In this document: piece after piece, positions 1-64,000 of the stretch
How positions within the stretch are numbered: the stretch's first letter is position 1
Layout: each line of letters begins with the position of its first letter
Source: a virus
Virus record (IMG/VR): IMGVR_UViG_3300010371_000036
Location: 8,289 to 72,288 of that record
Length of the DNA: 64,000 nucleotides
Reading direction: 5' to 3' (one strand)
Translations under genes and position numbers: made by a program
The notes under the pieces: generated by a model
What the model was told of the DNA's origin: nothing
The model's input: the letters and a program-made list of their open reading frames with translations, nothing else
Databases searched by the model: none

Positions 1-412
1 GCTCAGGCTTCGTTCTTGACCCGTGCCTGTCGCCTCTCGCATTCCGCCCCTTCCGGATCATATCCGCGACATTCTCCCGAGGAGTCCCGATGAACAGGTG
101 GTCTCTACGAACGCACCTCCTGTTGTCGCATCGGTGAAGGACCCAATGTCCCACCGGAACCGAGCCCCCGACCGCTACCCACGCGAACACGTGGGCCCCG
201 ATTCCCCGACCTCCTAGCCAGAAATTACCGTACCCGCTCCGCGTCCCTCCGGTCCAAACCCAGCAAGGTCCGAGCTCCGGGCAGTGTGCAGGCGTAGGCC
301 CGTTCTTATCGACCCTCATCCAGAACCGACTCGCGGGCGAGACCGAGGCCCTCTTCTCGAGAGAGACCTTTACGCCGGCCGCGATGACCGCGGCTCGCTT
401 CTCCGGCGACAT
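1..412 (-). CDS. HNH endonuclease (3' end outside window; not in ORF track)
   Basis: Manual translation from ATG at 412: MSPEKRAAV...RFWMRVDKNGP...CWVWTGG..SGYGNF...AHVFAW...VLHRCDNRRCVRRDHLFIGTPRENVADM..KGR, a typical phage HNH. Similar to 43894..44451. Confidence 0.85.
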   Translation of the reverse strand, partial: MSPEKRAAVIAAGVKVSLEKRASVSPASRFWMRVDKNGPTPAHCPELGPCWVWTGGTRSGYGNFWLGGRGIGAHVFAWVAVGGSVPVGHWVLHRCDNRRCVRRDHLFIGTPRENVADMIRKGRNARGDRHGSRTKPE

Positions 413-413
413 C

Positions 414-854
414 TCACGGAAGCCCACGGAGATCCTCCGCCGTCGTCCAGTCGTTAGCGAGGCGGTTCTGGGCATCCTGTATCGCCATTCGCCCCGTGCA
501 TACTTCTCGATGAAGCCAGTTTTCGATCACGTCTTTTCTACGAGCGCTCTGTATCGGCTGCGGCCACAAGTTCGCGAGCGAGTTAGCTCCACCGACTTCT
601 AAACTGACGAGGTGGTCGACCTCGTAGCGCCACACCTCGGCGGCGGGGACGCCGTAGGCCCGGAGGACGGCCGCGCGCACCGACGCGGGGACGCGCCTCC
701 GGGCCCGGGTCGGCCGGCCGCAGACCTCCGCCCGCGTGAGGGCCGGGTCGACCTCCCCGGTCGTGCACTGCGGGTCGGGGAGGAGGCCCCGGGCGACGCA
801 GCGCGGGGGAGGCGCGGAGAGGAGGGCGAAGACGACGAGGGCGAGCGGGAACAT
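414..854 (-). CDS. secreted/membrane-anchored HNH-like protein
   Basis: Hydrophobic signal-like N-terminus followed by EVDHLVSLEVGGANSLANLWPQ...RKD, an HNH-like motif. Confidence 0.6.
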   Translation of the reverse strand: MFPLALVVFALLSAPPPRCVARGLLPDPQCTTGEVDPALTRAEVCGRPTRARRRVPASVRAAVLRAYGVPAAEVWRYEVDHLVSLEVGGANSLANLWPQPIQSARRKDVIENWLHREVCTGRMAIQDAQNRLANDWTTAEDLRGLP

Positions 855-880
855 GGTCTTGCGCCCGGAGATGCCGCGCC

Positions 881-1228
881 CTACTCGGCGTTCGGCACGG
901 TCGGGTACGCGGGCCGGAACGCCTCCGGGAGCGTCACCGCGTCGTGGACCGGGTCGTCCTCCATCATCGCGTTGATCGCCCGACGCAGGCGCTCGTCGAC
1001 CCCACGATGGCCGCGCCGCCGCGCGTCCTCGCGTTCCCGGACGAGGAGCGGGACAACGACGTGGAGGAGCCGGCGCTCCGGGCTATCCTCGACGCCCTCC
1101 TCGCTCGCCCGGAGCGCCAGGGCGATCCACTCCTCGCGGAACTTCCGCCGCCGGCGGCGAAGCCGCGCGTCCCTCACCGCGTAGCCCGCCGCGAACACGA
1201 CCACGAACCAGAGAATCGTTTGGTACAT
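881..1228 (-). CDS. hypothetical membrane protein
   Basis: N-terminal TM helix followed by a basic patch; GCAGG upstream of ATG. Confidence 0.6.
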   Translation of the reverse strand: MYQTILWFVVVFAAGYAVRDARLRRRRRKFREEWIALALRASEEGVEDSPERRLLHVVVPLLVREREDARRRGHRGVDERLRRAINAMMEDDPVHDAVTLPEAFRPAYPTVPNAE

Positions 1229-1369
1229 CCTGCCTGTGAGACCTCCGGCGGGAGACGCACCCCCGCCGGAGGTCCCGGATGCCGCGCTAGCGCCGGTTCC
1301 CGAGGAGGACGATCGCGACGCCGCAGACCATGGCGACGACCACGCAGAGCCGCGCCGCGAGCTCGACGC

Positions 1370-1615
1370 TCACGGCCGCCACCGGAGGCTCGCCTCGCCC
1401 TGGGCGTCCATCGCCTCGACGGCGGCGCGCATGCGCGTCAGCGCCCCCGCGAGCTTGACGTTCACCCGCCGGACGACCGAGGCGATCTCCCCGGGCGCGA
1501 GCTCCGGGCGGGAGAGGGGGATCCGGAGCCGCGCCGCCACGGCGTCGTTCGCCGCGCGGTGCCAGGCCGCGACCAGCCGGAGGGGGGAGCCCGGCGGCGG
1601 AGGGGGGACGGTCAC
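1370..1615 (-). CDS. hypothetical protein
   Basis: ORF in a chain of 4-nt overlaps with its neighbours. Confidence 0.5.
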   Translation of the reverse strand: MTVPPPPPGSPLRLVAAWHRAANDAVAARLRIPLSRPELAPGEIASVVRRVNVKLAGALTRMRAAVEAMDAQGEASLRWRP

Positions 1616-1773
1616 GGCCGGCCCCGGCGGGGCGGCGGGACGGTAGCCCGTTCCTCGCCCGCGGCGGTACCTAGGAGCGACGCCCAGGCCGGGGACGGGC
1701 TCTCCGCCGTCCGGACGCGGAGGACGCTCTGGGGGGCCTCCGGGGCCGGCGGGAGGATGGTGTAGACCCTCAT
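1612..1773 (-). CDS. hypothetical protein (MRVYTILPP...)
   Basis: ATGA overlap with the upstream ORF stop at 1770. Confidence 0.45.
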   Translation of the reverse strand: MRVYTILPPAPEAPQSVLRVRTAESPSPAWASLLGTAAGEERATVPPPRRGRP

Positions 1774-2012
1774 CGGCCGGGGGTCTCGAGGTAGACGGGG
1801 CTCTCGTCCGCGGTCATGCCGGCGAGCTCCCACCAGTCGAGGCGGTTCTCGAGACCGATCTCCTCCCAGCCCGGGGGCGCGATCGCGAACTCCGGGGCGA
1901 TCCGCGCCCGCTGCTTCTCGAAGAGCCGCTTCGCCTTCGCCCACTGCGCCGCGAGGAGGACGTCCTCGGTCGAGAACTCCCGCGTCACGAACCGACCGCG
2001 GGGGACGTTCAC
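1770..2012 (-). CDS. hypothetical protein
   Basis: Coupled ORF with normal amino-acid composition. Confidence 0.6.
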   Translation of the reverse strand: MNVPRGRFVTREFSTEDVLLAAQWAKAKRLFEKQRARIAPEFAIAPPGWEEIGLENRLDWWELAGMTADESPVYLETPGR

Positions 2013-2209
2013 GACGCCGCCTTCCAGGTCCAGGAGAGGCGGTCCGCGCCGAACGTCGTCCCGCCGATGTAGATCCGCGCCGCGTTCCCGGCCGCGGCGA
2101 TCCGCGCAGCCTTCTCGAGGACCTCCGTCTCCGGAACCGTATACGAGACCTTCCGCGCCTTCTTACCGAAACCCGCGGACCGCAGATACGTCACGTGAAC
2201 GAACGCCAT
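2009..2209 (-). CDS. hypothetical early protein (MAFVHVTY...)
   Basis: Start reassigned to ATG 2209, which follows the conserved leader GGAGGTTAGGGAG shared with other putative early genes. Confidence 0.6.
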   Translation of the reverse strand: MAFVHVTYLRSAGFGKKARKVSYTVPETEVLEKAARIAAAGNAARIYIGGTTFGADRLSWTWKAAS

Positions 2210-2280
2210 CTCCCTAACCTCCACCCGGGCGCGCAGCCCGGACAAGAGAGACTCTAGCACTTTGGACAATGATGTCCAAA
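2210..2280 (-). promoter_or_regulatory. putative early promoter 1 with operator TTTGGACA-N4-TGTCCAAA (2261-2280) and conserved leader
   Basis: Minus strand reads TTGGAC-17nt-TAGAGT; palindrome covers the -35; one of four copies. Confidence 0.75.
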
Positions 2281-2287
2281 AGAATCG

Positions 2288-2866
2288 TCAGCGGGCGCGG
2301 CGGGGCGGGGGCGGGAGCTCGTCGCCGTAGTGCGTCCACGCCGGGTCCGGCGTCCCGTCCGGGAGGAGCCGCCGGCGCCGCGCGTGCATCTCCGCGTAGG
2401 GGCCGAAGCAGAGGTCCTCGACGAGGTCATAGAACGCGTCCGGCTTCCCGGAGTGCTCGCCCACCGGCGCGTCGAACGTGTCGAACGTGCTCCGGACCGA
2501 GAGCGACCGGAGGACCGGGCGGCCGCGCCGGAAGACGAGGCAGGTCTCGTGCTCGTTCCGCGCCGTCCGCCCCATCCCGAAGTGCCGGTTCCCGTTCTTC
2601 GTCCGCTTCACCCAGACGAGCTCCGCGCCCGTGTACTCGAAGCCCCAGGCCCGGCCGACCGCGAACGCCTCCTCCGCCATCGCGCCGACGCGCCAGAGGA
2701 AGAGGTGGCAGTCCTCGTGGAGGCGCGGGAGCTTCTCGGCGCAGATCGCCTCGATGCTCGCCGCCGTGGTCTTGTAGATCTTCCGGACGCCCCGGCGCGG
2801 CCCCGGGAGCTGGTCCCGGAACGGCCAGGCCGGGTCGCAAACAAGCACGCGCGGTAGGTCCCTCAC
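2288..2866 (-). CDS. MT-A70-family DNA methyltransferase
   Basis: DPAW (DPPW-like), HLFLW, AWGFEY, LVWVK, GMG, HETCL, HSGKPD, EMHAR motifs. GTG start at 2866 overlaps the upstream TGA. Confidence 0.8.
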   Translation of the reverse strand: MRDLPRVLVCDPAWPFRDQLPGPRRGVRKIYKTTAASIEAICAEKLPRLHEDCHLFLWRVGAMAEEAFAVGRAWGFEYTGAELVWVKRTKNGNRHFGMGRTARNEHETCLVFRRGRPVLRSLSVRSTFDTFDAPVGEHSGKPDAFYDLVEDLCFGPYAEMHARRRRLLPDGTPDPAWTHYGDELPPPPRRAR

Positions 2867-3783
2867 TTCGCACCTCTCAGCTTCCAGGTCGAGTGCTCGC
2901 GCCACCCGTCGTGCTCGAGGACGCCGGCGCGCCGGAGCTCGAGGAGGCGCCCGTCGAGCCGCGAGCGGGGGATCCCGAGCGCCGCGCGGATCGCCGCGCT
3001 CCCGGAGGAGCCGGCGCCGCGGAGGTACTCGACGATCCGCGCCTTCTCCGCCTCGATCCCCGCCCGGCGCCCGGCCCGGGTGTAGGACGGAACCCGGGTT
3101 CCGTCCGCGGGGCGGACCCTCGGCATCCGCGCCGTCTCCCGCGCGTCGACGAGCGCCTGAGCCTCCCGGAGCGGGACGCCCTCGAGGTAGAGCCCCGCGA
3201 CCTCCTCGGCCCAGGCGTCGGCCTCCGCGTCGAACTCCTCGCCGAGGAAGTCGCTCGCCCGCCCCTCGCTCTTCCGCGAGTCCTCCCCGCCGCCGTTCTC
3301 CCCCTCCGCCTCCGCGAAGGAGGGGGCCTCGTTCATCCGCTCGCGGAGGTAGTCGACGAACGCCTCCCGCTCGCCGGGCGTCAGCTTCCGGAGGAGCCGC
3401 TCGAGGGCGCGGACCTCGAGCTGTCGGACCCGCTCGCGGCTCATGTTCATCAGGCCGGCGATCTCCTCGAGCGCCGCGCCGCCCCGGTCCGCGACGTCGA
3501 GCGCGCACGACTCGGGCATGTCCTCGACCTCGCGCGACGGGAAGTTCCAGACGATCGTGTCGCCGCGCACCCCCGCGACGTCGAGGTAGAGGTGGTAGCG
3601 ACACGAGACCATGGGGCACGGCCGGCTCGTCCCCCGACAGTCCTCGCGGCCGGCGGGGAGCGCGTGGTCCGTCCCGTCCCGGAGGACGGGGAGACGCCGG
3701 CGACTCCGCCAGACCCCGGAGTCGTCCCCCCGGACCCTCTCGCGCCGCGGGGCGCCCGCGCGGGTCCTCCTCGCGGCGCTCAC
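2863..3783 (-). CDS. Cys-rich sigma70 region-4 HTH protein with C-terminal winged HTH
   Basis: EDC..SRPCPMVSCRYHLYLDV...NFP...ESCALDVADRGG.LEEIAGLMNMSRERVRQLE. Likely GTG start at 3783 (GTGA overlap). Confidence 0.7.
   Translation of the reverse strand: MSAARRTRAGAPRRERVRGDDSGVWRSRRRLPVLRDGTDHALPAGREDCRGTSRPCPMVSCRYHLYLDVAGVRGDTIVWNFPSREVEDMPESCALDVADRGGAALEEIAGLMNMSRERVRQLEVRALERLLRKLTPGEREAFVDYLRERMNEAPSFAEAEGENGGGEDSRKSEGRASDFLGEEFDAEADAWAEEVAGLYLEGVPLREAQALVDARETARMPRVRPADGTRVPSYTRAGRRAGIEAEKARIVEYLRGAGSSGSAAIRAALGIPRSRLDGRLLELRRAGVLEHDGWREHSTWKLRGAK
3085..3106. repeat. 22-bp palindrome GGACGGAACCCGGGTTCCGTCC, copy 1 of 13 (intragenic)
   Basis: Perfect inverted repeat; read as DGTRVPS in 2863..3783. 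Confidence 0.95.
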
Positions 3784-4130
3784 TCCGACCGGCTCACGGT
3801 CGGGACGCAGTACCCCTCGCCCCCGAAGTCGTCCGCCCGGCCGCTCGGGAGGACGAGCTTCACGGCCGCGCCGCGCGGGTCGCTGTTGAACTTCACGGTT
3901 ACGGGCTTGTCGCGCAGCGTGAAACGAACCCGTCGCTGGAGCCAGATGACCCGGGCCTGGTGCTCCCGCATGTCGACGATCGGCTCGTTGCACTCCCGGA
4001 GGTAGAGCGCGTAGAGCTCCGTCGAGAGGTCAATGAGCCGGCGCGCCAGAACGCCCACCTTCTCCGGGCTCTTCTCGATCTCCGCTAGGACGGCCCCGAA
4101 CTCTGCCACCTCGCTCACCTTGATCGGCAT
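3780..4130 (-). CDS. hypothetical protein
   Basis: Clean ORF with CGCGGCA motif 14 nt upstream. Confidence 0.65.
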   Translation of the reverse strand: MPIKVSEVAEFGAVLAEIEKSPEKVGVLARRLIDLSTELYALYLRECNEPIVDMREHQARVIWLQRRVRFTLRDKPVTVKFNSDPRGAAVKLVLPSGRADDFGGEGYCVPTVSRSE

Positions 4131-4151
4131 CGTGCTGACCTAGTTGCCGCG

Positions 4152-4877
4152 CTAGTCACGAATGGCGACCCACCCGGCGAAGTTCATCCAGCGCCAGAAG
4201 CAGTCGACGGCGCGGAACCCCGCCTGCCGGAGGATGTCCTCGTTCCAGCGAGCGGTCACCGGGACGAGGACCCCCTCGAGCGCGCGCCGCTTGCGCTCGA
4301 TCTCCTCGCTGCCGTACCCGTTCGCACCCTTCAGCTCGTGGTAGCGCCCGACCATGAGGGAGTCGACGTCCGCCGACTCCCCGAGCACCTTCTCGACGAG
4401 CACGAACACGCCACCCGGCGCGAGGCGCTGGTAGACGTCCCTCACGATCCCCTGGCGATAGTTGATCGGCACGAACTGGAGCGTGAGCACCGAGAGCACC
4501 GCGGCGCACCCTGAAGACCACGCCCGGTCCGCCGGCTCGCGGAGATCCCAGTCGCGGACGAGGACGTTCTGGCGACCCTCGAAGCGACGCCGGAGAACGT
4601 CGAGCATCGGTGGCGATCGCTCGATCGCCCAGAACTGCCGCACCGCCGACGACCTCTCGACGAGGGCCGCGATCGCGTCCCCGCGCGAGCTCCCGAGGTC
4701 GACGACGTCGCCGGGCAGCACGTCGAGGAACCCCATCGTGATGTCCTCGACGGACCGGCGCATGACGCCGTACTGCGGGATCGACCGCTCGAGCATATCC
4801 GGGAAGACGTCGACGACCCCGGCGTCGAACTCCCACTTCTCACCGGACGGGACGTGCTTGACGCTTGATTCACTCAT
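4152..4877 (-). CDS. cmoA: carboxy-S-adenosyl-L-methionine synthase CmoA
   Basis: WEFDAGVVDVFPDMLERSIPQY, DLGSSRG, TLQF, LAPGG.FVLVEK, HELKGANGY..EEIERKR.ALE, AGF, NF match E. coli CmoA ([22 protein letters not shown] ... [22 protein letters not shown]) as I recall it. ATG 4877 overlaps the asnB-like stop (ATGA). Confidence 0.92.
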   Translation of the reverse strand: MSESSVKHVPSGEKWEFDAGVVDVFPDMLERSIPQYGVMRRSVEDITMGFLDVLPGDVVDLGSSRGDAIAALVERSSAVRQFWAIERSPPMLDVLRRRFEGRQNVLVRDWDLREPADRAWSSGCAAVLSVLTLQFVPINYRQGIVRDVYQRLAPGGVFVLVEKVLGESADVDSLMVGRYHELKGANGYGSEEIERKRRALEGVLVPVTARWNEDILRQAGFRAVDCFWRWMNFAGWVAIRD

Positions 4878-6274
4878 GGCTTCCAACCTCCGAACCTGTC
4901 CTGGTGAGCACGCGCGTAGAGGGCGCGGGGATCGGCGATCTGCGACTCGATCGCGCGCTTGAGGCCCATCCCGTCCTGGAACGCGACCTTCGGTCGGCGC
5001 AAGACGCTCTCCGGCAGGAGCCCGCGCATCGCGTCCCGGAGGACCGCCTTCGTCACGCTCCCGCGCTGCACGAGCGGGCGCTCAAACGAGAGCACCCGCT
5101 CGACGAGCGCCGGGTTCAAGAACGGCAGGCGGCACTCGACCGAGCTCCGCATGAAGACCTTGTTCGCCCGCGGGAAGTTCTTGCGCGACTGACCGAGGAA
5201 GGACTCCTTCCGGAAGCCGTGCCAGCCGCGCGTCTGGATCCCGTGGTAGGCGAACCCGTACGACCCGAAGAGCTCGTCGGCACCCTCCCCGGAGAACGTC
5301 ACCTTGAAGCCGTCCGCGCTCATGCGCTCCGCGAGCTTCATGCACGCCCAGGCGATCTCCACCTGCGACTTGAACGGCATCTCGATCGCGTCGACGACGC
5401 GCGCGAGGTCCTCCGCGCTCGGGCACTCGACCGGGACCTCGACCAGCCGGACGCCGAGCATCTCCGCCGTCTCGCGCGCGCCCCGCAGGTCCCGGGACTT
5501 CGCGTCGAAGACTGCCGTATACGCGACGAGATCCGGCACGTGCGGCCGGAGCAGCGCGGCGATCGCCCCGGAGTCGACCCCGCCCGAGAGCAGCGCGCAC
5601 ACCGGGACGTCGGCGATCCTCCGCTCCTCGACGCTCGCGCGGAGGAGCCCCAGGAGCTCCTCCGCGGCCTCCTCCGGCTCCGCCGCCTTCGGCAGCGCGG
5701 GGACGTCGACCCAGCGCCTCGAGCGCACGCGACGACCGTCCGACTCGACGATCTCCCCCGGCCCGACGTCCACGATCCGCGTCGGGTCCGCGCCGAGGGC
5801 GAGGAGGGCCCGCGCCTCGCTCGCGAAGTAGAGCGGCGCCTGCGCCGCGTAGTGGAGCGGGACCTCGCCGAAGCGGTCGCGCGCCAGCCGGACCCACTCC
5901 CCGTCGCCGCTCGTCCAGGCGATCGCGAACATCCCGTTGAACTTCGGGAGCGCAGCGTCACCCCAGCGCGCGAGGGCGGCCGCGACGACCTCCGTGTCCC
6001 CCGGAGTCCGGAACTCCTCACCGAGCGCCGTGAGCTCAGCGCGGAGCTCCCGGTAATTCCAGAGCTCCCCGTTGTACGCGAGCGTGAGCTGCCCCCGCTT
6101 GAACGGCTGCGCGGAGCGATCGTCGAGGTCGATGATCGCGAGACGGGCGTGACCGAGCACCACCGCGCCGTCGGTGACGACCGCCTGCGCGTCCGGGCCT
6201 CGGTGCCGGATCGTCTGGAGGGCGCGCTCCACGGCGGACGCGGCGCCGCCGACGGTCCCGACGATCCCGCACAT
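4874..6274 (-). CDS. asnB: asparagine-synthetase-B-like glutamine amidotransferase / ATP-dependent amide ligase
   Basis: N-terminal MCGIVG (Ntn Cys), HRGPD, GHARLAIID, QPF, YNGELWN, DTEV, NGMFA, RDRFG; synthetase LLSGGVDS and SGEGADELFG. ATG 6274 overlaps the MTase stop (TGATG). Confidence 0.92.
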   Translation of the reverse strand: MCGIVGTVGGAASAVERALQTIRHRGPDAQAVVTDGAVVLGHARLAIIDLDDRSAQPFKRGQLTLAYNGELWNYRELRAELTALGEEFRTPGDTEVVAAALARWGDAALPKFNGMFAIAWTSGDGEWVRLARDRFGEVPLHYAAQAPLYFASEARALLALGADPTRIVDVGPGEIVESDGRRVRSRRWVDVPALPKAAEPEEAAEELLGLLRASVEERRIADVPVCALLSGGVDSGAIAALLRPHVPDLVAYTAVFDAKSRDLRGARETAEMLGVRLVEVPVECPSAEDLARVVDAIEMPFKSQVEIAWACMKLAERMSADGFKVTFSGEGADELFGSYGFAYHGIQTRGWHGFRKESFLGQSRKNFPRANKVFMRSSVECRLPFLNPALVERVLSFERPLVQRGSVTKAVLRDAMRGLLPESVLRRPKVAFQDGMGLKRAIESQIADPRALYARAHQDRFGGWKP

Positions 6275-7635
6275 CAGCGCGGGACCTTGAAGATCTTGTC
6301 TCGGATCGCCGCCGCGACCGCGCGCATCATCACCGGTGGGACCGCACGGCCGCACCGCTCCCACTGCTGCGCGTACGTCCCCGCCAGGATGAAGTCGTCC
6401 GGGAAGGAGCAGATCCGCCGGAGCTCGGCGATCGTGAACTTCCGGATCTCCGTCGGGTGCTCGGCCGACGCCTCTTCCTCGACCTTGTAGTGGCACGAGT
6501 TGAGGGAATCGACGCCGACCGTGATCGCCGGGCACGGACGGTCCGTGATCGTCACGTCTTGCGCGAATGCCCCAGACGTATCGTGCGCGTCGCGCACGAT
6601 ACGCGCCTCCACCGTCGAGGGCGGACTCCGACCGTTCCCCGAACTCGGCCCCGCACCGATCGTCTGCGACGGGTTCGTGCTCGAATGCCAGGCGCTCGTC
6701 CCGTACGGCGAGTTCGCCATCTGCCGGGTCACGTGCGGCAGCGCGTCGCGGATCGAGTACCTGTACGGGAGCGGCTCCGGGTGCACCGGGTCGAGCCCGA
6801 GGTCCGTGCGCACGCCGACGAAGATGACGCGCTGCCGGCACTGCGGCACCCCGAGCCACTGCGCGTCGAGCAGGCGCGCCTTGACGCGGTACCCGCACGC
6901 CTCGAGCGCCGCGTGAATCTCCTTGAAGTACCCCTTCGCGACCCCGCGCACGAGACCCGCGACGTTCTCCGCGACGAAGACCTTCGGCTGGAGACCCTTC
7001 AGGATCCGCGCGTACTCGAAGAAGAGGTCGTCGGTCCGCTGCTGCGTGTCCGAGTACGTCTTCTCCTTGCCCCAGTGCTTCTCCCGCTTGCCGGCCGTCG
7101 AGAAGCTCGCGCACGGCGGGGAACCGTCGAGCACGTCGAGCTCTCCCACCTCGAGACCCGTCGCCGCGAGGATGTCCTCCGCCGTCACCGTGCGAATGTC
7201 ACGCCCGTCGAGGATGGTCGACGGGAAGTTCGCGGCGTACGTCTCGCGCGCCATCTCGACGAACTCGCTCGCCCAGACGACCTTCATCCCGGCCATCGCG
7301 TAGCCGAGGCTCGAGCCGCCCCCTCCAGAGAAGAGGCTAACGACCTTGAGACCCGTCGGCGGGAGCGCTCGGATCTCCTCCATCGACGGGACTCGATACG
7401 GCGGCTTCTCCCGCGGCACGACACCCGGCGACGAGGCCACCGTAGAGGTCTCGGACAGCGCCGGCTTCGACGCGCTCGACGATGACGCGCTCTCGCTCAG
7501 GGTCGTAGACCGCGACCCCGAGCGCCGCTTTGCGGTGCGCGATGGCGATCGACTTCCGGAGCCGGATGCGGAGGAGGGAGACGATCGCCGCGTCGATCGC
7601 GTCGAGGTCACGGCGGGCTTCTTCGACTTGGGCAT
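6274..7635 (-). CDS. C5-cytosine DNA methyltransferase-family enzyme, predicted carboxymethyltransferase (motif X GRAVPP)
   Basis: Motif I SLFSGGGG, IV GSPPCASFS, VI ENVAG, VIII PQCRQR, IX RKFTIAELRRICSFPDDF, X CGRAVPP. Start is uncertain (ATG 7635, or ATG 7383 with a nearby GTG). Confidence 0.9.
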   Translation of the reverse strand: MPKSKKPAVTSTRSTRRSSPSSASGSGSRSPSRTAKRRSGSRSTTLSESASSSSASKPALSETSTVASSPGVVPREKPPYRVPSMEEIRALPPTGLKVVSLFSGGGGSSLGYAMAGMKVVWASEFVEMARETYAANFPSTILDGRDIRTVTAEDILAATGLEVGELDVLDGSPPCASFSTAGKREKHWGKEKTYSDTQQRTDDLFFEYARILKGLQPKVFVAENVAGLVRGVAKGYFKEIHAALEACGYRVKARLLDAQWLGVPQCRQRVIFVGVRTDLGLDPVHPEPLPYRYSIRDALPHVTRQMANSPYGTSAWHSSTNPSQTIGAGPSSGNGRSPPSTVEARIVRDAHDTSGAFAQDVTITDRPCPAITVGVDSLNSCHYKVEEEASAEHPTEIRKFTIAELRRICSFPDDFILAGTYAQQWERCGRAVPPVMMRAVAAAIRDKIFKVPR

Positions 7636-7660
7636 CGAGGATCAGAACTGGAAGTGGCAT
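7337..7660 (-). CDS. chorismate mutase (AroQ/type II)
   Basis: VEEARRDLDAIDAAIVSLLRIRLRKSIAIAHRKAALGVAVYDPERERVIVERV fits the AroQ consensus R..ID.ID..I..LL..R......I...K....P.D..RE. Codon third positions are GC-rich in this frame. Confidence 0.8.
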   Translation of the reverse strand: MPLPVLILDAQVEEARRDLDAIDAAIVSLLRIRLRKSIAIAHRKAALGVAVYDPERERVIVERVEAGAVRDLYGGLVAGCRAAGEAAVSSPVDGGDPSAPADGSQGR

Positions 7661-8172
7661 CGGGGGCACTCCCGCGCGAGGTGCATCCCGCCCGGCTCGA
7701 GGTTCTTGAACTCCGGCGGGGCGCTCGGGGGCTCGATGCGCGCCAGGAGCAAGTCGAGGTCCTTGTCCTCGTAGTTCGTCGCGAGGAGGTCCCCGTCGTC
7801 GCGGAGCGCCTTGAGCAGCGACGCGAGCTGCACGTCGTCGTAACTCGCGAGGTCGCTCGTCCGGTTGTCGAGCGCCAAGATCTTCCGGGCCTGGCGCTCG
7901 GTGAGCGAGTGGAGCTCGACGGGGATCTTCTTCATCCCGAGCTCCTTCGCCGCCTTCCAGCGGTGGGAGCCGACGAGGATCTGATTCGTCTCCTGCCAGA
8001 CGAACACCCGCCCGTAGAACCCGACCTCCTCGATGCTCCGCTTGATCGCCGGGACGTTCCCGCGCCGGGCGTTCTCCGGGTGGGGGGCGATTGCGTCGAT
8101 CGCGACGACCTTCTTCACCCCCTCGAGGATCTGCGGGATAGGCGCCTTCGTCTTCTTCTCAGCTCTCGCCAT
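7642..8172 (-). CDS. ParB/Srx-like N-terminal domain protein with C-terminal CxxC
   Basis: IAPHPENAR, IKRSIEEVGF, ILVGSHRWKAAKELG, LDNRTSDL; ends ECPRCHFQF. This type commonly accompanies phage DNA-modification genes. Confidence 0.8.
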   Translation of the reverse strand: MARAEKKTKAPIPQILEGVKKVVAIDAIAPHPENARRGNVPAIKRSIEEVGFYGRVFVWQETNQILVGSHRWKAAKELGMKKIPVELHSLTERQARKILALDNRTSDLASYDDVQLASLLKALRDDGDLLATNYEDKDLDLLLARIEPPSAPPEFKNLEPGGMHLARECPRCHFQF

Positions 8173-8211
8173 GTGATTACGCTTCAGTCTGCTGCGCGGA
8201 TACCCCCGTCG

Positions 8212-8784
8212 TCAACGTCCGAGGTAGAGGGCCGTCGCCCCGACCTCGCTCAGGCCGAAGCAGGCGATCGCCACCGCGTCGCACTCGTCGCTGTTGAACC
8301 GCGCCCCCGCGGCCCCGAACGCGAGCTGGACGGCGAGCTTCCGATCCGTCCCCCGGGGGATGACCCCGAGGAGCTGCTTCCGGACCATCGCCTCGGCGAC
8401 CGGGTAGAGCGTGACGCCGTGCCGGCGCCGGAGCTCGAGGCGGATCGCCATCCCGAGCTCCGGGAGCTGGTGGGCGCCCGCCCCTCCGGCGTTGAAGCCG
8501 TAGTTCTCGACGAACCCGGCGACGCGACCGCCGCCCGGCTCGACCCGGAGCTGGTCGAGGAAGTCCCCGACGGCGCCGGCGATCGACTCGATCCGCGCAC
8601 ACCGCGCATCCTCGTACTCGAGGACCGAGAGCGCCTTCCGGTCCGGCGGCTTCGTCGGGTAGGACATCGTCCGGACCGAGGACCAGTCCCCGAGGAGCCA
8701 GTGGGGAGGGAGGAGCGCCGCCGCCGTGCGCGTCAGCGACGCGTCGACGCCGAGCACCCAGGGGAACCTCTCGCGGCGGCTCAC
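8212..8784 (-). CDS. RuvC-like Holliday junction resolvase
   Basis: VLGVDASLT.T, VENY, K..G, DECDAVAIA acidic catalytic pattern. Confidence 0.7.
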   Translation of the reverse strand: MSRRERFPWVLGVDASLTRTAAALLPPHWLLGDWSSVRTMSYPTKPPDRKALSVLEYEDARCARIESIAGAVGDFLDQLRVEPGGGRVAGFVENYGFNAGGAGAHQLPELGMAIRLELRRRHGVTLYPVAEAMVRKQLLGVIPRGTDRKLAVQLAFGAAGARFNSDECDAVAIACFGLSEVGATALYLGR

Positions 8785-9209
8785 GGCTCGTACTTCGGGA
8801 GCTTCGGCGCGCCCGGGTCATAGGGCCCGCCCTTCGTCTCGAAGAAGAGCGTCGGCGCCTCGTCGTTCCGCGCGTAGCGGATGTAGGAGAGGAGCTCCCT
8901 CATCAGGTCGGAGCCGAGGACGGCCTGGAGCGCGATCCGCTCGATGGGGGAGACCGCCCGCTCGAGCGTCACGACGACGTGCTGCCGGCCCGGCTTCCCG
9001 CTCGGTGAGGGCCTCACCACGTAGGTGAGCGGGACGTGCTCCCGGAGCTTCGCGACGCGCTCGAGGAAGAACTCCCACGCCTCCGCGGAATCGATGTCGA
9101 GAAAGAGCTCGCGGGCGCGGGGCTTCACGACGACGCGGCCCTTCTTCTCGGCGTCGCTCTCCGCCTTCTCGAGGCGGTCGTAGCCACTCGTCGCTAGGTC
9201 GCTCGCCAT
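8781..9209 (-). CDS. hypothetical protein
   Basis: Clean coupled ORF (LFLDID...HVVV motif). Confidence 0.65.
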   Translation of the reverse strand: MASDLATSGYDRLEKAESDAEKKGRVVVKPRARELFLDIDSAEAWEFFLERVAKLREHVPLTYVVRPSPSGKPGRQHVVVTLERAVSPIERIALQAVLGSDLMRELLSYIRYARNDEAPTLFFETKGGPYDPGAPKLPKYEP

Positions 9210-9218
9210 GGCGCCCGC

Positions 9219-9446
9219 CTACGCCGCGCCCGGGGCGGTCTCGGCCCGGAGCTGGAAGCGCCAGCCCTCGGCCGTCAGCGTGTCCTCGAGCGCCTTCCGG
9301 AGGCGGAGGGCCTCGCGGATCGTCGCCGGCTGCGTCAGCGGCGCCCAGTAGAACTTCCCCGCCTCGTCGGCGTCGGCGCTCTCCCTCACGAGTTCGACGT
9401 CGACGACCCAGCGCTTCTTCGGCGGCTCCTGCTTCCTCTTCGACAT
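9219..9446 (-). CDS. hypothetical protein
   Basis: CGCGGCA motif 11 nt upstream of ATG. Confidence 0.6.
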   Translation of the reverse strand: MSKRKQEPPKKRWVVDVELVRESADADEAGKFYWAPLTQPATIREALRLRKALEDTLTAEGWRFQLRAETAPGAA

Positions 9447-9464
9447 GTTCGACCGGATGCCGCG

Positions 9465-9647
9465 CTACGCGGGCGACCCGCCGTCGTCTTCCCAGCGCTG
9501 CTTCTCCAGATCCCGGAGCGCGATCTCCTCGAGGAACCCGCGGATCGTCCACGCGGTGCGCGGGAGGCGGTCCGCCGCCATCTCCAGCGTCTCCCCCTCC
9601 TCGCCCCGCATCACGACGCCGGCGACCTTCGCCCATCGATTCTTCAC
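9465..9647 (-). CDS. hypothetical protein (VKNRWAK...)
   Basis: GTGA overlap with the sbcC-like stop. Confidence 0.45.
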   Translation of the reverse strand: MKNRWAKVAGVVMRGEEGETLEMAADRLPRTAWTIRGFLEEIALRDLEKQRWEDDGGSPA

Positions 9648-11620
9648 GCGATGACCCTCACCGTCGAGCACCCGTCCTCCGAGACGATCTCGATCCTCCC
9701 GGGGAGGACCTCGAGCGTCTCCCGGTGGTGCGAGACGACGAGCGCCTGGGCGAACCCCGCCATCCGGAGGACCGCCGGCAGGTGCGACGCGAAGGCGACC
9801 CGGTTCGACGCATCCATCTTCGCGGTCGCCTCGTCGATCGTCGTCGTCGCCCAGGCGCTCGCGCGGTCCTCGCGGAGCCAGCGGCTCGCCCCGAGCGAGA
9901 CCGCGACCCCGCCGAAGTCGTCCGCCGCCCCGCTCCGCCGGCTCGGCGTGATGTCGAGCTTCTCGGCGAACTTCTGCCCGCGCTCCGCCCCGCACCGCGC
10001 GCAGGCGCGGACCTTCCTCGAGGACGGGAACGCGGCGCCGCAGCCCCCGCAGGCGTCGGCGAGCCCACTCCCCTCCCGGGCCCAGGTGATCCGGACGCGG
10101 AGCGGGAGATGCTCGAGCTCGAACTCGTCGAGCATCTCGTTCGCGTACCCCTCGATCGTCCGGAGGATCCCCTCGGCGATCTCCCGGCGCGCCCGCTCGA
10201 AGACGACCGCCGCCGCCGCCGGGACGACGAGCGCCTCCTCGAGCCGGGCGATCTCCGCCCGCGCCGCCTCCGCGTTCCGGAGCGCGTCGGCCGCCAGCCG
10301 CCGCCTCGCGTTCGCGTCGGCGAGCCGTCGCGCCGCGTTCGCGTGCTCCGTCTGCGCCAGGGAGAGCTCAAGGTCCGCGTTCGCCGGCGCCGCCGCGGAG
10401 AGCTCCTCCCAGCGATCGCGCCGCGGCTTCAGCTCCTTCGCCGCCGCCCGGAGCTCGGAGAGGCGCCGCCGGTCCGCCGCCGGCGCCTGGAGCTCGGCGT
10501 CGATCTGCCGGACCCGGAAGGTCGCCGCCGCGAGGGCGTCCGCGGCCCGTCGCAGGCGCCCCCGCGCGTTTTCCCCCCTGGCCCGGTTCCGGACCACCGA
10601 CTCGGTCACGAAGCCCGCCGCGGGGCAGCCAGCGCCCGCCACGGGGCAGACGCCGTCGAAGCTCGCCCCCTCGACCCGAGCGACGGCCCCGGCGTCTGCC
10701 CGCGCGAGCGCCTCCTCCTCCGCGAGTGCGGGACGCTTAGCGACGAGCGCATCCCGCTCCTCGAGAAGCACCTTCTCCTTCGCTTCACCGTCCTTCAGGC
10801 GCGCGGCGAGCGCCTTCCCGCTCTCGACGACGGCGTCATAGCGCGCCGCGTCCCGCGCGAGCCCCTGGTGCTCTGCCACCTGCCCCGCCCGGGCGCGGGC
10901 CGCCTCGACCTTCTTCTGCGCCGCCTCCGCCTCCCGGGCGTAAGTCGCGATCACCGCGTCAAGCCCGGAAAGGAGCTCGGCGAAGTCCCCGGGGCCTAGG
11001 AGCTGCCGCGCCGCGTGCTCCGCGCCGGCGAGGTTCCCCCGCCAGCTCCCCTTCGCCCGCTCGATCTCCCCGCAGGCCGAGACCGACGCCGCCTGCGCCT
11101 CCTCGAGCGCCTCGAGGCCGAACCAGGCCGCGAACTTCTCGAGCCGCGGCGCCGGGTCCATCGTCAGGAGGTCGCTCATCTCGTCCTGCCGGAACGACCA
11201 CGTCGCGGCGTCGTCGCGCGAGAGGCCGAGCAGCGCGTCGATCTTCTCCTGCGCCGCCCCCTGCGTCGCCCCGCGCTCCGGGTCGCCGGCGGGGAAGAAG
11301 AAGAGCTTCTCGGAGTCGGCGGCGGAGAGCCGGCGCTCGACCCGGTCGCCGGTCGAGAAGACGACCTCGACGTAGCCGCCCGACTCGCCGTGGGAGATCC
11401 AGTCCTTCTTCAGGCGGCAGTCGCGGGGGAGGCGGCCCGTCAGCGCGTAGTCGATCGCCTCGCAGAGCGCGCTCTTACCGAGCGCGTTGCTCCGCTTCTC
11501 GTTGCGCGCGTGCCGCGCATAGATCCCGTAGAGCTTCGGCTCGAGGTCGAGCGTCTGGACGCCCCGGAGGCACTTGAAGTTCGAGATCCTCAGCCGCGCG
11601 ATCGTCAGCTCCGTCGACAT
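9644..11620 (-). CDS. SbcC/Rad50-like ABC ATPase
   Basis: LRISNFKCL, Walker A-like NALGKS, Q-loop FRQ, coiled coil, Cys pairs, Walker B TIDE, VVSH. Confidence 0.85.
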   Translation of the reverse strand: MSTELTIARLRISNFKCLRGVQTLDLEPKLYGIYARHARNEKRSNALGKSALCEAIDYALTGRLPRDCRLKKDWISHGESGGYVEVVFSTGDRVERRLSAADSEKLFFFPAGDPERGATQGAAQEKIDALLGLSRDDAATWSFRQDEMSDLLTMDPAPRLEKFAAWFGLEALEEAQAASVSACGEIERAKGSWRGNLAGAEHAARQLLGPGDFAELLSGLDAVIATYAREAEAAQKKVEAARARAGQVAEHQGLARDAARYDAVVESGKALAARLKDGEAKEKVLLEERDALVAKRPALAEEEALARADAGAVARVEGASFDGVCPVAGAGCPAAGFVTESVVRNRARGENARGRLRRAADALAAATFRVRQIDAELQAPAADRRRLSELRAAAKELKPRRDRWEELSAAAPANADLELSLAQTEHANAARRLADANARRRLAADALRNAEAARAEIARLEEALVVPAAAAVVFERARREIAEGILRTIEGYANEMLDEFELEHLPLRVRITWAREGSGLADACGGCGAAFPSSRKVRACARCGAERGQKFAEKLDITPSRRSGAADDFGGVAVSLGASRWLREDRASAWATTTIDEATAKMDASNRVAFASHLPAVLRMAGFAQALVVSHHRETLEVLPGRIEIVSEDGCSTVRVIA

Positions 11621-11717
11621 CTGCCCCTCACCACCGTGTAAGCCAGCGCCGCCGCCCCGAGCAGGACGAGCGCGCCGGCGACGAACGGAAGCGCCGCGGC
11701 CTCCGCGAGGAGGACCC

Positions 11718-12200
11718 TCACGAGACGCCTACCCTCTCCATCACCAGCTCGACGAACGCGACGAGCTTCTCCCGGTCCGGGACGTTCGCGGCGCGCGCCA
11801 GGGCGACGACGACGTCGCGGTGCCGCGCGTGCGGCCTCTTCTCCCGCAGCGGGAGGGCGACGAGCGCCTTCCTCCCCCGGTCGACCCGGACCGCGAGCGC
11901 GCCCGTCCCGGCGGCGACCTCCGCGACCCGGCGGACCTCCTCCTCCGGTACGCCCTCGGGCGGGGCGACCCAGACGATCGCGCCGTCGACGTCGAAGGGC
12001 GTCCGATCCCAGGCGTGGTGGCCGGGGCCGATCGTGACGAGCGGGACGGCCCCGACGACGGGCCGGGACTCGAGACGGAACCCGGGTTCCGTCCGCGGGG
12101 CGGGGAGGTCGCCGTCGAGGAGGTCGCTCTCGATCGGGGGGCCGAGCGTCTCGGAGAGGACCTCGATCCGGGGCGCCGGCTTCTTCGGCTTACGGGCCAT
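11718..12200 (-). CDS. hypothetical protein (possible SbcD C-terminal-like)
   Basis: MARKPKK... lies between sbcD- and sbcC-like genes and contains the palindrome read as RTEPGFR. Confidence 0.55.
   Translation of the reverse strand: MARKPKKPAPRIEVLSETLGPPIESDLLDGDLPAPRTEPGFRLESRPVVGAVPLVTIGPGHHAWDRTPFDVDGAIVWVAPPEGVPEEEVRRVAEVAAGTGALAVRVDRGRKALVALPLREKRPHARHRDVVVALARAANVPDREKLVAFVELVMERVGVS
12073..12094. repeat. 22-bp palindrome copy 2 (1 mismatch, intragenic)
   Basis: AGACGGAACCCGGGTTCCGTCC. Confidence 0.9.
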
Positions 12201-12426
12201 CGAGGAGCTCCACCAGGCGGTCGCGGTACTTCTTCGCCTCCGCATCCTGGCTCACGGCGAGCTTCTCCAGGGTCTCGACGGTGATCGCCGCGACCCGGCT
12301 CCCCGGGAAGGAGAGCCGGAGGAGCCCCGCGATCATCCGGTACGTGTCCCGGCTCCCCTCGCGTAAGCCGAGATCGTAGGAGATCGCCCCGAGCGCCTTC
12401 TCCCGCTCCGTCATCTCGGCCGGCAT
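12190..12426 (-). CDS. hypothetical protein (MPAEMTERE...)
   Basis: TGATG overlap with the UDG-like stop. Confidence 0.55.
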   Translation of the reverse strand: MPAEMTEREKALGAISYDLGLREGSRDTYRMIAGLLRLSFPGSRVAAITVETLEKLAVSQDAEAKKYRDRLVELLDGP

Positions 12427-12845
12427 CAGAGGACCCCCGCTCTCTGGAGCGTCGAGCGCGCGAGCTCGTAGGCCCCGGGCACGTTCCACGACCGCGAGAG
12501 ACCGCTCGGGTGGGGGAGGAAGACGAAGGTCCGGGGCCCGGAGTCGTCGACCACGTTCTCCGCGAACGTGAACCCGAACGCGCTCTGGACCTTCGCGCCG
12601 AGGAGGACGAAGGCGCCGACCTTGCGCTCGGCGAGGAGCTCGAGGGCCCGGGCACGCGCCTCCCGGATCCGCCACGGGCCGGCGCAGAGGTTCGCCCGGT
12701 CGAAGCGGGAGATGTAATCCCGGATCCCCAGACCCATCACGAGCCGGCAGAGGCGACCGCCGGCGGAGTTCTCCGGAGCCGGGTAGAGCGCGTAGCGCGG
12801 ATCGCTCCCGTACGGGTTCGACTCGCCGACGAGGAGGGGCTTCAT
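12426..12845 (-). CDS. uracil-DNA-glycosylase-superfamily protein
   Basis: LLVGESNP (motif A-like), VLLG, LPHPSG (motif B). Confidence 0.65.
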   Translation of the reverse strand: MKPLLVGESNPYGSDPRYALYPAPENSAGGRLCRLVMGLGIRDYISRFDRANLCAGPWRIREARARALELLAERKVGAFVLLGAKVQSAFGFTFAENVVDDSGPRTFVFLPHPSGLSRSWNVPGAYELARSTLQRAGVL

Positions 12846-12848
12846 CGA

Positions 12849-13583
12849 TCAGATCTCCGCGATGAGGAACCGGGGCTCGTTCTTCGCCTCGCCGCGCGTC
12901 AGGCGGGCGAGGGCGCCGGGGACGACGACACCCCCGGGTGTCATCTGCGGCGTATGGAAGTGGCCGCAAAACTTCGCCCACCCCGGCGGAACGACGTCGA
13001 GCGGGAACGGGACGGCGCGGCCGCGGGGCATCTCGAGCGTCTCCTCGCCCTCCAGCGCCCCGGGGATGTACGTCGCGTGCGCGAGGACGACGCCGGTCCG
13101 CCGAATATTCATCGGCTGGTCTCCCCACTTCGCGACCTCCCTCAAGAGGCACTCCCGCATGTCGTAGCCCCCGGAGACCGGCGGGTACGGTAGGGCGAGG
13201 ACCTGGACGTCGTCGAAGAGGAAGCTCCCCCCAGACTCGAAGAGCGTGACGAGGTTCCACGGGTCGCGTGCGAGAGCGCGGAGGGGCGAGAGTGTCGTCC
13301 GCCCCCGCCCGTTCTGGTCGACGTCGTGATTCCCCGCGAGGAGGACGCTCCGCTTCCTCTCACGCGTGACCCGGAGCACGAGCTCGAGGAGGAGCTCGAC
13401 GCCACGGGCGACCTCCGGGCCGTCTTCCGGGTCGCAGAGGTCACCGAGGAACGCCCAGACGTCGGCACGCGAGTCGAGGAGCGCGTCGACCGTCTGGTGA
13501 GCGGCGCGGGAGATCTCGTCGAACCGGTCGACGCCGAGCGTCCGGCGGTCCGTGTGCAGGTCCGAGCAGAGGACGAGCTTCAC
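12849..13583 (-). CDS. SbcD/Mre11-like metallophosphoesterase nuclease
   Basis: SDLH, GDLCD, GNHD, AH, GHFH.Q, PG motifs. Confidence 0.85.
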   Translation of the reverse strand: MKLVLCSDLHTDRRTLGVDRFDEISRAAHQTVDALLDSRADVWAFLGDLCDPEDGPEVARGVELLLELVLRVTRERKRSVLLAGNHDVDQNGRGRTTLSPLRALARDPWNLVTLFESGGSFLFDDVQVLALPYPPVSGGYDMRECLLREVAKWGDQPMNIRRTGVVLAHATYIPGALEGEETLEMPRGRAVPFPLDVVPPGWAKFCGHFHTPQMTPGGVVVPGALARLTRGEAKNEPRFLIAEI

Positions 13584-13783
13584 GACTCCTCCTCGACGAA
13601 CTGGCAGCTCCCGCAGGTGTTCCCGTTCCAGTCGCGGATCTTCATCGCCGGGAACGGGCCAGCGTCGATCTCCGCGTTCGTGAGCCGCGCGACGGCGAGC
13701 GCGACCTCCCGGAGCGCGGACGCGACGTGGCGCGGCTCGGTCATCCCGTCGTTCCCCAGCTCGATCGTCAGGACGAACTTCAC
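13580..13783 (-). CDS. hypothetical protein (VKFVLTIELGND...IRDWNGNTCG)
   Basis: Coupled small ORF. Confidence 0.6.
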   Translation of the reverse strand: MKFVLTIELGNDGMTEPRHVASALREVALAVARLTNAEIDAGPFPAMKIRDWNGNTCGSCQFVEEES

Positions 13784-14121
13784 GGCTTCACCTCGCGCTC
13801 GACGCCCGAGTGAAGCGGGCAACCCTTATCCCGGCATCCTCCGGACCCGGGGAGGACCTTCTGAGCCTCCCGGCTCGCCTCCGCGGCGCTCTCGTCGGAG
13901 ACATTCGAGAGCTCGTGGTACCCGGCGACCGAGTAGCCGATCATCTGGTAGAAGTCCTCCCAGTCCGCCTGGGAGAACGCATCCGGCGGGACGAGCCCGT
14001 CGATCCCCGCGAGCTGATTCAGACCGAACCCCCGCTTCTGGGCCTCGTCGAAGAGGCGACTCACGATCACGTTCTTCTCGAACCGGATCGTCCCCCGCGG
14101 GTCGACGACTATCTTCCGCAT
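13780..14121 (-). CDS. hypothetical phage protein
   Basis: Clean ORF; CGCGGCA 11 nt upstream. Confidence 0.65.
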   Translation of the reverse strand: MRKIVVDPRGTIRFEKNVIVSRLFDEAQKRGFGLNQLAGIDGLVPPDAFSQADWEDFYQMIGYSVAGYHELSNVSDESAAEASREAQKVLPGSGGCRDKGCPLHSGVEREVKP

Positions 14122-14145
14122 GGCGGGGGAGATGCCGCGCCGGCT

Positions 14146-14418
14146 CTAGCGGCTCTTCCCGCCGTCGATGACGAAGAGCCCCCCGCCCTTCCTCGACGGC
14201 TTCTTCCCGCCGGCGGGCGGGCCGAGGAGCGGGCGCCGGCGGTCGTAGGCGACGACCTCCCCGCGGTGCCCCTTCGTCCCGCAGCACAGGCCGTCGCGCC
14301 CCTCGAACCGCGCCGAGTCTACGGCCGCCTTCTCGCTCGCGAGAACCTTGAACGCGCCGCAGTCGAAGAGGACGAGGTAGAGGCTCGGCCACGGCCGGAG
14401 CCTCTTCATCGTGGCCAT
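14146..14418 (-). CDS. hypothetical protein (MATMKRL...)
   Basis: TGATG overlap with the recA-like stop. Confidence 0.5.
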   Translation of the reverse strand: MATMKRLRPWPSLYLVLFDCGAFKVLASEKAAVDSARFEGRDGLCCGTKGHRGEVVAYDRRRPLLGPPAGGKKPSRKGGGLFVIDGGKSR

Positions 14419-15599
14419 CACGTCCCTCCAACGACATCGGCGCGGACCTCGTGGCCGAACTTCTTCCGGCACGCCGCCTCGATCGCGTCGAGGACCTCCG
14501 GCTTCGCCTTCTCGAGGAACTTGTTCTTGCCCTGCCAGCGGTGCCCGCCGAAGGAGAGCCAGGAGCCGCGGAGAGCGATCACCTCGAGCTGGAGGCCGAG
14601 CATCATCAGGTCCCGCGCCCGGTCGAAGCCGGGGGGCGTCAGCCGGCCGTTCGAGGTCGAAAACCACGACGTCTCGACCTCGCGCTCCCGGGCGCTCACC
14701 TTCGTCTTGTGGATCTCGACGACGTGGAGCTCCCCGACGACGGGGCTCTTGTAGCCCTCGGTCCCCTCGCTCTCATGGATCATCTTCGCGTGCGCGATCC
14801 GGATATCGAGGCTCGCGTCGTAGTAGAGCGACGCGCCGCCGGTCGTCACCCAGTCGCGGCCGTACTTCCGGTCGTCGGCGGTCGCGTTCTTGTCCTTCGC
14901 CTCCCGGGCGATGAACGCGATCGCGCAGCCCGTACGGCTCATCAGGGGGACGAGTCGGTCGAGCCACGCCTTGTTCATCGCCGCGCGGATCATCCCCGCG
15001 GCGCCGGAGAAGCCGTCGATCGACCCCTTCTCGTGCTCCGCGGCGTGCTTCTTCATCCGCTCGAGGATGTTCTGCGGCGTCAGCTTCCCGATCGAGTCGA
15101 CGCCGAAGAGGCACGTCGTCTCCGGCGGGATGTCCCCCTTCTTCCGCGCCTCGGCGACGCCCTCGGCAATCCGCTCGACGTCGTCGACCGCCTGCTCGTA
15201 GCTCTCCGGCCGCGAGGCGATGAGACGCGGGTCGTCGACGTACGACCCGAGGAGCTCCTCGAGCCATGGCGCCGGCGTCGTGTGCTCCGCGTCGATCGGC
15301 GCGTAGATGTGCCCCCGGCGGAGGAAGGAGAGCCCGAGCCCGTGGAGGAACGTCGTCTTGCCGAACCCGCTCTCGCCGTGGATCATGGCGATGCGGTCGA
15401 TCGGCCAGCCGCCGACGCGGAGCTTCCAGTCGACGTGGGGGAAGATCGTCGGCACCGCCCGGACGCGGCGGAGGACCTCGCGCGCCGGGCGGAAGCTCTT
15501 ACTCTTCGCCGCGATCTCCGCGAACGCCTTCGCGTTCGGCCGGCTCACGCTCTCCGGCGCGAACTCCGCCGCCGTCTCCTCCTTCGACCGCCTTGCCAT
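14418..15599 (-). CDS. RecA-like recombinase
   Basis: LRVGGWPIDRI..IHGESGFGKTT, IDAEH, VDSI, TTGGASLYYDASLDIRI, KTKVS. Confidence 0.9.
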   Translation of the reverse strand: MARRSKEETAAEFAPESVSRPNAKAFAEIAAKSKSFRPAREVLRRVRAVPTIFPHVDWKLRVGGWPIDRIAMIHGESGFGKTTFLHGLGLSFLRRGHIYAPIDAEHTTPAPWLEELLGSYVDDPRLIASRPESYEQAVDDVERIAEGVAEARKKGDIPPETTCLFGVDSIGKLTPQNILERMKKHAAEHEKGSIDGFSGAAGMIRAAMNKAWLDRLVPLMSRTGCAIAFIAREAKDKNATADDRKYGRDWVTTGGASLYYDASLDIRIAHAKMIHESEGTEGYKSPVVGELHVVEIHKTKVSAREREVETSWFSTSNGRLTPPGFDRARDLMMLGLQLEVIALRGSWLSFGGHRWQGKNKFLEKAKPEVLDAIEAACRKKFGHEVRADVVGGT

Positions 15600-15643
15600 G
15601 CGAACCTTCCTCGGTTACGAATTCGCTATTCGATATCCCTACT

Positions 15644-17335
15644 TCAGAACGGGATGTCGTCCGAGGGGTCGCCCGGGAAGCCGTCGCCGTTGAACGGGTC
15701 AGGGTCCGGAGCGACGGCGGGCGCGGGAGCCGCCGCCGGGGCACCGAACGCGCCCGGGGGCGGGACGAACGGCGCGGGAGCCGGAGCCGCCGGGGGCGCG
15801 AAGGGCGCGGCCGGGGGCGAGAACCCGGGCGGGGGAGCCGCGGGAGCGGGCGCGGCGCCGAGGGAGCTCCGCTTCGGGCGCGCCGGCGGCGGGGGGACCG
15901 GCGCCTGCTCGACGACGTAGACCATCCCGCAGTGCGGGCACTTCGTGTCCGTCGCGAGAAGGACCTTCCCGCACTGATCGCAATCGAACTCCTGGACCGG
16001 CGCCGCCGGCGGGGGAGCGACGAAGACGGGGTTCACCGGCGCCGCGGCCTGCGTGACGGGCGGGTAGACGCCGGAGTACTCCGAGATCGGAGCGACGGCG
16101 GAGGGCGCAAACGCCGCAGGGACCTGGGCGAACGCCGGATTCGGCGGCGGGGGCGCCATGTGCTGCTGCTCGATCCGCGAGTGCTCATCGTACATCGCTC
16201 GCCGCTCCGCCGGCGTGCGCGCCGCCTCGGCCTGCGCCTTCGTCTCCGCGTCCGCCTTCTCGCGCGCCTCGAGCTCGAGCGCCTTCGCGAAGTAGGAGTC
16301 GAGCGGGAGCTTGACGAGCATGTGCTCCTCGAGCCGGGCGCGGAGCTGCTTCAGGTTGAAGCGCTCGGCGAGCTTCGACGCGTCCGGCGGCGTCGAGCGG
16401 AGGAGCTCGTAGACCTGCTGCGTCAGCGGGATCTGCCGCATCGGCATCGCGTCGTAGTACTTCGTCATGTCCCGCTCGCCGGCGACCTTGTTGAACTCGA
16501 GCCGGATGACGTACGGGTGCCGCTGCGGGTCCCCCTTCACGCCCTCGGGGTCGGAAGGGCAGCGCGCCTCCTTGATCGCCTTCGCGATCGCGTCCTGGAC
16601 CTTGCCCGCGAGGCCCTTACCACCGAACATCACCTGGACGCCCGCCTGGACGTCGTCGTTGTCGACGACCGTGAAGACGAACTCTGGCTTGACCCGCGCG
16701 TCCTGCGAGAACGCCGCGTTGTCCCCCTTCTGGTAGACCGGCCCGAGCCACTTCGACGCCGGGAAGAACGGGTCCTGCCCCGCGAGCTGCGCGGCGCGGA
16801 CGTTCGGGTCCCCGCTCTCGGCGCCGGAGAGGTCGACGAGCTTGCAGTGGAGCGGGAGCTTCTCCGGCTTCCACTGGAACATGCCGGTGAACCCGCCCGC
16901 GTGGTAGATCTTCGTCTTCCGCGGGTCGGTCCCCTCGAACTTGAAGATGGGCAGGCGCCAGTCGATCTTCTTCTGGACGATGAGCTCGATCAGGTGCTCC
17001 TGCATGATGCACATCGGGCAGACGCACGGCGGGACCTCGCGCCGGTACGTCACCTTGTCGCGGAAATTCGCCGACTCCTGGACCTCCTCGCTCTCGTAGC
17101 ACCCGAGCTGGTCGCCGTAGACGTCGCGCGTCTTCGCGCCCGTCTCCCGGTCCTCGTTCACGTGGATGCGCGTGAACTGGTGCCGGGCCAGGCCGAGGAT
17201 CGGGGCGCTCGGGTGGAGCCACACGTGCGCGAAGCCGCGCTCCTTCCACTTCTTGTCGAGGTACTTGTTCCGCCCGCCCCCCGTCCCCTGGGTCATGAAC
17301 TGGGCGAGGGTCATCCCCGGTGCTCTGGTCGTCAT
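15644..17335 (-). CDS. putative single-stranded DNA-binding protein with zinc ribbon, Pro/Ala linker and DDIPF tail
   Basis: C-terminal DDIPF is the canonical SSB acidic tip; CDQC/CPHC ribbon; next to recA-like gene. Confidence 0.6.
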   Translation of the reverse strand: MTTRAPGMTLAQFMTQGTGGGRNKYLDKKWKERGFAHVWLHPSAPILGLARHQFTRIHVNEDRETGAKTRDVYGDQLGCYESEEVQESANFRDKVTYRREVPPCVCPMCIMQEHLIELIVQKKIDWRLPIFKFEGTDPRKTKIYHAGGFTGMFQWKPEKLPLHCKLVDLSGAESGDPNVRAAQLAGQDPFFPASKWLGPVYQKGDNAAFSQDARVKPEFVFTVVDNDDVQAGVQVMFGGKGLAGKVQDAIAKAIKEARCPSDPEGVKGDPQRHPYVIRLEFNKVAGERDMTKYYDAMPMRQIPLTQQVYELLRSTPPDASKLAERFNLKQLRARLEEHMLVKLPLDSYFAKALELEAREKADAETKAQAEAARTPAERRAMYDEHSRIEQQHMAPPPPNPAFAQVPAAFAPSAVAPISEYSGVYPPVTQAAAPVNPVFVAPPPAAPVQEFDCDQCGKVLLATDTKCPHCGMVYVVEQAPVPPPPARPKRSSLGAAPAPAAPPPGFSPPAAPFAPPAAPAPAPFVPPPGAFGAPAAAPAPAVAPDPDPFNGDGFPGDPSDDIPF

Positions 17336-17341
17336 TCGCTC

Positions 17342-17716
17342 TTATCCTTTCGTCCGCCGTCCTAGTTGCCGCGCGTTGAGGCTCGCGGCCTCTCCGATGA
17401 GGTAATCGAGCGGCGAGAGCCGCCCCTCCCTCTTCCGGAGCGTCGCCGCCCCGTACGCGGCCGCCATCTTCTCGAACTCTATCACCTGCCGGTCGAGCTC
17501 CCGGAGAAGCCCGTCGACCCGGACCGGGTTCACCCTCGCGCCCCGGAGAGACCTCGAGAACGCGCGGCGCGAGACGACCCCGCGGGCGTGCGCCTTGTCG
17601 TAGTAGAGGCGGGCCGCGGTCTCGTACGCGCCGTCGAGGAACTGCCGGTCCGCCTCCTGCCCGAGGAGCGTCCGCGCAATGTGCTCGCCGTGCCACGCCT
17701 TCGAGATCGTTACCAT
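17342..17716 (-). CDS. hypothetical protein
   Basis: Clean ORF abutting its neighbour. Confidence 0.6.
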   Translation of the reverse strand: MVTISKAWHGEHIARTLLGQEADRQFLDGAYETAARLYYDKAHARGVVSRRAFSRSLRGARVNPVRVDGLLRELDRQVIEFEKMAAAYGAATLRKREGRLSPLDYLIGEAASLNARQLGRRTKG

Positions 17717-19075
17717 CTACTTCCTCATCGTCTCGAGGAGCGTCCGGAGACTCGCCGCCTTCGAGCTCCACTTCGAGACGAGGTCCTCGATAGTCGACTC
17801 GACGCCCTTCAGCTTGTGGCGCGTCATCTCCTGGGCGTGCCACTCGTCGGGGTAGAGCTCGCCCATCCGCGTCGTCACGTCGGCGTCGGTGATCATCTTC
17901 TTCCGGTCACCCGCCTTCTTCTCCACCTCGAGCTCCGCGGACGCCCGCTCGCGCATCACGGCGCGGGTCCGGTCGGCGTCGCGCTCCCAGGCCGCTCTCT
18001 CAAGCTTCGCGCCGAGGAGGAGGAGGTGAGCCCGGCGCCCGCGCTTCTCCGCCTTGTCGAGGTGCTCGCGGATTGTCGCGTAGTCCCCGCGCTGCTCGCC
18101 CACCTCGAGGTTCTCCTCGAGGTCCCGGTAGTCGCGGAACGCGTCGACCGCGTAGACCGTCTCGACGATCCGCTGGTAGTCCGGGGAGATCTTCCCGCCG
18201 GTCGCCGAGGCCCAGAGCGGGGGGTGGCTCGCGGCCACTCGCGGCTCCATGTCGACGAACGACTCCTCCGACGGCTTCTTCACGCCGCGGAGCGGGACCT
18301 CGGCGGGGGGCGTCCACGGGTTCTCGGGCGCGGGGATCTCCGCGAGCGCGCCGGCGATAGCCGTCTCCTGGACTCCCGGCCCGGCGCCGATCTGCCGGCG
18401 GCGCTCGACGTCCCGGATCGCCGCGCCGACGAGCCGCGACTTATCCGGGCAGAGCCCCCCGCAGACCTGGCACCCCTCCTCGTCGGCGCCGTTGACGAGC
18501 GAGCAGTTGTTGATGTCGCCCGACGGCGTCCGCTCGTACCCGAGGCGGGCCTTCGTCGCCGGGAGGGGCTCGCTCCCTGGAGCGATGACCGTCCCATGCT
18601 CCGCCGTCATGACGACCTGCGGAAGCACAACGCTATTCAGGTACGGGAGGAGGAAGTCCGGCGTCGGCTTCGGCGGGTCGGTGTAGTCCTCGAGCCACGC
18701 CCGGGCCTGGAGCCGCTGGACGAGCGGCCACTTCGAGACGTCGGAGATCCCGACGCGGAACCCGGCACTCGCGAGCGCGAAGGCGAGGTCCTTGAACGGC
18801 ATCTCCCCCGCCTCGGTCGGCCCGTCGTACGGGTTCATCGTCTTACGCGTCAGCTCCGCGACGCGGGCCTTCCTCGCCGCCTCCTCCCTCGCCCGATCCT
18901 CCGCCGTCTCGGGCGGCGGGATCTCGAACGCGAACGGGTCGAGCGGCGCGGGGTCGGCGAGGAGGCCGACGGGCGTCATGGGCGCGGCCGCCGGCGCGGG
19001 ATCGGTCGGAGGCGTCGGTTTCGTGAGCGACGCCGCCAGCTCGGCGCCGAGTTCGTTCTTGGGTCGTCTTGCCAT
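17717..19075 (-). CDS. hypothetical protein with C-terminal coiled coil (possibly UvsY-like mediator)
   Basis: Pro-rich N-terminus and helical C-terminal ~140 aa; recombination context. UvsY likeness is only a guess. Confidence 0.55.
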   Translation of the reverse strand: MARRPKNELGAELAASLTKPTPPTDPAPAAAPMTPVGLLADPAPLDPFAFEIPPPETAEDRAREEAARKARVAELTRKTMNPYDGPTEAGEMPFKDLAFALASAGFRVGISDVSKWPLVQRLQARAWLEDYTDPPKPTPDFLLPYLNSVVLPQVVMTAEHGTVIAPGSEPLPATKARLGYERTPSGDINNCSLVNGADEEGCQVCGGLCPDKSRLVGAAIRDVERRRQIGAGPGVQETAIAGALAEIPAPENPWTPPAEVPLRGVKKPSEESFVDMEPRVAASHPPLWASATGGKISPDYQRIVETVYAVDAFRDYRDLEENLEVGEQRGDYATIREHLDKAEKRGRRAHLLLLGAKLERAAWERDADRTRAVMRERASAELEVEKKAGDRKKMITDADVTTRMGELYPDEWHAQEMTRHKLKGVESTIEDLVSKWSSKAASLRTLLETMRK

Positions 19076-19110
19076 GGTCCCTCCGGAGATGCCGCGCCCC
19101 CCGCGACGCG

Positions 19111-19147
19111 AAAAGGCCCGCCTCCCGGGGTGAGCGGGAGGCGGGCC
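19111..19147 (-). terminator. intrinsic terminator
   Basis: Minus strand GGCCCGCCTCCCG-loop-CGGGAGGCGGGCC-TTTT. Confidence 0.75.
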
Positions 19148-19168
19148 GAGTCGGCGGTCACGCGGTCT

Positions 19169-19516
19169 TCAGGGCGTCGCGGGCGACGGCGCGGGAGCCG
19201 GAGGAGCCGGGTTCGCGGCGGGGTCCGCCGGCGTGTTCGCCACGACGGCCGCCGAGAGCGCGGTCGTCTCCGTATCGAGGGCGCTCGAGAGCGCCGTGAG
19301 CTGCGCCGGGTCGCCCGAGGCGATCGCCGCGTCGAGCTTCGCCTTCAGGCCGACGATGAGGAGCCGCGCCGACTCCTGCGCCGTGATCGAGGCCGCAACC
19401 TTCGCCTTGAGTTCGTCGAGTTCGGACATGATTGGTTTTCCCTGTTCGTAGATCTCGTCCAGGCGCAGCAAGATGCGCTCGAGGATCGAGAGTACCTGCT
19501 TCACCAGGATTCGCAT
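19169..19516 (-). CDS. small Ala-rich coiled-coil phage protein (MRILVKQ...)
   Basis: 3' part of a long track ORF; CGCGGCA 11 nt upstream of ATG 19516. Confidence 0.6.
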   Translation of the reverse strand: MRILVKQVLSILERILLRLDEIYEQGKPIMSELDELKAKVAASITAQESARLLIVGLKAKLDAAIASGDPAQLTALSSALDTETTALSAAVVANTPADPAANPAPPAPAPSPATP

Positions 19517-19524
19517 GGCCGAGT

Positions 19525-22410
19525 CTATGCCGCGGGCGTGGAGCCGGCGATCGCGTTCGCGACGGCGCGACGGAGCTCCGGCGAGTCCGCGACCGCGACG
19601 TCGGTCTGGTGCGCCGCGACGACCTCGCCGCCGGGGCCGAGGATCCGGAGCTCGACCCGGCGCGGCCCGGGGTGGGCGAGGAGGACCGCCTTGACCGCCG
19701 GGAGCCTCGCCCGGAGGCTCCCGAGGACCTCGACGAGGAAGGGGCCGTCCGCCGGCGCGGGCGCGGCCTGGGCGACGGGAGGGGCCGCGAAGAGGTCCCC
19801 CTGACCCTCCGGCGCCGGGCGCGCCTTGCCGGACGGAACCCGGGTTCCGTCCGGCGCGAGCTCGAACGCGTTCGGCTTCCGCCGCCGGTCCGCCTTCGGC
19901 CGGACCCGGAGGAACCGGGCCCAGTCCCGGAGCCGGAGCTCCTCGACGCCCAGCCCCGGCTCCGCGGGGAACGCGGCCTCGAGGACGCGCTGGGTCGCCG
20001 GGTAGATCCGCTTCTCCCAGAGGTAGTAGCGGTCGCACTCCCCGGCGTAGTCGACGGCGGGGATCACCCTCATCGGCGAGACGTGCCCGTCGACGACGAC
20101 GTACGGGACCTTGACGCCCTCGACCATCTGCTCGCCCCGCCCCCGGAGGATCTTCGCGACCTGGACGTGCGCCGAGTCGGCGGGCTCCTTGCCGTCCGGC
20201 CGCTGCTTCTTCGCCTTGTCGTACTCGCGGAGGCTCTTCGTCAGGCTCTGGGCGTTCGAGACGTCGTCGACCGGGAGCGGGTCCTCGAGGACGTGGCACC
20301 TCATCGCCTCGATGAGCGGGACGAACGCGGCTGGGTCCTCGGAGCGCTCGAGCATCAGGAGGTCGATCACCTGCTTCTGGAGCCGGCGGGCGATCCGGTT
20401 CGTGTCGCCCCGCCGGTACTCGAGGCCGCGGATCTCCGGCTTGCCGCGCGCCGGCGGGATCGCGTCCCAGACCTTCCCGCAGTCCCGGCAGGTCATCGTC
20501 CGGACGTCGACGCGCCCGGGGCCGACCTTCCCGTCGCGCTCCGCGTCGCAGGAGCACGTCGCCGTCCCCTTGTAGAACGCGTAGACCGCGGCGTAGTTCT
20601 TCTTCGAGACGAGGACGAGCCGCTCGAAGCACTTCTCGTAGGCGAGCTCGATGAAGTTCTGCGCGCAGCCGACGCCCCGGACCGCCTCCGGGTAGAGGTC
20701 GACGTTGCACGACCGGACGAACTCCTCGAGCCCCGCGAACGTGAGCTCCGGCGCCCCGGCGCGCTTCTCGAAGAACGCCGAGTCGGTATCCGAGTAGATG
20801 GCGAACATCCCCCGACCCTCCGACGCGTGGAGCGTCTTCTGGATCAGCCAGACGCCCGTCGTCGAGACGCTCTCGGCGACCCGGACGTCCGAGAACCGGG
20901 AGTGCGGGCTCCCGGCAATCCCGTAGAAGATGTTGACGACGACCTTGTACGCCGCCGAGAGCCGCCCGGCGGCGACCCACTCCGGGCTCCCCGGCGGGAG
21001 CGACGCCTGGAGCTTGGTGAAGTGCTTGCGGCGACCCTTCATCTCGGCGACGGCGCCGGAGAGGAGGCCGACAACGTCCTGCCGGAACCCGACCCCCGTC
21101 GCCGGCGCCCGGGCGCGCCCCGGGGGGACCGGACCGTTCACCGGCACCATCGGGTCGAGCGTCTCGGGGCTCATGTTCCACGTCTGGATGATCGACGGGT
21201 ACATGCCGGAGAAGTCGACGACGTGGACGTTCTTCCGGATCCCCCGGACCTGGGGCTCGAGCACCCAGGCGCCGGCGAACTTCTTCCGGTCCGCGTCCGG
21301 GAAGGACCACGGCCGGTTCGGGAAGCGGATCCCGCGCTCGACGCCGACGCGCAGGAGCCAGCCGTCGACGAACGTGCTCGGCGTCGCCGAGTCGGTGTCC
21401 GAGAAGACGCGGCAGACCTCGCAGACGCTCGCGTTCAGCGCGAGGTAGCCGGTCGCCGCCTCGAGCTTCGGCAGGAGGAGCGCGTCCTTGTCGCAGTACG
21501 CCGCCATGCGCTCGCGCTCCGCGCCGCCCGCCTCCCACGCCTCCCAGGTCTTCCGGGCGTCGAAGTCGTCCTTCCCTTCGCCGAGGACCTCCTGCGCGAC
21601 GAACCCGAGCGAACGGGAGGTCTTCTCGTCGCCGCTCTCCGCCGCCGGCTTGTTCATCCGGTCGTAGACCTCGGCGAAGTCGATCCAGAGCCAGCGCCGC
21701 GGGTCCCGGATCCGCGCCCCGACCCGCTGCGCGCGGAGCGTGACGACCGGGAAGTCGAAGAGGTCCCCGAACCACGCCGCGACCTGGTCGAACCACTCGA
21801 GGGCCTCGAACAGGAGCTCGAGGAGCCGGCGCTCCGCCTCGTCCGTGTCCGCCGAGAGGACGCCGCGCGCGACCGTCATCGGCGCCGCCGCGAAGCGCGG
21901 GTTCGGCCCGGCGGAGAGCCGGCAGCCCCCGTCGACCGCGAGCGACCAGCAGAGGACGCGGGCCTTGCCCTGCCGCGCGACCGCCGGCTGCACGCGGCTG
22001 TCGGTCTCGATGTCGAGGTAGACCCGCCGCGGCGTCCCGACGAGCGCGCCCGTCTCGGAGAAGAAGCGCCGGATCGGATCGATGTCCGCCTCGAAGGTCT
22101 CGATCCCGAGCGAGTGAAAGAACCCGTCCCGCGCGTGCGCCTTCCGCCGCCACTCGTCCGAGGTCCAGCAAATCCGGTAAAACTCCCCCTCCTCGCGCAC
22201 GCCGGCGACGAACTCGCTCGCCTTCAGCTCCCGGAGGAGCTCCGCGGGGACGTCCCGCCGGCGGACGAAGGAGCTCCACTCCGCCGGGACGCGCCGCGCC
22301 ATGCGCTGGTCCCGCGCGTCCCGGTAGAGGAGGAAGAGGTCCCTCCCCTCGACGATACCGTTGAGGAACCGCGGCTGCTCCGCGGCGGACGGAACCCGGG
22401 TTCCGTTCAC
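19525..22410 (-). CDS. family B DNA polymerase with 3'-5' exonuclease
   Basis: ExoI YLDIETD, ExoII FGDLFDF, ExoIII YCDKD, motif A VDFSGMYPSII, B KVVVNIFYG, C YSDTDS, KKNYA, RGLEYRR. Confidence 0.95.
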   Translation of the reverse strand: MNGTRVPSAAEQPRFLNGIVEGRDLFLLYRDARDQRMARRVPAEWSSFVRRRDVPAELLRELKASEFVAGVREEGEFYRICWTSDEWRRKAHARDGFFHSLGIETFEADIDPIRRFFSETGALVGTPRRVYLDIETDSRVQPAVARQGKARVLCWSLAVDGGCRLSAGPNPRFAAAPMTVARGVLSADTDEAERRLLELLFEALEWFDQVAAWFGDLFDFPVVTLRAQRVGARIRDPRRWLWIDFAEVYDRMNKPAAESGDEKTSRSLGFVAQEVLGEGKDDFDARKTWEAWEAGGAERERMAAYCDKDALLLPKLEAATGYLALNASVCEVCRVFSDTDSATPSTFVDGWLLRVGVERGIRFPNRPWSFPDADRKKFAGAWVLEPQVRGIRKNVHVVDFSGMYPSIIQTWNMSPETLDPMVPVNGPVPPGRARAPATGVGFRQDVVGLLSGAVAEMKGRRKHFTKLQASLPPGSPEWVAAGRLSAAYKVVVNIFYGIAGSPHSRFSDVRVAESVSTTGVWLIQKTLHASEGRGMFAIYSDTDSAFFEKRAGAPELTFAGLEEFVRSCNVDLYPEAVRGVGCAQNFIELAYEKCFERLVLVSKKNYAAVYAFYKGTATCSCDAERDGKVGPGRVDVRTMTCRDCGKVWDAIPPARGKPEIRGLEYRRGDTNRIARRLQKQVIDLLMLERSEDPAAFVPLIEAMRCHVLEDPLPVDDVSNAQSLTKSLREYDKAKKQRPDGKEPADSAHVQVAKILRGRGEQMVEGVKVPYVVVDGHVSPMRVIPAVDYAGECDRYYLWEKRIYPATQRVLEAAFPAEPGLGVEELRLRDWARFLRVRPKADRRRKPNAFELAPDGTRVPSGKARPAPEGQGDLFAAPPVAQAAPAPADGPFLVEVLGSLRARLPAVKAVLLAHPGPRRVELRILGPGGEVVAAHQTDVAVADSPELRRAVANAIAGSTPAA
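19831..19852. repeat. 22-bp palindrome copy 3 (in polymerase C-terminal linker)
   Basis: Perfect copy; read as DGTRVPS. Confidence 0.95.
22387..22408. repeat. 22-bp palindrome copy 4 (at polymerase start, 1 mismatch)
   Basis: GGACGGAACCCGGGTTCCGTTC; read as NGTRVPS. Confidence 0.9.
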
Positions 22411-22414
22411 GGAG

Positions 22415-23647
22415 CTACTTCACCGGCTCGACGCGCCGGACCTCGACGACCCCCTCGATGACGCCCTCCGCGTTCTTCCGGAGCGTCAGGAGGACCTCGG
22501 CGTCGTTCCCCGCGATCGGGAGGCGCGCCCACGGCGTCTCCGAGAACGTCTTCGCCTTCTTCGTCGGCTCCTCCCCCTTCTTCGCCGGCTTGTCGAAGAA
22601 CGTCACCTTGTGCTTCCCCTCGACGAGGGCGAGCGTCACCTTCCCGGTCGTCTTCGGTTCGGGGCGCGGCGCCTTCGCCTTCGGCCCCGGCGGTCGACGC
22701 TCGCCCTCGCCGGGCTTGCGCCCCATGGCCTCGCGCTCGATCTCCCGGCGCGACGCGTTCCGGTTGATCATCTCCTGGACCTTCGGCCGCGCCTCCGGCG
22801 TCGCCTCGACGAGGAGCCGGAGCTTGGTCGTCGGGACCGCGAGGAAGGTCGCCTCGTCGAACTGGGCGTACATCTTCAGGAGGCTCCGCGCGTAGTTCGC
22901 GCTCATCCCGAGCTCGATCGCGGCGAAGGTCTCGAAGTTGCGGTAAGCGGCGCGCTCCTTCTTATCGAGCCGGGTCTTCCAGACGCCGGAGACCTCCCCC
23001 TCCGAGAGCTTCTTCGCGAGCATGTAGCCGGAGACGTTCGTCACGCTCTGGAGGCGCTTCACCTCCCAGACGAACTTGTCGATCGGCGAGAGCCCCTCCG
23101 GGACGACCTCCCCCGCCACCGGGAAGGCGAGGACGGGGGCGCCGGGAGTCTCCTTCACCTTCTCGCGCTTCGAGCCCTTGCCGCTCACCTGCGTCAGCTT
23201 CTGGTCCGGGACCGGACTCGGGGGCGGCGGGGCGGCCTCCGGCTCCGGGATGACGACGGGCTCCGGCGGAGCCGCCTCAGCCTCGGCCTCAGCCTGGAGG
23301 GCGCTCTCGATCGCGTCCGCCTCCGCGTTCCGCGCCGGCGTGTCCCCTATGTCGTCCCCCTCGCCGACGCCGCAGAACGGGCAGACCTCGAGGTCGGAGG
23401 TCGAGTCGGCGCCGCAGTTATCGCAGCCGACGATCTTCACGCCGCCGGGGCGCTCCTCCTTCGGCTTGTCGGCGATCGCCTTGAAGTGCTTCACCAGCGC
23501 CTCGACGCGCTTCTTCAGCGAGTCGGAGCCGCCGACCTTGACCTTCGCCACCTCGAGCGTGTTCGAGACCGCCGCCGCGTCGATCTTCGACGCGGGGATC
23601 CCGCAGATGAGGTCGACCTTCGCCACCGTCGCCGCGTTCTTCGCCAT
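22415..23647 (-). CDS. hypothetical protein with zinc ribbon and probable HTH
   Basis: CDNC/CPFC; YRNFETFAAIELGMSANYARSL. Confidence 0.65.
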   Translation of the reverse strand: MAKNAATVAKVDLICGIPASKIDAAAVSNTLEVAKVKVGGSDSLKKRVEALVKHFKAIADKPKEERPGGVKIVGCDNCGADSTSDLEVCPFCGVGEGDDIGDTPARNAEADAIESALQAEAEAEAAPPEPVVIPEPEAAPPPPSPVPDQKLTQVSGKGSKREKVKETPGAPVLAFPVAGEVVPEGLSPIDKFVWEVKRLQSVTNVSGYMLAKKLSEGEVSGVWKTRLDKKERAAYRNFETFAAIELGMSANYARSLLKMYAQFDEATFLAVPTTKLRLLVEATPEARPKVQEMINRNASRREIEREAMGRKPGEGERRPPGPKAKAPRPEPKTTGKVTLALVEGKHKVTFFDKPAKKGEEPTKKAKTFSETPWARLPIAGNDAEVLLTLRKNAEGVIEGVVEVRRVEPVK

Positions 23648-23674
23648 GTGCTCTTCCTTCTCTTTCCGAGCGGA

Positions 23675-24337
23675 CTATGCCGCGCTCACGAATGACTGCA
23701 CGACCTCGTCCACCCTGGACCGGGCCTGCGCCAGGTTCTTCACGCCGAACATCGTCCGGAGCGTGAAGCTACCGCAGATCGTGTCCGCGACGGCGTCCGT
23801 GTCTCCCTCGAAGCTGCGGAGCCCCTGGATGACGATCGACTCCTCGCGCGTCTCCGACTCCTCCTCGGCGTAATCGTAGAACTCCGAGAGAGCGAAGTCC
23901 GACTCCTGCGCAGGCTGCGTCGGAGCGAAGTCGCACGGGTCGATCTCCGCGCCGTCTTCCCCCGAGGGCCGCGCGAAGCGCGAGAACGTCACCTCGGGCC
24001 GGCTGGGGCGCTTGCAGGGGTTGCCGTGCACGCCAGCGCCGCGAACCCGGTGAATCTCCCGCGTCGTCCGGTTGACCGCGTTCGGCACAATGTACCGCGT
24101 CGGCGGGACACCGTAGCTCGGGTCCCAGAGCTTCGAGTGGTGCACGACGAGGAGGAGGAACTCCTGCTCGACGTCCTCCCGCCCGGCGCTCGTCCCGAGC
24201 TTCTTCCGCCAGCGGCGGTAGATCCCCCCGGCGATCCGGTTCCAGTACGGCGCCGTCCTCCGGATGTACTCGTTCTCGCTCATCGCCCCCGCGTGGAGGG
24301 CCCGCACGCAACCGTCGACATCGTCCCGCGTCATCAT
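23675..24337 (-). CDS. phage sigma70-family factor (region-2-like)
   Basis: REDVEQEFLLLV...WDPSYGVPPTRYI resembles region 2 (EDLxQE...FDPxxG..FxTYA). No clear region-4 HTH. Confidence 0.6.
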   Translation of the reverse strand: MMTRDDVDGCVRALHAGAMSENEYIRRTAPYWNRIAGGIYRRWRKKLGTSAGREDVEQEFLLLVVHHSKLWDPSYGVPPTRYIVPNAVNRTTREIHRVRGAGVHGNPCKRPSRPEVTFSRFARPSGEDGAEIDPCDFAPTQPAQESDFALSEFYDYAEEESETREESIVIQGLRSFEGDTDAVADTICGSFTLRTMFGVKNLAQARSRVDEVVQSFVSAA

Positions 24338-24402
24338 CGGCTTTTCACTCCCGCCCCCGCGCAGGGGGCCTTCCCGAACCCGTACCCGTCTTGATAGAGA
24401 CT

Positions 24403-24446
24403 CCCCCCGGGTTCGCCGCCTCGGGGAGAGGGGCGAACCCGGGGGG
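24403..24446. terminator. GC hairpin downstream of UvrD-like gene
   Basis: CCCCCCGGGTTCGCC...GGCGAACCCGGGGGG inverted repeat; no clear U tract. Confidence 0.45.
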
Positions 24447-24452
24447 CCAACG

Positions 24453-27400
24453 TCAGCGAAGCCCGAACGCCTTCGCGGCGCGCACCGGGTCGAACACCGC
24501 CACCTCCGCCCCGCCGGCGAGGAGGCGGTCCTCCTCCGTGATGACGGAACCCGGGTTCCGTCCGGCCGCGAACGCGTCGAGTTCGACCGCATCGGCGACC
24601 CGCGTCGCTTCCGCGATCGCGTCGATCGCCGCATAGTCCCCCCACCCGGCCGCGGAGAGCGCAGCCTGGATCTCGTCCTCGGCGTCCGCCTGCTCCCGGT
24701 CCGCCTCCGCCTGGAGGACCCCCGGGAAGACGCTGAGGAAGGGGCTCCGCTCGACCGGGCGGACGCCCGTGCGCGTCGCCATCTCGTTCACGTAGGAGAC
24801 GACGAGGTGGTCGCGGGCGCGGGTCGCCGCGACGTACATCAGGCGGCGCTCCTCCTCGAGGTCCCCCTTCGCGTGCGGGAGGATCGTGTCGTTGCAGCCG
24901 ACGACCCAGACGACCGGCCACTCGAGGCCCTTCGACTTGTGGACCGACATCATCGTGACGCACCTATCGCCGCGCTTGCGCTTGTTCAGCTCCGCCTCCC
25001 GGACCTGGACCTCGACGAAGTCGAGGAACTCCGGGACGGACTCGAAGGAGCCGGCGACGCGCTGGAGCTCCCGGACGTTCGCGCCGTGGCTCCCCTCGAT
25101 CGACTCCTCGCCCTCCTCCTTCTCGAGCCACGCGACGTAGTTCGTCCGCCGGACGAGCCGGTCGAGGACCTCCGCCGCCGTCGCCTTCCGCGTCCGCTTC
25201 GGGAAGACGCACTCGTGCTCGACGCAGCCGCAGCAACCGGACTCGCAGCCGCAGACCGAGCAGGCGGGCGGGGGCTGGTCCGGCAGGGTCTCGCCGACCG
25301 GTAGCCCGTTCTCGACGAGGTCGGAGACCATCTCGAGGAGCTCGACCCACTCCCGGACGCTCTCCCTCTGCCGCTGCTGGATCCCCGCCTGCTGCGCGGC
25401 GATCTTCGTCACGTCGGTCCAGGGGAGCGCCGCGCCGTACTGCTCGCGGACGGCCATCACCTTCTCGACGAACCGCGCGCCGAGGAACCGGAACGGCGCG
25501 TTGATGCAGCGCTTGACCGCGTCGCCGTCCTTGTCGCGCCCCGTCGCGAGCCGGAGGTACGCGAGGAGGTCCTTCACCTCCTTGCGCTCGTAGAAGTTCA
25601 CGCCGCCGATGAGCACGTAGGGGATCTTCGCGCGGAGGAGCGCCTCCTCGAGGGCGCGGCTCTGGGCGTTCAGCCGGAAGAGGGCCGTCACGTCGGCGAG
25701 GGACGCCCCCTCCGCCTGCCGGCGCCGGCAGAACTCGACGAGCTCCTCGGCCTCGTCGTCGAGCGTGTCCGCATTGACGACTTCGACCCGGCCCTCGACC
25801 CCGCGCTCGGCGCTCATGTCCTCCGGGAGCCGGTGCTTGCCCTGCCGGATGACGTCGTTCGCCACGCGAACGATCGCGTCGCCGGAGCGGTAGTTCCGCT
25901 TCATCGTCACGATCTTCGCGCCCGGCCACGCCGTCGCGAAGTCGGTGAGGTACTTCGGGTCGCTCCCCCGGAAGGCGAAGATCGACTGCCCCGGGTCGCC
26001 GACGATCATGTAGTTCCGGTGGTCGCGGGCGAGGAAGGACGCGATCATGATCTGGATCGGGTTCGCGTCCTGCGCCTCGTCCTGGAGCACGTAGTCGAAC
26101 TTCGCCGCCCAGCTCGCGCGCACGTCCTCGCGCTCGGAGAAGAGGCGGACGACGTACATCAGCATGTTGTCGAACGTGAGGAGCTGCGCCCCCTCGATGA
26201 GCTCCTCCGACTTCGCGTAGACGTTCACGGCCTTCTGGGCCGCCGGGCCGAACTTCCTCCGCGCGAGCTCGAGGGCCCGCGGGTCCGAGGGCCAGAAGTA
26301 GTTCGCCTTACAGACCGTGATGAAGGACCGGACCTTCGTCGCGTCCATGCCCTTCCAGTTCTCGTACTCGTAACCGCCGGCGCGCTTGACGAGGGTCTCT
26401 GCCTGCTTCTTCTCGTCGACCTTCCAGCGACCGTACGGCGTCCCCTCCTCGCGGAGGACGCGGGAACAGAACGCGTGCCACGTCTTCACCTCGGCGCCGC
26501 CGACGCCGAGCTGGCGGATCCGCGCGTCCATCTCGGCGGCGCCCGGGCGGGAGAAGGTCACGCAGAAGATCCGGTCGGCGGAGACGCCGACGTGCTCGAT
26601 CAGGCGGACGACCCGGTGGACCAGGGCGCGCGTCTTCCCACTGTTGTGCGTCACCGTGAAGTCGCCGAGGAGGTAGCGCTGATCGCCGTCGAGCTGAAAG
26701 CCGTAGTAGTCCTCGACGCCGAGAGTCTCGAGCGAGAACCCGGTCCGGAGGACGTTCTTCACCTGCCGGCGCGGGCCCGCCTTCTTCCGCGGGATCCGGC
26801 AGGGGATCTGCTCGACCTCGCCGGAGATGCTCACGCGCCAGTACGTCCCGCCCTGACCGTTCTGGTCCCACTTCTCGCACGGCGAGACGTACGCCGCGAG
26901 ACCGAGACTCCGGGCGACGAAGGCGACGCCATGCGCGAGGTCCGGCGACTTCGAGATGAAGTCGTAGCACCCACCCGAGAGGCTCCCGTCCGTATCGAGG
27001 ATCCCGGCGAGGAGTCGGATCCGCGCCGCCGAGCACGCCGTCAGGTACGCCTCCGGAATGAAGCGCGTCCCGCTCGTCGTCCCGAAGAGACCGAGGCGGC
27101 GGAGCGCCATCACGAGCGCGTTATGGTGTCGAGCCTTCCCCTTGTTCGACCCGGCCGAGAGGCAGTAGGTCGCGCTCGTCCCCTCGCCGTCCTTCCGGAC
27201 GGCCAGACCGAAGACCCCCGCCTGGCGGTAGACCTCGTCGACGATCTCCTGGTCCGGCTTCGAGACGCCGACCGAGCACTGCATCGTCCCGTCGCCGAGG
27301 AGGACGCCGAGGAAGTACGGGTCGATCGGGAGCTCCCAGCCGGAGCCGCGATCGAACTCGACGCGACTCGCGCGGAGGAGCTTCCACTCCTTCCGCTTCG

Positions 27401-27809
27401 GGAGTGACCCGACGTCGCGGACCTCGACGTCGCGAACCTCACCGCTCACCGAGTGGACGACCGTCAGGAGGTGCCCCGCGTTCACGACGAACGGAGCGCC
27501 CTTCACCGGGACGACCCGGACCATCCGCTCGCGACCCCGCGCGAGGGCGAGGACCCGGCGCGGCTTGCTGTCCGGCCCGAGGAGGAGATCCCCGACGCGA
27601 ACGTCCTCGACGGCGCGGCGGGTCCCATCCAGCATCAGGACGAGCTGTCCCGCGCGATGGCAGCCCGCACCGGCGTAGACGCCGATCGGCCCGCCCTCGT
27701 GGCGGATCACCTCGAGCTGCTCGGCGTTCATGTTCCGCTCCCAGACCGGGAGCTCGTCGCCGGGGGCGGGGAGGAGGACCTGCGCCGAGGCGCGCTCGCG
27801 ACGGGCCAT
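24453..27809 (-). CDS. UvrD/PcrA SF1 helicase containing an intein
   Basis: AGAG|SGKT, VTF, TWHAF, DEAQD, VGDPGQSIFAFRG, NYRS, R.NAQS, SVHKSKGLEW, EERRLMYVAATRA. ATG 27809 (TGATG overlap). Confidence 0.95.
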   Translation of the reverse strand: MARRERASAQVLLPAPGDELPVWERNMNAEQLEVIRHEGGPIGVYAGAGCHRAGQLVLMLDGTRRAVEDVRVGDLLLGPDSKPRRVLALARGRERMVRVVPVKGAPFVVNAGHLLTVVHSVSGEVRDVEVRDVGSLPKRKEWKLLRASRVEFDRGSGWELPIDPYFLGVLLGDGTMQCSVGVSKPDQEIVDEVYRQAGVFGLAVRKDGEGTSATYCLSAGSNKGKARHHNALVMALRRLGLFGTTSGTRFIPEAYLTACSAARIRLLAGILDTDGSLSGGCYDFISKSPDLAHGVAFVARSLGLAAYVSPCEKWDQNGQGGTYWRVSISGEVEQIPCRIPRKKAGPRRQVKNVLRTGFSLETLGVEDYYGFQLDGDQRYLLGDFTVTHNSGKTRALVHRVVRLIEHVGVSADRIFCVTFSRPGAAEMDARIRQLGVGGAEVKTWHAFCSRVLREEGTPYGRWKVDEKKQAETLVKRAGGYEYENWKGMDATKVRSFITVCKANYFWPSDPRALELARRKFGPAAQKAVNVYAKSEELIEGAQLLTFDNMLMYVVRLFSEREDVRASWAAKFDYVLQDEAQDANPIQIMIASFLARDHRNYMIVGDPGQSIFAFRGSDPKYLTDFATAWPGAKIVTMKRNYRSGDAIVRVANDVIRQGKHRLPEDMSAERGVEGRVEVVNADTLDDEAEELVEFCRRRQAEGASLADVTALFRLNAQSRALEEALLRAKIPYVLIGGVNFYERKEVKDLLAYLRLATGRDKDGDAVKRCINAPFRFLGARFVEKVMAVREQYGAALPWTDVTKIAAQQAGIQQRQRESVREWVELLEMVSDLVENGLPVGETLPDQPPPACSVCGCESGCCGCVEHECVFPKRTRKATAAEVLDRLVRRTNYVAWLEKEEGEESIEGSHGANVRELQRVAGSFESVPEFLDFVEVQVREAELNKRKRGDRCVTMMSVHKSKGLEWPVVWVVGCNDTILPHAKGDLEEERRLMYVAATRARDHLVVSYVNEMATRTGVRPVERSPFLSVFPGVLQAEADREQADAEDEIQAALSAAGWGDYAAIDAIAEATRVADAVELDAFAAGRNPGSVITEEDRLLAGGAEVAVFDPVRAAKAFGLR
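24542..24563. repeat. 22-bp palindrome copy 5 (in UvrD C-terminal tail, 1 mismatch)
   Basis: TGACGGAACCCGGGTTCCGTCC; read as GRNPGSV. Confidence 0.9.
26643..27662 (-). mobile_element. intein (340 aa) with LAGLIDADG homing endonuclease in UvrD Walker A
   Basis: Begins CHRAGQLVLMLDG and ends FTVTHN|S; LGVLLGDG and LAGILDTDG motifs. Confidence 0.92.
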
Positions 27810-28084
27810 CAGACGGCCACCCGGTTCACACGCTCGCCACGCTCGAGCGGGTTCGGCATCTCGACGACCTCGAACTCGTAAGCCACGACCGTTCCGCTCT
27901 CCTTCTCCGCCAGACCGTCCGCCCGCGTCCTGTCCGCGTTCGTCTCGATCGCGACCTTCACCGTGTACTCGACGAGCCCCGGGTATCCCGCGAGCAGACC
28001 CGCGTCGTCGCACGAGAACATGAACGCCCAGGCCGCGTCCCGCGACCCGAACCGATACGTCGCCCGATCGACTCTCGTTCCCAT
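27809..28084 (-). CDS. hypothetical early protein (MGTRVDR...)
   Basis: Follows the conserved leader GGAGGTTAGGGAG. Confidence 0.6.
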   Translation of the reverse strand: MGTRVDRATYRFGSRDAAWAFMFSCDDAGLLAGYPGLVEYTVKVAIETNADRTRADGLAEKESGTVVAYEFEVVEMPNPLERGERVNRVAV

Positions 28085-28155
28085 CTCCCTAACCTCCACC
28101 CGGACGCGCGGTCCGGACAAGACTCATCCTAGCCGTTTGGACAATGGTGTCCAAA
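28085..28155 (-). promoter_or_regulatory. putative early promoter 2 with operator (28136-28155) and leader
   Basis: TTTGGACA-ATGG-TGTCCAAA; minus strand TTGGAC-17-TAGGAT. Confidence 0.75.
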
Positions 28156-28216
28156 GAAAAGCGCCGACCCCCGTCCGATTCTCACGCTCGCGCGGGAAAA
28201 CCCGGGGGTCGGCGCC
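28156..28216 (-). terminator. intrinsic terminator
   Basis: Minus strand GCGCCGACCCCCG...CGGGGGTCGGCGC-TTTTCTTT. Confidence 0.6.
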
Positions 28217-28238
28217 GGACGGAACCCGGGTTCCGTCC
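28217..28238. repeat. 22-bp palindrome copy 6 (abuts TAG stop)
   Basis: Perfect copy. Confidence 0.95.
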
Positions 28239-28393
28239 TACTGGCACTGCCGCGTCTCGCGGTCGATCGCGTGCCCGGAGTGGCGGAGGCAGTCCTCCTC
28301 CTCCTGCCGGGCGTACTCCTCGCACGCGTAGACGAGGAGGGCGAGGCAGACGATCCAGCGGAAGACCGGCCGGCGCTTCGGAGGCGCGCTCAC
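28238..28393 (-). CDS. small membrane protein
   Basis: GTG 28393; TM segment WIVCLALLVYAC. Confidence 0.5.
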   Translation of the reverse strand: MSAPPKRRPVFRWIVCLALLVYACEEYARQEEEDCLRHSGHAIDRETRQCQ

Positions 28394-28617
28394 GAGAACA
28401 CCCCGCCCGCAAACTCGGCGAGCTCCGAAAAGAGCTCCTGGACGCTCTCCTCCGCCCGGAGGTCCCCCTCCGCCTCCTCGACCGTCCGGCGCGAGCCCGG
28501 GCAGGTCCCGAGCTCGTCGTCGTGGGCGAGAAACCGGTACTGCTTGTCCCGCCCCTTCGCGAGCGCCTCGACCTTCTCGCAGCGCGGGCAGAGCGCCGTC
28601 GGGTTCTTGCACCTCAC
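28390..28617 (-). CDS. small Cys-rich hypothetical protein
   Basis: CPRC...H...CPGS; coupled. Confidence 0.55.
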   Translation of the reverse strand: MRCKNPTALCPRCEKVEALAKGRDKQYRFLAHDDELGTCPGSRRTVEEAEGDLRAEESVQELFSELAEFAGGVFS

Positions 28618-29024
28618 GGCGTCACCGGGAGGCGGACGGGGAGACCGGCGAGATTCGAGAACTCCTCGAGGTAGATCCCCGCGTAGCGGAGACTCGATTC
28701 GAAGAAGTCCGCCGCCCGCTCAACGGCGACGCGCATCGCCTCATGACGATCTTTCACCCTGATCGCGCGCATCGCGAACTCCGAGCCCTGCTCGTACGAA
28801 AACTCCTCAGGGAAGTTGAACTTCCGCTCGATCATCCCCTCGCAGACGTCGACCACGTGCTCGACGATGAGGAACCGGTCGAAGGGCCCCTTCTCCGCGT
28901 ACCACGCCGTCGTCCGCGCGAAGGACCGGTCGACGATCCCGTCCCAGCCCCCGCGGCCGTCCGAGGGCGCGTTCCTCGTGCCGACCTCGAAGACGACGTC
29001 CCGCTGCTCGTAGAAGACGCTCAC
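28614..29024 (-). CDS. hypothetical protein
   Basis: GTGA-coupled ORF. Confidence 0.55.
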   Translation of the reverse strand: MSVFYEQRDVVFEVGTRNAPSDGRGGWDGIVDRSFARTTAWYAEKGPFDRFLIVEHVVDVCEGMIERKFNFPEEFSYEQGSEFAMRAIRVKDRHEAMRVAVERAADFFESSLRYAGIYLEEFSNLAGLPVRLPVTP

Positions 29025-29263
29025 GGCGCGGTCTCCGGCTCGAGGTCGTGCCGCTCGAAGTGGAAGCGCTCGACCGGGAGCGCGTGCGAATGCCACGGCT
29101 TCGCCGGCTCGTCGAACTCGACCAGCCACTCGCCGGAGAGCGACTTCCGGATGACCGTCCCGACCTTCCCGTCGAGCGCCTGCGCCGCGCCGGTCGCGTA
29201 GCTCTCCGGGCTCGTGATCTTCACGCGGACCCGCGTCCCGGGCCCCAGTATCTTCTCGTCCAT
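29021..29263 (-). CDS. small SH3/KOW-like hypothetical protein
   Basis: PGTRVRV...GKVGTVI...WLVEFD pattern. Confidence 0.55.
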   Translation of the reverse strand: MDEKILGPGTRVRVKITSPESYATGAAQALDGKVGTVIRKSLSGEWLVEFDEPAKPWHSHALPVERFHFERHDLEPETAP

Positions 29264-29526
29264 CACTGACCTCCCTTCCTCCGAAACACCGCGTCGTGCC
29301 ACACGATACCCGCCCGCGTTGGCGCCCCGTCGTAATGCCGAGCGAACCCGACCCGTTCGAGCGCCCCGACCACCCGAGCCCTGAGCTCCGGGTGAGTACG
29401 GACGCCCTCCGCGTACTCCCCGGCCGCCCGGTCCCCGCGCCCTTCCTCGACGACGGCGGCGAGGTAGCGGACCTCGGCGGCGCTCAGCCGGACCTCCCGC
29501 GGATCCAGCGCATATTCATTCGCCAT
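29263..29526 (-). CDS. hypothetical protein
   Basis: Coupled ORF. Confidence 0.55.
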   Translation of the reverse strand: MANEYALDPREVRLSAAEVRYLAAVVEEGRGDRAAGEYAEGVRTHPELRARVVGALERVGFARHYDGAPTRAGIVWHDAVFRRKGGQ

Positions 29527-29528
29527 CG

Positions 29529-29783
29529 TCAGGCCCCGCCCATCTCGAGGACCCAGGCGACGGCCTCCTCGCGCGTGTAGCCGGAGTCCTCGACCAGGCT
29601 CCGGACCTCCCGGCGCTGCTCCGCCGTCAACCGCGGGAGGCGCGTCGAGCGCATCGCGCGGGCCGCGTCCCGGACGCTCGCCCCCGACGCCTTCGCCTCC
29701 GCGAACCGCTCGAGGGTCGCCTCGAGCTCCGTCTCCGTCCGCGAAGCGAACCGACCGCTCCGCACTCGCCGTACGTTCTCCAT
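29529..29783 (-). CDS. hypothetical early protein
   Basis: Follows the conserved leader. Confidence 0.6.
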   Translation of the reverse strand: MENVRRVRSGRFASRTETELEATLERFAEAKASGASVRDAARAMRSTRLPRLTAEQRREVRSLVEDSGYTREEAVAWVLEMGGA

Positions 29784-29855
29784 CTCCCTAACCCTCCGCC
29801 GAGACGCGCGGTCCCGGTAAAGACAACCCTACCAGTTTGGACACCATTGTCCAAA
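29784..29855 (-). promoter_or_regulatory. putative early promoter 3 with operator (29836-29855) and leader
   Basis: TTTGGACA-CCAT-TGTCCAAA; TTGGAC-17-TAGGGT. Confidence 0.75.
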
Positions 29856-29873
29856 AGAATCGCACGCCGGCCG

Positions 29874-29904
29874 AAAAAAAGGAGCCCCGGTCTCCCGGAG
29901 CTCC
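29874..29904 (-). terminator. intrinsic terminator
   Basis: Minus strand GGAGCTCCGG-GAGA-CCGGGGCTCC-TTTTTTT. Confidence 0.8.
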
Positions 29905-29910
29905 CCTCGA

Positions 29911-29948
29911 GTCGTCTAGGACCGAACCCGGGTTCCGTCCTAGACGAC
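29911..29948. repeat. 22-bp palindrome copy 7 (29919-29940, 1 mismatch) extended by GTCGTCTA/TAGACGAC arms
   Basis: GTCGTCTAGGACCGAACCCGGGTTCCGTCCTAGACGAC. Confidence 0.9.
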
Positions 29949-29974
29949 GTCCTTCGCGGCGCGCGGCTTGTAGC

Positions 29975-30178
29975 TCATCGCCCGCCGTACTCTTCGAGGT
30001 CCTCGCGGATACCCTTGAGGACCTCGTTATTCATCGCCTCCGCGACGATCTCGCGGACGCCGGGGATCGCGAGGATCGACTCGGCGCTCATCTCGCTCAC
30101 GAGCTCCTCGAGCTTCTCGTCGAAGAGCTCCTGCGAGATCTCGACCTCCACCTTCCGCACCTTCTTAGCCGCCGTCAC
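29975..30178 (-). CDS. small acidic hypothetical protein
   Basis: GTGA-coupled. Confidence 0.55.
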   Translation of the reverse strand: MTAAKKVRKVEVEISQELFDEKLEELVSEMSAESILAIPGVREIVAEAMNNEVLKGIREDLEEYGGR

Positions 30179-30507
30179 GGTCCGCACCAGATCGAGAACC
30201 CCGTCGACGCCTCGTACTGCTCCTCGACGCAGCCGGGGAGGTCCGCCATCCCGCGCCCGGGCGGGCAGCGGTACTCGAGCGAGTGCCACCCCGACGCGTC
30301 GGTCCAGCCCCGCGCGACGAGGTCGTGCTCGCAGAGGCTGCCGACAAAGGTCGCGCAGCCGTCGCCGGCCCGAGGGCCGGAGATCCCCCCGACGTTCGCC
30401 CAGGACGCGTCTTCGGGGACCGGGGGGCCTCCGGGGCGGGGGTCCCAGTCCGGGACGCACCAGCAGCCCGCTAGGGCCCCCAGCAGGGCGAGGAGGGCGG
30501 GCCTCAC
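30175..30507 (-). CDS. Cys-rich putative lipoprotein
   Basis: VRPALLALLGALAGC lipobox. Confidence 0.55.
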   Translation of the reverse strand: MRPALLALLGALAGCWCVPDWDPRPGGPPVPEDASWANVGGISGPRAGDGCATFVGSLCEHDLVARGWTDASGWHSLEYRCPPGRGMADLPGCVEEQYEASTGFSIWCGP

Positions 30508-30908
30508 GCCGGCTCCGGGGCGCCGTCGTCGAGGGAGACCTCGACGACCTGGGCCTCGACGCACTCGTTCATCACGACCTGGGGGTCCCGGGTCGTCGCG
30601 GTCTTGTAGAGGCGCTCGAAGACCTTCAGCGTCGCGTCGTAGACCGCGGCGTCGCGCTCGATGTCCCGGAGGGTGCTCCAGCCGGTCGGCGGGTCAGGGA
30701 TCGAGAGCCGGTTCTCGGAGAGCGTCTTCGCGAAGTTCTCGAAGCGCATCGCCATCCGCATGGCGTTGTCCTCGAGCCGCTCCCGGAGGGAGTCGAGGTC
30801 CTCGGCCATCCGGGCGAGCTCGTAGAGCACCGGGTCCTTCGCCTTCGCGGCCCAGAGCGCCTCCGGGCTCGAGAAGGCAGCCGTCACGAGCGTCTCGAAC
30901 TTGATCAT
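30504..30908 (-). CDS. hypothetical early protein (MIKFETL...)
   Basis: Follows a variant of the conserved leader. Confidence 0.6.
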   Translation of the reverse strand: MIKFETLVTAAFSSPEALWAAKAKDPVLYELARMAEDLDSLRERLEDNAMRMAMRFENFAKTLSENRLSIPDPPTGWSTLRDIERDAAVYDATLKVFERLYKTATTRDPQVVMNECVEAQVVEVSLDDGAPEPA

Positions 30909-30979
30909 CGTCGAATCCTCCACCCGGGCGCGCAGCCCGAACAAGACTCACTCTAGCCGTTTGGACATCATTGTCCAAG
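30909..30979 (-). promoter_or_regulatory. putative early promoter 4 with operator (30960-30979) and leader
   Basis: TTTGGACA-TCAT-TGTCCAAG; TTGGAC-17-TAGAGT. Confidence 0.75.
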
Positions 30980-30996
30980 ACAATCGCACGCGGGCC

Positions 30997-31037
30997 AAAA
31001 AAAAACGCGCCCACCCCGGTCTCCCGGAGGGGCGCGT
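30997..31037 (-). terminator. intrinsic terminator
   Basis: Minus strand ACGCGCCCCTCCGG-GAGA-CCGGGGTGGGCGCG-T9. Confidence 0.8.
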
Positions 31038-31040
31038 CTC

Positions 31041-31062
31041 GGACGGAACCCGGGTTCCGTCC
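31041..31062. repeat. 22-bp palindrome copy 8 (abuts TAG stop)
   Basis: Perfect copy. Confidence 0.95.
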
Positions 31063-31277
31063 TAGGTCGAGGAGGTGTTCTCGGGGCGGCAGGCCATCGC
31101 CTTCTTCGCGAAGAAGCTCGCCTCCTCGAGCTTCGTCTTGGCGATCGACATCTCCCGGCTCGGGCCCGGCGCGATGTCCTCGAGCTCCGTGAGGAGCTGG
31201 TCGAAGGCGGACGCGATCCGGGCGGCCTTCGCCTTCCCGGACTCGTTGAGCATGTGGACGGTGAACTCGTTGTGCAT
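31062..31277 (-). CDS. Acb2/Tad1-hairpin-like small protein
   Basis: SREMSIAKTKLEEASFFAKKAMA resembles the RE.SLA.TKLEEA..WA..AIA helix of Acb2/Tad1-like proteins. Confidence 0.55.
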   Translation of the reverse strand: MHNEFTVHMLNESGKAKAARIASAFDQLLTELEDIAPGPSREMSIAKTKLEEASFFAKKAMACRPENTSST

Positions 31278-31298
31278 GGCCGGCGGGGATGCCGCGGG

Positions 31299-31811
31299 TC
31301 AGGCGACGAGGGCAGCGGAGATCTGCCGCGCGACGCTCTCGAGGCGGATGAGGCGGCTCGTCGTCCTCCGGCTCCGCGCGACGTGCTCGCCGAGGAGCTG
31401 GGCGAAGAGGCGCGGCAGGTGCTCGACGTCCTCGACGAGGAGGTCGCCGTCCTCGGCCCAGCGGGTCTGAACGACGACGCGCCCGGCGCGGACGACCGTC
31501 TTCGCCATCTCGAGCCGCCCGCGCGACGTGACGACGAGGACCTCCCGGCCATCCCCGCCGCCGCGCGGCTCCGGGAGCGGCTCGTACGGCCGCCCCGCGT
31601 CCTTCGCCGCGAAGCAGCGGGCGCGCGCCGCCGGGTAGCCCGGGGCGACCTCGCGCAGGCCCTTCAGGGTCTCGCCGCCGAGGGCCTCGACGAGCGCGGT
31701 CTCCATCGCGCGGATGGCCGCGATCGCCTCCGCCCTCGCCGACTCCCGGGCCGCGAAGAGCTCGTCGCTTGCGAGGGCGACGTCTCCGAGGAGTTCGGGG
31801 ATCTGGCTCAT
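31299..31811 (-). CDS. hypothetical protein (MSQIPEL...)
   Basis: ATGA-coupled. Confidence 0.6.
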   Translation of the reverse strand: MSQIPELLGDVALASDELFAARESARAEAIAAIRAMETALVEALGGETLKGLREVAPGYPAARARCFAAKDAGRPYEPLPEPRGGGDGREVLVVTSRGRLEMAKTVVRAGRVVVQTRWAEDGDLLVEDVEHLPRLFAQLLGEHVARSRRTTSRLIRLESVARQISAALVA

Positions 31812-32026
31812 GGCTTCGTTTCCTTCTCCCGCACTTTCGCACGGATCTCCCTGGCGCGCCCGAGCAATTCCAGCCGGGTCAGCCAGCGGTCGAACGTCTT
31901 TCGCGACACGTTCACCTCCTTCGCCGCAGCGACCGTGTCTCCCTTGTGCCGTCGGAGCAGTTCCGCCAGTGTCTTTTTCGCCTCCTCGGGCTCGAGAGAG
32001 ACCATGGCGCCGAGCTGGGTAATCAC
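31808..32026 (-). CDS. Fis-type HTH DNA-binding protein
   Basis: LRRHKGDTVAAAKEVNVSRKTFDRWL. Confidence 0.7.
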   Translation of the reverse strand: MITQLGAMVSLEPEEAKKTLAELLRRHKGDTVAAAKEVNVSRKTFDRWLTRLELLGRAREIRAKVREKETKP

Positions 32027-32035
32027 GAGAGCCTC

Positions 32036-33067
32036 CTATGCCGCGCACCGGAATACCGCGTCCGCCAGCGCGACCTGTAGCGTCGCCGGGTCGGAGCGCC
32101 ACACGTCCGCCGCGTCCCACCCCGGCGGGAGCTCGAGGCGCGCGACCCGCGACTGGCGCCGGAGAGCCCGCTCGAGACCCGCCGCCGCCCGGTCGCCGGC
32201 CCCGTCCGGGTCGGTCGCGACGACGACGCGCGGGAAGGTCGCGAGCTTCATCAGCGTCCGGACGTCGATCGCCCCGCCCTCCGACTCGTCGAGGCCGCTC
32301 ATCCCCGCGTAGTCGATCGTCCGGTCCCCGAGCACCTCGCCGGCGCGGGAGACCGCGCGCTCGAGGGCAAGTCCGTTCAGCGCGCCCTCAAAGACGACGA
32401 CCACGTCCCGCAGGCTCGGGCGCCCGCGCTCGACCGGCGCCCAGCGGTGCTCGCCGAAGAGCGCGTTCTTGTCCGGCGACTCCCAGGAGCCGGCGGCGAG
32501 GTAGCGCTTCTCGTGGTCGACGAACGACCGCGCCGCGTAGTTCGCGAGCCGCCCGAGCCGGTCGTAGATCGGCAGGAAGACCCGCCCCTCGAGCCGGCCG
32601 ACGAGCGCGTAGCCGATCCGCCAGCGCCGGACCTGCTCGTCGGTGATCCCCCGACCGAGGACGTACTCGCGTGCGACCGAGTTCCAAGTCTCGAGCGGCG
32701 CGCCCTGCTTCTCCACGCCCTCCGGGAGCGTGATCGCCCCCGGGAGCCGCGCGAGCTCGGATCGGACGCGGAGGAAGGGCTCCTCCGGCTCCGCGTCCGC
32801 GACGTCGCGGACCCAGGCGAGCGCCTCCGCGAAGTCGACGCCCCGGAGGAGCATCGCTAACTCGACGAGGTTCCCGCCGCCCTTACACGAGAAGCAGTGG
32901 AAGCCGCTCCACACCCCGCGGTCGACGCGCGCGAAGAAGTTCTGCCAGGCGTGCGCCTCGTTGTGCCCGCCGTGCGTCGGGAGCGGGCAGCGCTCGGCCC
33001 AGACCCGCCCGCCCTGCCGCCGCGTCGCGACGCCGAGCTTCTCGAGTACGAGCTCCGACTTGCTCAC
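32036..33067 (-). CDS. DnaG-like primase
   Basis: CP..H...FHCFSC.GGN zinc finger, YV..RGI, GRVFLPI, VFEG, TOPRIM DPDGAG. GTG 33067. Confidence 0.85.
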   Translation of the reverse strand: MSKSELVLEKLGVATRRQGGRVWAERCPLPTHGGHNEAHAWQNFFARVDRGVWSGFHCFSCKGGGNLVELAMLLRGVDFAEALAWVRDVADAEPEEPFLRVRSELARLPGAITLPEGVEKQGAPLETWNSVAREYVLGRGITDEQVRRWRIGYALVGRLEGRVFLPIYDRLGRLANYAARSFVDHEKRYLAAGSWESPDKNALFGEHRWAPVERGRPSLRDVVVVFEGALNGLALERAVSRAGEVLGDRTIDYAGMSGLDESEGGAIDVRTLMKLATFPRVVVATDPDGAGDRAAAGLERALRRQSRVARLELPPGWDAADVWRSDPATLQVALADAVFRCAA

Positions 33068-33327
33068 CGGCCCCCCGGTCGAAAGAAGAGTCGGCAGCGC
33101 GCCGCGTACGCGATCTGCGAGAGCCGGTCCCGGTTCGAAGGCGGCTCCCCGAGGGCGACGTCCGATACGCGGACGACCCGGAGCTCGACGCCGTCGTTCG
33201 CGTACGGACCCTCCCACGAGACAGCGAGGAACTTCGGCCCGACGGCGAGCACGTACCCGGTCCTCACGCGGGCATCGAGGTCGCCCTCGACCCTCCAGAC
33301 AGCGTCACCAACTCGGAACTCGCTCAT
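33064..33327 (-). CDS. hypothetical protein
   Basis: Coupled between DnaB-like and DnaG-like genes. Confidence 0.55.
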   Translation of the reverse strand: MSEFRVGDAVWRVEGDLDARVRTGYVLAVGPKFLAVSWEGPYANDGVELRVVRVSDVALGEPPSNRDRLSQIAYAARCRLFFRPGGR

Positions 33328-34763
33328 GCTGACTTCCTCTTCGGCTCGCGGAGCTTCGCGTCGAAGGAGTTCGGGTTCGCGCTCCCCGGCCGCTCGTACT
33401 CGATGCTCCTCCCGCCGGAGAGCATCCCGCGATCGGCGTCCCAGTCGAACTCGACGGCGAGCATCCCGCGCCCGTCACGCTGCTTCAGGATGTCGGCCTC
33501 GAGCGTGTTGTCCGGGACCGGCTTCCACTGGTACTGCCGATAGATCCCGAACGTGTTGTCGGCGATCTCCCCCCAGGCGCCGCTGCCCTTGATCCCCTCC
33601 TCCGTCGGGTGCTTGTCCGGCCGCTGCGCGATGTCCTTCCGCTGCTGCGCGGCGAGGATCGCGTGGATCTTCAGCTCCTCGGCCATCCCCTGAAGCCGGA
33701 AGAGCGCCGCCTTCTCCTCGCTCGGCTCGTCCGAGACGAGGAGGCGCTCGAAGAGGTCCGCGACGAAGACGTCCGGCGCCCGGTCCGCGATATACCCGGC
33801 CACCTGGTCGAGGTTCCGGAGGTTCGAGAGCTTCTCCCCGCTCCGCCGGCGGAACGGATTGCCCATGAACTCGACGTACTTCCCGATCTCGAGGGCGCGC
33901 CTCCGGATCGTCTGGATCTTCTCCTCGTCGAGGTTCTTCCCCTCCATCAGCTCCGAGCGAGACCAGCCGAGGGACATGCAGGCGAGGAGCTCGAGCGTCA
34001 TCTTCCCGGTCTTCTCGAAGGACCCGTAGAGCGTCCGCCGCTTCTGGCGCGCGAGGCCGAGGACGAGCCGCGCGATGAACGTGCTCTTGCCGCAGCCGGT
34101 CGACCCCGTGACGATGGTCACGCGGCCCGGCGCCGCACCCGGGAGGATCCGCCGGCGCGCCGTCGACGGGTCCTGCCCGGGCGCGAGGTCGTAGTAGTCG
34201 AGCCCCGGCAGGCCGAACGGGTAGACGTGCTCGCCGCGCATCCGGCGCCGGAGGTCGTCCGCCATCTCGTCGGCGAGGAGCCCGGAGTCGTAGAGGTACT
34301 CGCGCGTCCCCCAGCCCCGGAAGCTCTCGGAGATCGCCTTCGCCTTCGCCTCGAGGGTCTCCGGGACGTCGCCCTTCAGGATCCCCTCGAGAAGGGCGTT
34401 CACCGGGCCCGTAAGGAGCGAGTGCCGGTGGTGGTCCCAGAGGAGGCCCGCCACCGCGGCCTGGAGGTTCGCCTCCGCGGGGACGTCCGGCCGGCCCGCG
34501 AGCATCTCGGAGAGGTAGGCGACGTCGACGCCCCCGGAGGAGAGCCGCGAGAGCGTCGCGGGGTCGGGCTTCAGGCCGAGGCGCGCCGCCTCCCGGATCG
34601 CGGACCACGCCGTCCGGTGCTGCGGGACGTGAAAGACGTCCGGCGGGTGCCGGACCGCGATGGCGCGGAACGCGTCCGAGACCATCGCGGCCGCGAGCAC
34701 GACCTGCTCGTTGAACGCGTCCGCGACGAGGACGAGGTCCGCGCCCTTCCGCTCCGCCTTCAC
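33324..34763 (-). CDS. DnaB-like replicative helicase
   Basis: N-terminal EQVVLAA..F..PQHR, GSTGCGKS, SFE, VAD, AQ, IKGSG..EIAD, KQRDG. GTG 34763. Confidence 0.85.
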   Translation of the reverse strand: MKAERKGADLVLVADAFNEQVVLAAAMVSDAFRAIAVRHPPDVFHVPQHRTAWSAIREAARLGLKPDPATLSRLSSGGVDVAYLSEMLAGRPDVPAEANLQAAVAGLLWDHHRHSLLTGPVNALLEGILKGDVPETLEAKAKAISESFRGWGTREYLYDSGLLADEMADDLRRRMRGEHVYPFGLPGLDYYDLAPGQDPSTARRRILPGAAPGRVTIVTGSTGCGKSTFIARLVLGLARQKRRTLYGSFEKTGKMTLELLACMSLGWSRSELMEGKNLDEEKIQTIRRRALEIGKYVEFMGNPFRRRSGEKLSNLRNLDQVAGYIADRAPDVFVADLFERLLVSDEPSEEKAALFRLQGMAEELKIHAILAAQQRKDIAQRPDKHPTEEGIKGSGAWGEIADNTFGIYRQYQWKPVPDNTLEADILKQRDGRGMLAVEFDWDADRGMLSGGRSIEYERPGSANPNSFDAKLREPKRKSA

Positions 34764-34936
34764 GAGGGGACCGTGCGCGTCCCCGGCTTCGCCGCGACGT
34801 CCGGGTGCTCGCGGTAGGCGAGCTCCTTCGCGCAGATCGGGCGGCAGGTCCGCGCCTTCGACGGGTCCTGGTACGGCTTGTCCGTCACCGGGCCCTTGCA
34901 CACGACGCAGTCCCGGAGCTTCCTCGAGTTCTTCAT
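34760..34936 (-). CDS. small zinc-finger protein
   Basis: CVVC...TCRPIC; ATGA-coupled. Confidence 0.55.
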   Translation of the reverse strand: MKNSRKLRDCVVCKGPVTDKPYQDPSKARTCRPICAKELAYREHPDVAAKPGTRTVPS

Positions 34937-35427
34937 CGTGCGCCCGCCTTCCGCTCGCCGTCGAGCCGGTAGTCCGAGACGAGCCGCGCCGAGAACTGGA
35001 GCGGCCAGCCGAGGCGGCCGCCCTCCCGCCCGTTCGCCCGGCGCCACTCCTCGCGACCCTGCTCGCGCTGCCACGCCCAGCGCATGAACGAGACCGTCGC
35101 CCCGTAGTCACCGCCGAAGAACTTCTCGGTCAGGCTCTTCGCGGCGCTCGTCGCCATCCGCCGCGTCTTCGCGTCGAGCTCGAGAGCCTCGACCCCATAG
35201 ACCTCGCGGTGGAGGAACTCGTAGAGGACGACGAGGTGGAGGCCCCCGGCGCCGTCCCACTCCCCGCTCTCGGCCATGCGCTTCATGTCGGCGCGCGCCG
35301 CCGCGAGCTTCGCCTCGGCCGAGAGCCGGTGAGGCTTCGCCCGCTCCGCGACGAACTCCGAGAGCGTCTTCGCGCCCCGGACGAGCCGGACGCCGGAGGG
35401 CGGGTCGAACTTCAGCGGGGCGGTCAT
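34933..35427 (-). CDS. hypothetical protein
   Basis: Coupled ORF upstream of DnaB-like gene. Confidence 0.6.
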   Translation of the reverse strand: MTAPLKFDPPSGVRLVRGAKTLSEFVAERAKPHRLSAEAKLAAARADMKRMAESGEWDGAGGLHLVVLYEFLHREVYGVEALELDAKTRRMATSAAKSLTEKFFGGDYGATVSFMRWAWQREQGREEWRRANGREGGRLGWPLQFSARLVSDYRLDGERKAGAR

Positions 35428-35726
35428 CGCGGGCTCCCGGCCGCCGGCGCGGGCTGCGTGTTGACGTGCGCCTTCACGCGGCCGGCGGTCTTCAGGTACT
35501 CGTGGATCTTCTCGTTCCGGATCGGGCGCGCCGCGGCGGCGAGCTCGTTCCAGACCCGGACCGTCGCCGCCGCGACCGACTCGCCGGGGCGGACCGGCGC
35601 CGTCACGCGGAGGACCCCCGTGTCAACTCCGTGGTACGGGAAGGGCGAGTAGTGCTCGTTCCCCCACTCGACCGTCACCGTCGTCCCGGGCTCCGCCGGT
35701 TGCCCGGCGTAATTCGTCTCAGCCAT
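35424..35726 (-). CDS. hypothetical protein
   Basis: AGGAG RBS; CGCGGCA upstream. Confidence 0.6.
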   Translation of the reverse strand: MAETNYAGQPAEPGTTVTVEWGNEHYSPFPYHGVDTGVLRVTAPVRPGESVAAATVRVWNELAAAARPIRNEKIHEYLKTAGRVKAHVNTQPAPAAGSPR

Positions 35727-35796
35727 TCGAAACTCTCCTATCCCTCGGGATATGTCTCTTGCCGCGCACGCAGCGCGGCGACCTCTTGCACTCGGA

Positions 35797-38028
35797 CTAC
35801 CGACGACTCCGAACTCCGACGAGCCACTCCTTCCCGGTCAGCCAGCGCGCGCCGTCCCAGACCGTGACGTCGCGGTACCACTTCACGAAGTTCTCGACGG
35901 GCCGCCGGCCGTAGACCGCCGTGTCGAGGAGGTAGGCGAGCCGGCCCTTCTCCTTACCGTCCGCGGACCGGCAGAGCCGGCCCTTCACCTGCCCGAGCTT
36001 CTGGGCGTTGTTCCCCATCGGCGTCGCCGCGACGCCGCGGGCAACGGCGGGGACGTCGATCCCCTCGCCGATCGCCTGGTAGGTCCCGACCGCGACCCGG
36101 AGCTTGCCCTCCTTCAGCCGCGACTTGGTCCGGTCGAACTCCGCCGCCTCCGCGGCGCCGCCGAGCATCAGGCCGCCGGGGATCCCCATCTGCGCGACCT
36201 GCGCGTCGAGGTACCGCGCGTGCTCGACCCGGTGCGTAAAGACGATCACCTGCTCGCCCGAGGCGACCGCGCTCCGGACGAGCGCGAGGACCTGGGCGTT
36301 GCGCGCCGGGTCCGCCGTCATCTTCTCGAGGAGCAGGTTGAAGTCCTGCCGGTACTTGTACCAGGGCGCCGAGAAGCGCGTCGGGACGCACGCGACCTCG
36401 ACGTCGACGATCGACCCGGAGGCGAGGACCCGCTCCTCGGGGATCCGGCAGATCACCGACCCGATGAGGTCGTACGTGAAGAACTCGAGCCGGTCCTTCC
36501 GCGTGTGGTCCGCCGAGAGCCCGTAGCGCTTGCGCGCCCGGATCGGGTCGATCGCCGCGAAGACCGTGTCCGCGGGGGCGCGCTGGACCTCGTCGAAGAG
36601 GAAGACGTCGAACGCGTCGCCGAGCTCCCCGGCGCCGGCGCGGAACCGGTTCGCCATCGTCATCTGCATGCAGAGCGTCAGCGGGCGGATCGTCTCGCGG
36701 TCCCCCTGGATGTGCCCGACCTCCTCCGGCTCGAGCCCGAGCTCCTCGACGGCGCGCTCGCGCCACTGCTTCAGGAGCGCCGTCGAGCAGAGCATCACGA
36801 GCGAGCGCCGCTTGTGGTGGGCGACGATCCCGTAGCCGGAGGTCGTCTTCCCCGAGTTATGGACAGCGACCCCGTTCGCGATAAACGCGTGCGCGTGTTC
36901 GACCTGAAGATCAAACGTCATCCGCTCGCCGGCATACCGGATCCCCCGGACCCGCTCCGGGACGAGCCGTGCCTCGACGTTCCGCTTCGACTCCGTGAGG
37001 TGGAGGCCCCGATGCTCCTCGTGCGTGACGACCTCGAGGTTGTCCGGCTCGTTGTTCAGCGAATCGCCGTCCTTGTGATGTACGACCCACTCCTCCGGAT
37101 CGAGGAACCTTAGGCCCTCGCGGCCGGCCTCGACCTGGCAGAGAAAGTCGAGAAGAGAGAGACCGTTCAGGCGCGCCTCCGCAATGAGGCGATGGAGCGG
37201 AACCGTCCACCCACCCTTCGCCGGGTTCACACCGCGTCGTCCCGCAAACGGATGCTTCCGACAGACCCGGAGACGGTACCAAGGCTTTTTCGATAACCGC
37301 CCGCGCGGAATCCCGCCGTCGACGAGAACGTAGTCGCCCTCAACGAGATCACAGAGTGGGACCCAACCGAACGGGGTTTTGAACCGATGGTCGTCGGTCG
37401 CGAGAACCGGACCGTAACCGCTAACGAGAACCTCGTAGACCGGCTTCAGCCCACTCTCGACCGCGCCCCCGAGACGCGCGAGTCGGACGGTCCCGTCATC
37501 AAAAGGCGCGCGAACGTACGTCGGAATCGACGGATCCCAGATCCGATTCTGGGCACGGCCCCCGTTGAACATCCGGACGACGTGGGAGAGCTTCATCTGG
37601 GAGCCCTTCCCCGCACGGTTTACGCCGATCAGTGCGTCACCGTCGATACAACCCGTCGGGGAGATGACGAGCCCGTGGTCGTGGGCGTCGGTCGCCGCGA
37701 CCATCTCCCGCTGGTAGTCGCGCGGCGCCTTCCGGTGGTCGGGGAAGTCCGGCTCCGGGTGACGCCACGTCCGCCGGTCGTCGAGGACGGAACCCGGGTT
37801 CCGTCCGAGGACCTCCTCGACCTTCGCGAGCCCGCCGCGGGGGACCGTCAGGTTCCCGTCCGCGTCGTGCTCCCAGGTCTTGTACGTCGGCGGCTCCTCG
37901 CCGGCTCGGCGCGGGTCCTTCCCGAAGTTCGGGTTCGCGTGCGTGAACGCGGACCGGATCGCCTGCGCCTGCGCCTCCGAGAGGCTCTCGAGCGGGACGC
38001 GGACCCGGCCGTCGACGACGATCCTCAC
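35797..38028 (-). CDS. SF2 (DEAD/ResIII-like) helicase containing an intein
   Basis: PRDYQ, SPTG|SGKT, FDEVQ, GLSA, EGIDVP, QVKGRLCR. GTG 38028. Confidence 0.9.
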   Translation of the reverse strand: MRIVVDGRVRVPLESLSEAQAQAIRSAFTHANPNFGKDPRRAGEEPPTYKTWEHDADGNLTVPRGGLAKVEEVLGRNPGSVLDDRRTWRHPEPDFPDHRKAPRDYQREMVAATDAHDHGLVISPTGCIDGDALIGVNRAGKGSQMKLSHVVRMFNGGRAQNRIWDPSIPTYVRAPFDDGTVRLARLGGAVESGLKPVYEVLVSGYGPVLATDDHRFKTPFGWVPLCDLVEGDYVLVDGGIPRGRLSKKPWYRLRVCRKHPFAGRRGVNPAKGGWTVPLHRLIAEARLNGLSLLDFLCQVEAGREGLRFLDPEEWVVHHKDGDSLNNEPDNLEVVTHEEHRGLHLTESKRNVEARLVPERVRGIRYAGERMTFDLQVEHAHAFIANGVAVHNSGKTTSGYGIVAHHKRRSLVMLCSTALLKQWRERAVEELGLEPEEVGHIQGDRETIRPLTLCMQMTMANRFRAGAGELGDAFDVFLFDEVQRAPADTVFAAIDPIRARKRYGLSADHTRKDRLEFFTYDLIGSVICRIPEERVLASGSIVDVEVACVPTRFSAPWYKYRQDFNLLLEKMTADPARNAQVLALVRSAVASGEQVIVFTHRVEHARYLDAQVAQMGIPGGLMLGGAAEAAEFDRTKSRLKEGKLRVAVGTYQAIGEGIDVPAVARGVAATPMGNNAQKLGQVKGRLCRSADGKEKGRLAYLLDTAVYGRRPVENFVKWYRDVTVWDGARWLTGKEWLVGVRSRR
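36856..37650 (-). mobile_element. intein (265 aa) with HNH endonuclease in SF2 Walker A
   Basis: Begins CIDGDALI, block B ATDDHRF, HRLIAE...VHHKDGDSLNN..DNL, ends NGVAVHN|S. Confidence 0.9.
37785..37806. repeat. 22-bp palindrome copy 9 (in helicase N-terminal region)
   Basis: Perfect; read as GRNPGSV. Confidence 0.95.
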
Positions 38029-38252
38029 GCGAGGACCCACCCCGCGGCGCGGAGGAACTCGTCCGCCGCCTCCTTCGTAGGGAACTCCGTCCACTCGGCG
38101 TAGAGCGAGGGTCGCGCGTAAACGCACGTCGGGAAGACGCACGCGAGCGTATAGACATCCGGATAACCCAGGGTGACCGGGCGACGGACTTGCCTGCACT
38201 CGACCCCCGCGTCGATGTTCCACGGCCCGACGGTACCGCGATCCTCAGCCAT
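38025..38252 (-). CDS. hypothetical protein
   Basis: AGGAG RBS. Confidence 0.55.
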   Translation of the reverse strand: MAEDRGTVGPWNIDAGVECRQVRRPVTLGYPDVYTLACVFPTCVYARPSLYAEWTEFPTKEAADEFLRAAGWVLA

Positions 38253-38287
38253 AGCTCCTAGCTCCTCCGAGTCCGGGAGAATGCCGC

Positions 38288-38309
38288 GGACGGAACCCGG
38301 GTTCCGTCC
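38288..38309. repeat. 22-bp palindrome copy 10 (abuts TAG stop)
   Basis: Perfect copy. Confidence 0.95.
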
Positions 38310-38527
38310 TAGCGCCCGAGGTCCTCGCGCAGCTTCGCGAACGCCCGCGCCTGCCGGATCCGCTCCTCGGCCGTGTAGACCGACTTCGCCGTGACGCCGT
38401 ACCGCTTCGCGATCTCCGAGGCCGAGACGCCCCGGCCCCGGAGCTCCGCGATCTCCGCGTCCCGAGGCGAGAGGACCGGACCCCGGTAGGTGACCTTCGC
38501 GCCGCGCTTCTGACTGCTCCCGCTCAC
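38309..38527 (-). CDS. small LuxR/sigma-r4-type HTH protein
   Basis: LSPRDAEIAELRGRGVSASEIAKRYGVTAKSV. Confidence 0.7.
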   Translation of the reverse strand: MSGSSQKRGAKVTYRGPVLSPRDAEIAELRGRGVSASEIAKRYGVTAKSVYTAEERIRQARAFAKLREDLGR

Positions 38528-38955
38528 GTCCGTCCGGATGCCGCGCGGGAGGGCCTAGAACTCGCGATCCCGGATCGAGGGAGGGGAGCTAAGCGTTCGC
38601 CTCGCGGGATCCCGAAAACGACTACGCGCGCAGCGACACGCGGAGCGTGTCGCGCTTGTATTCTCGAGCGCAGCGAGAGAATACAAGGAAGAGAGGAAGA
38701 ATCTCCTGACTCTCGCTCTCCTGCGGAGCGCTCCTGCGCGGAGCAGCTAAGGGGATACGGGACTACGCCGAGACCCCCCGTGTAAAGCGAATTCGTGTGG
38801 GGTCACGAAAGTACGCGTCACGACGGCGCAATCCAACTCGCCGCAGAGCTCCAAACGCGTCGAGGGCGCCCGAGCCGTAGCCCGGACGCCCTCTCCCGAC
38901 TCCCGGACGGAACCCGGGTTCCGTCCTCCCCGGGGACGCGGCATCCCCCGGGGGC
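38528..38955. promoter_or_regulatory. divergent non-coding region with hairpins (candidate origin/control region)
   Basis: Strand switch; CGCGGCA motifs facing outwards at 38539-38545 (-) and 38937-38943 (+); hairpins at 38633-38653 and 38655-38687. Confidence 0.55.
38905..38926. repeat. 22-bp palindrome copy 11
   Basis: Perfect copy. Confidence 0.95.
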
Positions 38956-39210
38956 ATGAACGACCGTGAGACCGACCTTGACGCTCCGCCGAAGATCTCC
39001 CCGACGAGCGGGAGGCTCCTCATCCGCCGGCTCTGGTGGCGGCTCCTCTCCGACCGCCTCCCGACGCGCTACCGGATCCGCACGGCCCGGACCGTCGAGC
39101 GCTGGCGCCTGACGCGCTGGGCCTTCCTCCGGCGGGCGCGGGTCTCCGACCTCGCGCCGTGGCAGAAGGAGGCGCTCCGGATGAAGAAGAGCGCGGAGTA
39201 CGGACGATGA
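38956..39210 (+). CDS. hypothetical basic protein
   Basis: First gene of the plus-strand operon; CGCGGCA 12 nt upstream. Confidence 0.55.
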   Translation: MNDRETDLDAPPKISPTSGRLLIRRLWWRLLSDRLPTRYRIRTARTVERWRLTRWAFLRRARVSDLAPWQKEALRMKKSAEYGR

Positions 39211-39995
39211 CCGACGACGCCGATACGCTAGTGACGGACCCGGCGGAGCACCTGTTCCGCATGTTCGCCGCGAACATCGACGGGCAAGTGACGCTGTCGA
39301 TGTGCCGAGCCTTCGTGCGCCTCCTTGCCGCCGCGCTGGGGCCCGACGCGAAGGCTGATGGGGCGGCGGAGAAAGAGCCATCGCCGGAGCCGTCGTACAA
39401 GCTTCGTCCGCCGCCCGCGAAGCCCGAGGCGACGGGGGCGCCGGAGCCTCCCGAGCGGGTGACGCTGCATGAGGGCCACAACGGTTACTGGTACCGTCTC
39501 GGTGAGGTCGGCCTACTGTCGACGGGCCATGCTGCCGACTACATGCCCGTGGCTCTCGCCGAGCGCGAAGCGGCGGAGTTGCGGCGGCAGGTGGCGACGC
39601 AGCGCGCGAACGCTGAGCACATCGCCCACGAGCGAGACCTGGCATTCGAAGACCTCGCCGCCGCGCGAGCGCGGGTCGCGGGGCTCGAGACCGAGGCCAT
39701 CTCCCTCCGCGCCGAGCGCACCTCCCTCGCCCACCGCGTGAAGGAGCTCGAGGCGCTCGGCCTCCACTGCGCGACGGTCGCGGGGCACGTCATCCACGGG
39801 AGCGCCGAGGCGGTGATTGCGATGCAGCGGCTCGAGGCTCGCGTCGCGGCGCTCGATGGGCCGCCGGACCCTACGCCGGAGGAGGTCTACGCTCGATCGC
39901 TCGCGAAGATGAGCACCGGCCAGGTCGCGGCGGTCAACACGGTCGACATGACGGCGATCGGCGGCGGTCGGAAGGCGACGGGGGGCCACACGTGA
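39207..39995 (+). CDS. hypothetical coiled-coil protein (MTDDADT...)
   Basis: ATGA-coupled. Confidence 0.6.
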   Translation: MTDDADTLVTDPAEHLFRMFAANIDGQVTLSMCRAFVRLLAAALGPDAKADGAAEKEPSPEPSYKLRPPPAKPEATGAPEPPERVTLHEGHNGYWYRLGEVGLLSTGHAADYMPVALAEREAAELRRQVATQRANAEHIAHERDLAFEDLAAARARVAGLETEAISLRAERTSLAHRVKELEALGLHCATVAGHVIHGSAEAVIAMQRLEARVAALDGPPDPTPEEVYARSLAKMSTGQVAAVNTVDMTAIGGGRKATGGHT

Positions 39996-40687
39996 GCGAC
40001 GCGAAGCCGATGACGCCCGAGGACCTGGCGATCGCCTTGCGCCAGCGCGCCGATGCCCGTTTCGTCGGGCACGTGAACACGGCCCTCATGCTGCAAGCCG
40101 CCGACGCGTGCGCCGAGCTCGCGCGTCTCAAGGCCGCGGTGCCGGCGGATGTGGCGGGGCTGGTGGAGGAGCTGCGCGAGCTTCGCGACTACCGCCCGAT
40201 CGCCGAAGGTCCTCCGCCGGGCGTGCGGCACATTGCGTCCGGCGCCGCCGACAAGCTCGAGGCGCTGGCCCGCGAGAATGTGGAGCTGCGGCAATCAATT
40301 GTGCGCGGGGCAGACCAACTTCAAGCCGCCTTGAAGCACCATGACCATACTCTAAAGCTCGAAGTCGCGAAGCGGGCGAGCCTTCTCGCCAGCGCGCAGC
40401 GAAACGATGGCCGCATCGTGTGCACATGTGACCACCGAGGCGGCGCGCCGTGCCGCCTCCACGCTGACCTCGACTCCGCCGCCCGCAACCTCCTCGCGCG
40501 TCTCGAGGCGCTGGAGAAGGCGCGCTCTGCCCTCGACCGGCTCCGGGTCGTAAAGGTCGCCGGATGCCTTTGCTGCAACCCAGAGTACTGCGGCGACTGC
40601 GGGCCGTGCCCGAAGTGCGAGGCGGACGCCTCGATCGACGCCCTCGCGAAGCTCGACGGCGGAACGGGCGGGGAGAAGAAGACATGA
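39992..40687 (+). CDS. hypothetical coiled-coil, Cys-rich protein
   Basis: GTGA-coupled; CLCCNPEYCGDCGPCPKC. Confidence 0.6.
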   Translation: MSDAKPMTPEDLAIALRQRADARFVGHVNTALMLQAADACAELARLKAAVPADVAGLVEELRELRDYRPIAEGPPPGVRHIASGAADKLEALARENVELRQSIVRGADQLQAALKHHDHTLKLEVAKRASLLASAQRNDGRIVCTCDHRGGAPCRLHADLDSAARNLLARLEALEKARSALDRLRVVKVAGCLCCNPEYCGDCGPCPKCEADASIDALAKLDGGTGGEKKT

Positions 40688-40971
40688 TCACCTGGGAGCG
40701 CATCGCCCGCGCCGCCGCGAGAGCCGGATGGAAACCCGTCCCCCCGACGCTCCTCGATCGCCTCCGCGCCTCTCTCGCCCGAGAGCCCGACACGACGCCG
40801 TGGCTCCTCGGCTACCGGTGCTCCTGCGGCCACGTCGAAGAGCGGCGCGTCCCGAAGCACGAGCGAGTCCTAATCCGCCCGTTCCGTAACCTCGCGGCGC
40901 GAGCTCACCTCCGCGACGCCTGCCCGTTCGCGGACGGCGTGGTCGAGGAGATCGACCGGGCGGCGCCGTGA
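40684..40971 (+). CDS. hypothetical protein (MITWERI...)
   Basis: ATGA-coupled; CSCGH...CP. Confidence 0.55.
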   Translation: MITWERIARAAARAGWKPVPPTLLDRLRASLAREPDTTPWLLGYRCSCGHVEERRVPKHERVLIRPFRNLAARAHLRDACPFADGVVEEIDRAAP

Positions 40972-41079
40972 GCCGGGTACCCGAGGGGGACCTCGAGTGA
41001 GCCCCGCGCGCCGGCGCGACCTCGCCATCTTGAGGGCGGCGCTCGCGTTCTTCGCGGCCTGCCTCGCCTGGTACCTCCG

Positions 41080-41718
41080 CTAGGCCGCGCGGGCGAAGGA
41101 GGGGACCTCGCCCTTCATGTCCGGGGCGACGACGTTCGGGTCGAAGCGCGTCCCGGCGAGGGAGATCTCCGCCGCCTGGTGCATCGCGCAGCCGCGGACG
41201 GCGACCGCGCGGTGTCCGGCGTCCGACCCGTAGGAGTCGAAGCCACGGAGCTCGTAGAGGTCCGTCGCCGAGAGTGGGACCCGGAAGCCGACGTAGAGGC
41301 CGGCGCGGTAGCCGTGGGCGAGGACGAGGGTCTGCCACGCGTCGGCGAAGGCGAGCGTCGCCGCCCGCGTCCCGCCGATCCCCTCTAAGTCGAGGAAGAT
41401 GTGCGCGCCCGCCGGGTAGCCGACCGCCTTCGCGGCGAGGCAGGCGGCGTCGGCGTCCGTCGCCCCGCTGTGCGCGCCCGGGTCCCAGCCCTCGAAGCGC
41501 GGGTGCTGGTAGAGCCAGCACGCGAGGCCCTTGCCGAGGATCCGCTCGAACTCCCCGGGCGAGATGTCGAAGCGGGCCGAGACGCCCGGGAGGTTGACGT
41601 ACCGGCCGATGCCGAGGGCGCCGCGGGCGATGGCGGCGTCGAGGACGGCGTCGGAGCACGGCGCGTTCGTGTCGAGGTAGAGGCCGGGGACGGCGGGACG
41701 GGCGAGGGCGGCGAGCAT
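41080..41718 (-). CDS. putative endolysin, DUF1906/GH25-like glycoside hydrolase
   Basis: LDT...GIGRY...ISPGE...G.ACWLYQ...G..DA..A...A..VGYPAG.HIFLDLE...YRAGLYVG; AGGAGG RBS. Confidence 0.7.
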   Translation of the reverse strand: MLAALARPAVPGLYLDTNAPCSDAVLDAAIARGALGIGRYVNLPGVSARFDISPGEFERILGKGLACWLYQHPRFEGWDPGAHSGATDADAACLAAKAVGYPAGAHIFLDLEGIGGTRAATLAFADAWQTLVLAHGYRAGLYVGFRVPLSATDLYELRGFDSYGSDAGHRAVAVRGCAMHQAAEISLAGTRFDPNVVAPDMKGEVPSFARAA

Positions 41719-41727
41719 GGGGACCTC

Positions 41728-43628
41728 CTAGAAGCTGAGGGGGAGATCGGGAACGACTCCTCGGCGACGCCGTTCTGGGTCGGCGACGGGCCCGACGCGA
41801 CGACCCGGATGACGCCCGTCGTCCCCGGCATGGGGGAGGGGACGACGACGTCGGCGTGGTAGGCCCCGGTCCCGTCGCGGGAGACTACGGGGACGGTCGT
41901 CGTGCCGTTCGGCCAGTGCGCGAGCGCGGTGACGCTCGGCGGGTCGGCGGCGACCCCGAGCTGGAGGATCGTCACCGAGAAGCGGATCGACTGCCCGGGC
42001 TTGTACATGGTCGGGTCTCGCGTGAGGGTGATGACGAGCGCCGGCGCGTCGGTGACGGCGAGGGCGAGCGCGGCGACGGCGGCGACCGCGATCGCTAGGG
42101 CGGCGGCGTCGGCGACGGAGACGGCGAGCGCCGGCGCGTCGGTGACGGAGAGGCTGTAGGGGGAGTCGACGCCCCCGGAGATCGCGCTCACCCCGACCCG
42201 GGCGACGGCCCGCGCCCCCGCCGCGCCGATCGTCGTCGAGACGTCCGGGTCGACGTTCCCGACCCGGGCGACGGCGCGGGCCCCGGCGACCTGGGGATAG
42301 ACTCCGGGCGCCACGGCGCCTGGGCGGGCCGCGGCGCGGCGCCCGGTCACCAGGGCGGTAACGGAGCCCTGGACCTGGGCGGACGCCGTCCCGGGGCGCG
42401 CAGAGGCCGCGGCGCCGGTCGGGGACGGCCTCGCCCCGGCGGTCGCCGCGGGGGAGCCCGGGCGGGTCGCGGAGATCGCCCCGGAGGGCGTCGCTCGCGC
42501 CGTCGCGGTGACGGCCGCGGCGCCGGGGCGGGCGGACCTCTGGGCGCCCGCGACGTTCGCCGTCGTCGAGCCGCTGGCGGAGACCGCGGGGGAACCGACG
42601 CGGGCGGTCGCCGTCGCGCCCGCGACCGAGCGCGTGACGCCGGCGAGGACGGTCGCCGACCCGGGGCGCGCCGCGGCGGTCGCGCCGGAGGGCGTCGCCC
42701 GGGCGGTCGCCGTCGCTGAGGGGGAGCCGGGTCGGGAGGAGGCGACGGCGCCGGCCGTCGCGGTCGCGACCTTAGCGAGCACCGCTCCGGGGCGGGAGGA
42801 GGCGGTGGCGCCGGCGACGGAGACCGACGCGTCGACGCGGACCGCGGGCGTCCCCGGCCGGGAGGACTTCTGAGCGCCCGCGACCGAGGCGAGCGACGTC
42901 CCGGTCTGGCTCGAGGCGCCCGGCCGGGAGGACTTCTGAGCGCCGGCGATCTGCGGCGCGACGCCGGCGACGGCCGTCCCGGGGCGGGCGGAGACCTGGG
43001 CGCCCGTCGCGTTCGCCGTCGCGTTCGCCGAGCTCGAGATCGCGAGCGTGACGAGGACGATCTGCCAGAAGCCCGAGGTACACGTCGCCGTCGCGTTGTA
43101 GGTACCCGTCGAGGTGACGTTCTGGTCCTCGAGCTCCGTCCCGAACCCGTAGCTCGCGCCGTTCAGCGTGTAGCCCGTCCCGGCGGCGACGCCACTCGCG
43201 AACGCGATGTGAGCGAAGAGGAGCTCGTTCGCGCTCGTCGTGACGACGTTGCCCGAGTTGATCGACGCGGAGTTCCCGTTCGCGCTCGCCGTCTTGTCGA
43301 AAGCGACGGTCCCGGTGAAGCTGTACTCCGCGACGGAGATGTCCATCCCCGTCGAGCTCGTCGACGTCGCCGTGATGGTCGTCGACCCACCGACGGCGAG
43401 GACGCAGAGGAAGATCGCCTGGTAGACGTTCCCGAAGAGGACGTTCGTCCCGCCGATCCGCGTATACGTGTTGCTCGCGCCGTGATTGTCCGTCGGCGTG
43501 TTGATCGCGTGGTCGGAGCGGACCGAGACGAGGACGAAGTTCCCGGCCGTCAGCGTCCCGGTCGCCGAGATGGTCGGCGTCCCGACCTGCGCCGGCGCGA
43601 TGCGCTGGACGCGCGTGGCCCCGGGCAC
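41728..43628 (-). CDS. Ala/Thr/Gly-rich repetitive virion/tail protein (3' end uncertain)
   Basis: Beta-rich N-domain, ~12 repeats of GA.xxxR(P/V)G, Ig-like C-domain from MYKPG. The track ORF reads on to 41385 across the lysin; a TAG in the adjacent frame at 41728-41730 is the more natural end. Confidence 0.6.
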
Positions 43629-43631
43629 GCG

Positions 43632-43868
43632 CTAGGTCCCGTCGTCCGGGGACCAGGGCGCGCCGTCGAGCGTCCAGGAGAGCTCGAGGCCGAGCTCCGC
43701 GGCGATCGCGCGCTGCCCGGCGACCCAGGCGTCGGCGCGCTCGTCGTGCCCGTCCCCGTACGAGGTGAGCGTCGAGCGCCAGAGGGCGGGCGGGCCCCAC
43801 GGGCTCTTCACCGCGTAGGGCTCGCCGTCCTTCGTCGCCGTCACGGCGTAGTGGCGCTCGTCGGGCAC
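43632..43868 (-). CDS. hypothetical protein
   Basis: Clean small ORF. Confidence 0.5.
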   Translation of the reverse strand: MPDERHYAVTATKDGEPYAVKSPWGPPALWRSTLTSYGDGHDERADAWVAGQRAIAAELGLELSWTLDGAPWSPDDGT

Positions 43869-43893
43869 GCTCAGCCTCGTTTCTTTCTACGGA

Positions 43894-44451
43894 TTATCCG
43901 GAGGCGCGGCTCTTCCCCGAGAGGATGCGGGAGATCGCGCTCTGCGTGACGCCGAACTCGGAGGCGAGTTCGCTCTGGAGTACGCCGCCGGAGGCGTACC
44001 GCGTTCTCACGTCGAGGACCTGCGCCGTCGTGAGCTTCGAGGCGGCGCAGCGCTCGCCGCGCGGGCGGCTCTCCGGGTGCGTGTGTGCACCGTTCCGATC
44101 GCCGCGGGCGACACGCTCCGGGTGTCGCCGGCTCCAGTGGTCGTCGCCTCTCGGGCTACGGCCCTTCGACGCCATGTCCGCGTTATTATCCGCCCTCGTC
44201 CCGAGGAAGAGGTGGGCCGGGTTCACGCACGGCGGGTTATCACACCGGTGGAGGACGCAGCGCCCTCCCGTCGAACCGTGGGTGAGCGTCCACGCACCGA
44301 CGTGGGCCAGGACGACGCGACCTTCGAGCGTCGCGCGTCCGTAGCCCTTCTTCATCGGTGGCCCGGTCCAGAGCCAGCACTCGTCAGGGCCGCGTCGGTC
44401 TACGCGTTCCCAGAAATCAGCAACCGTCGTTCGCCGTCCTCGCATGCGCAA
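43894..44451 (-). CDS. HNH homing endonuclease with C-terminal HTH
   Basis: [16 protein letters not shown]...GYG...AH...[25 protein letters not shown]; [15 protein letters not shown]. Confidence 0.9.
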
Positions 44452-44487
44452 ACAATATGCGCACTTGAATAGGGCGACTAGGTTTCA

Positions 44488-44910
44488 TTAATTCTGGAGC
44501 CCAAATTGGGTCGCCATGTGGACGGTGAACGTCCCGGCGGTCGACGTGAAGGAGCCGCCGAAGTCGTTCAGCCAGTAGAGGTTGTCCGCCGACGCCGCGC
44601 CGCCGCGGTGCTTGTAGACGACCCCGTACGCCGCGGTGATGGTCGCCGTCGTCCAGACGGCGTCCGCGGTGTTGTAGAGCTCGAGGTCGGAGTTCCCGCT
44701 CGCCGCCGTCAGCGTGATCGTCACGGCCTGGCCGCCCGCGGTGTACCCCGTGCCCGTGATCTCGTTGGTGATGTCGCTCCGCTTCGCGTGCGCGCTCTTG
44801 CTCGGCGTGTACGAGGAGGTCGTGAGCATCTCGTAGACCGTGTCCGACGACGGCGTGACGAGCCCCTGCGCCATGTCGTGCCAGAAGGAGTCGAAGAAGA
44901 TGGTGGCCAT
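44488..44910 (-). CDS. virion structural (minor tail-like) protein
   Basis: SDT...LTTSSYTP...DITNEITGTGYTAGG...DFGG..TST.GTFTV, a pattern common in phage tail regions. Confidence 0.65.
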   Translation of the reverse strand: MATIFFDSFWHDMAQGLVTPSSDTVYEMLTTSSYTPSKSAHAKRSDITNEITGTGYTAGGQAVTITLTAASGNSDLELYNTADAVWTTATITAAYGVVYKHRGGAASADNLYWLNDFGGSFTSTAGTFTVHMATQFGLQN

Positions 44911-45311
44911 TAGCTACCGCCCCCGCTCGCCGCGGCGATCGCGTCCTTCGCCGAGACCTGGGCACCCTCGACCTCGACGGTGATGTGCTGCTGCCGCGCC
45001 TCGCCCGAGCCGAGCGCGGAGGCGAGCGAGCGGGCCGCCTCGATGAAGAGCGTCGTCTTCCGCTGGACCGCCTGGGGCGACTTGTGGAGGTGAACGGCGC
45101 CGGGTACGCCGATGTGCCTCTCTGCGTGGATGCTCGACGCCGTGTAGCCCTCGAGAGCCTTCCGCGCGTCGTCCTCCCAGCCGGCGCGCTCGGCGTCCGA
45201 GAGGTCGTCGTACGCGGGGACCGGGTCCTCGCCGCTCCCGTCGGCGAACGCGGCGATCGCCCCGTAGGCGAACCGGGCGCAGAGGGGGATCCGCTTGTCG
45301 TTACTGGCCAT
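44910..45311 (-). CDS. hypothetical protein (degenerate RyR-domain-like?)
   Basis: PAYDDLSDAER...H...QRKTTLF is only weakly reminiscent. Confidence 0.5.
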   Translation of the reverse strand: MASNDKRIPLCARFAYGAIAAFADGSGEDPVPAYDDLSDAERAGWEDDARKALEGYTASSIHAERHIGVPGAVHLHKSPQAVQRKTTLFIEAARSLASALGSGEARQQHITVEVEGAQVSAKDAIAAASGGGS

Positions 45312-45314
45312 GGA

Positions 45315-45602
45315 CTAACCCTGCTTTCTGAACGTGGAGACGAGGAGTTCGGGAGGGATCGAAGCGGCGAACGCGAAGCGCTGACTCGGGTCCTCGAAGC
45401 GCATCCCGAGGTGGTCGGCGACGGCGTCGATCATCGCGGCGGGGAGCGTCCAGACCATGCCGGGGCCGATCGTGCGGAGGGCGCCGCCGGCGTCGCGCTC
45501 GACGGCCTCGTAGGTAACGGTGACGCCGCCCCCCGGCTCGGGGACGGCGCCGACGCGCTGCCACCCGACCTGGGCGACGGGGGGCGGGTTCTCGGTCGGC
45601 AT
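45315..45602 (-). CDS. hypothetical protein
   Basis: AGGAGAG RBS. Confidence 0.55.
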   Translation of the reverse strand: MPTENPPPVAQVGWQRVGAVPEPGGGVTVTYEAVERDAGGALRTIGPGMVWTLPAAMIDAVADHLGMRFEDPSQRFAFAASIPPELLVSTFRKQG

Positions 45603-45676
45603 CGGTCAGGCTCTCCTCTTCGCGTCGGGGGTCTCGTCGCCCGTGACTTCGTCGTCTCCCGGCCAGTCCGGGACGC

Positions 45677-45871
45677 TCAGCCTTTTGGGAGACGGGCGTC
45701 CTCGTAGGCGTCGATCGCCTTCTTCGCGGCGGCGCGGGCCGCCTCGATCGCCTGCTCGCGCGTGAGCCCCGCGTGGTGCGCGTCGTAGAACGCGCGGGCC
45801 ATGTCCATGACGGCGGGGAGCTCCTCGACGGCGAGCTCCTCGAGGTCACGGAGAACGGATTCGAGACTCAT
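45677..45871 (-). CDS. hypothetical protein (MSLESVL...)
   Basis: ATGA-coupled to the lipoprotein. Confidence 0.55.
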   Translation of the reverse strand: MSLESVLRDLEELAVEELPAVMDMARAFYDAHHAGLTREQAIEAARAAAKKAIDAYEDARLPKG

Positions 45872-46164
45872 CGCGTACCTCCGGCGTCGGCGACCGTGAC
45901 GGGACCCGCGTCCGTGAAGACGACGCCCCAATACCCGTTCCACGCCGCGGAGACCTTCGCGCGGCACTCGTCGACCTTCGCGCGCCCGGCGTCGGCGTAC
46001 ATGTCGACGCAGTGGGCCTCGTCGAGCGTCTCCTCGCCGATCTGGAGGTGGTCGAGGGGCGTCATCGGGTCCTGCTGCGGGCAGCCGGTGAGGAGCGCGC
46101 AGGCCGCGGCGCCCGCGCCGTTGACGAGGAGGATGAGTCCGAGCTCATATGCCCAGCGCCTCAC
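45868..46164 (-). CDS. putative lipoprotein (spanin candidate)
   Basis: Hydrophobic stretch ending LLTGC; next to the holin-like gene. Confidence 0.5.
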   Translation of the reverse strand: MRRWAYELGLILLVNGAGAAACALLTGCPQQDPMTPLDHLQIGEETLDEAHCVDMYADAGRAKVDECRAKVSAAWNGYWGVVFTDAGPVTVADAGGTR

Positions 46165-46772
46165 GACTTCTCCTCGGTCTTCTCCTCCGCCTGCCGGATC
46201 GCGGGCTGGAGCTGCGTCATCGCGGCGCCGCCGATCGCGATCTCGAGGCCGACGAGCCACCCGGGCTGGTCGATGTGCAAGTACGCCGCGACGAGGGCGA
46301 GGGCGCCCGCGCCGAGCGCGAAGAGCATGGTCTGAACGTTGGGCTTCATCTTCCGTACCTCCACTTTGAATCGGTCGAGTTCGTGGCTCGAGTCGCGCGC
46401 CGTCCGGAACGCCGAGTCGGCGAGCTCCCCGAACCGCTCGAGCGCGTCGTTGGTCTGTCGGGTCCGGAGCTCGACGAGGTCGTGGAGCTCCCGGATGCTC
46501 TTGGCCTGCGCCTGCGCCGCCTTCGTGAGCTCCGCGACCGAGGAGGCGACGCTCCGGATCAGGGCGGCATGCTCCTTGTGCGCCCTCTCCGCGTCCTGCC
46601 GGTACCGGCCGACCTCCCCCATCATCTCGCCGAGGGTCCCGTCGACCTCCTCGAAGCGCTTGCGGAAGTGCCGGCAGTCGTTGTGGACCTCCTCGAGCAG
46701 GACCCGAGAGGCGGGGAGTTCAACGGGCGTGATCCGGTCCCCGTCGCCGTTGCGGTACGATCCTTCGCTCAT
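46161..46772 (-). CDS. coiled-coil protein with two C-terminal TM helices (holin-like)
   Basis: Long heptad region then MLFALGAGALALVAAYL and WLVGLEIAIGGAAM. Confidence 0.5.
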   Translation of the reverse strand: MSEGSYRNGDGDRITPVELPASRVLLEEVHNDCRHFRKRFEEVDGTLGEMMGEVGRYRQDAERAHKEHAALIRSVASSVAELTKAAQAQAKSIRELHDLVELRTRQTNDALERFGELADSAFRTARDSSHELDRFKVEVRKMKPNVQTMLFALGAGALALVAAYLHIDQPGWLVGLEIAIGGAAMTQLQPAIRQAEEKTEEKS

Positions 46773-47492
46773 TCAGGCCACCGTGATCCCGAAGGTGCTT
46801 CCCGCGCCACGAGCGGCGAGGGAGATCTCCGCGCCAGAGAGGACGCGGTTCCAGACGAGGACCCAGTAGAAGTCCCCCTGCCAGTTCCCGCCGATCCCCT
46901 GCCCGATCTGGAAACCGGCCGTCCCGTCGTCGTTCGTCGCCGCCGTCCCCGACGTGAGGGTCTTCGAGACGTTGTCGATGTAGTACGGCGAGACCGACCC
47001 GGAGTGGTACGTCGCGAGGAGGACGTGGGGCGCCGTATCCCCGACGTACGACGCCGCGTTGTTGTAGCTCGCCTCGTCCGAGTCCGTGTGCCCGGCGTTG
47101 TCGTACCGGAGCGCCCACGACGGAGCGACCGATCGGAACCGGACGATGTCGCCGGTCGTCACGCTCGCGATGTTCGACGTCTGCATGACGACGAGCACCG
47201 TCCGGTCGCCGGCGACGGCGACGGGCGACGTTGAAGCGATGAGCCCCTTACCGGCCGCGATGGTGATCTTCGGCCGGCCCCCGAGCCCGCCGTTCGCCGA
47301 GTAGACCGGCGAGACGCTCGAGGGCGTGAGGACCCGCCCCCCGACGCGGTCGACGAGCTGCGTGACCGCGTTCCCGGGCGCCGTCACCCCCGAGGCGCTG
47401 TCGGCCCAGAGGGCGAGACCGGAGATCGAGCTCGGGTCGAAGTCCGACGAGGATGCGCTCCCGAGCGAGAGGTCGAGATTCGTCTCTGACAT
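46773..47492 (-). CDS. LamG/concanavalin-like tail protein
   Basis: FDPSSISGLALWADS...QIG...WQGD..WVLVWNRVLSGAEI. Confidence 0.65.
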   Translation of the reverse strand: MSETNLDLSLGSASSSDFDPSSISGLALWADSASGVTAPGNAVTQLVDRVGGRVLTPSSVSPVYSANGGLGGRPKITIAAGKGLIASTSPVAVAGDRTVLVVMQTSNIASVTTGDIVRFRSVAPSWALRYDNAGHTDSDEASYNNAASYVGDTAPHVLLATYHSGSVSPYYIDNVSKTLTSGTAATNDDGTAGFQIGQGIGGNWQGDFYWVLVWNRVLSGAEISLAARGAGSTFGITVA

Positions 47493-47514
47493 CGATTCGT
47501 CTCCCGGGCGGGGA

Positions 47515-50500
47515 TCAGAAGTTCGCGGTGAGGTACGCCATCATCTGCGTATCCTCCGTTCCGGAGACGGGCGTCGTCGACTCGTCGACGACGCACATGA
47601 AGTACAGCTTCCCCTCGAAGACCGCGCCGCCGACGTTCGTGAAGATCCGGTAGCCGGTCCCGCCACTGTCGGTCGAGAGCGCGCTCGGCGTCGGCCCGGT
47701 GACCGTCTGCGCGACGCCGTCGACCGAGACGGTGCACGCGGCGAGCCCCGTCGTGAAGCTGAACTTGTAGATGTGTTTGCCCGAGGTGGGCATCGTCGTC
47801 GACTGGAACGAGTGCCCGCCGCCGTCGCCCGCGACGACGTTGCCCGCCGCGTGCGCGTAGAGCGAGAGCTCCGGGTTCGAGGTCCGGAAGTCGAGGAGGA
47901 CCGCGTTGGTACCGCCGGTGAGCTCCGCGACGATGTACACAGTCCGCGCGGCCCCGGCGGCGACGAGGTTCGCCGCGACGTTCGCGAGGAACTTCCCCTG
48001 GCCCGTCGGGTTCTGGATGTAGGGGCGGTTCTTGACGCCGCCGTTCGCGAAGTAGAGCGGCGCCGAGCCGAGCCCCTGCGTCGCGTCGTGGCCGTTCCCG
48101 GACTGGTCCGCGAGGGTCGCGATCTTCGTCGAGTCGGTCGGCTGGAGCGTCACGCCGAAGCGCGTGTCGAGGAGCAGAGGCATCCTCGTCTTCTTGAAGA
48201 TCGACTTCGGGTCGGCGAGGACCGTCGTCGCCGAGGTCGAGATCTCGTACCAGCCGACGCCGTCCGACTCGATGACGCAGGTCTTCCCCGCCGGGACGGT
48301 GACGCCGTACCCGTTGGTGTTGAGCCACGTCGAGGCCCAGATCGCGGGGCTCGTCACGGTCAGCTGAATCCCGGCGACCGCGTACGGGAGAATGAAGTTA
48401 TGCGGTCCGGTCCAATTGCCCGGGTCGTAGCCGATGAGGTGCCCGTAGAAGGAGTCGTTCGGCGCGATCGTGACGTCGGCGTCGGCCGTCGTCGTGATGA
48501 TCTGGCGCGTGAGCATGTGCGACTCGTGGACGAGCGGCCCCGCGTTCGCCGGGTCGAGCCACGGGACCTCGGGCGAGAGGTCGAACTGCCAGCCATCGAA
48601 CCGGATCGGCGCCGTCTGATTCGTGATCGCGAAGATGCCGGGCGAGGAGGGCGAGCCCCCGAAGTTGTTCGGCGCGAAGCGCCCGGAGACGATGTTGTTG
48701 ATCTTTACCGCCGGCGCCGTGAGGAGGTTCACCGCCATGTCGCAGTCGCGCATGTCGACGTTGCCGACGGTATCGAACTCGAAGATGGCGCTCGCGATCG
48801 ACGGGTTGAAGGAGCCCTCGTCCGAGGGGCTCCAGCTCCGGATCCGGAGATCGTTGGTGCGCCCATCGGCGCCGAGGATCGCGAGGAAGACGTTCTGGAC
48901 GCTCCGGTTCCCGTCCATCCCGCCGCAGAACGCGCCCTCGAAGACGCCGCCGGCGCACGTCGCGACCTGGTAGAGCGGCGAGTTGAGGAAGTTGAACTTC
49001 TCGAAGTAGGAGCGGCCACCGTTGGCCATGACGCCGATGCTCCACGAGTTGCCGGAGAGCCCGGAGCCCGTCGAGACGGTGATCGCGTTGAACCGGTTCT
49101 CGTACGAGAACTCCGAGAGCGTGACCCCGCGCTGCCCGCCGTTGAAGTACAAGTCGTGGAAGCTGCTGTCGACCGTCTGGTCGACCTCGAGCGCGGTGTC
49201 CTGGCAGAAGAGGGTCAGGTGCCCGATCTCGACGTTCGCGAGGTTCCCGAGCGAGACGTTGAGGATCTTGATCCAGACGGGCGACCCGGTCGTGAAGCGA
49301 CCGAACCCGGGGATCGCGCACCACCCGGCCATCCCCACGAGGAACCGGTTATGGAAGTCCGACCGGTACGCGCCCGACGGCGCGGGCGAGGACTTCGGCG
49401 CGTACGACCAGACGCCCGAGGAGTTCCCGTCGCAGCTCGGCTCGACGGTCGGCGGCGTGAACGACGCGGTGTAGACGGCCGCCTTCCCGACCTTGAAGCC
49501 CCCCGCGTAGTAGATGCCCGGCGACGCGGTGCAGGGCCGGAGAATAAAGGCGCGGAGGAACCGCCCGTAGAGCGCGCCGATCGTCGTGTGCTCGTAGGTC
49601 CGCTGGCGGATGACGCCCGCGCCGATGGCGCTCGACGCCGTCGTCGTCCCGGCGACCGAGACGTAGAGCGTCCCGGTCGTCCCGTCGAAGTCGACCGAGA
49701 CGTGCGTCCCGAGAGCGCTCGGCGACGCGCTGTTCGGGACCGTATTGCTCGAGGTGACCGAGACGGTCCCGGCGCTCGTCGCGATCGAGGCGGTGATCTT
49801 CTGGCTCGAGTCGATGGAGACCCAGACCGTCTGCGTCGACCCGGTCCGCGGGAGCCCGCCGCCGACGCCGAAGAGCGTCCAGATCTGCCCCCCGGGGACG
49901 GCCGCCGGGAGCTGGAAGAACTGCTCGTAGTGAAACTGTAGGAGCCCGAACGCCGTGACGCTGATGCTCGGCGACGGCCCCTCGTTGACGATCCCCGACG
50001 CGAACGTGAGGACCAGCGCCGAGACCGCGGTGAGGCGCCCGACGACGCCGTCGTTCGACGCGCTCCCGTGAACGAACACCGTCTGCCCGACGACGAACCC
50101 GTCGGAGACGAAGGACCCGACGTTCCGGGTGATCGTGTGACCCGCCGCCGCGAACGTGAGGTTCGGCGTCCCCGACATCGCGAACGTGCGGTCGAGGAAG
50201 CACGTGTCGACCCCGGTGATGTCGTAGTTCGTCCCGCCCTGGACCGCGTCGAATTGGCCGTACCAGACGGAGCCGCGCTGCGCGTACGTCCGGTCGGGCG
50301 AGAGCTGGGGGGCCGTCGTGACGACCGGGAAGAGGCCGTCGGCCGAGAGGTTCGCCGGCCCGATAGTACACGCGTTGCCGCCCGTCCCGGGCGTCCCGGC
50401 GCCGTAGGGCCCGAGGAGCTTGGTCCCCGGGTTCCGGATACAGAGCGGGCCGTCGGTCCGGTACCAGGTGTTGTTCCGGTCGAACTTCGGGCGCACCTCC

Positions 50501-51441
50501 GGCGGCTGCCCGCCGATCCCCGCGATCTCGAGCATCGCCTGGATCGCGGCGCGCGAGAGCGTCGTCCCGTTCCCGACGGCGCCGGTCTCCCACGGGTCGA
50601 GGTGCGTCGGCGACTGGGTCTCCCAGCCCCGGGAGATCACCTGCCAGCGGCTGTTCACCGTGTCGTAGCGGAGGACGCAGCGCCCGGTCGTCGGCTTGAG
50701 GACGACGTTCCCGCCGTTCCCGCTCCCGGTCGCGATCTGGTTCGCCGCCGTCGAGACCGACGTCGACTGGTCGACGAGCGTCATCTGGAACGCCGTCGTG
50801 TTGATGATGACGAGGTCGAGCCCAGCCTTCGCGCTCGCCGTCGTCGCGATCCCGTCGATCGAGAACGCCGCCGTCGGGCCGCCGACGAGGAGCGTCGAGA
50901 GCCCCGTCGTCGAGACGTTGGAGTTCAGGCCGTTCGAGAGGCTGATGTTCGAGAGCCCCTGATTCCCGCCCCCTCCCCCGCCGGTCCCGATGGCGCGGGT
51001 CGTCGCGTTCGCCTGAACCGTCCAGCCGGCGACCGGGTCCTGCTCGGTGACCTCGTTCGCGGCGATCACCGCCAGGCCCTGCGCCGTGAGGACGTTGACC
51101 TTGAAGGTCTCGGTCCACTCCGGGACGACGACGCCGTTCGCGTCCCGGCCGGAGCCGAGGACGCTCTGGTCGGAGACCCCGACGGTCACCATGAAGATGA
51201 TGCACTTGCCGAGCCCCGCGAGCGTCGCGAAGGAGAAGGTCTTGTTCGTCTGATTCACCGAGAGCGACGCGTTGATCGTCGCCAGGTCGGCGACGCTCGT
51301 CGAGTCGTCGGCGGAGACGGCGCGGATCGCGAAGAACGCGGCCCCGGCCGGGTTCGCGAGGGCGCCGTTCACCGTCGCGCTCTGGGTGACGACCGCCGGC
51401 GTCGGGCCGCCGTTGATGGTGCAGGTGGGGGAGAGGCTCAT
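47515..51441 (-). CDS. large tail fibre/tailspike (beta-helix and LamG-like domains)
   Basis: GAVGNGTT..RAAIQAM (beta-helix cap), G/T/S-rich, C-terminal LamG-like domain. ATG 51441. Confidence 0.75.
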   Translation of the reverse strand: MSLSPTCTINGGPTPAVVTQSATVNGALANPAGAAFFAIRAVSADDSTSVADLATINASLSVNQTNKTFSFATLAGLGKCIIFMVTVGVSDQSVLGSGRDANGVVVPEWTETFKVNVLTAQGLAVIAANEVTEQDPVAGWTVQANATTRAIGTGGGGGGNQGLSNISLSNGLNSNVSTTGLSTLLVGGPTAAFSIDGIATTASAKAGLDLVIINTTAFQMTLVDQSTSVSTAANQIATGSGNGGNVVLKPTTGRCVLRYDTVNSRWQVISRGWETQSPTHLDPWETGAVGNGTTLSRAAIQAMLEIAGIGGQPPEVRPKFDRNNTWYRTDGPLCIRNPGTKLLGPYGAGTPGTGGNACTIGPANLSADGLFPVVTTAPQLSPDRTYAQRGSVWYGQFDAVQGGTNYDITGVDTCFLDRTFAMSGTPNLTFAAAGHTITRNVGSFVSDGFVVGQTVFVHGSASNDGVVGRLTAVSALVLTFASGIVNEGPSPSISVTAFGLLQFHYEQFFQLPAAVPGGQIWTLFGVGGGLPRTGSTQTVWVSIDSSQKITASIATSAGTVSVTSSNTVPNSASPSALGTHVSVDFDGTTGTLYVSVAGTTTASSAIGAGVIRQRTYEHTTIGALYGRFLRAFILRPCTASPGIYYAGGFKVGKAAVYTASFTPPTVEPSCDGNSSGVWSYAPKSSPAPSGAYRSDFHNRFLVGMAGWCAIPGFGRFTTGSPVWIKILNVSLGNLANVEIGHLTLFCQDTALEVDQTVDSSFHDLYFNGGQRGVTLSEFSYENRFNAITVSTGSGLSGNSWSIGVMANGGRSYFEKFNFLNSPLYQVATCAGGVFEGAFCGGMDGNRSVQNVFLAILGADGRTNDLRIRSWSPSDEGSFNPSIASAIFEFDTVGNVDMRDCDMAVNLLTAPAVKINNIVSGRFAPNNFGGSPSSPGIFAITNQTAPIRFDGWQFDLSPEVPWLDPANAGPLVHESHMLTRQIITTTADADVTIAPNDSFYGHLIGYDPGNWTGPHNFILPYAVAGIQLTVTSPAIWASTWLNTNGYGVTVPAGKTCVIESDGVGWYEISTSATTVLADPKSIFKKTRMPLLLDTRFGVTLQPTDSTKIATLADQSGNGHDATQGLGSAPLYFANGGVKNRPYIQNPTGQGKFLANVAANLVAAGAARTVYIVAELTGGTNAVLLDFRTSNPELSLYAHAAGNVVAGDGGGHSFQSTTMPTSGKHIYKFSFTTGLAACTVSVDGVAQTVTGPTPSALSTDSGGTGYRIFTNVGGAVFEGKLYFMCVVDESTTPVSGTEDTQMMAYLTANF

Positions 51442-51470
51442 GGGCTCCGCGTCTTCGAGGGGGAGGGCGC

Positions 51471-51492
51471 GGACGGAACCCGGGTTCCGTCC
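51471..51492. repeat. 22-bp palindrome copy 12 (intergenic)
   Basis: Perfect copy. Confidence 0.95.
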
Positions 51493-51502
51493 GGCGGGGA
51501 CG

Positions 51503-52516
51503 TCACTGGAAGCGCATGTCCGGGACCGAGTAGCTCGGCACGGCCGCGAAGTACTTGTTCCCCGAGACCGAGTTCGCCCCGTTCTCGTCAATCAGCTGGA
51601 GCATGTAGACGTAGGCGCTCGTGTCGACGACGTTGTTCTGATTGCACGTGTACGTCATCGTCTGGAGCTGCCCGGACGCGTTCCACACCGTGACGTTCGC
51701 CGGCGTCGGGCTCTGGAACGCCGCGCTCGAGAGGGTCTGGACCCCCGAGACGTAGTCGGTCCCCGCCGCGATCGGGAGCCGCTGGATCCGGACCTTCGGG
51801 AGGACCGCCGGGAGCGCGACGTGCGTCGCCGTGAGGAAGACGATGTCGAGCGAGTTGAGCGTCGCCCCGTTGTGGAGAAACGGGAGCATGAAGTTCTGCT
51901 GCGTCGTCGTCGCCGACGCCGAGAGGTAGTAGGTCCCGATCTGCCAGTCCGGACTCGAGTCCACGGTGCCGAGGATCGGGAGCGGGTAGGCGACCGCCCG
52001 CGTCCGCGGCGCGTCGAAGCCGACCCAGTCGGTCGTCCCGCCCGTCAGCCGGAAGCCGCCCGGCGCCCCGCTCGTGATCCCCCCGGCGACGCCGGCCGTG
52101 ATCCCCCCGACGATCGAGGAGCGGATCCCCGCGGCGACCGTCGGCGCGATCCCCCCGGCGATGTCCGACCCGATCCCACCGGCGACGCCCGGGGAGATCC
52201 CGAGCGCGAGCGCCGCCTTGATCCCCCCGCCGACCCCGGAGAGGATCCCCCCGGTGACCGTCGGGCGGATCCCGTTCGAGATGTTCGACTCGATCCCCGC
52301 CGCCGCGTTGACCTCGACGGCGCCGCTCGTGTTGACGCGGATGACGTTCGTCGCGTTGAGGAGCAGGTGCCCGCCCGAGAAGCTCGCCTCCCCCTCGAAC
52401 GCGTCGCCGGCGGCGCTCTTGTCGAACGCGTTCGCGTGGTCGGCGTCGAGCTGATTGAACTGCGCGCTCGAGACCTTCGCCCCGAAGGAGAAGGGACCGA
52501 TGAGAGAGAAGCTCAT
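51503..52516 (-). CDS. tail fibre-associated protein with 8-residue (G/A)GI repeats
   Basis: VSSAQFNQLD N-terminus; GGILSGVG/GGIKAALA/GGIGSDIA/GGIAPTVA/GGITAGVA. Confidence 0.65.
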   Translation of the reverse strand: MSFSLIGPFSFGAKVSSAQFNQLDADHANAFDKSAAGDAFEGEASFSGGHLLLNATNVIRVNTSGAVEVNAAAGIESNISNGIRPTVTGGILSGVGGGIKAALALGISPGVAGGIGSDIAGGIAPTVAAGIRSSIVGGITAGVAGGITSGAPGGFRLTGGTTDWVGFDAPRTRAVAYPLPILGTVDSSPDWQIGTYYLSASATTTQQNFMLPFLHNGATLNSLDIVFLTATHVALPAVLPKVRIQRLPIAAGTDYVSGVQTLSSAAFQSPTPANVTVWNASGQLQTMTYTCNQNNVVDTSAYVYMLQLIDENGANSVSGNKYFAAVPSYSVPDMRFQ

Positions 52517-52523
52517 GGCGTGG

Positions 52524-53504
52524 TCACCCGTCGAAGATCTCGAGGTCCAGGTTCGGTTCGTCGAGGTACCAGCCCGGCCCCCCGTGCGAGCTCGCGACGT
52601 ACCAGTCGAAGGTGGCGTCGGCCGGCAGCAGCCAGTCGAGGATCGAGTTCATCTCCGCGACGGCGCGGAAGAACGCGCCGGTAAGGACCCCGCTCGCGTC
52701 CGCGTAGCCGGGGACCGCGAACGGGTCGACCTGGACGAGCACGTGTGCGAGCGTCGAGGTCCACGGCCGGACGGCGTTTACGAGGCTCCACTGAACCGTC
52801 GGGAAGAACGCCGTCCCGCCGACGCCGTAGTCGGGCGCCGAGGGAGCGCCGTTGTTCACGTAGACGACGCTCGTCGCGCTGACCCGCGACTGGATGGGGA
52901 ACGTCCCGTCGTTCGCCGGGTCGTTCGCGTTCGCGACGACGATCGTCTTCCCCGCCGCGTCGCTCGGGACGGCGGCGAGCCCGGTAATGGTGACGAGGTT
53001 CCCCGCGACGCTCGCGATCGTCGCGGCGGCGCCGGCGAGCCCGGGCCACCAGGTGTTCGCCTCCGTCGGGGTGATCAGCGTCAGCCCGACGAAGAGGGCG
53101 CCGAGGACGTCCGAGAGCGCGTCGGTGACGCCCTGGGGCGTGTTCCGCGCCGCGAACTTCGCCGCCGCCCGCGCGACCCGCTGCTGCCGGTCCACCTGCG
53201 TGTCCCCCGGGACGGGCGAGACGCCGAAGATCCGCTCCCAGCGCGGGAGGTTCCCCCCGACCGTCGAGAGGGCGGGGACCATCTCGTTGACGAACCGCTC
53301 GTTCGCGCCGTAGACGTCGGCGTCGATCGCGCGGGCGTACGCCATGTTCTCGGCGCCGACGAGCGAGTTGTCGGTCGGGTCGAACGCCGGGCCGCGGCGG
53401 GCCGCGATCGACTCGAAGATCCGCTGGAGCCGCGGCGCCGCGCTCCCGGCGTCCCCGCCCCCGGTCCGCTCCGGCGACGGGGAGTAGCCTCCGGTGAAGG
53501 GCAT
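52524..53504 (-). CDS. baseplate wedge protein (Mu gp48/DUF2313-like)
   Basis: LPRWERIFGVSP..DT..DRQQRV; downstream of baseplate J-like gene. Confidence 0.7.
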   Translation of the reverse strand: MPFTGGYSPSPERTGGGDAGSAAPRLQRIFESIAARRGPAFDPTDNSLVGAENMAYARAIDADVYGANERFVNEMVPALSTVGGNLPRWERIFGVSPVPGDTQVDRQQRVARAAAKFAARNTPQGVTDALSDVLGALFVGLTLITPTEANTWWPGLAGAAATIASVAGNLVTITGLAAVPSDAAGKTIVVANANDPANDGTFPIQSRVSATSVVYVNNGAPSAPDYGVGGTAFFPTVQWSLVNAVRPWTSTLAHVLVQVDPFAVPGYADASGVLTGAFFRAVAEMNSILDWLLPADATFDWYVASSHGGPGWYLDEPNLDLEIFDG

Positions 53505-53508
53505 CGGC

Positions 53509-54030
53509 CTAGAAGCTCCAGACCCCGATGACGGTCCCGTCGTTCGGGTCGACGTGCGACGAGGTCCCGACCGTGAAGGTCTCGACCGTCAGGACGTTCG
53601 GCGCCGTCACCTTGACGCGTACGTCGTAGTTCGTCGACGCGCCGAGCTCGAGGTTCGCGCTCGGCATGCGGAAGTTCACGGCGAAGCCCGCCGGCGTCGA
53701 GCCCTGAGCGCCCGGGGGGATCTCGTCGTAGACCGTCGCCGGCGCCGTGACGGTATAGGTCCCGACGCCGGTCCGGGCGCACGAGGGGACGGCGTTGTTC
53801 TTGTTGTTCCAGGTCGCGTCGTACGCGTTCGCGACCGGGACCGTGACGGGGCTCGTCCCGTGCGGCTGAAAGCGCGCCCAGAAGCGCGCCGCCGTGTGGG
53901 TCATGGCGGCGACGTCGGCGTACGCCGGGTTCGTCCCGTCGGCGGAGCGGTCGGTCGTCGTGTCGCGCGGCGCGGAGTAGTCCGCGAGCGCGCCGCCGTA
54001 CGTGGCGAGGGTGGCGACTTTCGGGAGCAT
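53509..54030 (-). CDS. hypothetical baseplate/tail protein
   Basis: Position; RTGVGTYTVT beta pattern. Confidence 0.55.
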   Translation of the reverse strand: MLPKVATLATYGGALADYSAPRDTTTDRSADGTNPAYADVAAMTHTAARFWARFQPHGTSPVTVPVANAYDATWNNKNNAVPSCARTGVGTYTVTAPATVYDEIPPGAQGSTPAGFAVNFRMPSANLELGASTNYDVRVKVTAPNVLTVETFTVGTSSHVDPNDGTVIGVWSF

Positions 54031-54048
54031 CGGAGGGGGGCCCGACCT

Positions 54049-55668
54049 TTATCGCGCGTACCAGGAGATCGACCTCGGGACGAGGTGATTCGGGGCCGCG
54101 GACGTGAGGGTGAAAGGATCCGACGCCGTGATCGTCGGCGTCGGGGGGACCGTCGGCGAGACCTGCTGCCTGTAGAGGTACGCGGCGGAGAGGACCTCCT
54201 GCCCCGCGTTCTCGACGACCCGGAGGAGGTTCGCGTCGAGGTCCGAAAACCAGATCTGCGACGTCGACGGGTGGCGGAAGGAACGGAAGAGGATGATCGG
54301 GCTCGGCGTCCACTCCCCCGGGCCGAGGTTCGCGAACCCCGCGAGGACGGCGGCGAGGTAGTTCTCCTGCTTCACCGCCTGGGGGAAGATCGCCGGCCGG
54401 GGGAGGAGCGAGATGATGTCCGGCGCAAGCGTCGGCCACGGCGTGTCGATCGTAAGGACGTACGCCCCGCTCGTCCCGGAGACGCCGATGACGGTCGCCG
54501 TATAGAGCTGCCAGTTGCTCGGCGAGATGTACGCGATGTGGCTGACCCCGACCTGCGGCGGCGTCGTCGCGTTGACCGTGAACTGGACCGAGCTCGCGAC
54601 GGCCGTCACGATGCACGGCGCCGTCCCCCCGACGCTCGAGGGCCAGGGCGAGCCGTCGAGCCAACCGCCGCCGGGGCCCGCCGGCTGCGCGGTCGGCGCC
54701 GCGGGGAGGGAGAGGAGGAACGCGACGTCGGTCGGCTGGTCGACCGAGGAGGCGCCGACGACGACGGCGCGCGCCGGGTACTGCCCCTGGACGTACGGGA
54801 CCACCGTCCCGTTGATGAGCGCCGCCGGCAGGCTCCGGTTCTTGCTCGTCGAGGAGAGGACCCCCGCGGTCTGGGGGGCCGCCCAGACGACGAAGAAGAC
54901 GCTCCCCGGCCCGAGGAGCGCCGGGTATACCCCCGCGTCCTGGACGTCCGGGGAGCTGTCCTGCGCCATCCGGACGACGTCGGACCAGTTCCCCGCGACC
55001 GGCGGGTTCTGGAGCCGCGAGTAGAGCCGCTGCCGCGGCGGCTCGTCCTCGAACGCCTCGCTGTCGTTCCCTCCCGAGAGCCCGTCCTCGCCCCCCGTCG
55101 TCCCGACGGTGACGTTCGGCCCGACGTACGGGATGAGCGACACCCACGTGAGCACGTCGCCGTTCGCGTGGTCGGTCGCGACCCCGCCGTCGACCGACTG
55201 GACCGGGACGTAGAGGTTCGCCGGCTGCCCCGCCCCCGGGTTCCCCGGCCCGTAGGAGCCGCCGACGGTGACCTCGTACTTCAGGCCCGCCGAGTCGATG
55301 AGCTGCGCGTCGACCGGGATGAGCGTGTACCCCTGCGTGAGGAGGTACGCCGGGAGGATGACGCCGGCGCTCGTCGTCGCGCCCCGGCGCTTCAGGAGGA
55401 AGAGGGCGAGCCACCGGTCGAGGCTCGCGCCGCCGGCGGTGTCCGGCATCATGTCGTCGGTCGCGACGATCCCGTTCGCGAGGCCGACGCAGATCTCGTT
55501 CGCGAGCGCGTCGGCGATCCCGTAGTAGTCGCTCCCCGGCCCGACGTTCGGGTTCGCGATCCCGAGCGACCGGAGGTGATTCGAGACCGTCCGGAGGATG
55601 TCCGAGCGGATCTCCGGCTGCGACTTCGTCTGCTGCGTGAAGAGGGGGACGTTTCCGGCCTGGGTCAC
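54049..55668 (-). CDS. baseplate J-like protein (Mu gp47-like)
   Basis: PGSD, PDTAGG.SLDRW, LSGG.D.E, RLQNPP.AGN.SD, A.VYP..LGPGSV. Confidence 0.85.
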   Translation of the reverse strand: MTQAGNVPLFTQQTKSQPEIRSDILRTVSNHLRSLGIANPNVGPGSDYYGIADALANEICVGLANGIVATDDMMPDTAGGASLDRWLALFLLKRRGATTSAGVILPAYLLTQGYTLIPVDAQLIDSAGLKYEVTVGGSYGPGNPGAGQPANLYVPVQSVDGGVATDHANGDVLTWVSLIPYVGPNVTVGTTGGEDGLSGGNDSEAFEDEPPRQRLYSRLQNPPVAGNWSDVVRMAQDSSPDVQDAGVYPALLGPGSVFFVVWAAPQTAGVLSSTSKNRSLPAALINGTVVPYVQGQYPARAVVVGASSVDQPTDVAFLLSLPAAPTAQPAGPGGGWLDGSPWPSSVGGTAPCIVTAVASSVQFTVNATTPPQVGVSHIAYISPSNWQLYTATVIGVSGTSGAYVLTIDTPWPTLAPDIISLLPRPAIFPQAVKQENYLAAVLAGFANLGPGEWTPSPIILFRSFRHPSTSQIWFSDLDANLLRVVENAGQEVLSAAYLYRQQVSPTVPPTPTITASDPFTLTSAAPNHLVPRSISWYAR

Positions 55669-55672
55669 GGTC

Positions 55673-56113
55673 TCACGCTCCGATCGTCGTCTGGACCGGC
55701 GCCCCGGTCGTCAGGTCGACCCAGTCGACCTGGGCGAACCCCGCGTCGCGCGTCGGCTCGAGCACCGTCACCTGCCGGACCCGGACGAGCTTCTGGGCGA
55801 CGAGCGGCGCGAGCGCCGTCGTCACGAGCGAGGAGAGGACGCCCTTGAAGTTCGGCCCCTTCTCCGTCAGCCGCGAGAGGTCGATCCCCTCGATGGCGAG
55901 GAGGACGAGCTGCGCGACGGACGGCATCCCCCGGAGGCGCCCGTCGCCGAGCATGACGTAGTCCTTCGTCGTCTGGTCGATGAAGCGCCCCGGGAGCGCC
56001 GCGCCGGTCGCGGCGGAGGGGAGCGGCGCCGCCGGCCCGTTCGGGCTCGTCTCCGGGACGCCGAAGCCGGCCGGGTAGGAGCCGGCGGCGAAGTTTCCAG
56101 CACCGATGGGCAT
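55673..56113 (-). CDS. baseplate protein (Mu gp46/W-like)
   Basis: Size and position; VTTALAPLV. Confidence 0.55.
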   Translation of the reverse strand: MPIGAGNFAAGSYPAGFGVPETSPNGPAAPLPSAATGAALPGRFIDQTTKDYVMLGDGRLRGMPSVAQLVLLAIEGIDLSRLTEKGPNFKGVLSSLVTTALAPLVAQKLVRVRQVTVLEPTRDAGFAQVDWVDLTTGAPVQTTIGA

Positions 56114-56122
56114 CGCGGGGGG

Positions 56123-56386
56123 TTACTCCGTGGGGCAGGGGATCGCGACGGCGTCGAAGACGAGCGAGACGGCGTCCTGGATCTCCGCGAGGAGCGCCAT
56201 CACCGGCTCGAGGACGCCCGGCGGGAGCGGCGGGAAGGGGACGGGGAAGGTCCCCCAGGGCGGGACCTGGAAGTTGCAGCAAAAGCCGACGTCGGTCGAC
56301 GGCGGCGTGAAGGTCGGGAGCCCGACCCCGCCGGGGAGCGCGGGCGGCGTCGGGAAGAAGTCGGTCGGTAGCGGCTCGCAGGGCAT
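56123..56386 (-). CDS. small Pro/Cys-rich hypothetical protein
   Basis: Between spike and wedge genes. Confidence 0.5.
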   Translation of the reverse strand: MPCEPLPTDFFPTPPALPGGVGLPTFTPPSTDVGFCCNFQVPPWGTFPVPFPPLPPGVLEPVMALLAEIQDAVSLVFDAVAIPCPTE

Positions 56387-56399
56387 CTCTCGTCGTCTC

Positions 56400-57359
56400 C
56401 TAGGACCCCCCGACCGCCCTCGTCCCGGCGGCGACGCGGAGGGTCGCCATCGTCGTCGCCGTCGCCGTCGCGAACGCGTCGCTCGCGGCGACCATCCCGG
56501 CGATCCCGAGCGCGAGCGCCGGCGTCGCCACGTTCGTCGGGTCGGCGATCCCCGCGATCGCCGCCGCGTAGGCCGACAGCGCGGCGAGGAAGCCGTCGAG
56601 CGCCGTCGTGAACGCCGAGACCTCGCCGGCGTACGCGCCCATGAGCGCCTGAAGCGAGAGCGCCTTGACGAGCGGCTCCGCCGCGGCCGGGGAGCCGAAT
56701 ACGACGCTCGCCGCCTTGACGGTGAAGAAGTCCGTCTCGTACGCCATCGTCCGCACCGAGGCGGAGACGGGCGCCGGGAGGACGAGCCCCCCGATGTCGA
56801 TCTTATTCCCGTGGTACGTCCGGAGGTGGTAGCCGCTCGGGTCGTGCCACGCGCCGCCCCAGGGCGCGGAATAGCGCCACTCGCCGCCGAGGTGCTTCTG
56901 TCCGTCGATCCCCTGGTAGTAGGAGGAGACGCCCGCGGTGATCGAGTTGCCGGTCCGCGTGTTGTCGTCCGTCGTGAACTGCCTCGCGCTCCCGTCCTTC
57001 TTCAGGAGCTCGCGCGCCATCCCCGTCGTCGCGTAGAGGCACGTCTCGCCGGGCGCGAGGTTGCCGTAGATCTCCGTCGCCCGGAGGTCGCGGTAGCCGA
57101 TACAGACGTCGTAGCTCCCGGTCTTCAGCGTGACGGCCTGGCAGCTCGCCTTCCCGGCGTCCGCGAGCGCCGGCCGGGAGAGCACGCCGCACGCGCCCTG
57201 CCAGACCTCCGCCGAGTTGTTATCGGCGACGCCGCGGGCCACGTCCCCGAGCTGCGCCGTGATCGTCCCGGTCGCCGGGTCGAGCGTCGTCGCGAGGATG
57301 TCGACGCCGACGTCGAAGACGCAGGCGACGATCTCCCCGCGCGTAAGGACGGTCGTCAT
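56400..57359 (-). CDS. baseplate spike/assembly protein (Mu gp45-like)
   Basis: GVLSRP...RDLR...LAPGETCLYA; ATG 57359. Confidence 0.7.
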   Translation of the reverse strand: MTTVLTRGEIVACVFDVGVDILATTLDPATGTITAQLGDVARGVADNNSAEVWQGACGVLSRPALADAGKASCQAVTLKTGSYDVCIGYRDLRATEIYGNLAPGETCLYATTGMARELLKKDGSARQFTTDDNTRTGNSITAGVSSYYQGIDGQKHLGGEWRYSAPWGGAWHDPSGYHLRTYHGNKIDIGGLVLPAPVSASVRTMAYETDFFTVKAASVVFGSPAAAEPLVKALSLQALMGAYAGEVSAFTTALDGFLAALSAYAAAIAGIADPTNVATPALALGIAGMVAASDAFATATATTMATLRVAAGTRAVGGS

Positions 57360-57370
57360 CGTCGGGGCCT

Positions 57371-58753
57371 TTAGAACTGGAGTGACCCGGGGAGGATCAT
57401 CTCGATGGTCGAGCGCGAGCCGCTCTTCGCGTCCTTCCGGAACTCGCGGCCGAGGACCCAGAGCGGGCCGTTCCAGTTCGCGATCGGCTGCTGGTCGTAG
57501 ACCGCGACGATCGAGTCGACCGCGATCGGCTGGTCGTTCAGGAGGTGGCCCATGATCTCGTAGCGCGCCGAGAGGACCTTCCTCATCCGGAGCGAGAGCT
57601 CGCGCCGGAGGTACGCCTCGAGCTGCTCCTGCGTGTGACTCTCCGGGTCGTAGAGGAACGCCGGCCGCGGCGCGTCCTCGACGAGCGGCGGGAACGCGGA
57701 GGTGATCGGGTCGATGTCGACGAGCGGTACGTCCGGGTACGCGTTGAAGATGGCCGAGTTGTCGGCGTTCACCGCGAGGTTCACGATCCCGGCGCGGAGG
57801 CGGCTCTTCGCGAAGTTCCCGCCGGCGCCGAACCCGCTCGCGTAGATGACGCTCGGCTGGTCCCTCCGGCTCCTCTCGAACGTCCCGCGGACCGCGTTGT
57901 TCTGCGTGCTCCTCGAGTCGAGGGCGTGAAAGATCCCGTAGCGCGGGCCCTGCTCGAAGTTCGGCGCCGCCACCGAGATGGTCTCCCCGTCGACGAAGGG
58001 GCGGATCCAGAGCCCGAAGCGCTGGGCGATCCGCGACGTGAAGGCGAAGAGCCCCTCGTTCGGGTACGGCTTCTCCTGCCCGAGCGTGAAGTGCCGGGTC
58101 ACCTTCCCCTTCCGCGTCGTCGCCTTCCTCTGGGAGAACGCCGCCTCCTCCGCCTGCCGGAGCGCCGTCTGCGCCGCCGCCACCCGCTGCCGGTTCGTCG
58201 GCGAGTCCGGGAGCGCGGAGGCGAACTTTAGGTTCTGCTGCGCCCTCTGGACCGCCGCCGACGTCGACTGCTCCCCCGCCGTCTTCCCGGTGATGACGTT
58301 CCGGTTCGCCACCGTGTCCGCCGCCACCGTGATGTTCGGGTTGATCGTCGAGTACGCGGCGACGACGAGGTCGAGGAGCGTCATCGACGGGAGGAACTGG
58401 ACCCGCGGGTCGACCTGCCCGTCGACGGCGACCGAGAGCCAGTCGCGGCAGGAGCAGTGAACGATGTTCCCCTCGCTCGCCGAGAAGCTCGCCGACGGGG
58501 TGTCGAGGATCTGCCGCGCCTGAACGTTCCCGCGGACGCACGGCTCGACGACGGCGCCGGGGACGAGGACCGAGAGGTCGCGCGCCGAGAACTCCCGCTG
58601 GTCGAGCGTGAAGGCGAGCGCGTCGCTCGCCTCGAGGTAGTTCTCCCGGTAGCTGTAGTCGAGGAACCGGTCGAACTCGACGGCCGTCGACCCGCTCGTG
58701 ACCCGGATGGTCATCTCCCCGAGGACCGGGTTCGTGACGTCGTTCAGACCCAT
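57371..58753 (-). CDS. baseplate hub protein (Mu gp44/gpP-like)
   Basis: Y....D.LAFTL, C.CRD...VD, RFGLWI.P..DG; position. Confidence 0.7.
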   Translation of the reverse strand: MGLNDVTNPVLGEMTIRVTSGSTAVEFDRFLDYSYRENYLEASDALAFTLDQREFSARDLSVLVPGAVVEPCVRGNVQARQILDTPSASFSASEGNIVHCSCRDWLSVAVDGQVDPRVQFLPSMTLLDLVVAAYSTINPNITVAADTVANRNVITGKTAGEQSTSAAVQRAQQNLKFASALPDSPTNRQRVAAAQTALRQAEEAAFSQRKATTRKGKVTRHFTLGQEKPYPNEGLFAFTSRIAQRFGLWIRPFVDGETISVAAPNFEQGPRYGIFHALDSRSTQNNAVRGTFERSRRDQPSVIYASGFGAGGNFAKSRLRAGIVNLAVNADNSAIFNAYPDVPLVDIDPITSAFPPLVEDAPRPAFLYDPESHTQEQLEAYLRRELSLRMRKVLSARYEIMGHLLNDQPIAVDSIVAVYDQQPIANWNGPLWVLGREFRKDAKSGSRSTIEMILPGSLQF

Positions 58754-58864
58754 GGGGCGGCGGACCTCGTTTGCCGGGCCGGGGAGGCCCCTCCGGCGCG
58801 TCTTCGGGCCCGGGGAGTACTCCGGGGGCTCCCGGGGCGCCCCGGGGCCGCCGGCGGGCGGCCC

Positions 58865-58886
58865 GGACGGAACCCGGGTTCCGTCC
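58865..58886. repeat. 22-bp palindrome copy 13 (abuts TAG stop)
   Basis: Perfect copy. Confidence 0.95.
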
Positions 58887-59932
58887 TAGGCGGTCGGGGC
58901 GTAGTAGCGGACCGTCGTCCCGGCGGGGAGGACGGCGAGCGCGACGAGCGGGTAGTTCAGGGTGATGAAGTCGGTGATGTTCGCGCCGACGTAGAGGCAC
59001 GCCTGGGCGAGCGTCATGTCCTTCTGGATGGTCTTCGTCAGGACCGGCGACGAGCCGGTGATCGCCGCCCGCTGCCCGGCGCTGTAGGCGGCGTCCTTCA
59101 TCCGGGCGGCGCCCTGGAAGATCGGCCAGGAGAGGGGCCCCATCACCGGGGAGCGCGAGAGCGAGTCCTGGACCCGGTCCGCCTGGTAGATGACGTTCGC
59201 CACCCGCCCCTGCGCCTGCTTCTGGAGGATCGTCGTCGAGTCGATGACCGAGACGACCGCGGAGGCGAGCGCGTCGAACGTGAACTCGAGCGGCGGGAGC
59301 GGGTTCTGCTGCGCCGCGACCGCCGCCTGGAACGTCGCGATCGCCTCGTCGAGGTCGTCCGCCGTCGCGACGAGGTTCCCGATCGGGCTCGCGTTCGAGA
59401 GGTCGTCGCCGAGCTGGTCGGCCTGCGTGTCGTCGCTCTCGACCCAGACCGCGGTGACCCAGACCCCGCCGCGGACCGTCCCGCTCCACTTCGTCTTCTC
59501 GCGGTCGAGCTTGCAGTTGAGCGGCCCGAGCTCCGGGTGCTGGAGCTCCCCGCTCGTCCCCTCGAGGCACGCGCGGAGGAAGAGCCGGAACTGGTACGGG
59601 TAGAGCGCGCCCTGGGGCCAGGTCTCGTTCGCGCTCGAGTAGATGTGATTGAGGAACGGGATCGTCGCGGTGATCCGGTACGGGTGCCGGCCCGTCCCCT
59701 CGACGTACGCGCCGTTGCGGTCCGCGAAGCGGTGCGGGACGAGGTCCTGCTGGAGCTCGTCCTCGAACTCGGTCACCGGGAAGGGGATCCCCTTCCACTT
59801 GAACTCCTTCAGCTGCGCGAAGAGGTCGTTTACCGACCCGCTCGGGGGAGCGCCGGCGTTCCCCGCGCCGCCGACGTCCCCGCTCGGGGCCGCGTCGGGC
59901 GTCGAGAAGCTCGACATCGTCGGGGCGGGCAT
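58886..59932 (-). CDS. Mu gpN-like DNA circularization/tail protein
   Basis: FKWKGIPFPV...HRFADRNGAYVEGTGR...GELQHPELG; LysM-like C-terminus. Confidence 0.8.
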   Translation of the reverse strand: MPAPTMSSFSTPDAAPSGDVGGAGNAGAPPSGSVNDLFAQLKEFKWKGIPFPVTEFEDELQQDLVPHRFADRNGAYVEGTGRHPYRITATIPFLNHIYSSANETWPQGALYPYQFRLFLRACLEGTSGELQHPELGPLNCKLDREKTKWSGTVRGGVWVTAVWVESDDTQADQLGDDLSNASPIGNLVATADDLDEAIATFQAAVAAQQNPLPPLEFTFDALASAVVSVIDSTTILQKQAQGRVANVIYQADRVQDSLSRSPVMGPLSWPIFQGAARMKDAAYSAGQRAAITGSSPVLTKTIQKDMTLAQACLYVGANITDFITLNYPLVALAVLPAGTTVRYYAPTA

Positions 59933-59943
59933 GGGGGGACCTC

Positions 59944-62160
59944 CTAGCCGGAACGGGCGGACGAGCCGATCGGGTGCGCCGGCTGCCCGGCCGTGACGGG
60001 CGGGATCGACTTGACGCCCCCGCTCGCCTTCTTCGTCGCCGCGTCGAGCTCCTGGAGAGACTTCGTCACGTCGGCGAGCTGCTTCTTCAGGTTCACGAAG
60101 AACGGGTCGCTTTCGGGGAGGATCGCGTTCAGCGCGGTGCCGACGTACGGCACGTCACTGAGGCTCCCGGCGGGCCCCTGCGCGACCTTCTCCTTCAGCT
60201 CCGACTGCTTCTGAACGAGCCGCGAACGCCGCTGCTGGACGGCGAGGTCCGACGCCTCGACCTTCCCGCTCGCGATCGCCGCGACGTCACCCTCGGCGCC
60301 GGAGGTCAGGCGGGAGGTCTCCTTCTCCCCGGTCCCGCCCATGAGGAGCGAGCCTACGATGAGTGACGCCGTCGCGATGTTCAGACCCGCGAGGAGCTTG
60401 TCGTTGAGGCTCCCGGCGAGCGTCTTCGTGAGGACCGCCTTCAGCCCCTCGCCGATCTGCGCCTGGGCTACGTCGGCCGTAACCTTCGTGAGGAGCGCGA
60501 GACCGGCGCCCTTCAGCGGGTTCTCGATGAGGAACTCGGCGAGCTTCCCGACCGCCGAGATGAGGGTATCGATCTGCTTCTCGACCTCCGGGTCGGAGAG
60601 CTTCTTCGCGAAGCTCGCGAGCGCCGGCGCCATCGCGTTGTCCATCTGCGTCGCGATCGCGTTGATCGCCGTCTCGAGCTTCTTCCCCGGCGACTCCATC
60701 ACCTGGGCAAACTGCTCGTCGAGCTCCCCGGCGTTCCCTCGCACGTTGAGCATCGGAGCCATCTCCTTCCGGATCGCCTCGATGCCCTTCTGCCCGCCGC
60801 CGGCCTCGTTGAAGAGCGGCGCCAGGCGGTCGAACGCCTTCGAGCCGCGCTGACCGAAGATGTGCGTCAGCTCCCCGAGGTTCCCGCCCGTCCCGAGGAG
60901 CGCGGCCTCGATGAGCTGCTCCGGACCCCCCTTGATCTGCCCGGTCTTCGCGTCGACCGCGTTCCGGAGCCACTGCGGCGCCGTCGACTTCGCGGCCTTC
61001 CCGACGGCCTCGACGCCGAGGTCCTTCACGGCGACCATCGCCTCCTCGGCGCTCGTCCCCTCCGTCCGCGTCACCTGGGCGAGCGCGAGGAGCTTCCGCT
61101 GATTCTCCGTGACCGACCCCTGGTAGAGACCGCGGGTCGAGCCGAGACCGCCGGCGAGCGAGGCGAGGTCCTTGATCTCGACGGCGCCCGCCTTCCCCTG
61201 CGCCATGAGGTCGAGCATCATCTGCTGCATCTCCTTCGGCCCGAGGTTCTTGTTCTGGGCCTGAAGGATCCCGGCCGCGCCGGTGATGTCCTTGAAGGAG
61301 GAGCCAGACGCCGTCGCCATCTTCGCGAAGAAGTCCGCGTTCGCCATCGCGTTCCCGAACTGGTCGGCGCCCGCGAGCGCGACGTAGTTCTGGACCCCCT
61401 CGATGAGCTCCGACCGCTTGACGTCCCGCTTGACCGAGACCCCCGAGAGCTGCCCGAGGATGTTCTCCCGGTTCGCGCCCGCGGCGACGACGCCGTTCTG
61501 GGTCGCCGAGTTGATGAGGAGCCCGACGGCGCGCTCGTCGTCTCCCTCCTGCCGGATCGCCTTCGCGAACTCGAACCCGCCGGCGAGCGCCGCGGCGCCC
61601 CCGGCCATCGAGGCGACGCTCTTCACGGCGCTCCCGAACCCGGTGAGGCCCTTGCCGACCGCCTTGCCGATCCCGGAGACGCGCCGGTTCTCGGCCCGCT
61701 CCTCCTCGCGGAAGACGTCGCTCTGGATCTTCGCCATGTGGCGGTTGATCCGCTCGCCCTCGCGCGCCGCGCGCTCGGCGGCGCGGATCTTCACCCGGAG
61801 CTTCTGTTCCTCGAGGCGTTCGACCTCGCGGGCCTCCTCCTTCGCGGCGCGGAGGACGTCGCGCGACGCGCTGTCCGCCGCCTTCTTCTCGGCGGCCGCC
61901 CGCTTCGCCGCCTCGCGCTCGGCGACCTTGCTCTTCTGGAGCTCCGCCTTCTCCGCCTCCTTCTCGGCGCGGAGCGCGAGCCGCTCCTTCTCCCGCGCCT
62001 CCTTCTCGGCGGTCGTGACCCGCGCCCGCGACCCGCGCTGGGAGGCGCCGCTCATCTCGTCCTCGAACTTCCGCGCCCGCGCCGCCGTCGACTCGAAGGC
62101 GGCGTTCACCTCCGGCATGCCGGCGGTCGCGAAGCGGATGACGATCGGGTCGATGGGCAT
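59944..62160 (-). CDS. tape measure protein
   Basis: Ala/Gly-rich helical 738 aa with GKAGAVEIKDLA; follows the chaperone. Confidence 0.85.
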   Translation of the reverse strand: MPIDPIVIRFATAGMPEVNAAFESTAARARKFEDEMSGASQRGSRARVTTAEKEAREKERLALRAEKEAEKAELQKSKVAEREAAKRAAAEKKAADSASRDVLRAAKEEAREVERLEEQKLRVKIRAAERAAREGERINRHMAKIQSDVFREEERAENRRVSGIGKAVGKGLTGFGSAVKSVASMAGGAAALAGGFEFAKAIRQEGDDERAVGLLINSATQNGVVAAGANRENILGQLSGVSVKRDVKRSELIEGVQNYVALAGADQFGNAMANADFFAKMATASGSSFKDITGAAGILQAQNKNLGPKEMQQMMLDLMAQGKAGAVEIKDLASLAGGLGSTRGLYQGSVTENQRKLLALAQVTRTEGTSAEEAMVAVKDLGVEAVGKAAKSTAPQWLRNAVDAKTGQIKGGPEQLIEAALLGTGGNLGELTHIFGQRGSKAFDRLAPLFNEAGGGQKGIEAIRKEMAPMLNVRGNAGELDEQFAQVMESPGKKLETAINAIATQMDNAMAPALASFAKKLSDPEVEKQIDTLISAVGKLAEFLIENPLKGAGLALLTKVTADVAQAQIGEGLKAVLTKTLAGSLNDKLLAGLNIATASLIVGSLLMGGTGEKETSRLTSGAEGDVAAIASGKVEASDLAVQQRRSRLVQKQSELKEKVAQGPAGSLSDVPYVGTALNAILPESDPFFVNLKKQLADVTKSLQELDAATKKASGGVKSIPPVTAGQPAHPIGSSARSG

Positions 62161-62179
62161 GGGCGGGGGTCCCCCCGGG

Positions 62180-62231
62180 AAACAGAAAAAGGCCGCCGAG
62201 CCGCGCGTGGGGAGGCGCGAGCTCGACGGCC
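62180..62231 (-). terminator. intrinsic terminator-like hairpin before tape measure gene
   Basis: Minus strand GGCCGTCGAGC...GCTCGGCGGCC-TTTTCTGTTT. Confidence 0.6.
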
Positions 62232-62270
62232 CTCTCGTGCGGCGGTTCGCTCAGCGCCCCCGCGGGGACG

Positions 62271-62945
62271 TCACTCGCTTCGGTCGGTTTCGGAGCTCGG
62301 GGTAGAGGGCTCGCCGGCAGCCGGCCCAGAAGAGGTAGTGACAGTCGAGGAGTCCCGCTTTCGGGTCCTGACCGCGTACATCAAGAGGTCCATCAGCGCT
62401 TCCCCAGTGAAGCGCGATAAAGGGAACCGGCTGACGCCGCGCTCGAGGACCTCGATCCACGCCTCCATCTCGTCGGGCGTGAGCTCGGAGATGACCGGCC
62501 CGATCTCCTTCCGGAAGATCGAGTAGGCCGAGAGGACGATCCCCGCCTCGTCGTCGGTGAGGTTCTCGCGGACCTCCGCGAGCGTCTGAAAGACCGGGAA
62601 CTCCGGCGAGTCGGGCTGCCGCGTCGCGAGGTGGATGGTCCCGAGCGCCCGCTGGTCGTCGTAGACCTCCTCGTAGGCGACCGACCCCTTCGAGTCGGGG
62701 CCGAGGAGCGCGATCGTCGCCTTGTGCGCGTTCGCCTTGACGCTGAGGAGCTCCCCGGACGAGAGGACGTGAAAGACGACCGTCCCGACCTCGACGCCCT
62801 TCGCCCGGAGGACGTGGGGCGCGCTCACCGGCCGCGGGAGCTGAGAGAGCTTCGCGACGAGCGCGACCGGGTCCTCGCCCTTCGGCGGCCCGTTCCCCGC
62901 CGGCGCGGCGGGCGCGGGGCGGTCGGGGAGCTTGCCGGTGATCAC
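62271..62945 (-). CDS. tail assembly chaperone
   Basis: Position between tube and tape measure genes. Confidence 0.6.
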   Translation of the reverse strand: MITGKLPDRPAPAAPAGNGPPKGEDPVALVAKLSQLPRPVSAPHVLRAKGVEVGTVVFHVLSSGELLSVKANAHKATIALLGPDSKGSVAYEEVYDDQRALGTIHLATRQPDSPEFPVFQTLAEVRENLTDDEAGIVLSAYSIFRKEIGPVISELTPDEMEAWIEVLERGVSRFPLSRFTGEALMDLLMYAVRTRKRDSSTVTTSSGPAAGEPSTPSSETDRSE

Positions 62946-63319
62946 TTGAACTGCTTCAGCGACAGGATGCAGCGGAAGGAGTAGCGCGCCTGCTGATTCA
63001 CGCCGTGCCGACCGCTGTCCTGGATGATGAAGGCGTCGCCCTTCATCGCCTTGCCGCCCGGCCCGATCACCTGGACGGGGATGGGCGTGAGCGAGTCGAT
63101 GTACGGCCCGGCGTCGAACTCGAAGCCGCCCTGGGGCATCGCGCTGTTGATGTCGACCTCGGTCATCGAGGCGCCCGGCGAGAGCCCCGCGAAGCCCTTG
63201 AGGACCGTGGCGACCTGCTGGGCGTTCGCGGTGCGCGACCAGTCGATCTCCTGCTCCTCCGCGAGCAGGGTCCCGCCGACGACCGCGAGGAGGATGGAGT
63301 AAAGCTGAGAGTTCGCCAC
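62942..63319 (-). CDS. tail tube protein
   Basis: 125 aa, KGFAGLSPG; follows the sheath gene. Confidence 0.65.
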   Translation of the reverse strand: MANSQLYSILLAVVGGTLLAEEQEIDWSRTANAQQVATVLKGFAGLSPGASMTEVDINSAMPQGGFEFDAGPYIDSLTPIPVQVIGPGGKAMKGDAFIIQDSGRHGVNQQARYSFRCILSLKQFK

Positions 63320-63370
63320 GGCTGGGGGTTTCCTTCTTCGGCGAGGAGGGGGTTCGCGAGGGCTGCGGGG

Positions 63371-64000
63371 CTAGCCGACCTGATTCGCGACGATCGCGAA
63401 CTGGTCGGCGATGTCCGCGGTGACGAGGTCGAAGCTCGCGCTCATCCGGTTGCGCGGCGGGTTCTCGCGCTGGACGATCGCGTTCGCGTTGGTGACGTCC
63501 GTGTTCTGGAGGAGCCCCGCGAGACCGACCTTCTCGGTGTAGTCCTTCAGCGCGTTGCCCCAGATGTCCTTGTTCGTCGCGAAGACGTTCGGCGGGTTCC
63601 CCTGCGCCGGCGTCTGCCCGGCCGGGGGCGCGTCGAGGAGGTCCTTCCCCCCGAAGTTCTGATTCGTCAGGGCGGCGACGCCCATGGCCCAGGCGTCCAT
63701 GATGGCCGGCTTGTGCCCGTCGCGGCAGCCGTAGTTCGGCTGGCCGCCGACGAGGCTGAGGGTCGTGACCCGCTTCGCGAGCTGGAGCGTCCCGTCCTGG
63801 AGGATCATGTACGGCGTGAGGCCGTTGTTCAGCGCCGAGGTCTCCTGGACCTGCGTCGGCCCGGCCGAGGGGCCGTTCCCGGAGGCGACGAGGGGCCAGT
63901 ACGCGGCGTCGTCGAAGTCCGGGTTCGTCGACGGGTAGCGGGAGAAGTTCAGGCGGCCGACGAGGCGGTAACCCGTGTTCCCCGACTGCTCGAAGAAGGA
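63371..64000 (-). CDS. tail sheath protein, C-terminal part (starts outside window)
   Basis: ETSALNNGLTPY...RVTT...VQRENPPRNRM pattern of Mu gpL-like sheaths. Confidence 0.7.
   Translation of the reverse strand, partial: SFFEQSGNTGYRLVGRLNFSRYPSTNPDFDDAAYWPLVASGNGPSAGPTQVQETSALNNGLTPYMILQDGTLQLAKRVTTLSLVGGQPNYGCRDGHKPAIMDAWAMGVAALTNQNFGGKDLLDAPPAGQTPAQGNPPNVFATNKDIWGNALKDYTEKVGLAGLLQNTDVTNANAIVQRENPPRNRMSASFDLVTADIADQFAIVANQVG

Follow-up and report, generated by a model that had tools for sequence, protein, structure and literature searches.

The closest precedent for the sites described here is a repeat of the Cluster O mycobacteriophages. The text of Cresawn et al. (2015; PMC4351075) describes a 17-bp dyad-symmetric sequence (5'-TGTTCGGNNNCCGAACA) that occurs in more than 30 near-invariant copies through a genome of ~70 kb, whether in short gaps between genes, close to gene starts or within genes. 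The repeat was reported to be absent from host genomes and to keep most of its positions from one relative to the next, with a copy lost now and then; the authors suggested binding by a dimeric protein and doubted a promoter-linked role.

We analyzed a 64-kb stretch of DNA from an uncultured soil phage (hereafter the window) that carries dispersed copies of a 22-bp palindrome. Like the Cluster O repeat as reported, this palindrome and its counterparts in related phages form many near-invariant, host-absent, positionally conserved copies in gaps and genes. The arms of the Cluster O repeat, by contrast, are 7 bp long and separated by 3 bp that vary, whereas here the whole 18–22 bp is palindromic and invariant, centre included. 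Two features found here, a different palindrome per lineage and measurably even spacing, were not met in the text of PMC4351075. The phages here, an uncultured family with genomes of ~95 kb that encode a PolB, primase, DnaB, RecA and SbcCD-like module, are unrelated to Cluster O.

Dimeric initiator or enhancer proteins of viruses bind the baculovirus hrs, the oriS and oriL palindromes of herpesviruses and the iterons of lambda ori in gene O. In the hrs, imperfect palindromes of 30 bp with a restriction-site-like centre are clustered together, whereas lambda ori doubles as coding sequence for a protein linker. Plasmid RK2 has 12 OB sites. The hrs, oriS/oriL and lambda ori resemble the present sites in being dispersed or in-gene palindromes, with unrelated proteins and hosts; inspection by eye of the flanks of the palindrome copies showed no AT-rich unwinding element.

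The KorB–OB system of RK2, ParB–parS and Noc–NBS likewise use fully palindromic, near-identical, dispersed sites, some of them promoter-distant or inside genes, as set out in PMC11790492, and a dimer reads the site and acts at a distance. As described there, these arrays need a ParB-family CTPase, whereas we found a ParB_N domain in two of the five records tested and none in the complete genome of one relative (G004), which has 21 copies. The window's own ParB-like protein, a stand-alone domain, is also unlike ParB-family CTPase systems.

Cluster A stoperators, as presented in PMC6550527, are asymmetric, 13 bp long and mostly oriented the same way relative to transcription, and a monomeric immunity repressor of temperate phages binds them. 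They share with the present sites a set of up to ~30 near-identical short copies genome-wide and a motif of each lineage's own, which in stoperators co-varies with its binder (PMC6550527, PMC9283540). The comparison with stoperators that the earlier note had drawn nevertheless fails on asymmetry, the sites here being perfectly symmetric, and on temperate lifestyle, as no tyrosine integrase was found in five genomes (four complete).

REP/BIME and TRIT elements, in the accounts of PMC3733652 and PMC3152330, are also short sequence-conserved palindromes mostly just downstream of coding regions and sometimes inside genes, TRIT being tightly tied to stop codons. They are chromosomal, however, with tens to hundreds of copies, whereas the palindromes here are on phage. 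REPs have a GTAG or CGTC tag that stays unpaired, are often arranged in inverted pairs and have loops that need not be palindromic, whereas the palindromes here lack a tag and have palindromic centres; RAYT transposases, to which GTAG REPs are linked, were not found in five genomes (three complete). Cluster K SAS and ESAS, according to PMC3203893, are phage-specific repeats right before gene starts, a position that 20 of 34 copies occupy in one relative (G408), and the inverted-repeat part of ESAS differs between subclusters. SAS, however, is a 13-bp asymmetric sequence that includes the ribosome-binding site and is limited to the non-structural genome half, and in ESAS the inverted repeats are imperfect and their spacer varies, unlike the perfect palindromes here. 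Start association here is also lineage-dependent, being weak in the window's lineage (1 of 15 copies).

A phage-specific palindrome

We recovered all 13 copies that had been located in the window by the earlier note, nine of them exact and four with one mismatch (12073, 22387, 24542 and 29919), where 100 dinucleotide-preserving shuffles gave an expectation of 0.01. Eleven of the 13 lie left of 39 kb, as had been noted. A full-genome count, which the earlier note had proposed, gave 16 copies in the whole 72-kb viral record (G000), the three extra ones being upstream of the window. The copies and the genes referred to below are as follows; the palindrome has no assigned strand.

2863–3993, minus strand: sigma-70 region-4 (sigma-r4) protein, carrying copy 3085
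3085–3106: palindrome, exact; DGTRVPS in the C-terminal part of the sigma-r4 protein, codons 296–303 of 376
7642–8172: ParB-like protein, 176-aa stand-alone domain
12073–12094: palindrome, one mismatch at an outermost position; RTEPGFR in ORF 11718–12245 (minus strand)
19831–19852: palindrome, exact; DGTRVPS in the PolB linker, codons 853–860 of 961
22387–22408: palindrome, one mismatch; 6 nt past the stop of gene 22415–23647
24542–24563: palindrome, one mismatch; GRNPGSV in the C-terminal tail of a UvrD-like helicase, codons 1083–1090 of 1118
28217–28238: palindrome, exact; ends with the G of the TAG stop codon that closes ORF 28238–28393
29919–29940: palindrome, one internal mismatch; centre of a 38-bp palindrome, 29911–29948
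31041–31062: palindrome, exact; shares one base with the stop codon (TAG) of the Acb2/Tad1-like gene 31062–31277
31808–32026, minus strand: 72-aa Fis/NtrC-type HTH protein (putative binder), directly downstream of the primase gene
32036–33067, minus strand: DnaG-type primase
37785–37806: palindrome, exact; GRNPGSV in an SF2 helicase, codons 75–82
38288–38309: palindrome, exact; shares one base with the stop codon (TAG) of the small HTH gene 38309–38527
38905–38926: palindrome, exact; divergent intergenic region between leftward and rightward genes
51471–51492: palindrome, exact; intergenic, 10 nt past the TGA stop of gene 51503–52516
58865–58886: palindrome, exact; shares one base with the stop codon (TAG) of the Mu gp43-like (DNA_circ_N) gene 58886–59932

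The palindrome is real and phage-specific. Two further IMG/VR contigs contain 17 and 8 copies, and it is present in 45 metagenome stretches; among 185,579 species genomes it was found in a single metagenome-assembled genome (MAG), an 8-Mb deltaproteobacterial one. There, two copies 45 bp apart lie in a 630-bp intergenic region of an unrelated integrated element, and the MAG has no other. When the 18-mer was searched with up to one mismatch, 3 of 401 genomes of the MAG's class matched, two of them with single chance-level matches, and a reversed-pattern control also matched two genomes. Neither an adapter or assembly artefact nor an abundant host repeat, the two sources that the earlier note had raised, applied, given the recurrence in other viral contigs and metagenome stretches and the single MAG with its two copies.

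Copies at gene ends and inside genes

The copies are directly behind stop codons or within disordered linkers. Those at 28217, 31041, 38288 and 58865 share one base with a TAG stop on the minus strand, and all three frames of the palindrome are translated in other copies, both as previously described: as DGTRVPS (3085 and 19831) or NGTRVPS (22387), as RTEPGFR (12073) and as GRNPGSV (24542 and 37785). One of the six copies that had been assigned to genes needs a qualification. This one, 22387, is a gene-boundary copy, because it follows an upstream stop by 6 nt and falls within PolB, as codons 2–8 of the longest ORF, only if GTG 22410, the sole start codon before the conserved PRFLNG of PolB, is the real start.

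Several copies are well inside essential genes (PolB linker, SF2 helicase and tail-fibre gene). Copy 19831 immediately precedes the C-terminal QGDLF motif of PolB, and PolB homologues have the element in the same linker at shifted positions and in different frames. Copy 37785 takes the place of a same-length, non-conserved loop in the SF2 helicase orthologues of G004 and another relative, G005. The UvrD-like helicase with copy 24542 bears an intein, and the phage carries LAGLIDADG and HNH inteins. Downstream of copy 28217 there is a T-rich stretch and a sigma70-like promoter; the same promoter cassette follows a hairpin and T-run terminator after copy 29919 and a T-run after copy 31041. Copy 51471 is upstream of a 1308-aa gene and, like copy 58865, also has a copy at the orthologous place in a close relative (G001).

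Genes of G000 run one way in 85 of 89 cases. A stop triplet was found within 11 nt upstream of 14 of the 27 copies in G005, compared with one in the mirror control, and of 22 copies in G408 (n = 34). After the 20 G408 copies that precede starts, a Shine-Dalgarno sequence and the start come next within 7–31 nt, compared with two copies in the mirror control.

Sequence conservation of the sites

We compared 11 orthologous copy pairs from G000, G001 and G002. The inner 18 bp showed 0 differences at 198 positions, all 10 differences falling at palindrome positions 1, 21 or 22, whereas the flanks (±90 nt) were 55.6% identical (1101/1980). Because the inner 18 bp are unchanged between such flanks and PolB homologues use different frames, selection on the palindrome acts on the nucleic acid and not the protein, and the sequence comparison shows it to be strong and purifying; the claim to this effect in the earlier note stands. 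The central "loop" letters were kept as strongly as the arms, both in these pairs and among 157 copies from eight genomes, in which 6 of 76 changed pairs were among the three innermost and 51 were among the two outermost. Symmetry did not reach beyond the consensus (pooled p = 0.56).

Copies also come and go between close relatives. Opposite copy 19638 of G001, G000 has a remnant that is deleted centrally, and copies G002 16913 and G001 47112 lack a partner in close relatives. G001 47112 is a same-length patch relative to G000, identical at 9 of 20 positions between flanks that are about 83% identical, and the G004 SF2 helicase copy aligns without gaps to PEPDFP of G000 (11 of 18 nt identical). 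Judging from these alignments, new copies look as if they were made without insertion; neither the flanks nor the gained-copy alignments contained target-site duplications.

Palindromes of related phages

Eight of 10 related phages (81–100 kb) each have a dominant perfect palindrome that is specific to the lineage and present in 14–30 copies. The sites are evenly spaced: in 8 of the 10, the coefficient of variation (CV) of the gaps was 0.36–0.60 compared with about 0.94 by chance (P ≤ 0.0103), and in G004 and G005 this also held against random gene 3' ends. Spacing was not significantly even in the G000 fragment (CV 0.76, P = 0.22) or in G411 and G412. The dominant palindrome is self-complementary through its centre in the window's lineage and in 9 of the 10 relatives, and these centres differ between lineages (CCGG, TCGA and ACGT). 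Symmetry thus extends through the centre in all lineages but one, G412, in which the commonest form of 13 copies is asymmetric, with a C·A mismatch in the sense strand.

Interpretation

A site array on duplex DNA, read by a symmetric phage protein, is in our tentative view the best reading. The whole family would carry such an array of sites recognized by sequence, with the 22-bp palindrome as the form found in one lineage, and the reader would be a two-fold symmetric, most likely homodimeric, phage-encoded protein that contacts the whole site, centre included; that it binds double-stranded DNA as a dimer is what we infer. About 15–30 sites would be maintained per ~95-kb genome at fairly even intervals of 3–6 kb, wherever coding tolerates them: behind stops, before ribosome-binding sites and in disordered linkers or tails, where the stop-free palindrome would simply be translated. 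The array may have a genome-wide task tied to the replication-recombination module, perhaps providing points at which replication or recombination is loaded or nucleated, or organizing or insulating the chromosome, and probably not promoter-by-promoter regulation.

The earlier note had offered a binding-site array, an RNA hairpin and a mobile palindrome; we favor the first because of the symmetric centres (G412 apart), the "loop" as conserved as the arms and the even spacing in 8 of 10 relatives. An RNA element, unlikely in our estimate, would be an intercistronic hairpin (9-bp stem, 4-nt loop) read by a sequence-specific RNA-binding or RNA-cleaving factor that processes, stabilizes or translationally couples segments of very long co-directional transcripts. 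The near-uniform gene direction of G000 agrees with this, as do the copies hugging stops (gap −1 for four window copies, and the G005 excess over its mirror control), the stability of the hairpin (the unit alone folds at about −17 kcal/mol, and the extended copy 29919 at −33.6), and the conserved, stop-tied TRIT palindrome that PMC3152330 describes in M. tuberculosis. The G408 layout, before starts and behind stops, would also suit an RNA-level intercistronic element. Against this, the loop is as invariant as the stems across the 11 orthologous pairs and is self-complementary in every lineage consensus but that of G412, which a hairpin does not need; G·U pairs show no excess in the sense strand (23, compared with 25 A·C), only 3 of the 76 changed pairs are compensated, and several copies are deep in essential genes. 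A search of Rfam with the palindrome gave no match. We reject a plain RNA hairpin because of the invariant "loop", the lack of G·U bias and the commonest G412 form, asymmetric with its C·A mismatch in the mRNA sense. That the palindrome is a plain two-way intrinsic terminator is highly improbable: it is a GC-rich hairpin at gene ends, but copies have no U-tract on either side and some are within essential genes. At least three to four copies are closely followed by a T-run or a canonical hairpin and T-run terminator, with one such terminator after G001 copy 19638, so the palindromes are not themselves the terminators.

There is little likelihood that the palindrome is a selfish mini-element, REP- or MITE-like or spread by a homing-type nuclease, of no benefit to the phage. 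Copies do sit where extra sequence is tolerated (stop-to-RBS gaps, disordered linkers and tails); they are gained and lost between close relatives, as at the three G001 and G002 sites above, and shift position and frame in the PolB linker. The same 22-mer is present in the otherwise unrelated MAG element, the phage has inteins of both nuclease types, and REPs are on record inside replication and repair genes in PMC3733652. Orthologous copies have, however, stayed unchanged amid 56%-identical flanks, which indicates purifying selection at each site and not turnover. Spacing is also more even than random gene 3' ends would permit, the gains look like same-length patches without target-site duplications, no Y1 (RAYT-type) transposase was found in the five genomes (three complete), and the palindrome has no conserved unpaired tag beside it. 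Very improbable, too, is a site that mimics or titrates a host protein's own (a regulator, nucleoid protein, gyrase or nuclease), with palindromes that would differ because hosts differ. The identical MAG pair in its intergenic region is operator-pair-like, but a host regulator should have its own sites in the host chromosome, and the 8-Mb MAG holds no further copies, the 185,579 species genomes gave one match and those in the class genomes were at chance level; the phage's host may be unsampled.

Candidate binding proteins

Of the four binders that the earlier note had put forward, the Fis-like HTH protein is the only one found family-wide, always beside the primase. ParB_N is lacking in complete G004, the HTH protein at 38309 had no detectable homologue in G004 or G005, and the sigma-r4 protein had one in G004 only. 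The 72-aa Fis/NtrC-type HTH protein is the best candidate, though a doubtful one. Its candidacy rests on co-occurrence and synteny, which are common to every core gene of the replication module: an HTH_8-like ORF adjoins the primase gene in all 11 family genomes that include that module.

The HTH family profile matches NtrC-, ZraR-, FleQ- and Fis-type DNA-binding domains, with Pfam HTH_8 scores under the curated cut-off in G000, G004 and G005. The predicted structure of the protein has a pLDDT of 89.9, and its best Foldseek match to NtrC4/Fis domains was not significant (E = 1.3). Recognition-helix similarity among G000, G004 and G406 is confounded by phylogeny. The otherwise unrelated MAG element with the identical palindrome also encodes a homologue of the HTH protein (tblastn E = 8e-6); because this homologue was included in the profile used for the later HTH search of family genomes, only the tblastn match to it is independent. 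Its recognition helix, VTRRALDGW, resembles VSRKTFDRW in the window.

Palindrome copies in the window and in the whole record

The earlier note had counted 13 copies of the palindrome in the window, and a pattern search returned exactly these 13, nine of them exact and four with one mismatch, against 0.01 expected in shuffled sequence. When the count was extended to the whole 72,288-bp IMG/VR record (G000), of which the window is bases 8289-72288, we found 16 copies with two or fewer mismatches, and a reversed control pattern had 0 matches. The flanks of the copies in this record are unrelated to one another, so nothing but the palindrome itself is repeated. The CCCGGG at its centre is not distinctive, with 112 occurrences in the record. 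The DNA is ~71% G+C, and the minus strand encodes 85 of the 89 called genes.

The reading frames previously assigned to the in-gene copies were confirmed: DGTRVPS in the sigma-r4 protein (2863-3993) and in the linker of PolB, RTEPGFR in the open reading frame at 11718-12245, and GRNPGSV in the tail of the UvrD-like helicase and in the SF2 helicase. Codon-position G+C indicated that the reading frame runs on through these copies. As had been claimed, four copies overlap a TAG stop, by one base each. Copy 22387 lies 6 nt past the stop of the preceding gene and is translated solely as PolB codons 2-8, and copy 51471 is intergenic. Copy 29919 has an internal mismatch, yet 8 extra complementary bases on each side extend it to a 38-bp palindrome (29911-29948), with an RNA fold of -33.6 kcal/mol (z = -3.7); it is the sole copy so extended. 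Selection for longer stems at single copies was rejected (pooled p = 0.56), as the symmetry ends with the consensus and only 29919 is exceptional.

The palindrome in independent assemblies and in bacterial genomes

An adapter or assembly artefact, raised earlier as a possible source of the repeat, was rejected because the 22-mer is present in independent assemblies of several projects. The exact 22-mer was found in two other viral contigs, G001 (50.6 kb, 17 copies with two or fewer mismatches) and G002 (18 kb, 8 copies), and in 45 metagenome stretches from several projects; of the stretches that align to G000, G001 or G002, most do so at 64-82% identity. Window positions 28000-33199 were reproduced without difference in an independent contig set of one run, which may be the source sample. 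Close cultured relatives were searched for and none was found, the best tblastn identities being 26% (PolB) and 25.6% (a baseplate-J-like protein).

The possibility of an abundant host repeat was likewise dismissed for the genomes searched. A scan of one genome per species, covering 185,579 species, returned a single record with the 22-mer, a deltaproteobacterial metagenome-assembled genome (MAG; G003). In its 8 Mb there are no more than two copies, separated by 45 bp, within a 630-bp gap among small co-directional open reading frames (L017 4226-4292, which is G003:C6 about 2,324,227-2,324,291). The pair sits downstream of the gene for an AAA_25 (RepA/DnaB-like) ATPase, and 8 kb away there is a third copy, which is degenerate. 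Among 401 genomes of the same class, an 18-mer with at most one mismatch matched only the MAG itself and two single sites, and the reversed 18-mer control matched two genomes. Pfam searches around the MAG site named AAA_25 and AAA_16 ATPases and nothing else. Within 60 kb around the site, no protein in common with the phage family was found at E ≤ 1e-3 except a small helix-turn-helix (HTH) protein and one low-complexity match. A 456-aa open reading frame considered as a terminase in this region had no Pfam match and was unsupported in that role, so that we infer, rather than observe, that the region is an integrated element.

Selection on the copies and their gain and loss

The fragments G000 and G001 come from the same kind of phage and overlap, their tail-fibre and structural genes having 68-77% nucleotide identity; G002 in turn overlaps another part of G001. 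Across the three, 11 palindromes stand at orthologous places. In the inner 18 bp of the 11 orthologous pairs, 0 of 198 positions differ, the four central letters included, and all 10 differences fall at positions 1, 21 or 22; the 90-nt flanks on each side have only 55.6% identity. These alignments show selection on the copies as DNA.

Presence and absence of copies between relatives involve no clean insertion in the cases aligned. At G001 47112, the corresponding patch in G000 has the same length, with 9 of 20 letters alike between flanks that are ~83% alike; at G002 16913, the length differs from that in G001 by 3 nt; and opposite G001 19638, G000 has a palindrome remnant with a central deletion of ~9 nt. 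The earlier note had asked whether the seven encoded residues are insertions. In the SF2 helicase they are not: GRNPGSV of G000 replaces a loop of the same length, and the copy in the related viral genome G004 (WEPGFP) aligns gap-free to PEPDFP of G000, with 11 of 18 nt alike.

Lineage-specific palindromes and their spacing

Public PolB homologues carry palindrome-coded peptides (DGTRVPS, GRNPGSV, RNPGS, GNPGS, RVPGS and others), all at one linker right before a C-terminal QG.LF motif, in differing frames and at slightly shifted positions. Of the 23 homologues aligned, the five most distant are gapped at that linker. Past the linker palindrome, the PolB C-terminus (window 19525-19830) keeps Q-G-x-L-F in all close homologues, and we take this to resemble a sliding-clamp-binding peptide.

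A search for related loci with a single PolB sequence found nothing, and a search of viral contigs with the PolB alignment produced 51 loci. At the closer loci, each lineage repeats its own perfect palindrome. Ten relatives were taken as whole sequences, eight of which have one dominant perfect palindrome.

Repeats in ten related viral genomes (genome; palindrome; copies)
G004; CTGGGAACCCGGGTTCCCAG; 21
G005; CCCAAACCCGGGTTTGGG; 26
G406; TGGAACTCGAGTTCCA; 24
G407; CCGTCGGTGATCGATCACCGACGG; 19
G408; ACCGCAACACGTGTTGCGGT; 30
G409; ACGGATGATCGATCATCCGT; 17
G410; GAGTCGAGGCCCGGGCCTCGACT; 17
G413; TTCGGAAGATCGATCTTCCGA; 14
G411; own repeat; 6
G412; quasi-palindrome CGT(C/T)TACCCGGGTA(A/G)ACG, commonest form asymmetric; 13

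The lineage consensuses are self-complementary through the centre, except the commonest form in G412, and their centres differ. All four half-site combinations are present among the 13 sites of G412.

In the eight genomes that have one dominant perfect palindrome, the gaps between copies were more regular than by chance, with a coefficient of variation (CV) of 0.36-0.60 versus ~0.94 (P ≤ 0.0103 in each). In G004 and G005, even spacing held also against random draws of gene 3' ends. It was not significant in G411, in G412 or in the G000 fragment alone (CV 0.76, P = 0.22). The 20-mer of G408 was also found in five small IMG/VR fragments (L173, L181, L182, L187 and L189) without nucleotide similarity to G408, a hint that the same palindrome can occur in phages other than near relatives. 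These five fragments, which are 7-47% complete, yielded no HTH.

Placement of copies

Gene boundaries hold most of the copies. Many of those in the lineage of the window and in its metagenome relatives are located -2 to +24 nt past a stop, or in the last or first few codons, and in G005, 22 out of 26 copies lie between called genes. In G408 (53% G+C), 30 out of 34 copies lie outside genes or at a gene edge, as counted with self-trained gene calls (longest open reading frames), which are unreliable in high-GC genomes and were used for G408 and G413 only. A ribosome-binding site and start follow 7-31 nt after the copy in 20 out of 34 cases in G408, versus 2 in the mirror control; the same association is rare in the window's lineage (1/15, 1/17 and 3/9). 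True in-gene copies are in linkers or tails rich in P, R, A and G.

A second motif, GCGGCATAA(G/C)G, which has one orientation, occurs ~18 times in G005, directly upstream of start codons, seven times immediately after a palindrome. It is also seen near palindromes in G408 and G002, and twice in G000, at 32035-32044 (before the Fis-type HTH gene) and 23674-23683 (before the gene at 22415-23647). Possibly, this motif serves the phage as its own promoter or start signal.

Terminator and RNA-hairpin properties

As RNA, the palindrome is predicted to form a stable hairpin with a 9-bp stem and a 4-nt loop. In the flanks of the copies examined, no U-tract or T-run directly follows the palindrome. 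Copies 28217, 29919 and 31041 have a separate T-run, or a hairpin with a T-run, downstream, followed by a common cassette. Copy 19638 of G001 has a canonical terminator after it, and in G000 the same terminator stands behind the palindrome remnant only. The palindrome was rejected as an intrinsic terminator, including the TRIT-like kind, because it lacks the defining U-tract and because terminators or T-runs of their own sit downstream of copies.

Among 157 copies from eight genomes, 76 pairs deviate from the lineage consensus. The two outermost pairs account for 51 of these deviations, the three innermost for only 6. The deviating pairs include 23 G·U versus 25 A·C in the sense strand, only 3 of the 76 are compensated changes, and the sense strand of the commonest form in G412 contains a C·A mismatch. 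A hairpin maintained for structure only would free the loop and favour G·U; with an invariant loop and no G·U preference, the palindrome is not such a hairpin. Searches for known RNA families gave no Rfam match, and no tRNAs were found; a query for RNA data sets that contain the stretch listed none. The palindrome is neither a terminator nor a plain hairpin.

The common cassette occurs three times in near-identical form, each beginning ~64 nt past a palindrome:
~28090-28160, minus strand, cassette
~29800-29870, minus strand, cassette
~30914-30985, minus strand, cassette
Its order is a T-rich stretch or terminator, a sigma70-like promoter (TTGGACA-16 nt-TAG(G/A)(A/G)T), a GC hairpin and GGAGG. 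The -35 element belongs to an inverted repeat, TTGGACA…TGTCCAA.

Comparison with known repeat systems

Dispersed dyad repeats of unknown function in phages have been known since at least the papers on Cluster O (PMC4351075) and Cluster K (PMC3203893) mycobacteriophages, and no mechanism is known to have been established for them. The nearest described system is the Cluster O 17-bp dyad repeat, which is of unknown function and has over 30 copies, located both between genes and within them, and none in hosts; its authors suspect a dimeric binder (PMC4351075). The phage palindromes fit that description, with tens of near-invariant dyad copies genome-wide, in and between genes, and absent from hosts (PMC4351075); the membership is in kind only, as there is no sequence or phage relationship.

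Comparison with stoperators, suggested previously, did not hold for the symmetry of the site. Stoperators are ~13 bp long and asymmetric, with one preferred orientation relative to transcription, whereas the palindrome is perfect over 22 bp and, by that symmetry, has no orientation (PMC6550527). Stoperators also belong to temperate phages, whose immunity repressor binds them (PMC6550527). Tyrosine integrase (PF00589) was found in 0 out of 5 genomes of this family, four of them complete. Being fully palindromic, near-identical and dispersed, with an 18-bp invariant core, the phage sites resemble KorB-OB (PMC11790492), parS and Noc-NBS sites, which have a length of 13-16 bp. Those systems encode a ParB-family protein along with the sites, and the ParB_N CTPase domain (PF02195) was found in only 2 out of 5 records (G000 and G005). 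It was not found in G001, G002 or the complete G004, which has 21 copies; the earlier label parS-like fails on this defining feature. The phage sites are also longer than parS.

REP and REPIN elements have an unpaired GTAG or CGTC tag on one end of their hairpin (PMC3733652), whereas the phage palindrome is without a tag and its flanks are unconserved. The start-associated sequences of Cluster K (PMC3203893) and TRIT (PMC3152330) share parts of the pattern and fail on defining features. The open-access literature was searched for palindromes in phages that are evenly spaced or associated with stop codons, and no description of this phage family was found.

Candidate reader of the sites

The only part common to G000, G004 and G005 is a syntenic replication-recombination module of 15 families, with a RuvC-like resolvase, SbcC- and SbcD-like proteins, a RecA-like protein, PolB, a DnaG-type primase, a DnaB-type helicase, an SF2 helicase and a weak sigma-r2-like protein among its members. 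The structural genes differ among the three, yet the palindromes span the whole genomes. A small HTH_8-like (Fis/NtrC-type) open reading frame adjoins the primase in 11 out of 11 genomes with the module (G000, 72 aa at window 31808-32026, minus strand; G004; G005; G406-G411; G413; and, via the family profile, G412).

The Pfam HTH_8 match in G000 (E = 4e-4) is under the curated cut-off, and that in 6 out of 10 further relatives searched is over it. The family profile matched the DNA-binding domains of ZraR, FleQ, NifA, NtrC and Fis (E = 1e-4 to 0.3), and also RacA. The protein was modelled as a five-helix bundle (pLDDT 89.9), with best fold matches to the NtrC4 DNA-binding domain (E = 1.3, not significant) and, likewise non-significant, to Fis domains. 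A homologue is also encoded in the MAG element, where the palindrome is identical, and its recognition helix is similar. Support for this HTH as the binder is circumstantial, since every core gene has the same phyletic pattern and helix likeness in close lineages follows phylogeny.

Of the binders proposed in the earlier note, the Fis-like HTH, present family-wide beside the primase, was retained as a candidate. The others lost ground: the ParB-like protein is disfavoured by its distribution among the records, the HTH at 38309 is weak, with no homologue in G004 or G005, and the sigma-r4 protein is weak, with a homologue in G004 only.

Interpretation

We tentatively read the palindromes as a double-stranded DNA site array for a dimeric phage protein, giving this slightly less than an even chance. 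The sites, which are maintained by selection and distributed evenly along the chromosome, would each be read sequence-specifically over their whole symmetric length. On circumstantial grounds, the Fis-type HTH is the foremost candidate binder, and the array would most likely have a genome-wide role in replication, in recombination or in organising the chromosome.

A clearly weaker possibility, and the main rival, is a signal between cistrons that acts as RNA and is recognised by a sequence-specific factor; the boundary placement and the predicted stem speak for it, the rarity of compensated changes and the lack of G·U preference against it. A selfish mini-palindrome is unlikely. For one mobilised by RAYT, as REP and REPIN are by their cognate Y1 transposase (PMC3733652), Y1 (PF01797) was found in 0 out of 5 family genomes, three of them complete, with a control positive in 7 out of 14 known genomes; a RAYT of the host could still exist. 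A site for a host factor, next to the near absence of the sequence from the bacterial genomes scanned, is very unlikely, and a plain terminator is hardly credible in view of the missing U-tract.

A narrower form of the site-array reading, which we regard as improbable, takes the evenly spaced palindromes as places where the small Fis-type HTH encoded with the primase is loaded, as an initiator or organiser linked to replication. If so, a ~95-kb chromosome would have some 25 programmed points from which it is organised or from which replication, recombination-dependent or not, begins. In bacterial viruses this would be the counterpart of the hrs of baculoviruses or the origin palindromes of herpesviruses. 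The binder would then co-diversify with its site into a lineage "identity code" that could also limit cross-talk of co-infecting relatives.

The family is an unusually clean comparative system, with at least 10 diverged lineages, each with its own perfect palindrome in 13-34 copies, even spacing in eight, measurable purifying selection that includes the central letters, and a single conserved small HTH gene. Finding a binder and its effect would reveal the means by which the entire chromosome of a large virulent phage is marked or organised, and would yield a set of orthogonal protein-site pairs. RNA punctuation or a selfish element would still explain the exact palindromes within polymerase and helicase genes.

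Other genes in the window

Several further features were observed:
7642-13583, minus strand, adjacent genes for a 176-aa stand-alone ParB-like protein, a RuvC-like resolvase, an SbcC/Rad50-like ATPase and an SbcD/Mre11-like phosphoesterase
14418-15599, RecA-like gene after this cluster
24453-27809 and 35797-38028, minus strand, the two helicase genes, both with inteins
31062-31277, minus strand, 71-aa protein with an Acb2/Tad1 hairpin domain match (E = 8.8e-12)

The ParB-like, RuvC, SbcCD and RecA cluster is a T4-like recombination toolkit. The intein of the UvrD-like helicase has a Hint domain and a weak LAGLIDADG match, and that of the SF2 helicase has a splicing domain with an HNH endonuclease; the SF2 helicase orthologues of G004 and G005 are ~250 aa shorter. 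The 71-aa protein, whose gene is one of several small genes that look early, is by its domain match a putative nucleotide sponge against CBASS or Thoeris.

Follow-up and report, generated by a model that had tools for sequence, protein, structure and literature searches.

Carboxymethylation of DNA cytosines has been described in Synechococcus phage S-B43, in which CmoA supplies carboxy-SAM (Cx-SAM), CmoX forms 5-carboxymethylcytosine (5cxmC) with it, and CmoY then attaches glycine (Yang et al., Nat Commun 2025, PMC12783734). According to the main text of that study, residue R350 of SpCmoX contacts the carboxyl group and the wild-type enzyme uses only Cx-SAM; ParBc domains are associated with cmo genes; and a cluster of glutamine-amidase ligases, with A0A7T0Q3R0 as its named representative, is predicted to use ammonia as the amine, a prediction that went without test since the authors did not obtain a soluble glutamine-type ligase. 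The same text flags the availability of prephenate as needing study, and chorismate mutase (CM) is not mentioned in it. The study counts 5,615 CmoX contigs and gives m/z 286.1 for 5-carboxymethyl-dC.

Here, we describe a five-gene locus in a 64,000-nt stretch of viral DNA (hereafter ‘the window’; all coordinates are positions in it). The locus resembles the S-B43 system in having a CmoA homologue, a C5-cytosine methyltransferase (C5-MTase) homologue with an SPPC motif and the carboxyl-binding Arg, no CmoB, and an AsnB-superfamily ATP-dependent ligase within one coupled cluster, and it has a ParB-domain neighbour, as do many contigs in the main text of PMC12783734. It differs in that the S-B43 ligase (271 aa) lacks a glutaminase domain, adds glycine, and is 22% identical to the window ligase, and in that the S-B43 gene order is CmoA-CmoY-CmoX, with no annotated chorismate mutase nearby. 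Another relative is Streptomyces phage TurkishDelight (NC_073473), whose gp124 is A0A7T0Q3R0 (exact look-up) and whose genes gp122-gp125 have the order ParB-CmoX-CmoY(Gln)-CmoA, i.e. that of the window minus CM. The two loci share 50% identity in CmoY, 48.6% in CmoX, and 67% at the DNA level over 54% of the region, whereas CmoA is only 28% identical (tblastn) and the 93.6-kb TurkishDelight genome has no CM_2 match.

The combination of CmoA, CmoX, and a ligase, the association with ParB, and a glutamine-amidase class of ligases predicted to use ammonia are therefore already published (PMC12783734), and what is new relative to the main text of that paper is the chorismate mutase add-on only. A preliminary description of the window had mentioned a recent report of natural phage carboxymethylcytosine, which the S-B43 study is, and had supposed that a version with both CM and a Gln-amidotransferase was most likely undescribed; this stands for CM, absent from that main text, and falls for the ligase class, which is already there.

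Gene organization

The window contains a minus-strand run of five overlapping genes (Table 1). All five lie where they had initially been placed, and both stop/start couplings reported with them are present in the sequence: a TGATG junction between cmoX and the ligase gene (stop 6276-6274, ATG 6274-6272) and an ATGA junction between the ligase gene and cmoA (ATG 4877-4875, stop 4876-4874). The ParB and CM genes overlap by 19 nt. Together, the five genes make up a module with translational coupling, set within a longer co-directional array of replication genes in an uncultured tailed phage that is large and high in GC. A promoter/terminator scan of positions 3600-9300 returned no promoter-like site and one terminator-like site, with none flanking the five-gene set. 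The only hint of a host is the high GC content together with the Streptomyces phage relative, which point to Actinobacteria.

Table 1. Genes of the five-gene run at 4152-8172 in the window.
Feature	Position	Strand	Length and matches
ParB N-terminal-domain protein	7642..8172	-	176 aa; Pfam PF02195 (ParB_N), PHROG 723
Small AroQ-type CM (CM_2 ORF)	7337..7660	-	107 aa; ATG at 7660; PF01817
CmoX-type DNA cytosine C5-carboxymethyltransferase	6274..7419	-	381 aa from GTG 7419; PF00145, 8YF3
Glutamine-hydrolysing AsnB-like amide ligase (CmoY, TurkishDelight type)	4874..6274	-	466 aa; GATase_6/7 + Asn_synthase
CmoA-type carboxy-SAM synthase, methyltransferase fold	4152..4877	-	241 aa; 4GEK, TIGR00740, PHROG 4752

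The cmoX gene most likely starts at this GTG, rather than at ATG 7635 of the long ORF or at ATG 7383, because the N-termini of its relatives read M-(N)-K-P-P-Y; with this start, cmoX overlaps the CM ORF by 83 nt. The 453-aa ORF beginning at ATG 7635 was rejected as the true transferase: its first 72 residues are rich in Ser and Arg, the relatives begin at K-P-P-Y, and the Pfam CM match sits in the other frame.

Proposed pathway

We propose, with a probability of about 0.65, that the five genes would act as one route from CM through CmoA and CmoX to an amidating CmoY. CM would convert host chorismate into prephenate, CmoA would use prephenate and SAM to make carboxy-SAM, CmoX would move the carboxymethyl group onto C5 of cytosines in phage DNA, and the AsnB-like CmoY would adenylate the carboxylate and then amidate it with glutamine-derived ammonia, the ParB-like protein serving as a conserved DNA-binding partner. 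The product, 5-carbamoylmethylcytosine, would be uncharged and bulky and should protect the DNA from restriction. To our knowledge, this simple amide base has not been reported in any DNA, and it would extend the known phage DNA modifications. As the route would spend one prephenate per modified base, a cytosine-rich genome would place a heavy demand on a pool that is small and under feedback control. The same route, from chorismate and SAM to an amidated 5-carboxymethylcytosine, had been suggested in the preliminary description; it fits all sequence tests made here, and its core has been shown in homologues.

A broader claim, that some DNA-carboxymethylating phages carry their own CM because prephenate limits carboxy-SAM and that the five-gene version ends in 5-carbamoylmethylcytosine, is put forward tentatively, at slightly worse than even odds. 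If CM was indeed recruited because prephenate limits, it would be the first viral shikimate-pathway enzyme to feed a DNA hypermodification cofactor. The operon bears on two points left open by the main text of PMC12783734, namely prephenate supply as a constraint and the product of glutamine-type ligases: a phage CM wired into the cluster would argue, on genetic grounds, that prephenate can be limiting. For users of carboxymethylcytosine in epigenomic labelling, it could also be an easy means of increasing the yields of carboxy-SAM and 5cxmC in heterologous hosts.

AroQ-type chorismate mutase

The Pfam CM_2 match of the small ORF scores 43.2 bits (cut-off 27) and spans profile positions 2-60 of 80. 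Its NCBIfam matches are to chorismate mutase families in 12 of 12 cases, all under their own cut-offs, and its best PDB match is P. furiosus 1YBZ (5e-4). Eight residues (R16, D20, D23, R33, D53, R56, E57, and R63) are invariant in an alignment of five phage CMs, of which four also share K44. R16, R33, K44, D53, R56, and E57 align with their counterparts in 1YBZ, and we take them to be R11', R28, K39, D48, R51, and E52 in E. coli CM numbering. Helix 3, in which a Ser and a Gln (or Glu) normally complete the active site, lies outside the profile match and is divergent, with no Ser/Gln pair at the aligned place and a Glu one position off.

In an AF2 model (mean pLDDT 79), residues ~1-89 fold into three helices (3-47, 54-65, and 68-89), followed by a low-confidence tail (90-107) that is read-through over the cmoX start. 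The top fourteen matches in a fold search are all chorismate mutases, none at E <= 0.001. A homodimer model reaches an ipSAE of 0.84 versus 0.00 for the best control, with a partner pLDDT of at least 87 and at least 91% of contacts shared between runs; the mark for a dimer is reached by 20 of 30 solved pairs and by 1 of 23 single chains, and since AroQ dimers have already been solved, this pass may reflect likeness to them. The phage protein resembles stand-alone AroQ CMs (PF01817; P. furiosus 1YBZ, the E. coli CM domain 1ECM) in its ~90 residues, three helices, predicted intertwined dimer, and conserved Arg/Lys/Asp/Arg/Glu catalytic set of helices 1 and 2, and differs from them in helix 3 and in being phage-encoded within a DNA-modification operon rather than belonging to a pathway for amino acids. 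GC3 is 0.79 in the non-overlapping part of the gene versus 0.92-0.95 in its neighbours; this atypical value and the overlap with cmoX suggest that the gene may be recent or under weak selection.

Of 80 IMG/VR records that encode a close CmoA homologue, 3 have a CM_2 match, in each case ~3 kb or less from cmoA. One locus (L076) repeats the five-gene order of the window, ParB-CM-CmoX-CmoY(Gln)-CmoA, at ~50% identity; the others read ParB-CM-CmoX-CmoA (L077) and ParB-CmoX-CmoA-CM (L021). The L077 protein matches the profile in full (positions 1-79 of 80, 51.5 bits). CM is kept in four viruses, with a locus GC of 0.57-0.71, always within the cmo cluster. None of 50 CmoY-led records has a CM_2 match, and the locus with the closest CmoY relative (L088) has no CM, its ParB gene abutting cmoX: most phages of this kind can do without CM. 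The four families named at the outset (CM, CmoA, C5-MTase, and AsnB-like ligase) occur together in L076, and CmoX is coupled with CmoA in 61 of 81 loci.

Wider searches add little to this distribution. A tblastn search of 50,697 phage records with two CM queries found nothing, and pattern-based locus searches of viral contigs with four CMs (those of the window, L076, L077, and P0002) returned nothing beyond each query's own record; the five-CM alignment has no stretch conserved enough for a pattern search. P0002 (93 aa, 52% identity, longest contig 3,132 bases) is the single CM relative found by a word-based protein search. A metagenome scan yielded four CM homologues (30-42% identity) with no cmo gene in their flanks, which are probably ordinary cellular genes, and a genome scan with CmoX yielded one 10-kb contig of a Verrucomicrobia bin, without CM. 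The question of a single acquisition of CM was put to a CmoA tree with 82 rows, where the four CM-bearing rows need four changes, of which well-supported branches force at least three, as they also do in 500 of 500 label shuffles (mean 3.9); with 30 of its 60 inner branches open, the tree does not decide between gains and losses of CM.

These data bear on the possibility that the gene has no working CM activity, being either a decaying or recently captured fragment or an AroQ-fold protein with another job, for instance as a regulatory or scaffolding partner or as the catalyst of a different pericyclic reaction within the family. We regard this as unlikely. The partial profile match, the divergent helix 3, the NCBIfam scores under cut-off, the fold matches short of E <= 0.001, the atypical GC3 and long overlap, and the absence of the gene from most related clusters all lean that way; on the other hand, the ORF is intact, the eight invariant residues of five divergent homologues include the helix 1 and 2 catalytic set, the gene has been retained across the four viruses and always in the cmo cluster, and the L077 copy is nearly full length against the profile. 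Most likely, the small CM makes the prephenate that carboxy-SAM chemistry would consume, and its signatures suggest a booster of prephenate supply.

Glutamine-type ligase

The ligase has GATase_6 (1.6e-35; also GATase_7) and Asn_synthase (6.1e-48) domains in Pfam and an N-terminus reading M-C-G-I-V-G, with Cys at position 2. It aligns with E. coli AsnB 1CT9 (5.3e-44) in the glutaminase motifs, the S-G-G-x-D-S loop, and S-G-E-G-x-D-E. An Ntn glutaminase with Cys at position 2, together with the AsnB glutamine-site motifs, is a hallmark of ammonia channelling. Identity to A0A7T0Q3R0 is 50% over 466 aa (4e-148), above the ~30% identity threshold used for the CmoY cluster in the published network, and by this sequence measure the window ligase belongs to the glutamine-amidase CmoY cluster. 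It probably caps carboxymethyl groups as a simple amide, with ammonia as the amine to which its signatures point.

CmoY could instead add an amine other than plain ammonia, or a modified glutamine-derived nucleophile, in which case the final base would not be 5-carbamoylmethylcytosine. We consider this improbable, given a full Ntn glutaminase domain with conserved glutamine-site motifs and no alternative-donor gene among the neighbours scanned (Pfam, PHROG), while noting that glycine is used by the S-B43 enzyme, that the second-best PDB relative of the ligase is the hydroxyamidotransferase 7YLZ (1.1e-29), and that, by the main text of PMC12783734, what ligases of the glutamine type make has yet to be measured.

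A further reading takes CM and the asparagine-synthase-like gene as ordinary auxiliary metabolic genes that supply aromatic amino acids and asparagine. A rumen virome survey lists viral versions of both enzymes in this sense (PMC10465536), but the two genes are here translationally coupled amid ParB, CmoX, and CmoA, the same order recurs in L076, the ligase is 50% identical to the published CmoY-class representative, and the two CM queries found no counterpart in the phage records, so that a role unrelated to DNA modification is very improbable. Conversely, viral genes that virome surveys label ‘chorismate mutase’, ‘asparagine synthase’, or ‘DNMT’ may belong to modules for DNA modification and not to amino-acid metabolism.

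CmoX-type transferase and CmoA-type carboxy-SAM synthase

The best PDB match of the transferase is SpCmoX (8YF3, 2.9e-68), followed by M.HaeIII (1.3e-24). Both published CmoX signatures are present: the SPPC motif aligns with that of SpCmoX, and an Arg replaces the usual Asn, G-R-A-V-P-P aligning with the SpCmoX G-R-M-V-P-P that holds R350, where M.HaeIII has G-N-A-V-P. Among related loci, G-R-x-V-P-P occurs in 49 of 61 CmoX matches and Asn at that place in none, the other 12 being unmatched or uncovered by the pattern. From these signatures, we infer that the window CmoX would use carboxy-SAM. Its central target-recognition part (query residues 197-308) has no alignment to SpCmoX, and the DNA motif may therefore differ from GC.

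The CmoA protein finds its best PDB matches in E. coli CmoA 4GEK (2.8e-29), 4IWN, and H. influenzae YecO 1IM8. Its best NCBIfam match is TIGR00740 CmoA (137.4 bits, under the equivalog cut-off of 193.3), PHROG 4752 matches at 8.6e-67, and identity to SpCmoA is 26%. As had been noticed at first sight, neither CmoB nor a tRNA is visible: a tRNA search of the 64-kb window and a search for the CmoB family (PF08003) in the 72,288-base virus record were both empty. MetK and DAHP synthase were likewise not found in the record, which is ~45% complete, so that the absence of all three enzymes is provisional. The window CmoX is the only C5-MTase in the whole record. A plain SAM-dependent 5-methylcytosine methylase, with CmoA serving something else, is hardly credible despite membership of the transferase in PF00145 (1.2e-56) and TIGR00675, given the Arg for the conserved Asn, as in a wild-type SpCmoX that accepts only Cx-SAM, no other Cx-SAM user (CmoB) found in the record, and the coupling with CmoA in three-quarters of the loci.

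ParB-like gene

The first gene of the module matches ParB_N at 27.6 bits against a cut-off of 26.3 (Pfam) and PHROG 723 at 1e-31. A ParB homologue adjoins CmoX in 20 of 81 CmoA-led loci (tblastn); the ParB-like protein is the usual upstream partner of CmoX. It carries a C-P-x-C motif at its C-terminal end.

Gene content of the cluster

The parent IMG/VR record comprises 72,288 bases (completeness ~45% according to CheckV). The window, bases 8289–72288 of that record, has a GC content of 71%, and almost all of its likely genes are on the minus strand. Those annotated include genes for a DNA polymerase, several helicases, a DnaB-like helicase, and a baseplate wedge protein; the source is therefore a large tailed phage.

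The five minus-strand genes that the preliminary description reported at 4152–8172 were recovered by ORF and domain searches (see the table), and its TGATG and ATGA junctions were found exactly at 6274 and 4877. The ParB-like and chorismate mutase (CM) genes overlap by 19 nt, and a promoter/terminator scan of the region found no promoter-like site and no terminator bounding the five genes, which form a coupled module within a longer co-directional array. The absence of CmoB and tRNA, also claimed, holds: the window has no tRNA, and the record has no match to the CmoB family, a second C5-methyltransferase, SAM synthetase, or DAHP synthase, absences that are provisional in a record ~45% complete.

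Features of the window and of related loci (L numbers, fetched loci with homologues of window proteins)
Sequence	Feature	Position	Strand
Window	ParB_N protein	7642–8172	-
Window	AroQ chorismate mutase ORF	7337–7660	-
Window	C5-cytosine methyltransferase homologue (CmoX), most probable start GTG 7419	6274–7419	-
Window	AsnB-like protein with glutaminase domain (CmoY)	4874–6274	-
Window	CmoA-like protein	4152–4877	-
Window	MT-A70-type N6-adenine methyltransferase-like ORF	2288–3100	-
Window	Sigma-70 region 4 protein	2863–3993	-
Window	RuvC-like Holliday junction resolvase	8212–8784	-
Window	ParB C-P-x-C tail	7642–7680	
L021	ParB C-P-x-C tail	6880–6928	
L076	ParB C-P-x-C tail	4220–4268	
L077	ParB C-P-x-C tail	6630–6681	
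L021	ParB_N–amino-methyltransferase fusion	4981–6378	
L090	Glutamine-type CmoY homologue	6001–7380	
L098	Glutamine-type CmoY homologue	1313–2701	

The resolvase gene (PHROG 159, 9.3e-13) is the immediate upstream neighbour of the ParB-like gene. Just downstream of cmoA are the sigma-70 region 4 gene and the MT-A70-type ORF (Pfam 3.7e-9), which make a second DNA modification, directed at adenine, probable in this phage.

A longer ORF (6274–7635) was rejected as the transferase because its leading 72 residues are rich in Ser and Arg and the overlapping frame holds the Pfam CM match. The CmoX homologues of L076, L077, L021, and Streptomyces phage TurkishDelight share a conserved K-P-P-Y...V-P-x-M stretch near the N-terminus; because they start around K-P-P-Y, and given the Ser/Arg-rich leader and the CM frame, GTG 7419 is the best cmoX start. 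The CM ORF then extends 83 nt into cmoX, whereas the overlap between the CM stop and the cmoX ATG is just 4 nt in L076 and L077. The last 18 CM residues are predicted to be disordered, and we read them as read-through.

Relation to the published CmoA/CmoX/CmoY system

The core of the cluster is a published system. In Synechococcus phage S-B43, according to the main text of Yang et al. (Nat Commun 2025, PMC12783734), CmoA turns SAM and prephenate into carboxy-SAM, the C5-methyltransferase homologue CmoX makes 5-carboxymethylcytosine at GC sites, and the asparagine-synthetase homologue CmoY ligates glycine onto the carboxyl of that base. Two features define CmoX in that paper, an SPPC motif and Arg350, a residue that touches the carboxyl group and stands where Asn is usual; the survey counts are 5,615 CmoX, 4,257 CmoA, 2,251 ligases, and 1,660 ParBc neighbours. 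Ligases of the second-largest cluster, for which A0A7T0Q3R0 is the representative, contain a glutamine-hydrolysing domain; glutamine-derived ammonia was predicted to be their amine, and soluble enzyme was not obtained (PMC12783734). This was the sole relevant paper among the matches listed for CmoX/CmoY, and a search under several spellings found none on a carbamoylmethylcytosine base.

The window transferase best matches SpCmoX, the S-B43 enzyme (8YF3, 2.9e-68; next M.HaeIII, 1.3e-24; PDB search); it has SPPC, and its G-R-A-V-P-P aligns to G-R-M-V-P-P of SpCmoX. Its central part (residues 197–308) does not align, so that its DNA motif may differ from the GC of S-B43. For the window CmoA, the nearest PDB match is E. 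coli CmoA (4GEK, 2.8e-29); the protein is 26% identical to SpCmoA of S-B43 and scores 137.4 bits against its best NCBIfam family, TIGR00740, under the equivalog cut-off of 193.3. From these signatures, the CmoA and CmoX assignments are highly probable.

The ligase, which begins M-C-G, combines GATase_6/7 and Asn_synthase domains (Pfam); its glutaminase motifs, PP-loop, and S-G-E-G-x-D-E motif align with E. coli AsnB. It is 50% identical over all 466 residues to TurkishDelight gp124, which an exact look-up identifies as A0A7T0Q3R0, but just 22% identical to the 271-residue SpCmoY of S-B43. Given this identity and the matching TurkishDelight gene order (ParB-CmoX-CmoY-CmoA), the window is classed by sequence within the published family, as a member of TurkishDelight type. 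Ammonia is the amine that its ligase probably uses. The pathway originally proposed for the window is supported by signatures, although its core system is already known; the predicted carbamoylmethyl product agrees with Yang et al., who had already made that prediction for the A0A7T0Q3R0 class (PMC12783734).

Glutamine-type CmoY homologues (50–56% identity) also occur in L090, a complete 115-kb virus with a locus GC of 0.42, and in L098, and tblastn matched neither CmoX nor CmoA in the flanking DNA retrieved; in these two loci the ligase may act on a different acid handle.

The predicted chorismate mutase

The window CM scores 43.2 bits against Pfam CM_2 (cut-off 27), covering just profile positions 2–60 of 80. 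All 12 of its NCBIfam matches are chorismate mutase models, each under its cut-off, and the best PDB match is 1YBZ (5e-4). When the window CM was aligned with P0002 (a 93-residue relative, 52% identical) and the CMs of L076, L077, and L021, R16, D20, D23, R33, D53, R56, E57, and R63 were invariant and K44 was present in four of five. We take the conserved residues to include R11', R28, K39, D48, R51, and E52 of E. coli CM. Helix 3 is divergent, with no obvious Ser/Gln pair.

An AlphaFold2 model has three helices (3–47, 54–65, and 68–89; mean pLDDT 79), and its top 14 Foldseek matches in the PDB are all chorismate mutases, none at E ≤ 0.001. A two-copy model reached an ipSAE of 0.84 (best control 0.00), with a partner pLDDT no lower than 87 and runs agreeing in 91% or more of contacts. 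Of the reference cases, 20 of 30 solved pairs and 1 of 23 single chains attained this mark. Because AroQ dimers have already been solved, this score shows likeness to them and is no proof that the window copy dimerises.

We put at roughly 0.6 the probability that this predicted CM is active and supplies prephenate. On the basis of the reaction published for CmoA and the mechanism of AsnB, each carboxymethyl group would cost one prephenate and one SAM and, with CmoY, each modification would also cost one ATP and one glutamine. The 64-kb window has 45,361 G:C pairs and 7,339 GC dinucleotides; if its CmoX had the S-B43 motif, assumed here for illustration, about one-third of all cytosines would be targets. 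Carried by the phage and presumably free of regulation, a CM would make more prephenate available at peak demand.

Occurrence in related viruses

The co-occurrence envisaged in the preliminary description proved real but rare. In whole-record searches with PF01817, CM was matched in three records (L076, L077, and L021) among the best 80 of 136 viral loci encoding relatives of the window CmoA, and in none of the 50 records searched out of 63 loci retrieved with the ligase as query; TurkishDelight also has no match. L076 (an 18-kb fragment) repeats the window's five-gene order, ParB-CM-CmoX-CmoY(Gln)-CmoA, at ~50% identity per protein, whereas L077 (a complete 105-kb genome) has ParB-CM-CmoX-CmoA and L021 (a complete 59.7-kb genome) ParB-CmoX-CmoA-CM. 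In L088, the closest ligase relative, ParB directly adjoins CmoX. When 151 loci were searched with a profile built from the five CMs, no additional copy turned up; for its own members, such a profile is circular. With CM inside the cmo cluster in all three matching records, it is a rare accessory that recurs always within that cluster.

CmoX has SPPC and the Arg in all four CM-bearing viruses, whose locus GC ranges from 0.57 to 0.71, so that their hosts probably differ. CM-bearing rows are scattered in a CmoA tree with half of its inner branches unresolved (four changes, at least three forced, no better than shuffled labels), reflecting either repeated gain or frequent loss. GC3 is 0.79 in the non-overlapping part of the window CM (7420–7660) versus 0.92–0.95 in its neighbours, making recent transfer possible; CM GC3 is also lower in L076 (0.45 versus 0.56–0.71), with no such drop in L077 or L021.

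Four further CM homologues (30–42% identity) lie on metagenome contigs (L154–L157) whose flanks show no cmo genes; these homologues are probably chorismate mutases of cellular origin, giving no pointer to the donor of the phage gene.

In print, neither ‘chorismate’ nor ‘mutase’ occurs in the main text of Yang et al., which says that prephenate availability needs investigation (PMC12783734), and a search of one literature library found no paper joining chorismate mutase, CmoA, and phage. The combination of CM and glutamine amidotransferase suggested as undescribed is accordingly new in part: the glutamine-ligase class is already in PMC12783734, and the putative CM add-on, here joined with a predicted glutamine ligase, is the unpublished part. 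Viral CMs themselves are on record under another interpretation. In a survey of rumen viromes (PMC10465536), viral genes for chorismate mutase, asparagine synthase, and DNMT1 are entered as metabolic/defence (auxiliary) genes; they may belong to cmo-type DNA-modification clusters that went unrecognised.

ParB partners

In the window and in L021, L076, and L077, the ParB-like partner of CmoX terminates in a short conserved motif, C-P-x-C, then G or H, then an aromatic residue, which suggests a small metal-binding or DNA-contacting element. Immediately upstream of the stand-alone ParB-CmoX pair of L021, a ParB_N domain is fused to an amino-methyltransferase, supporting a functional link of ParB domains with DNA transferases.
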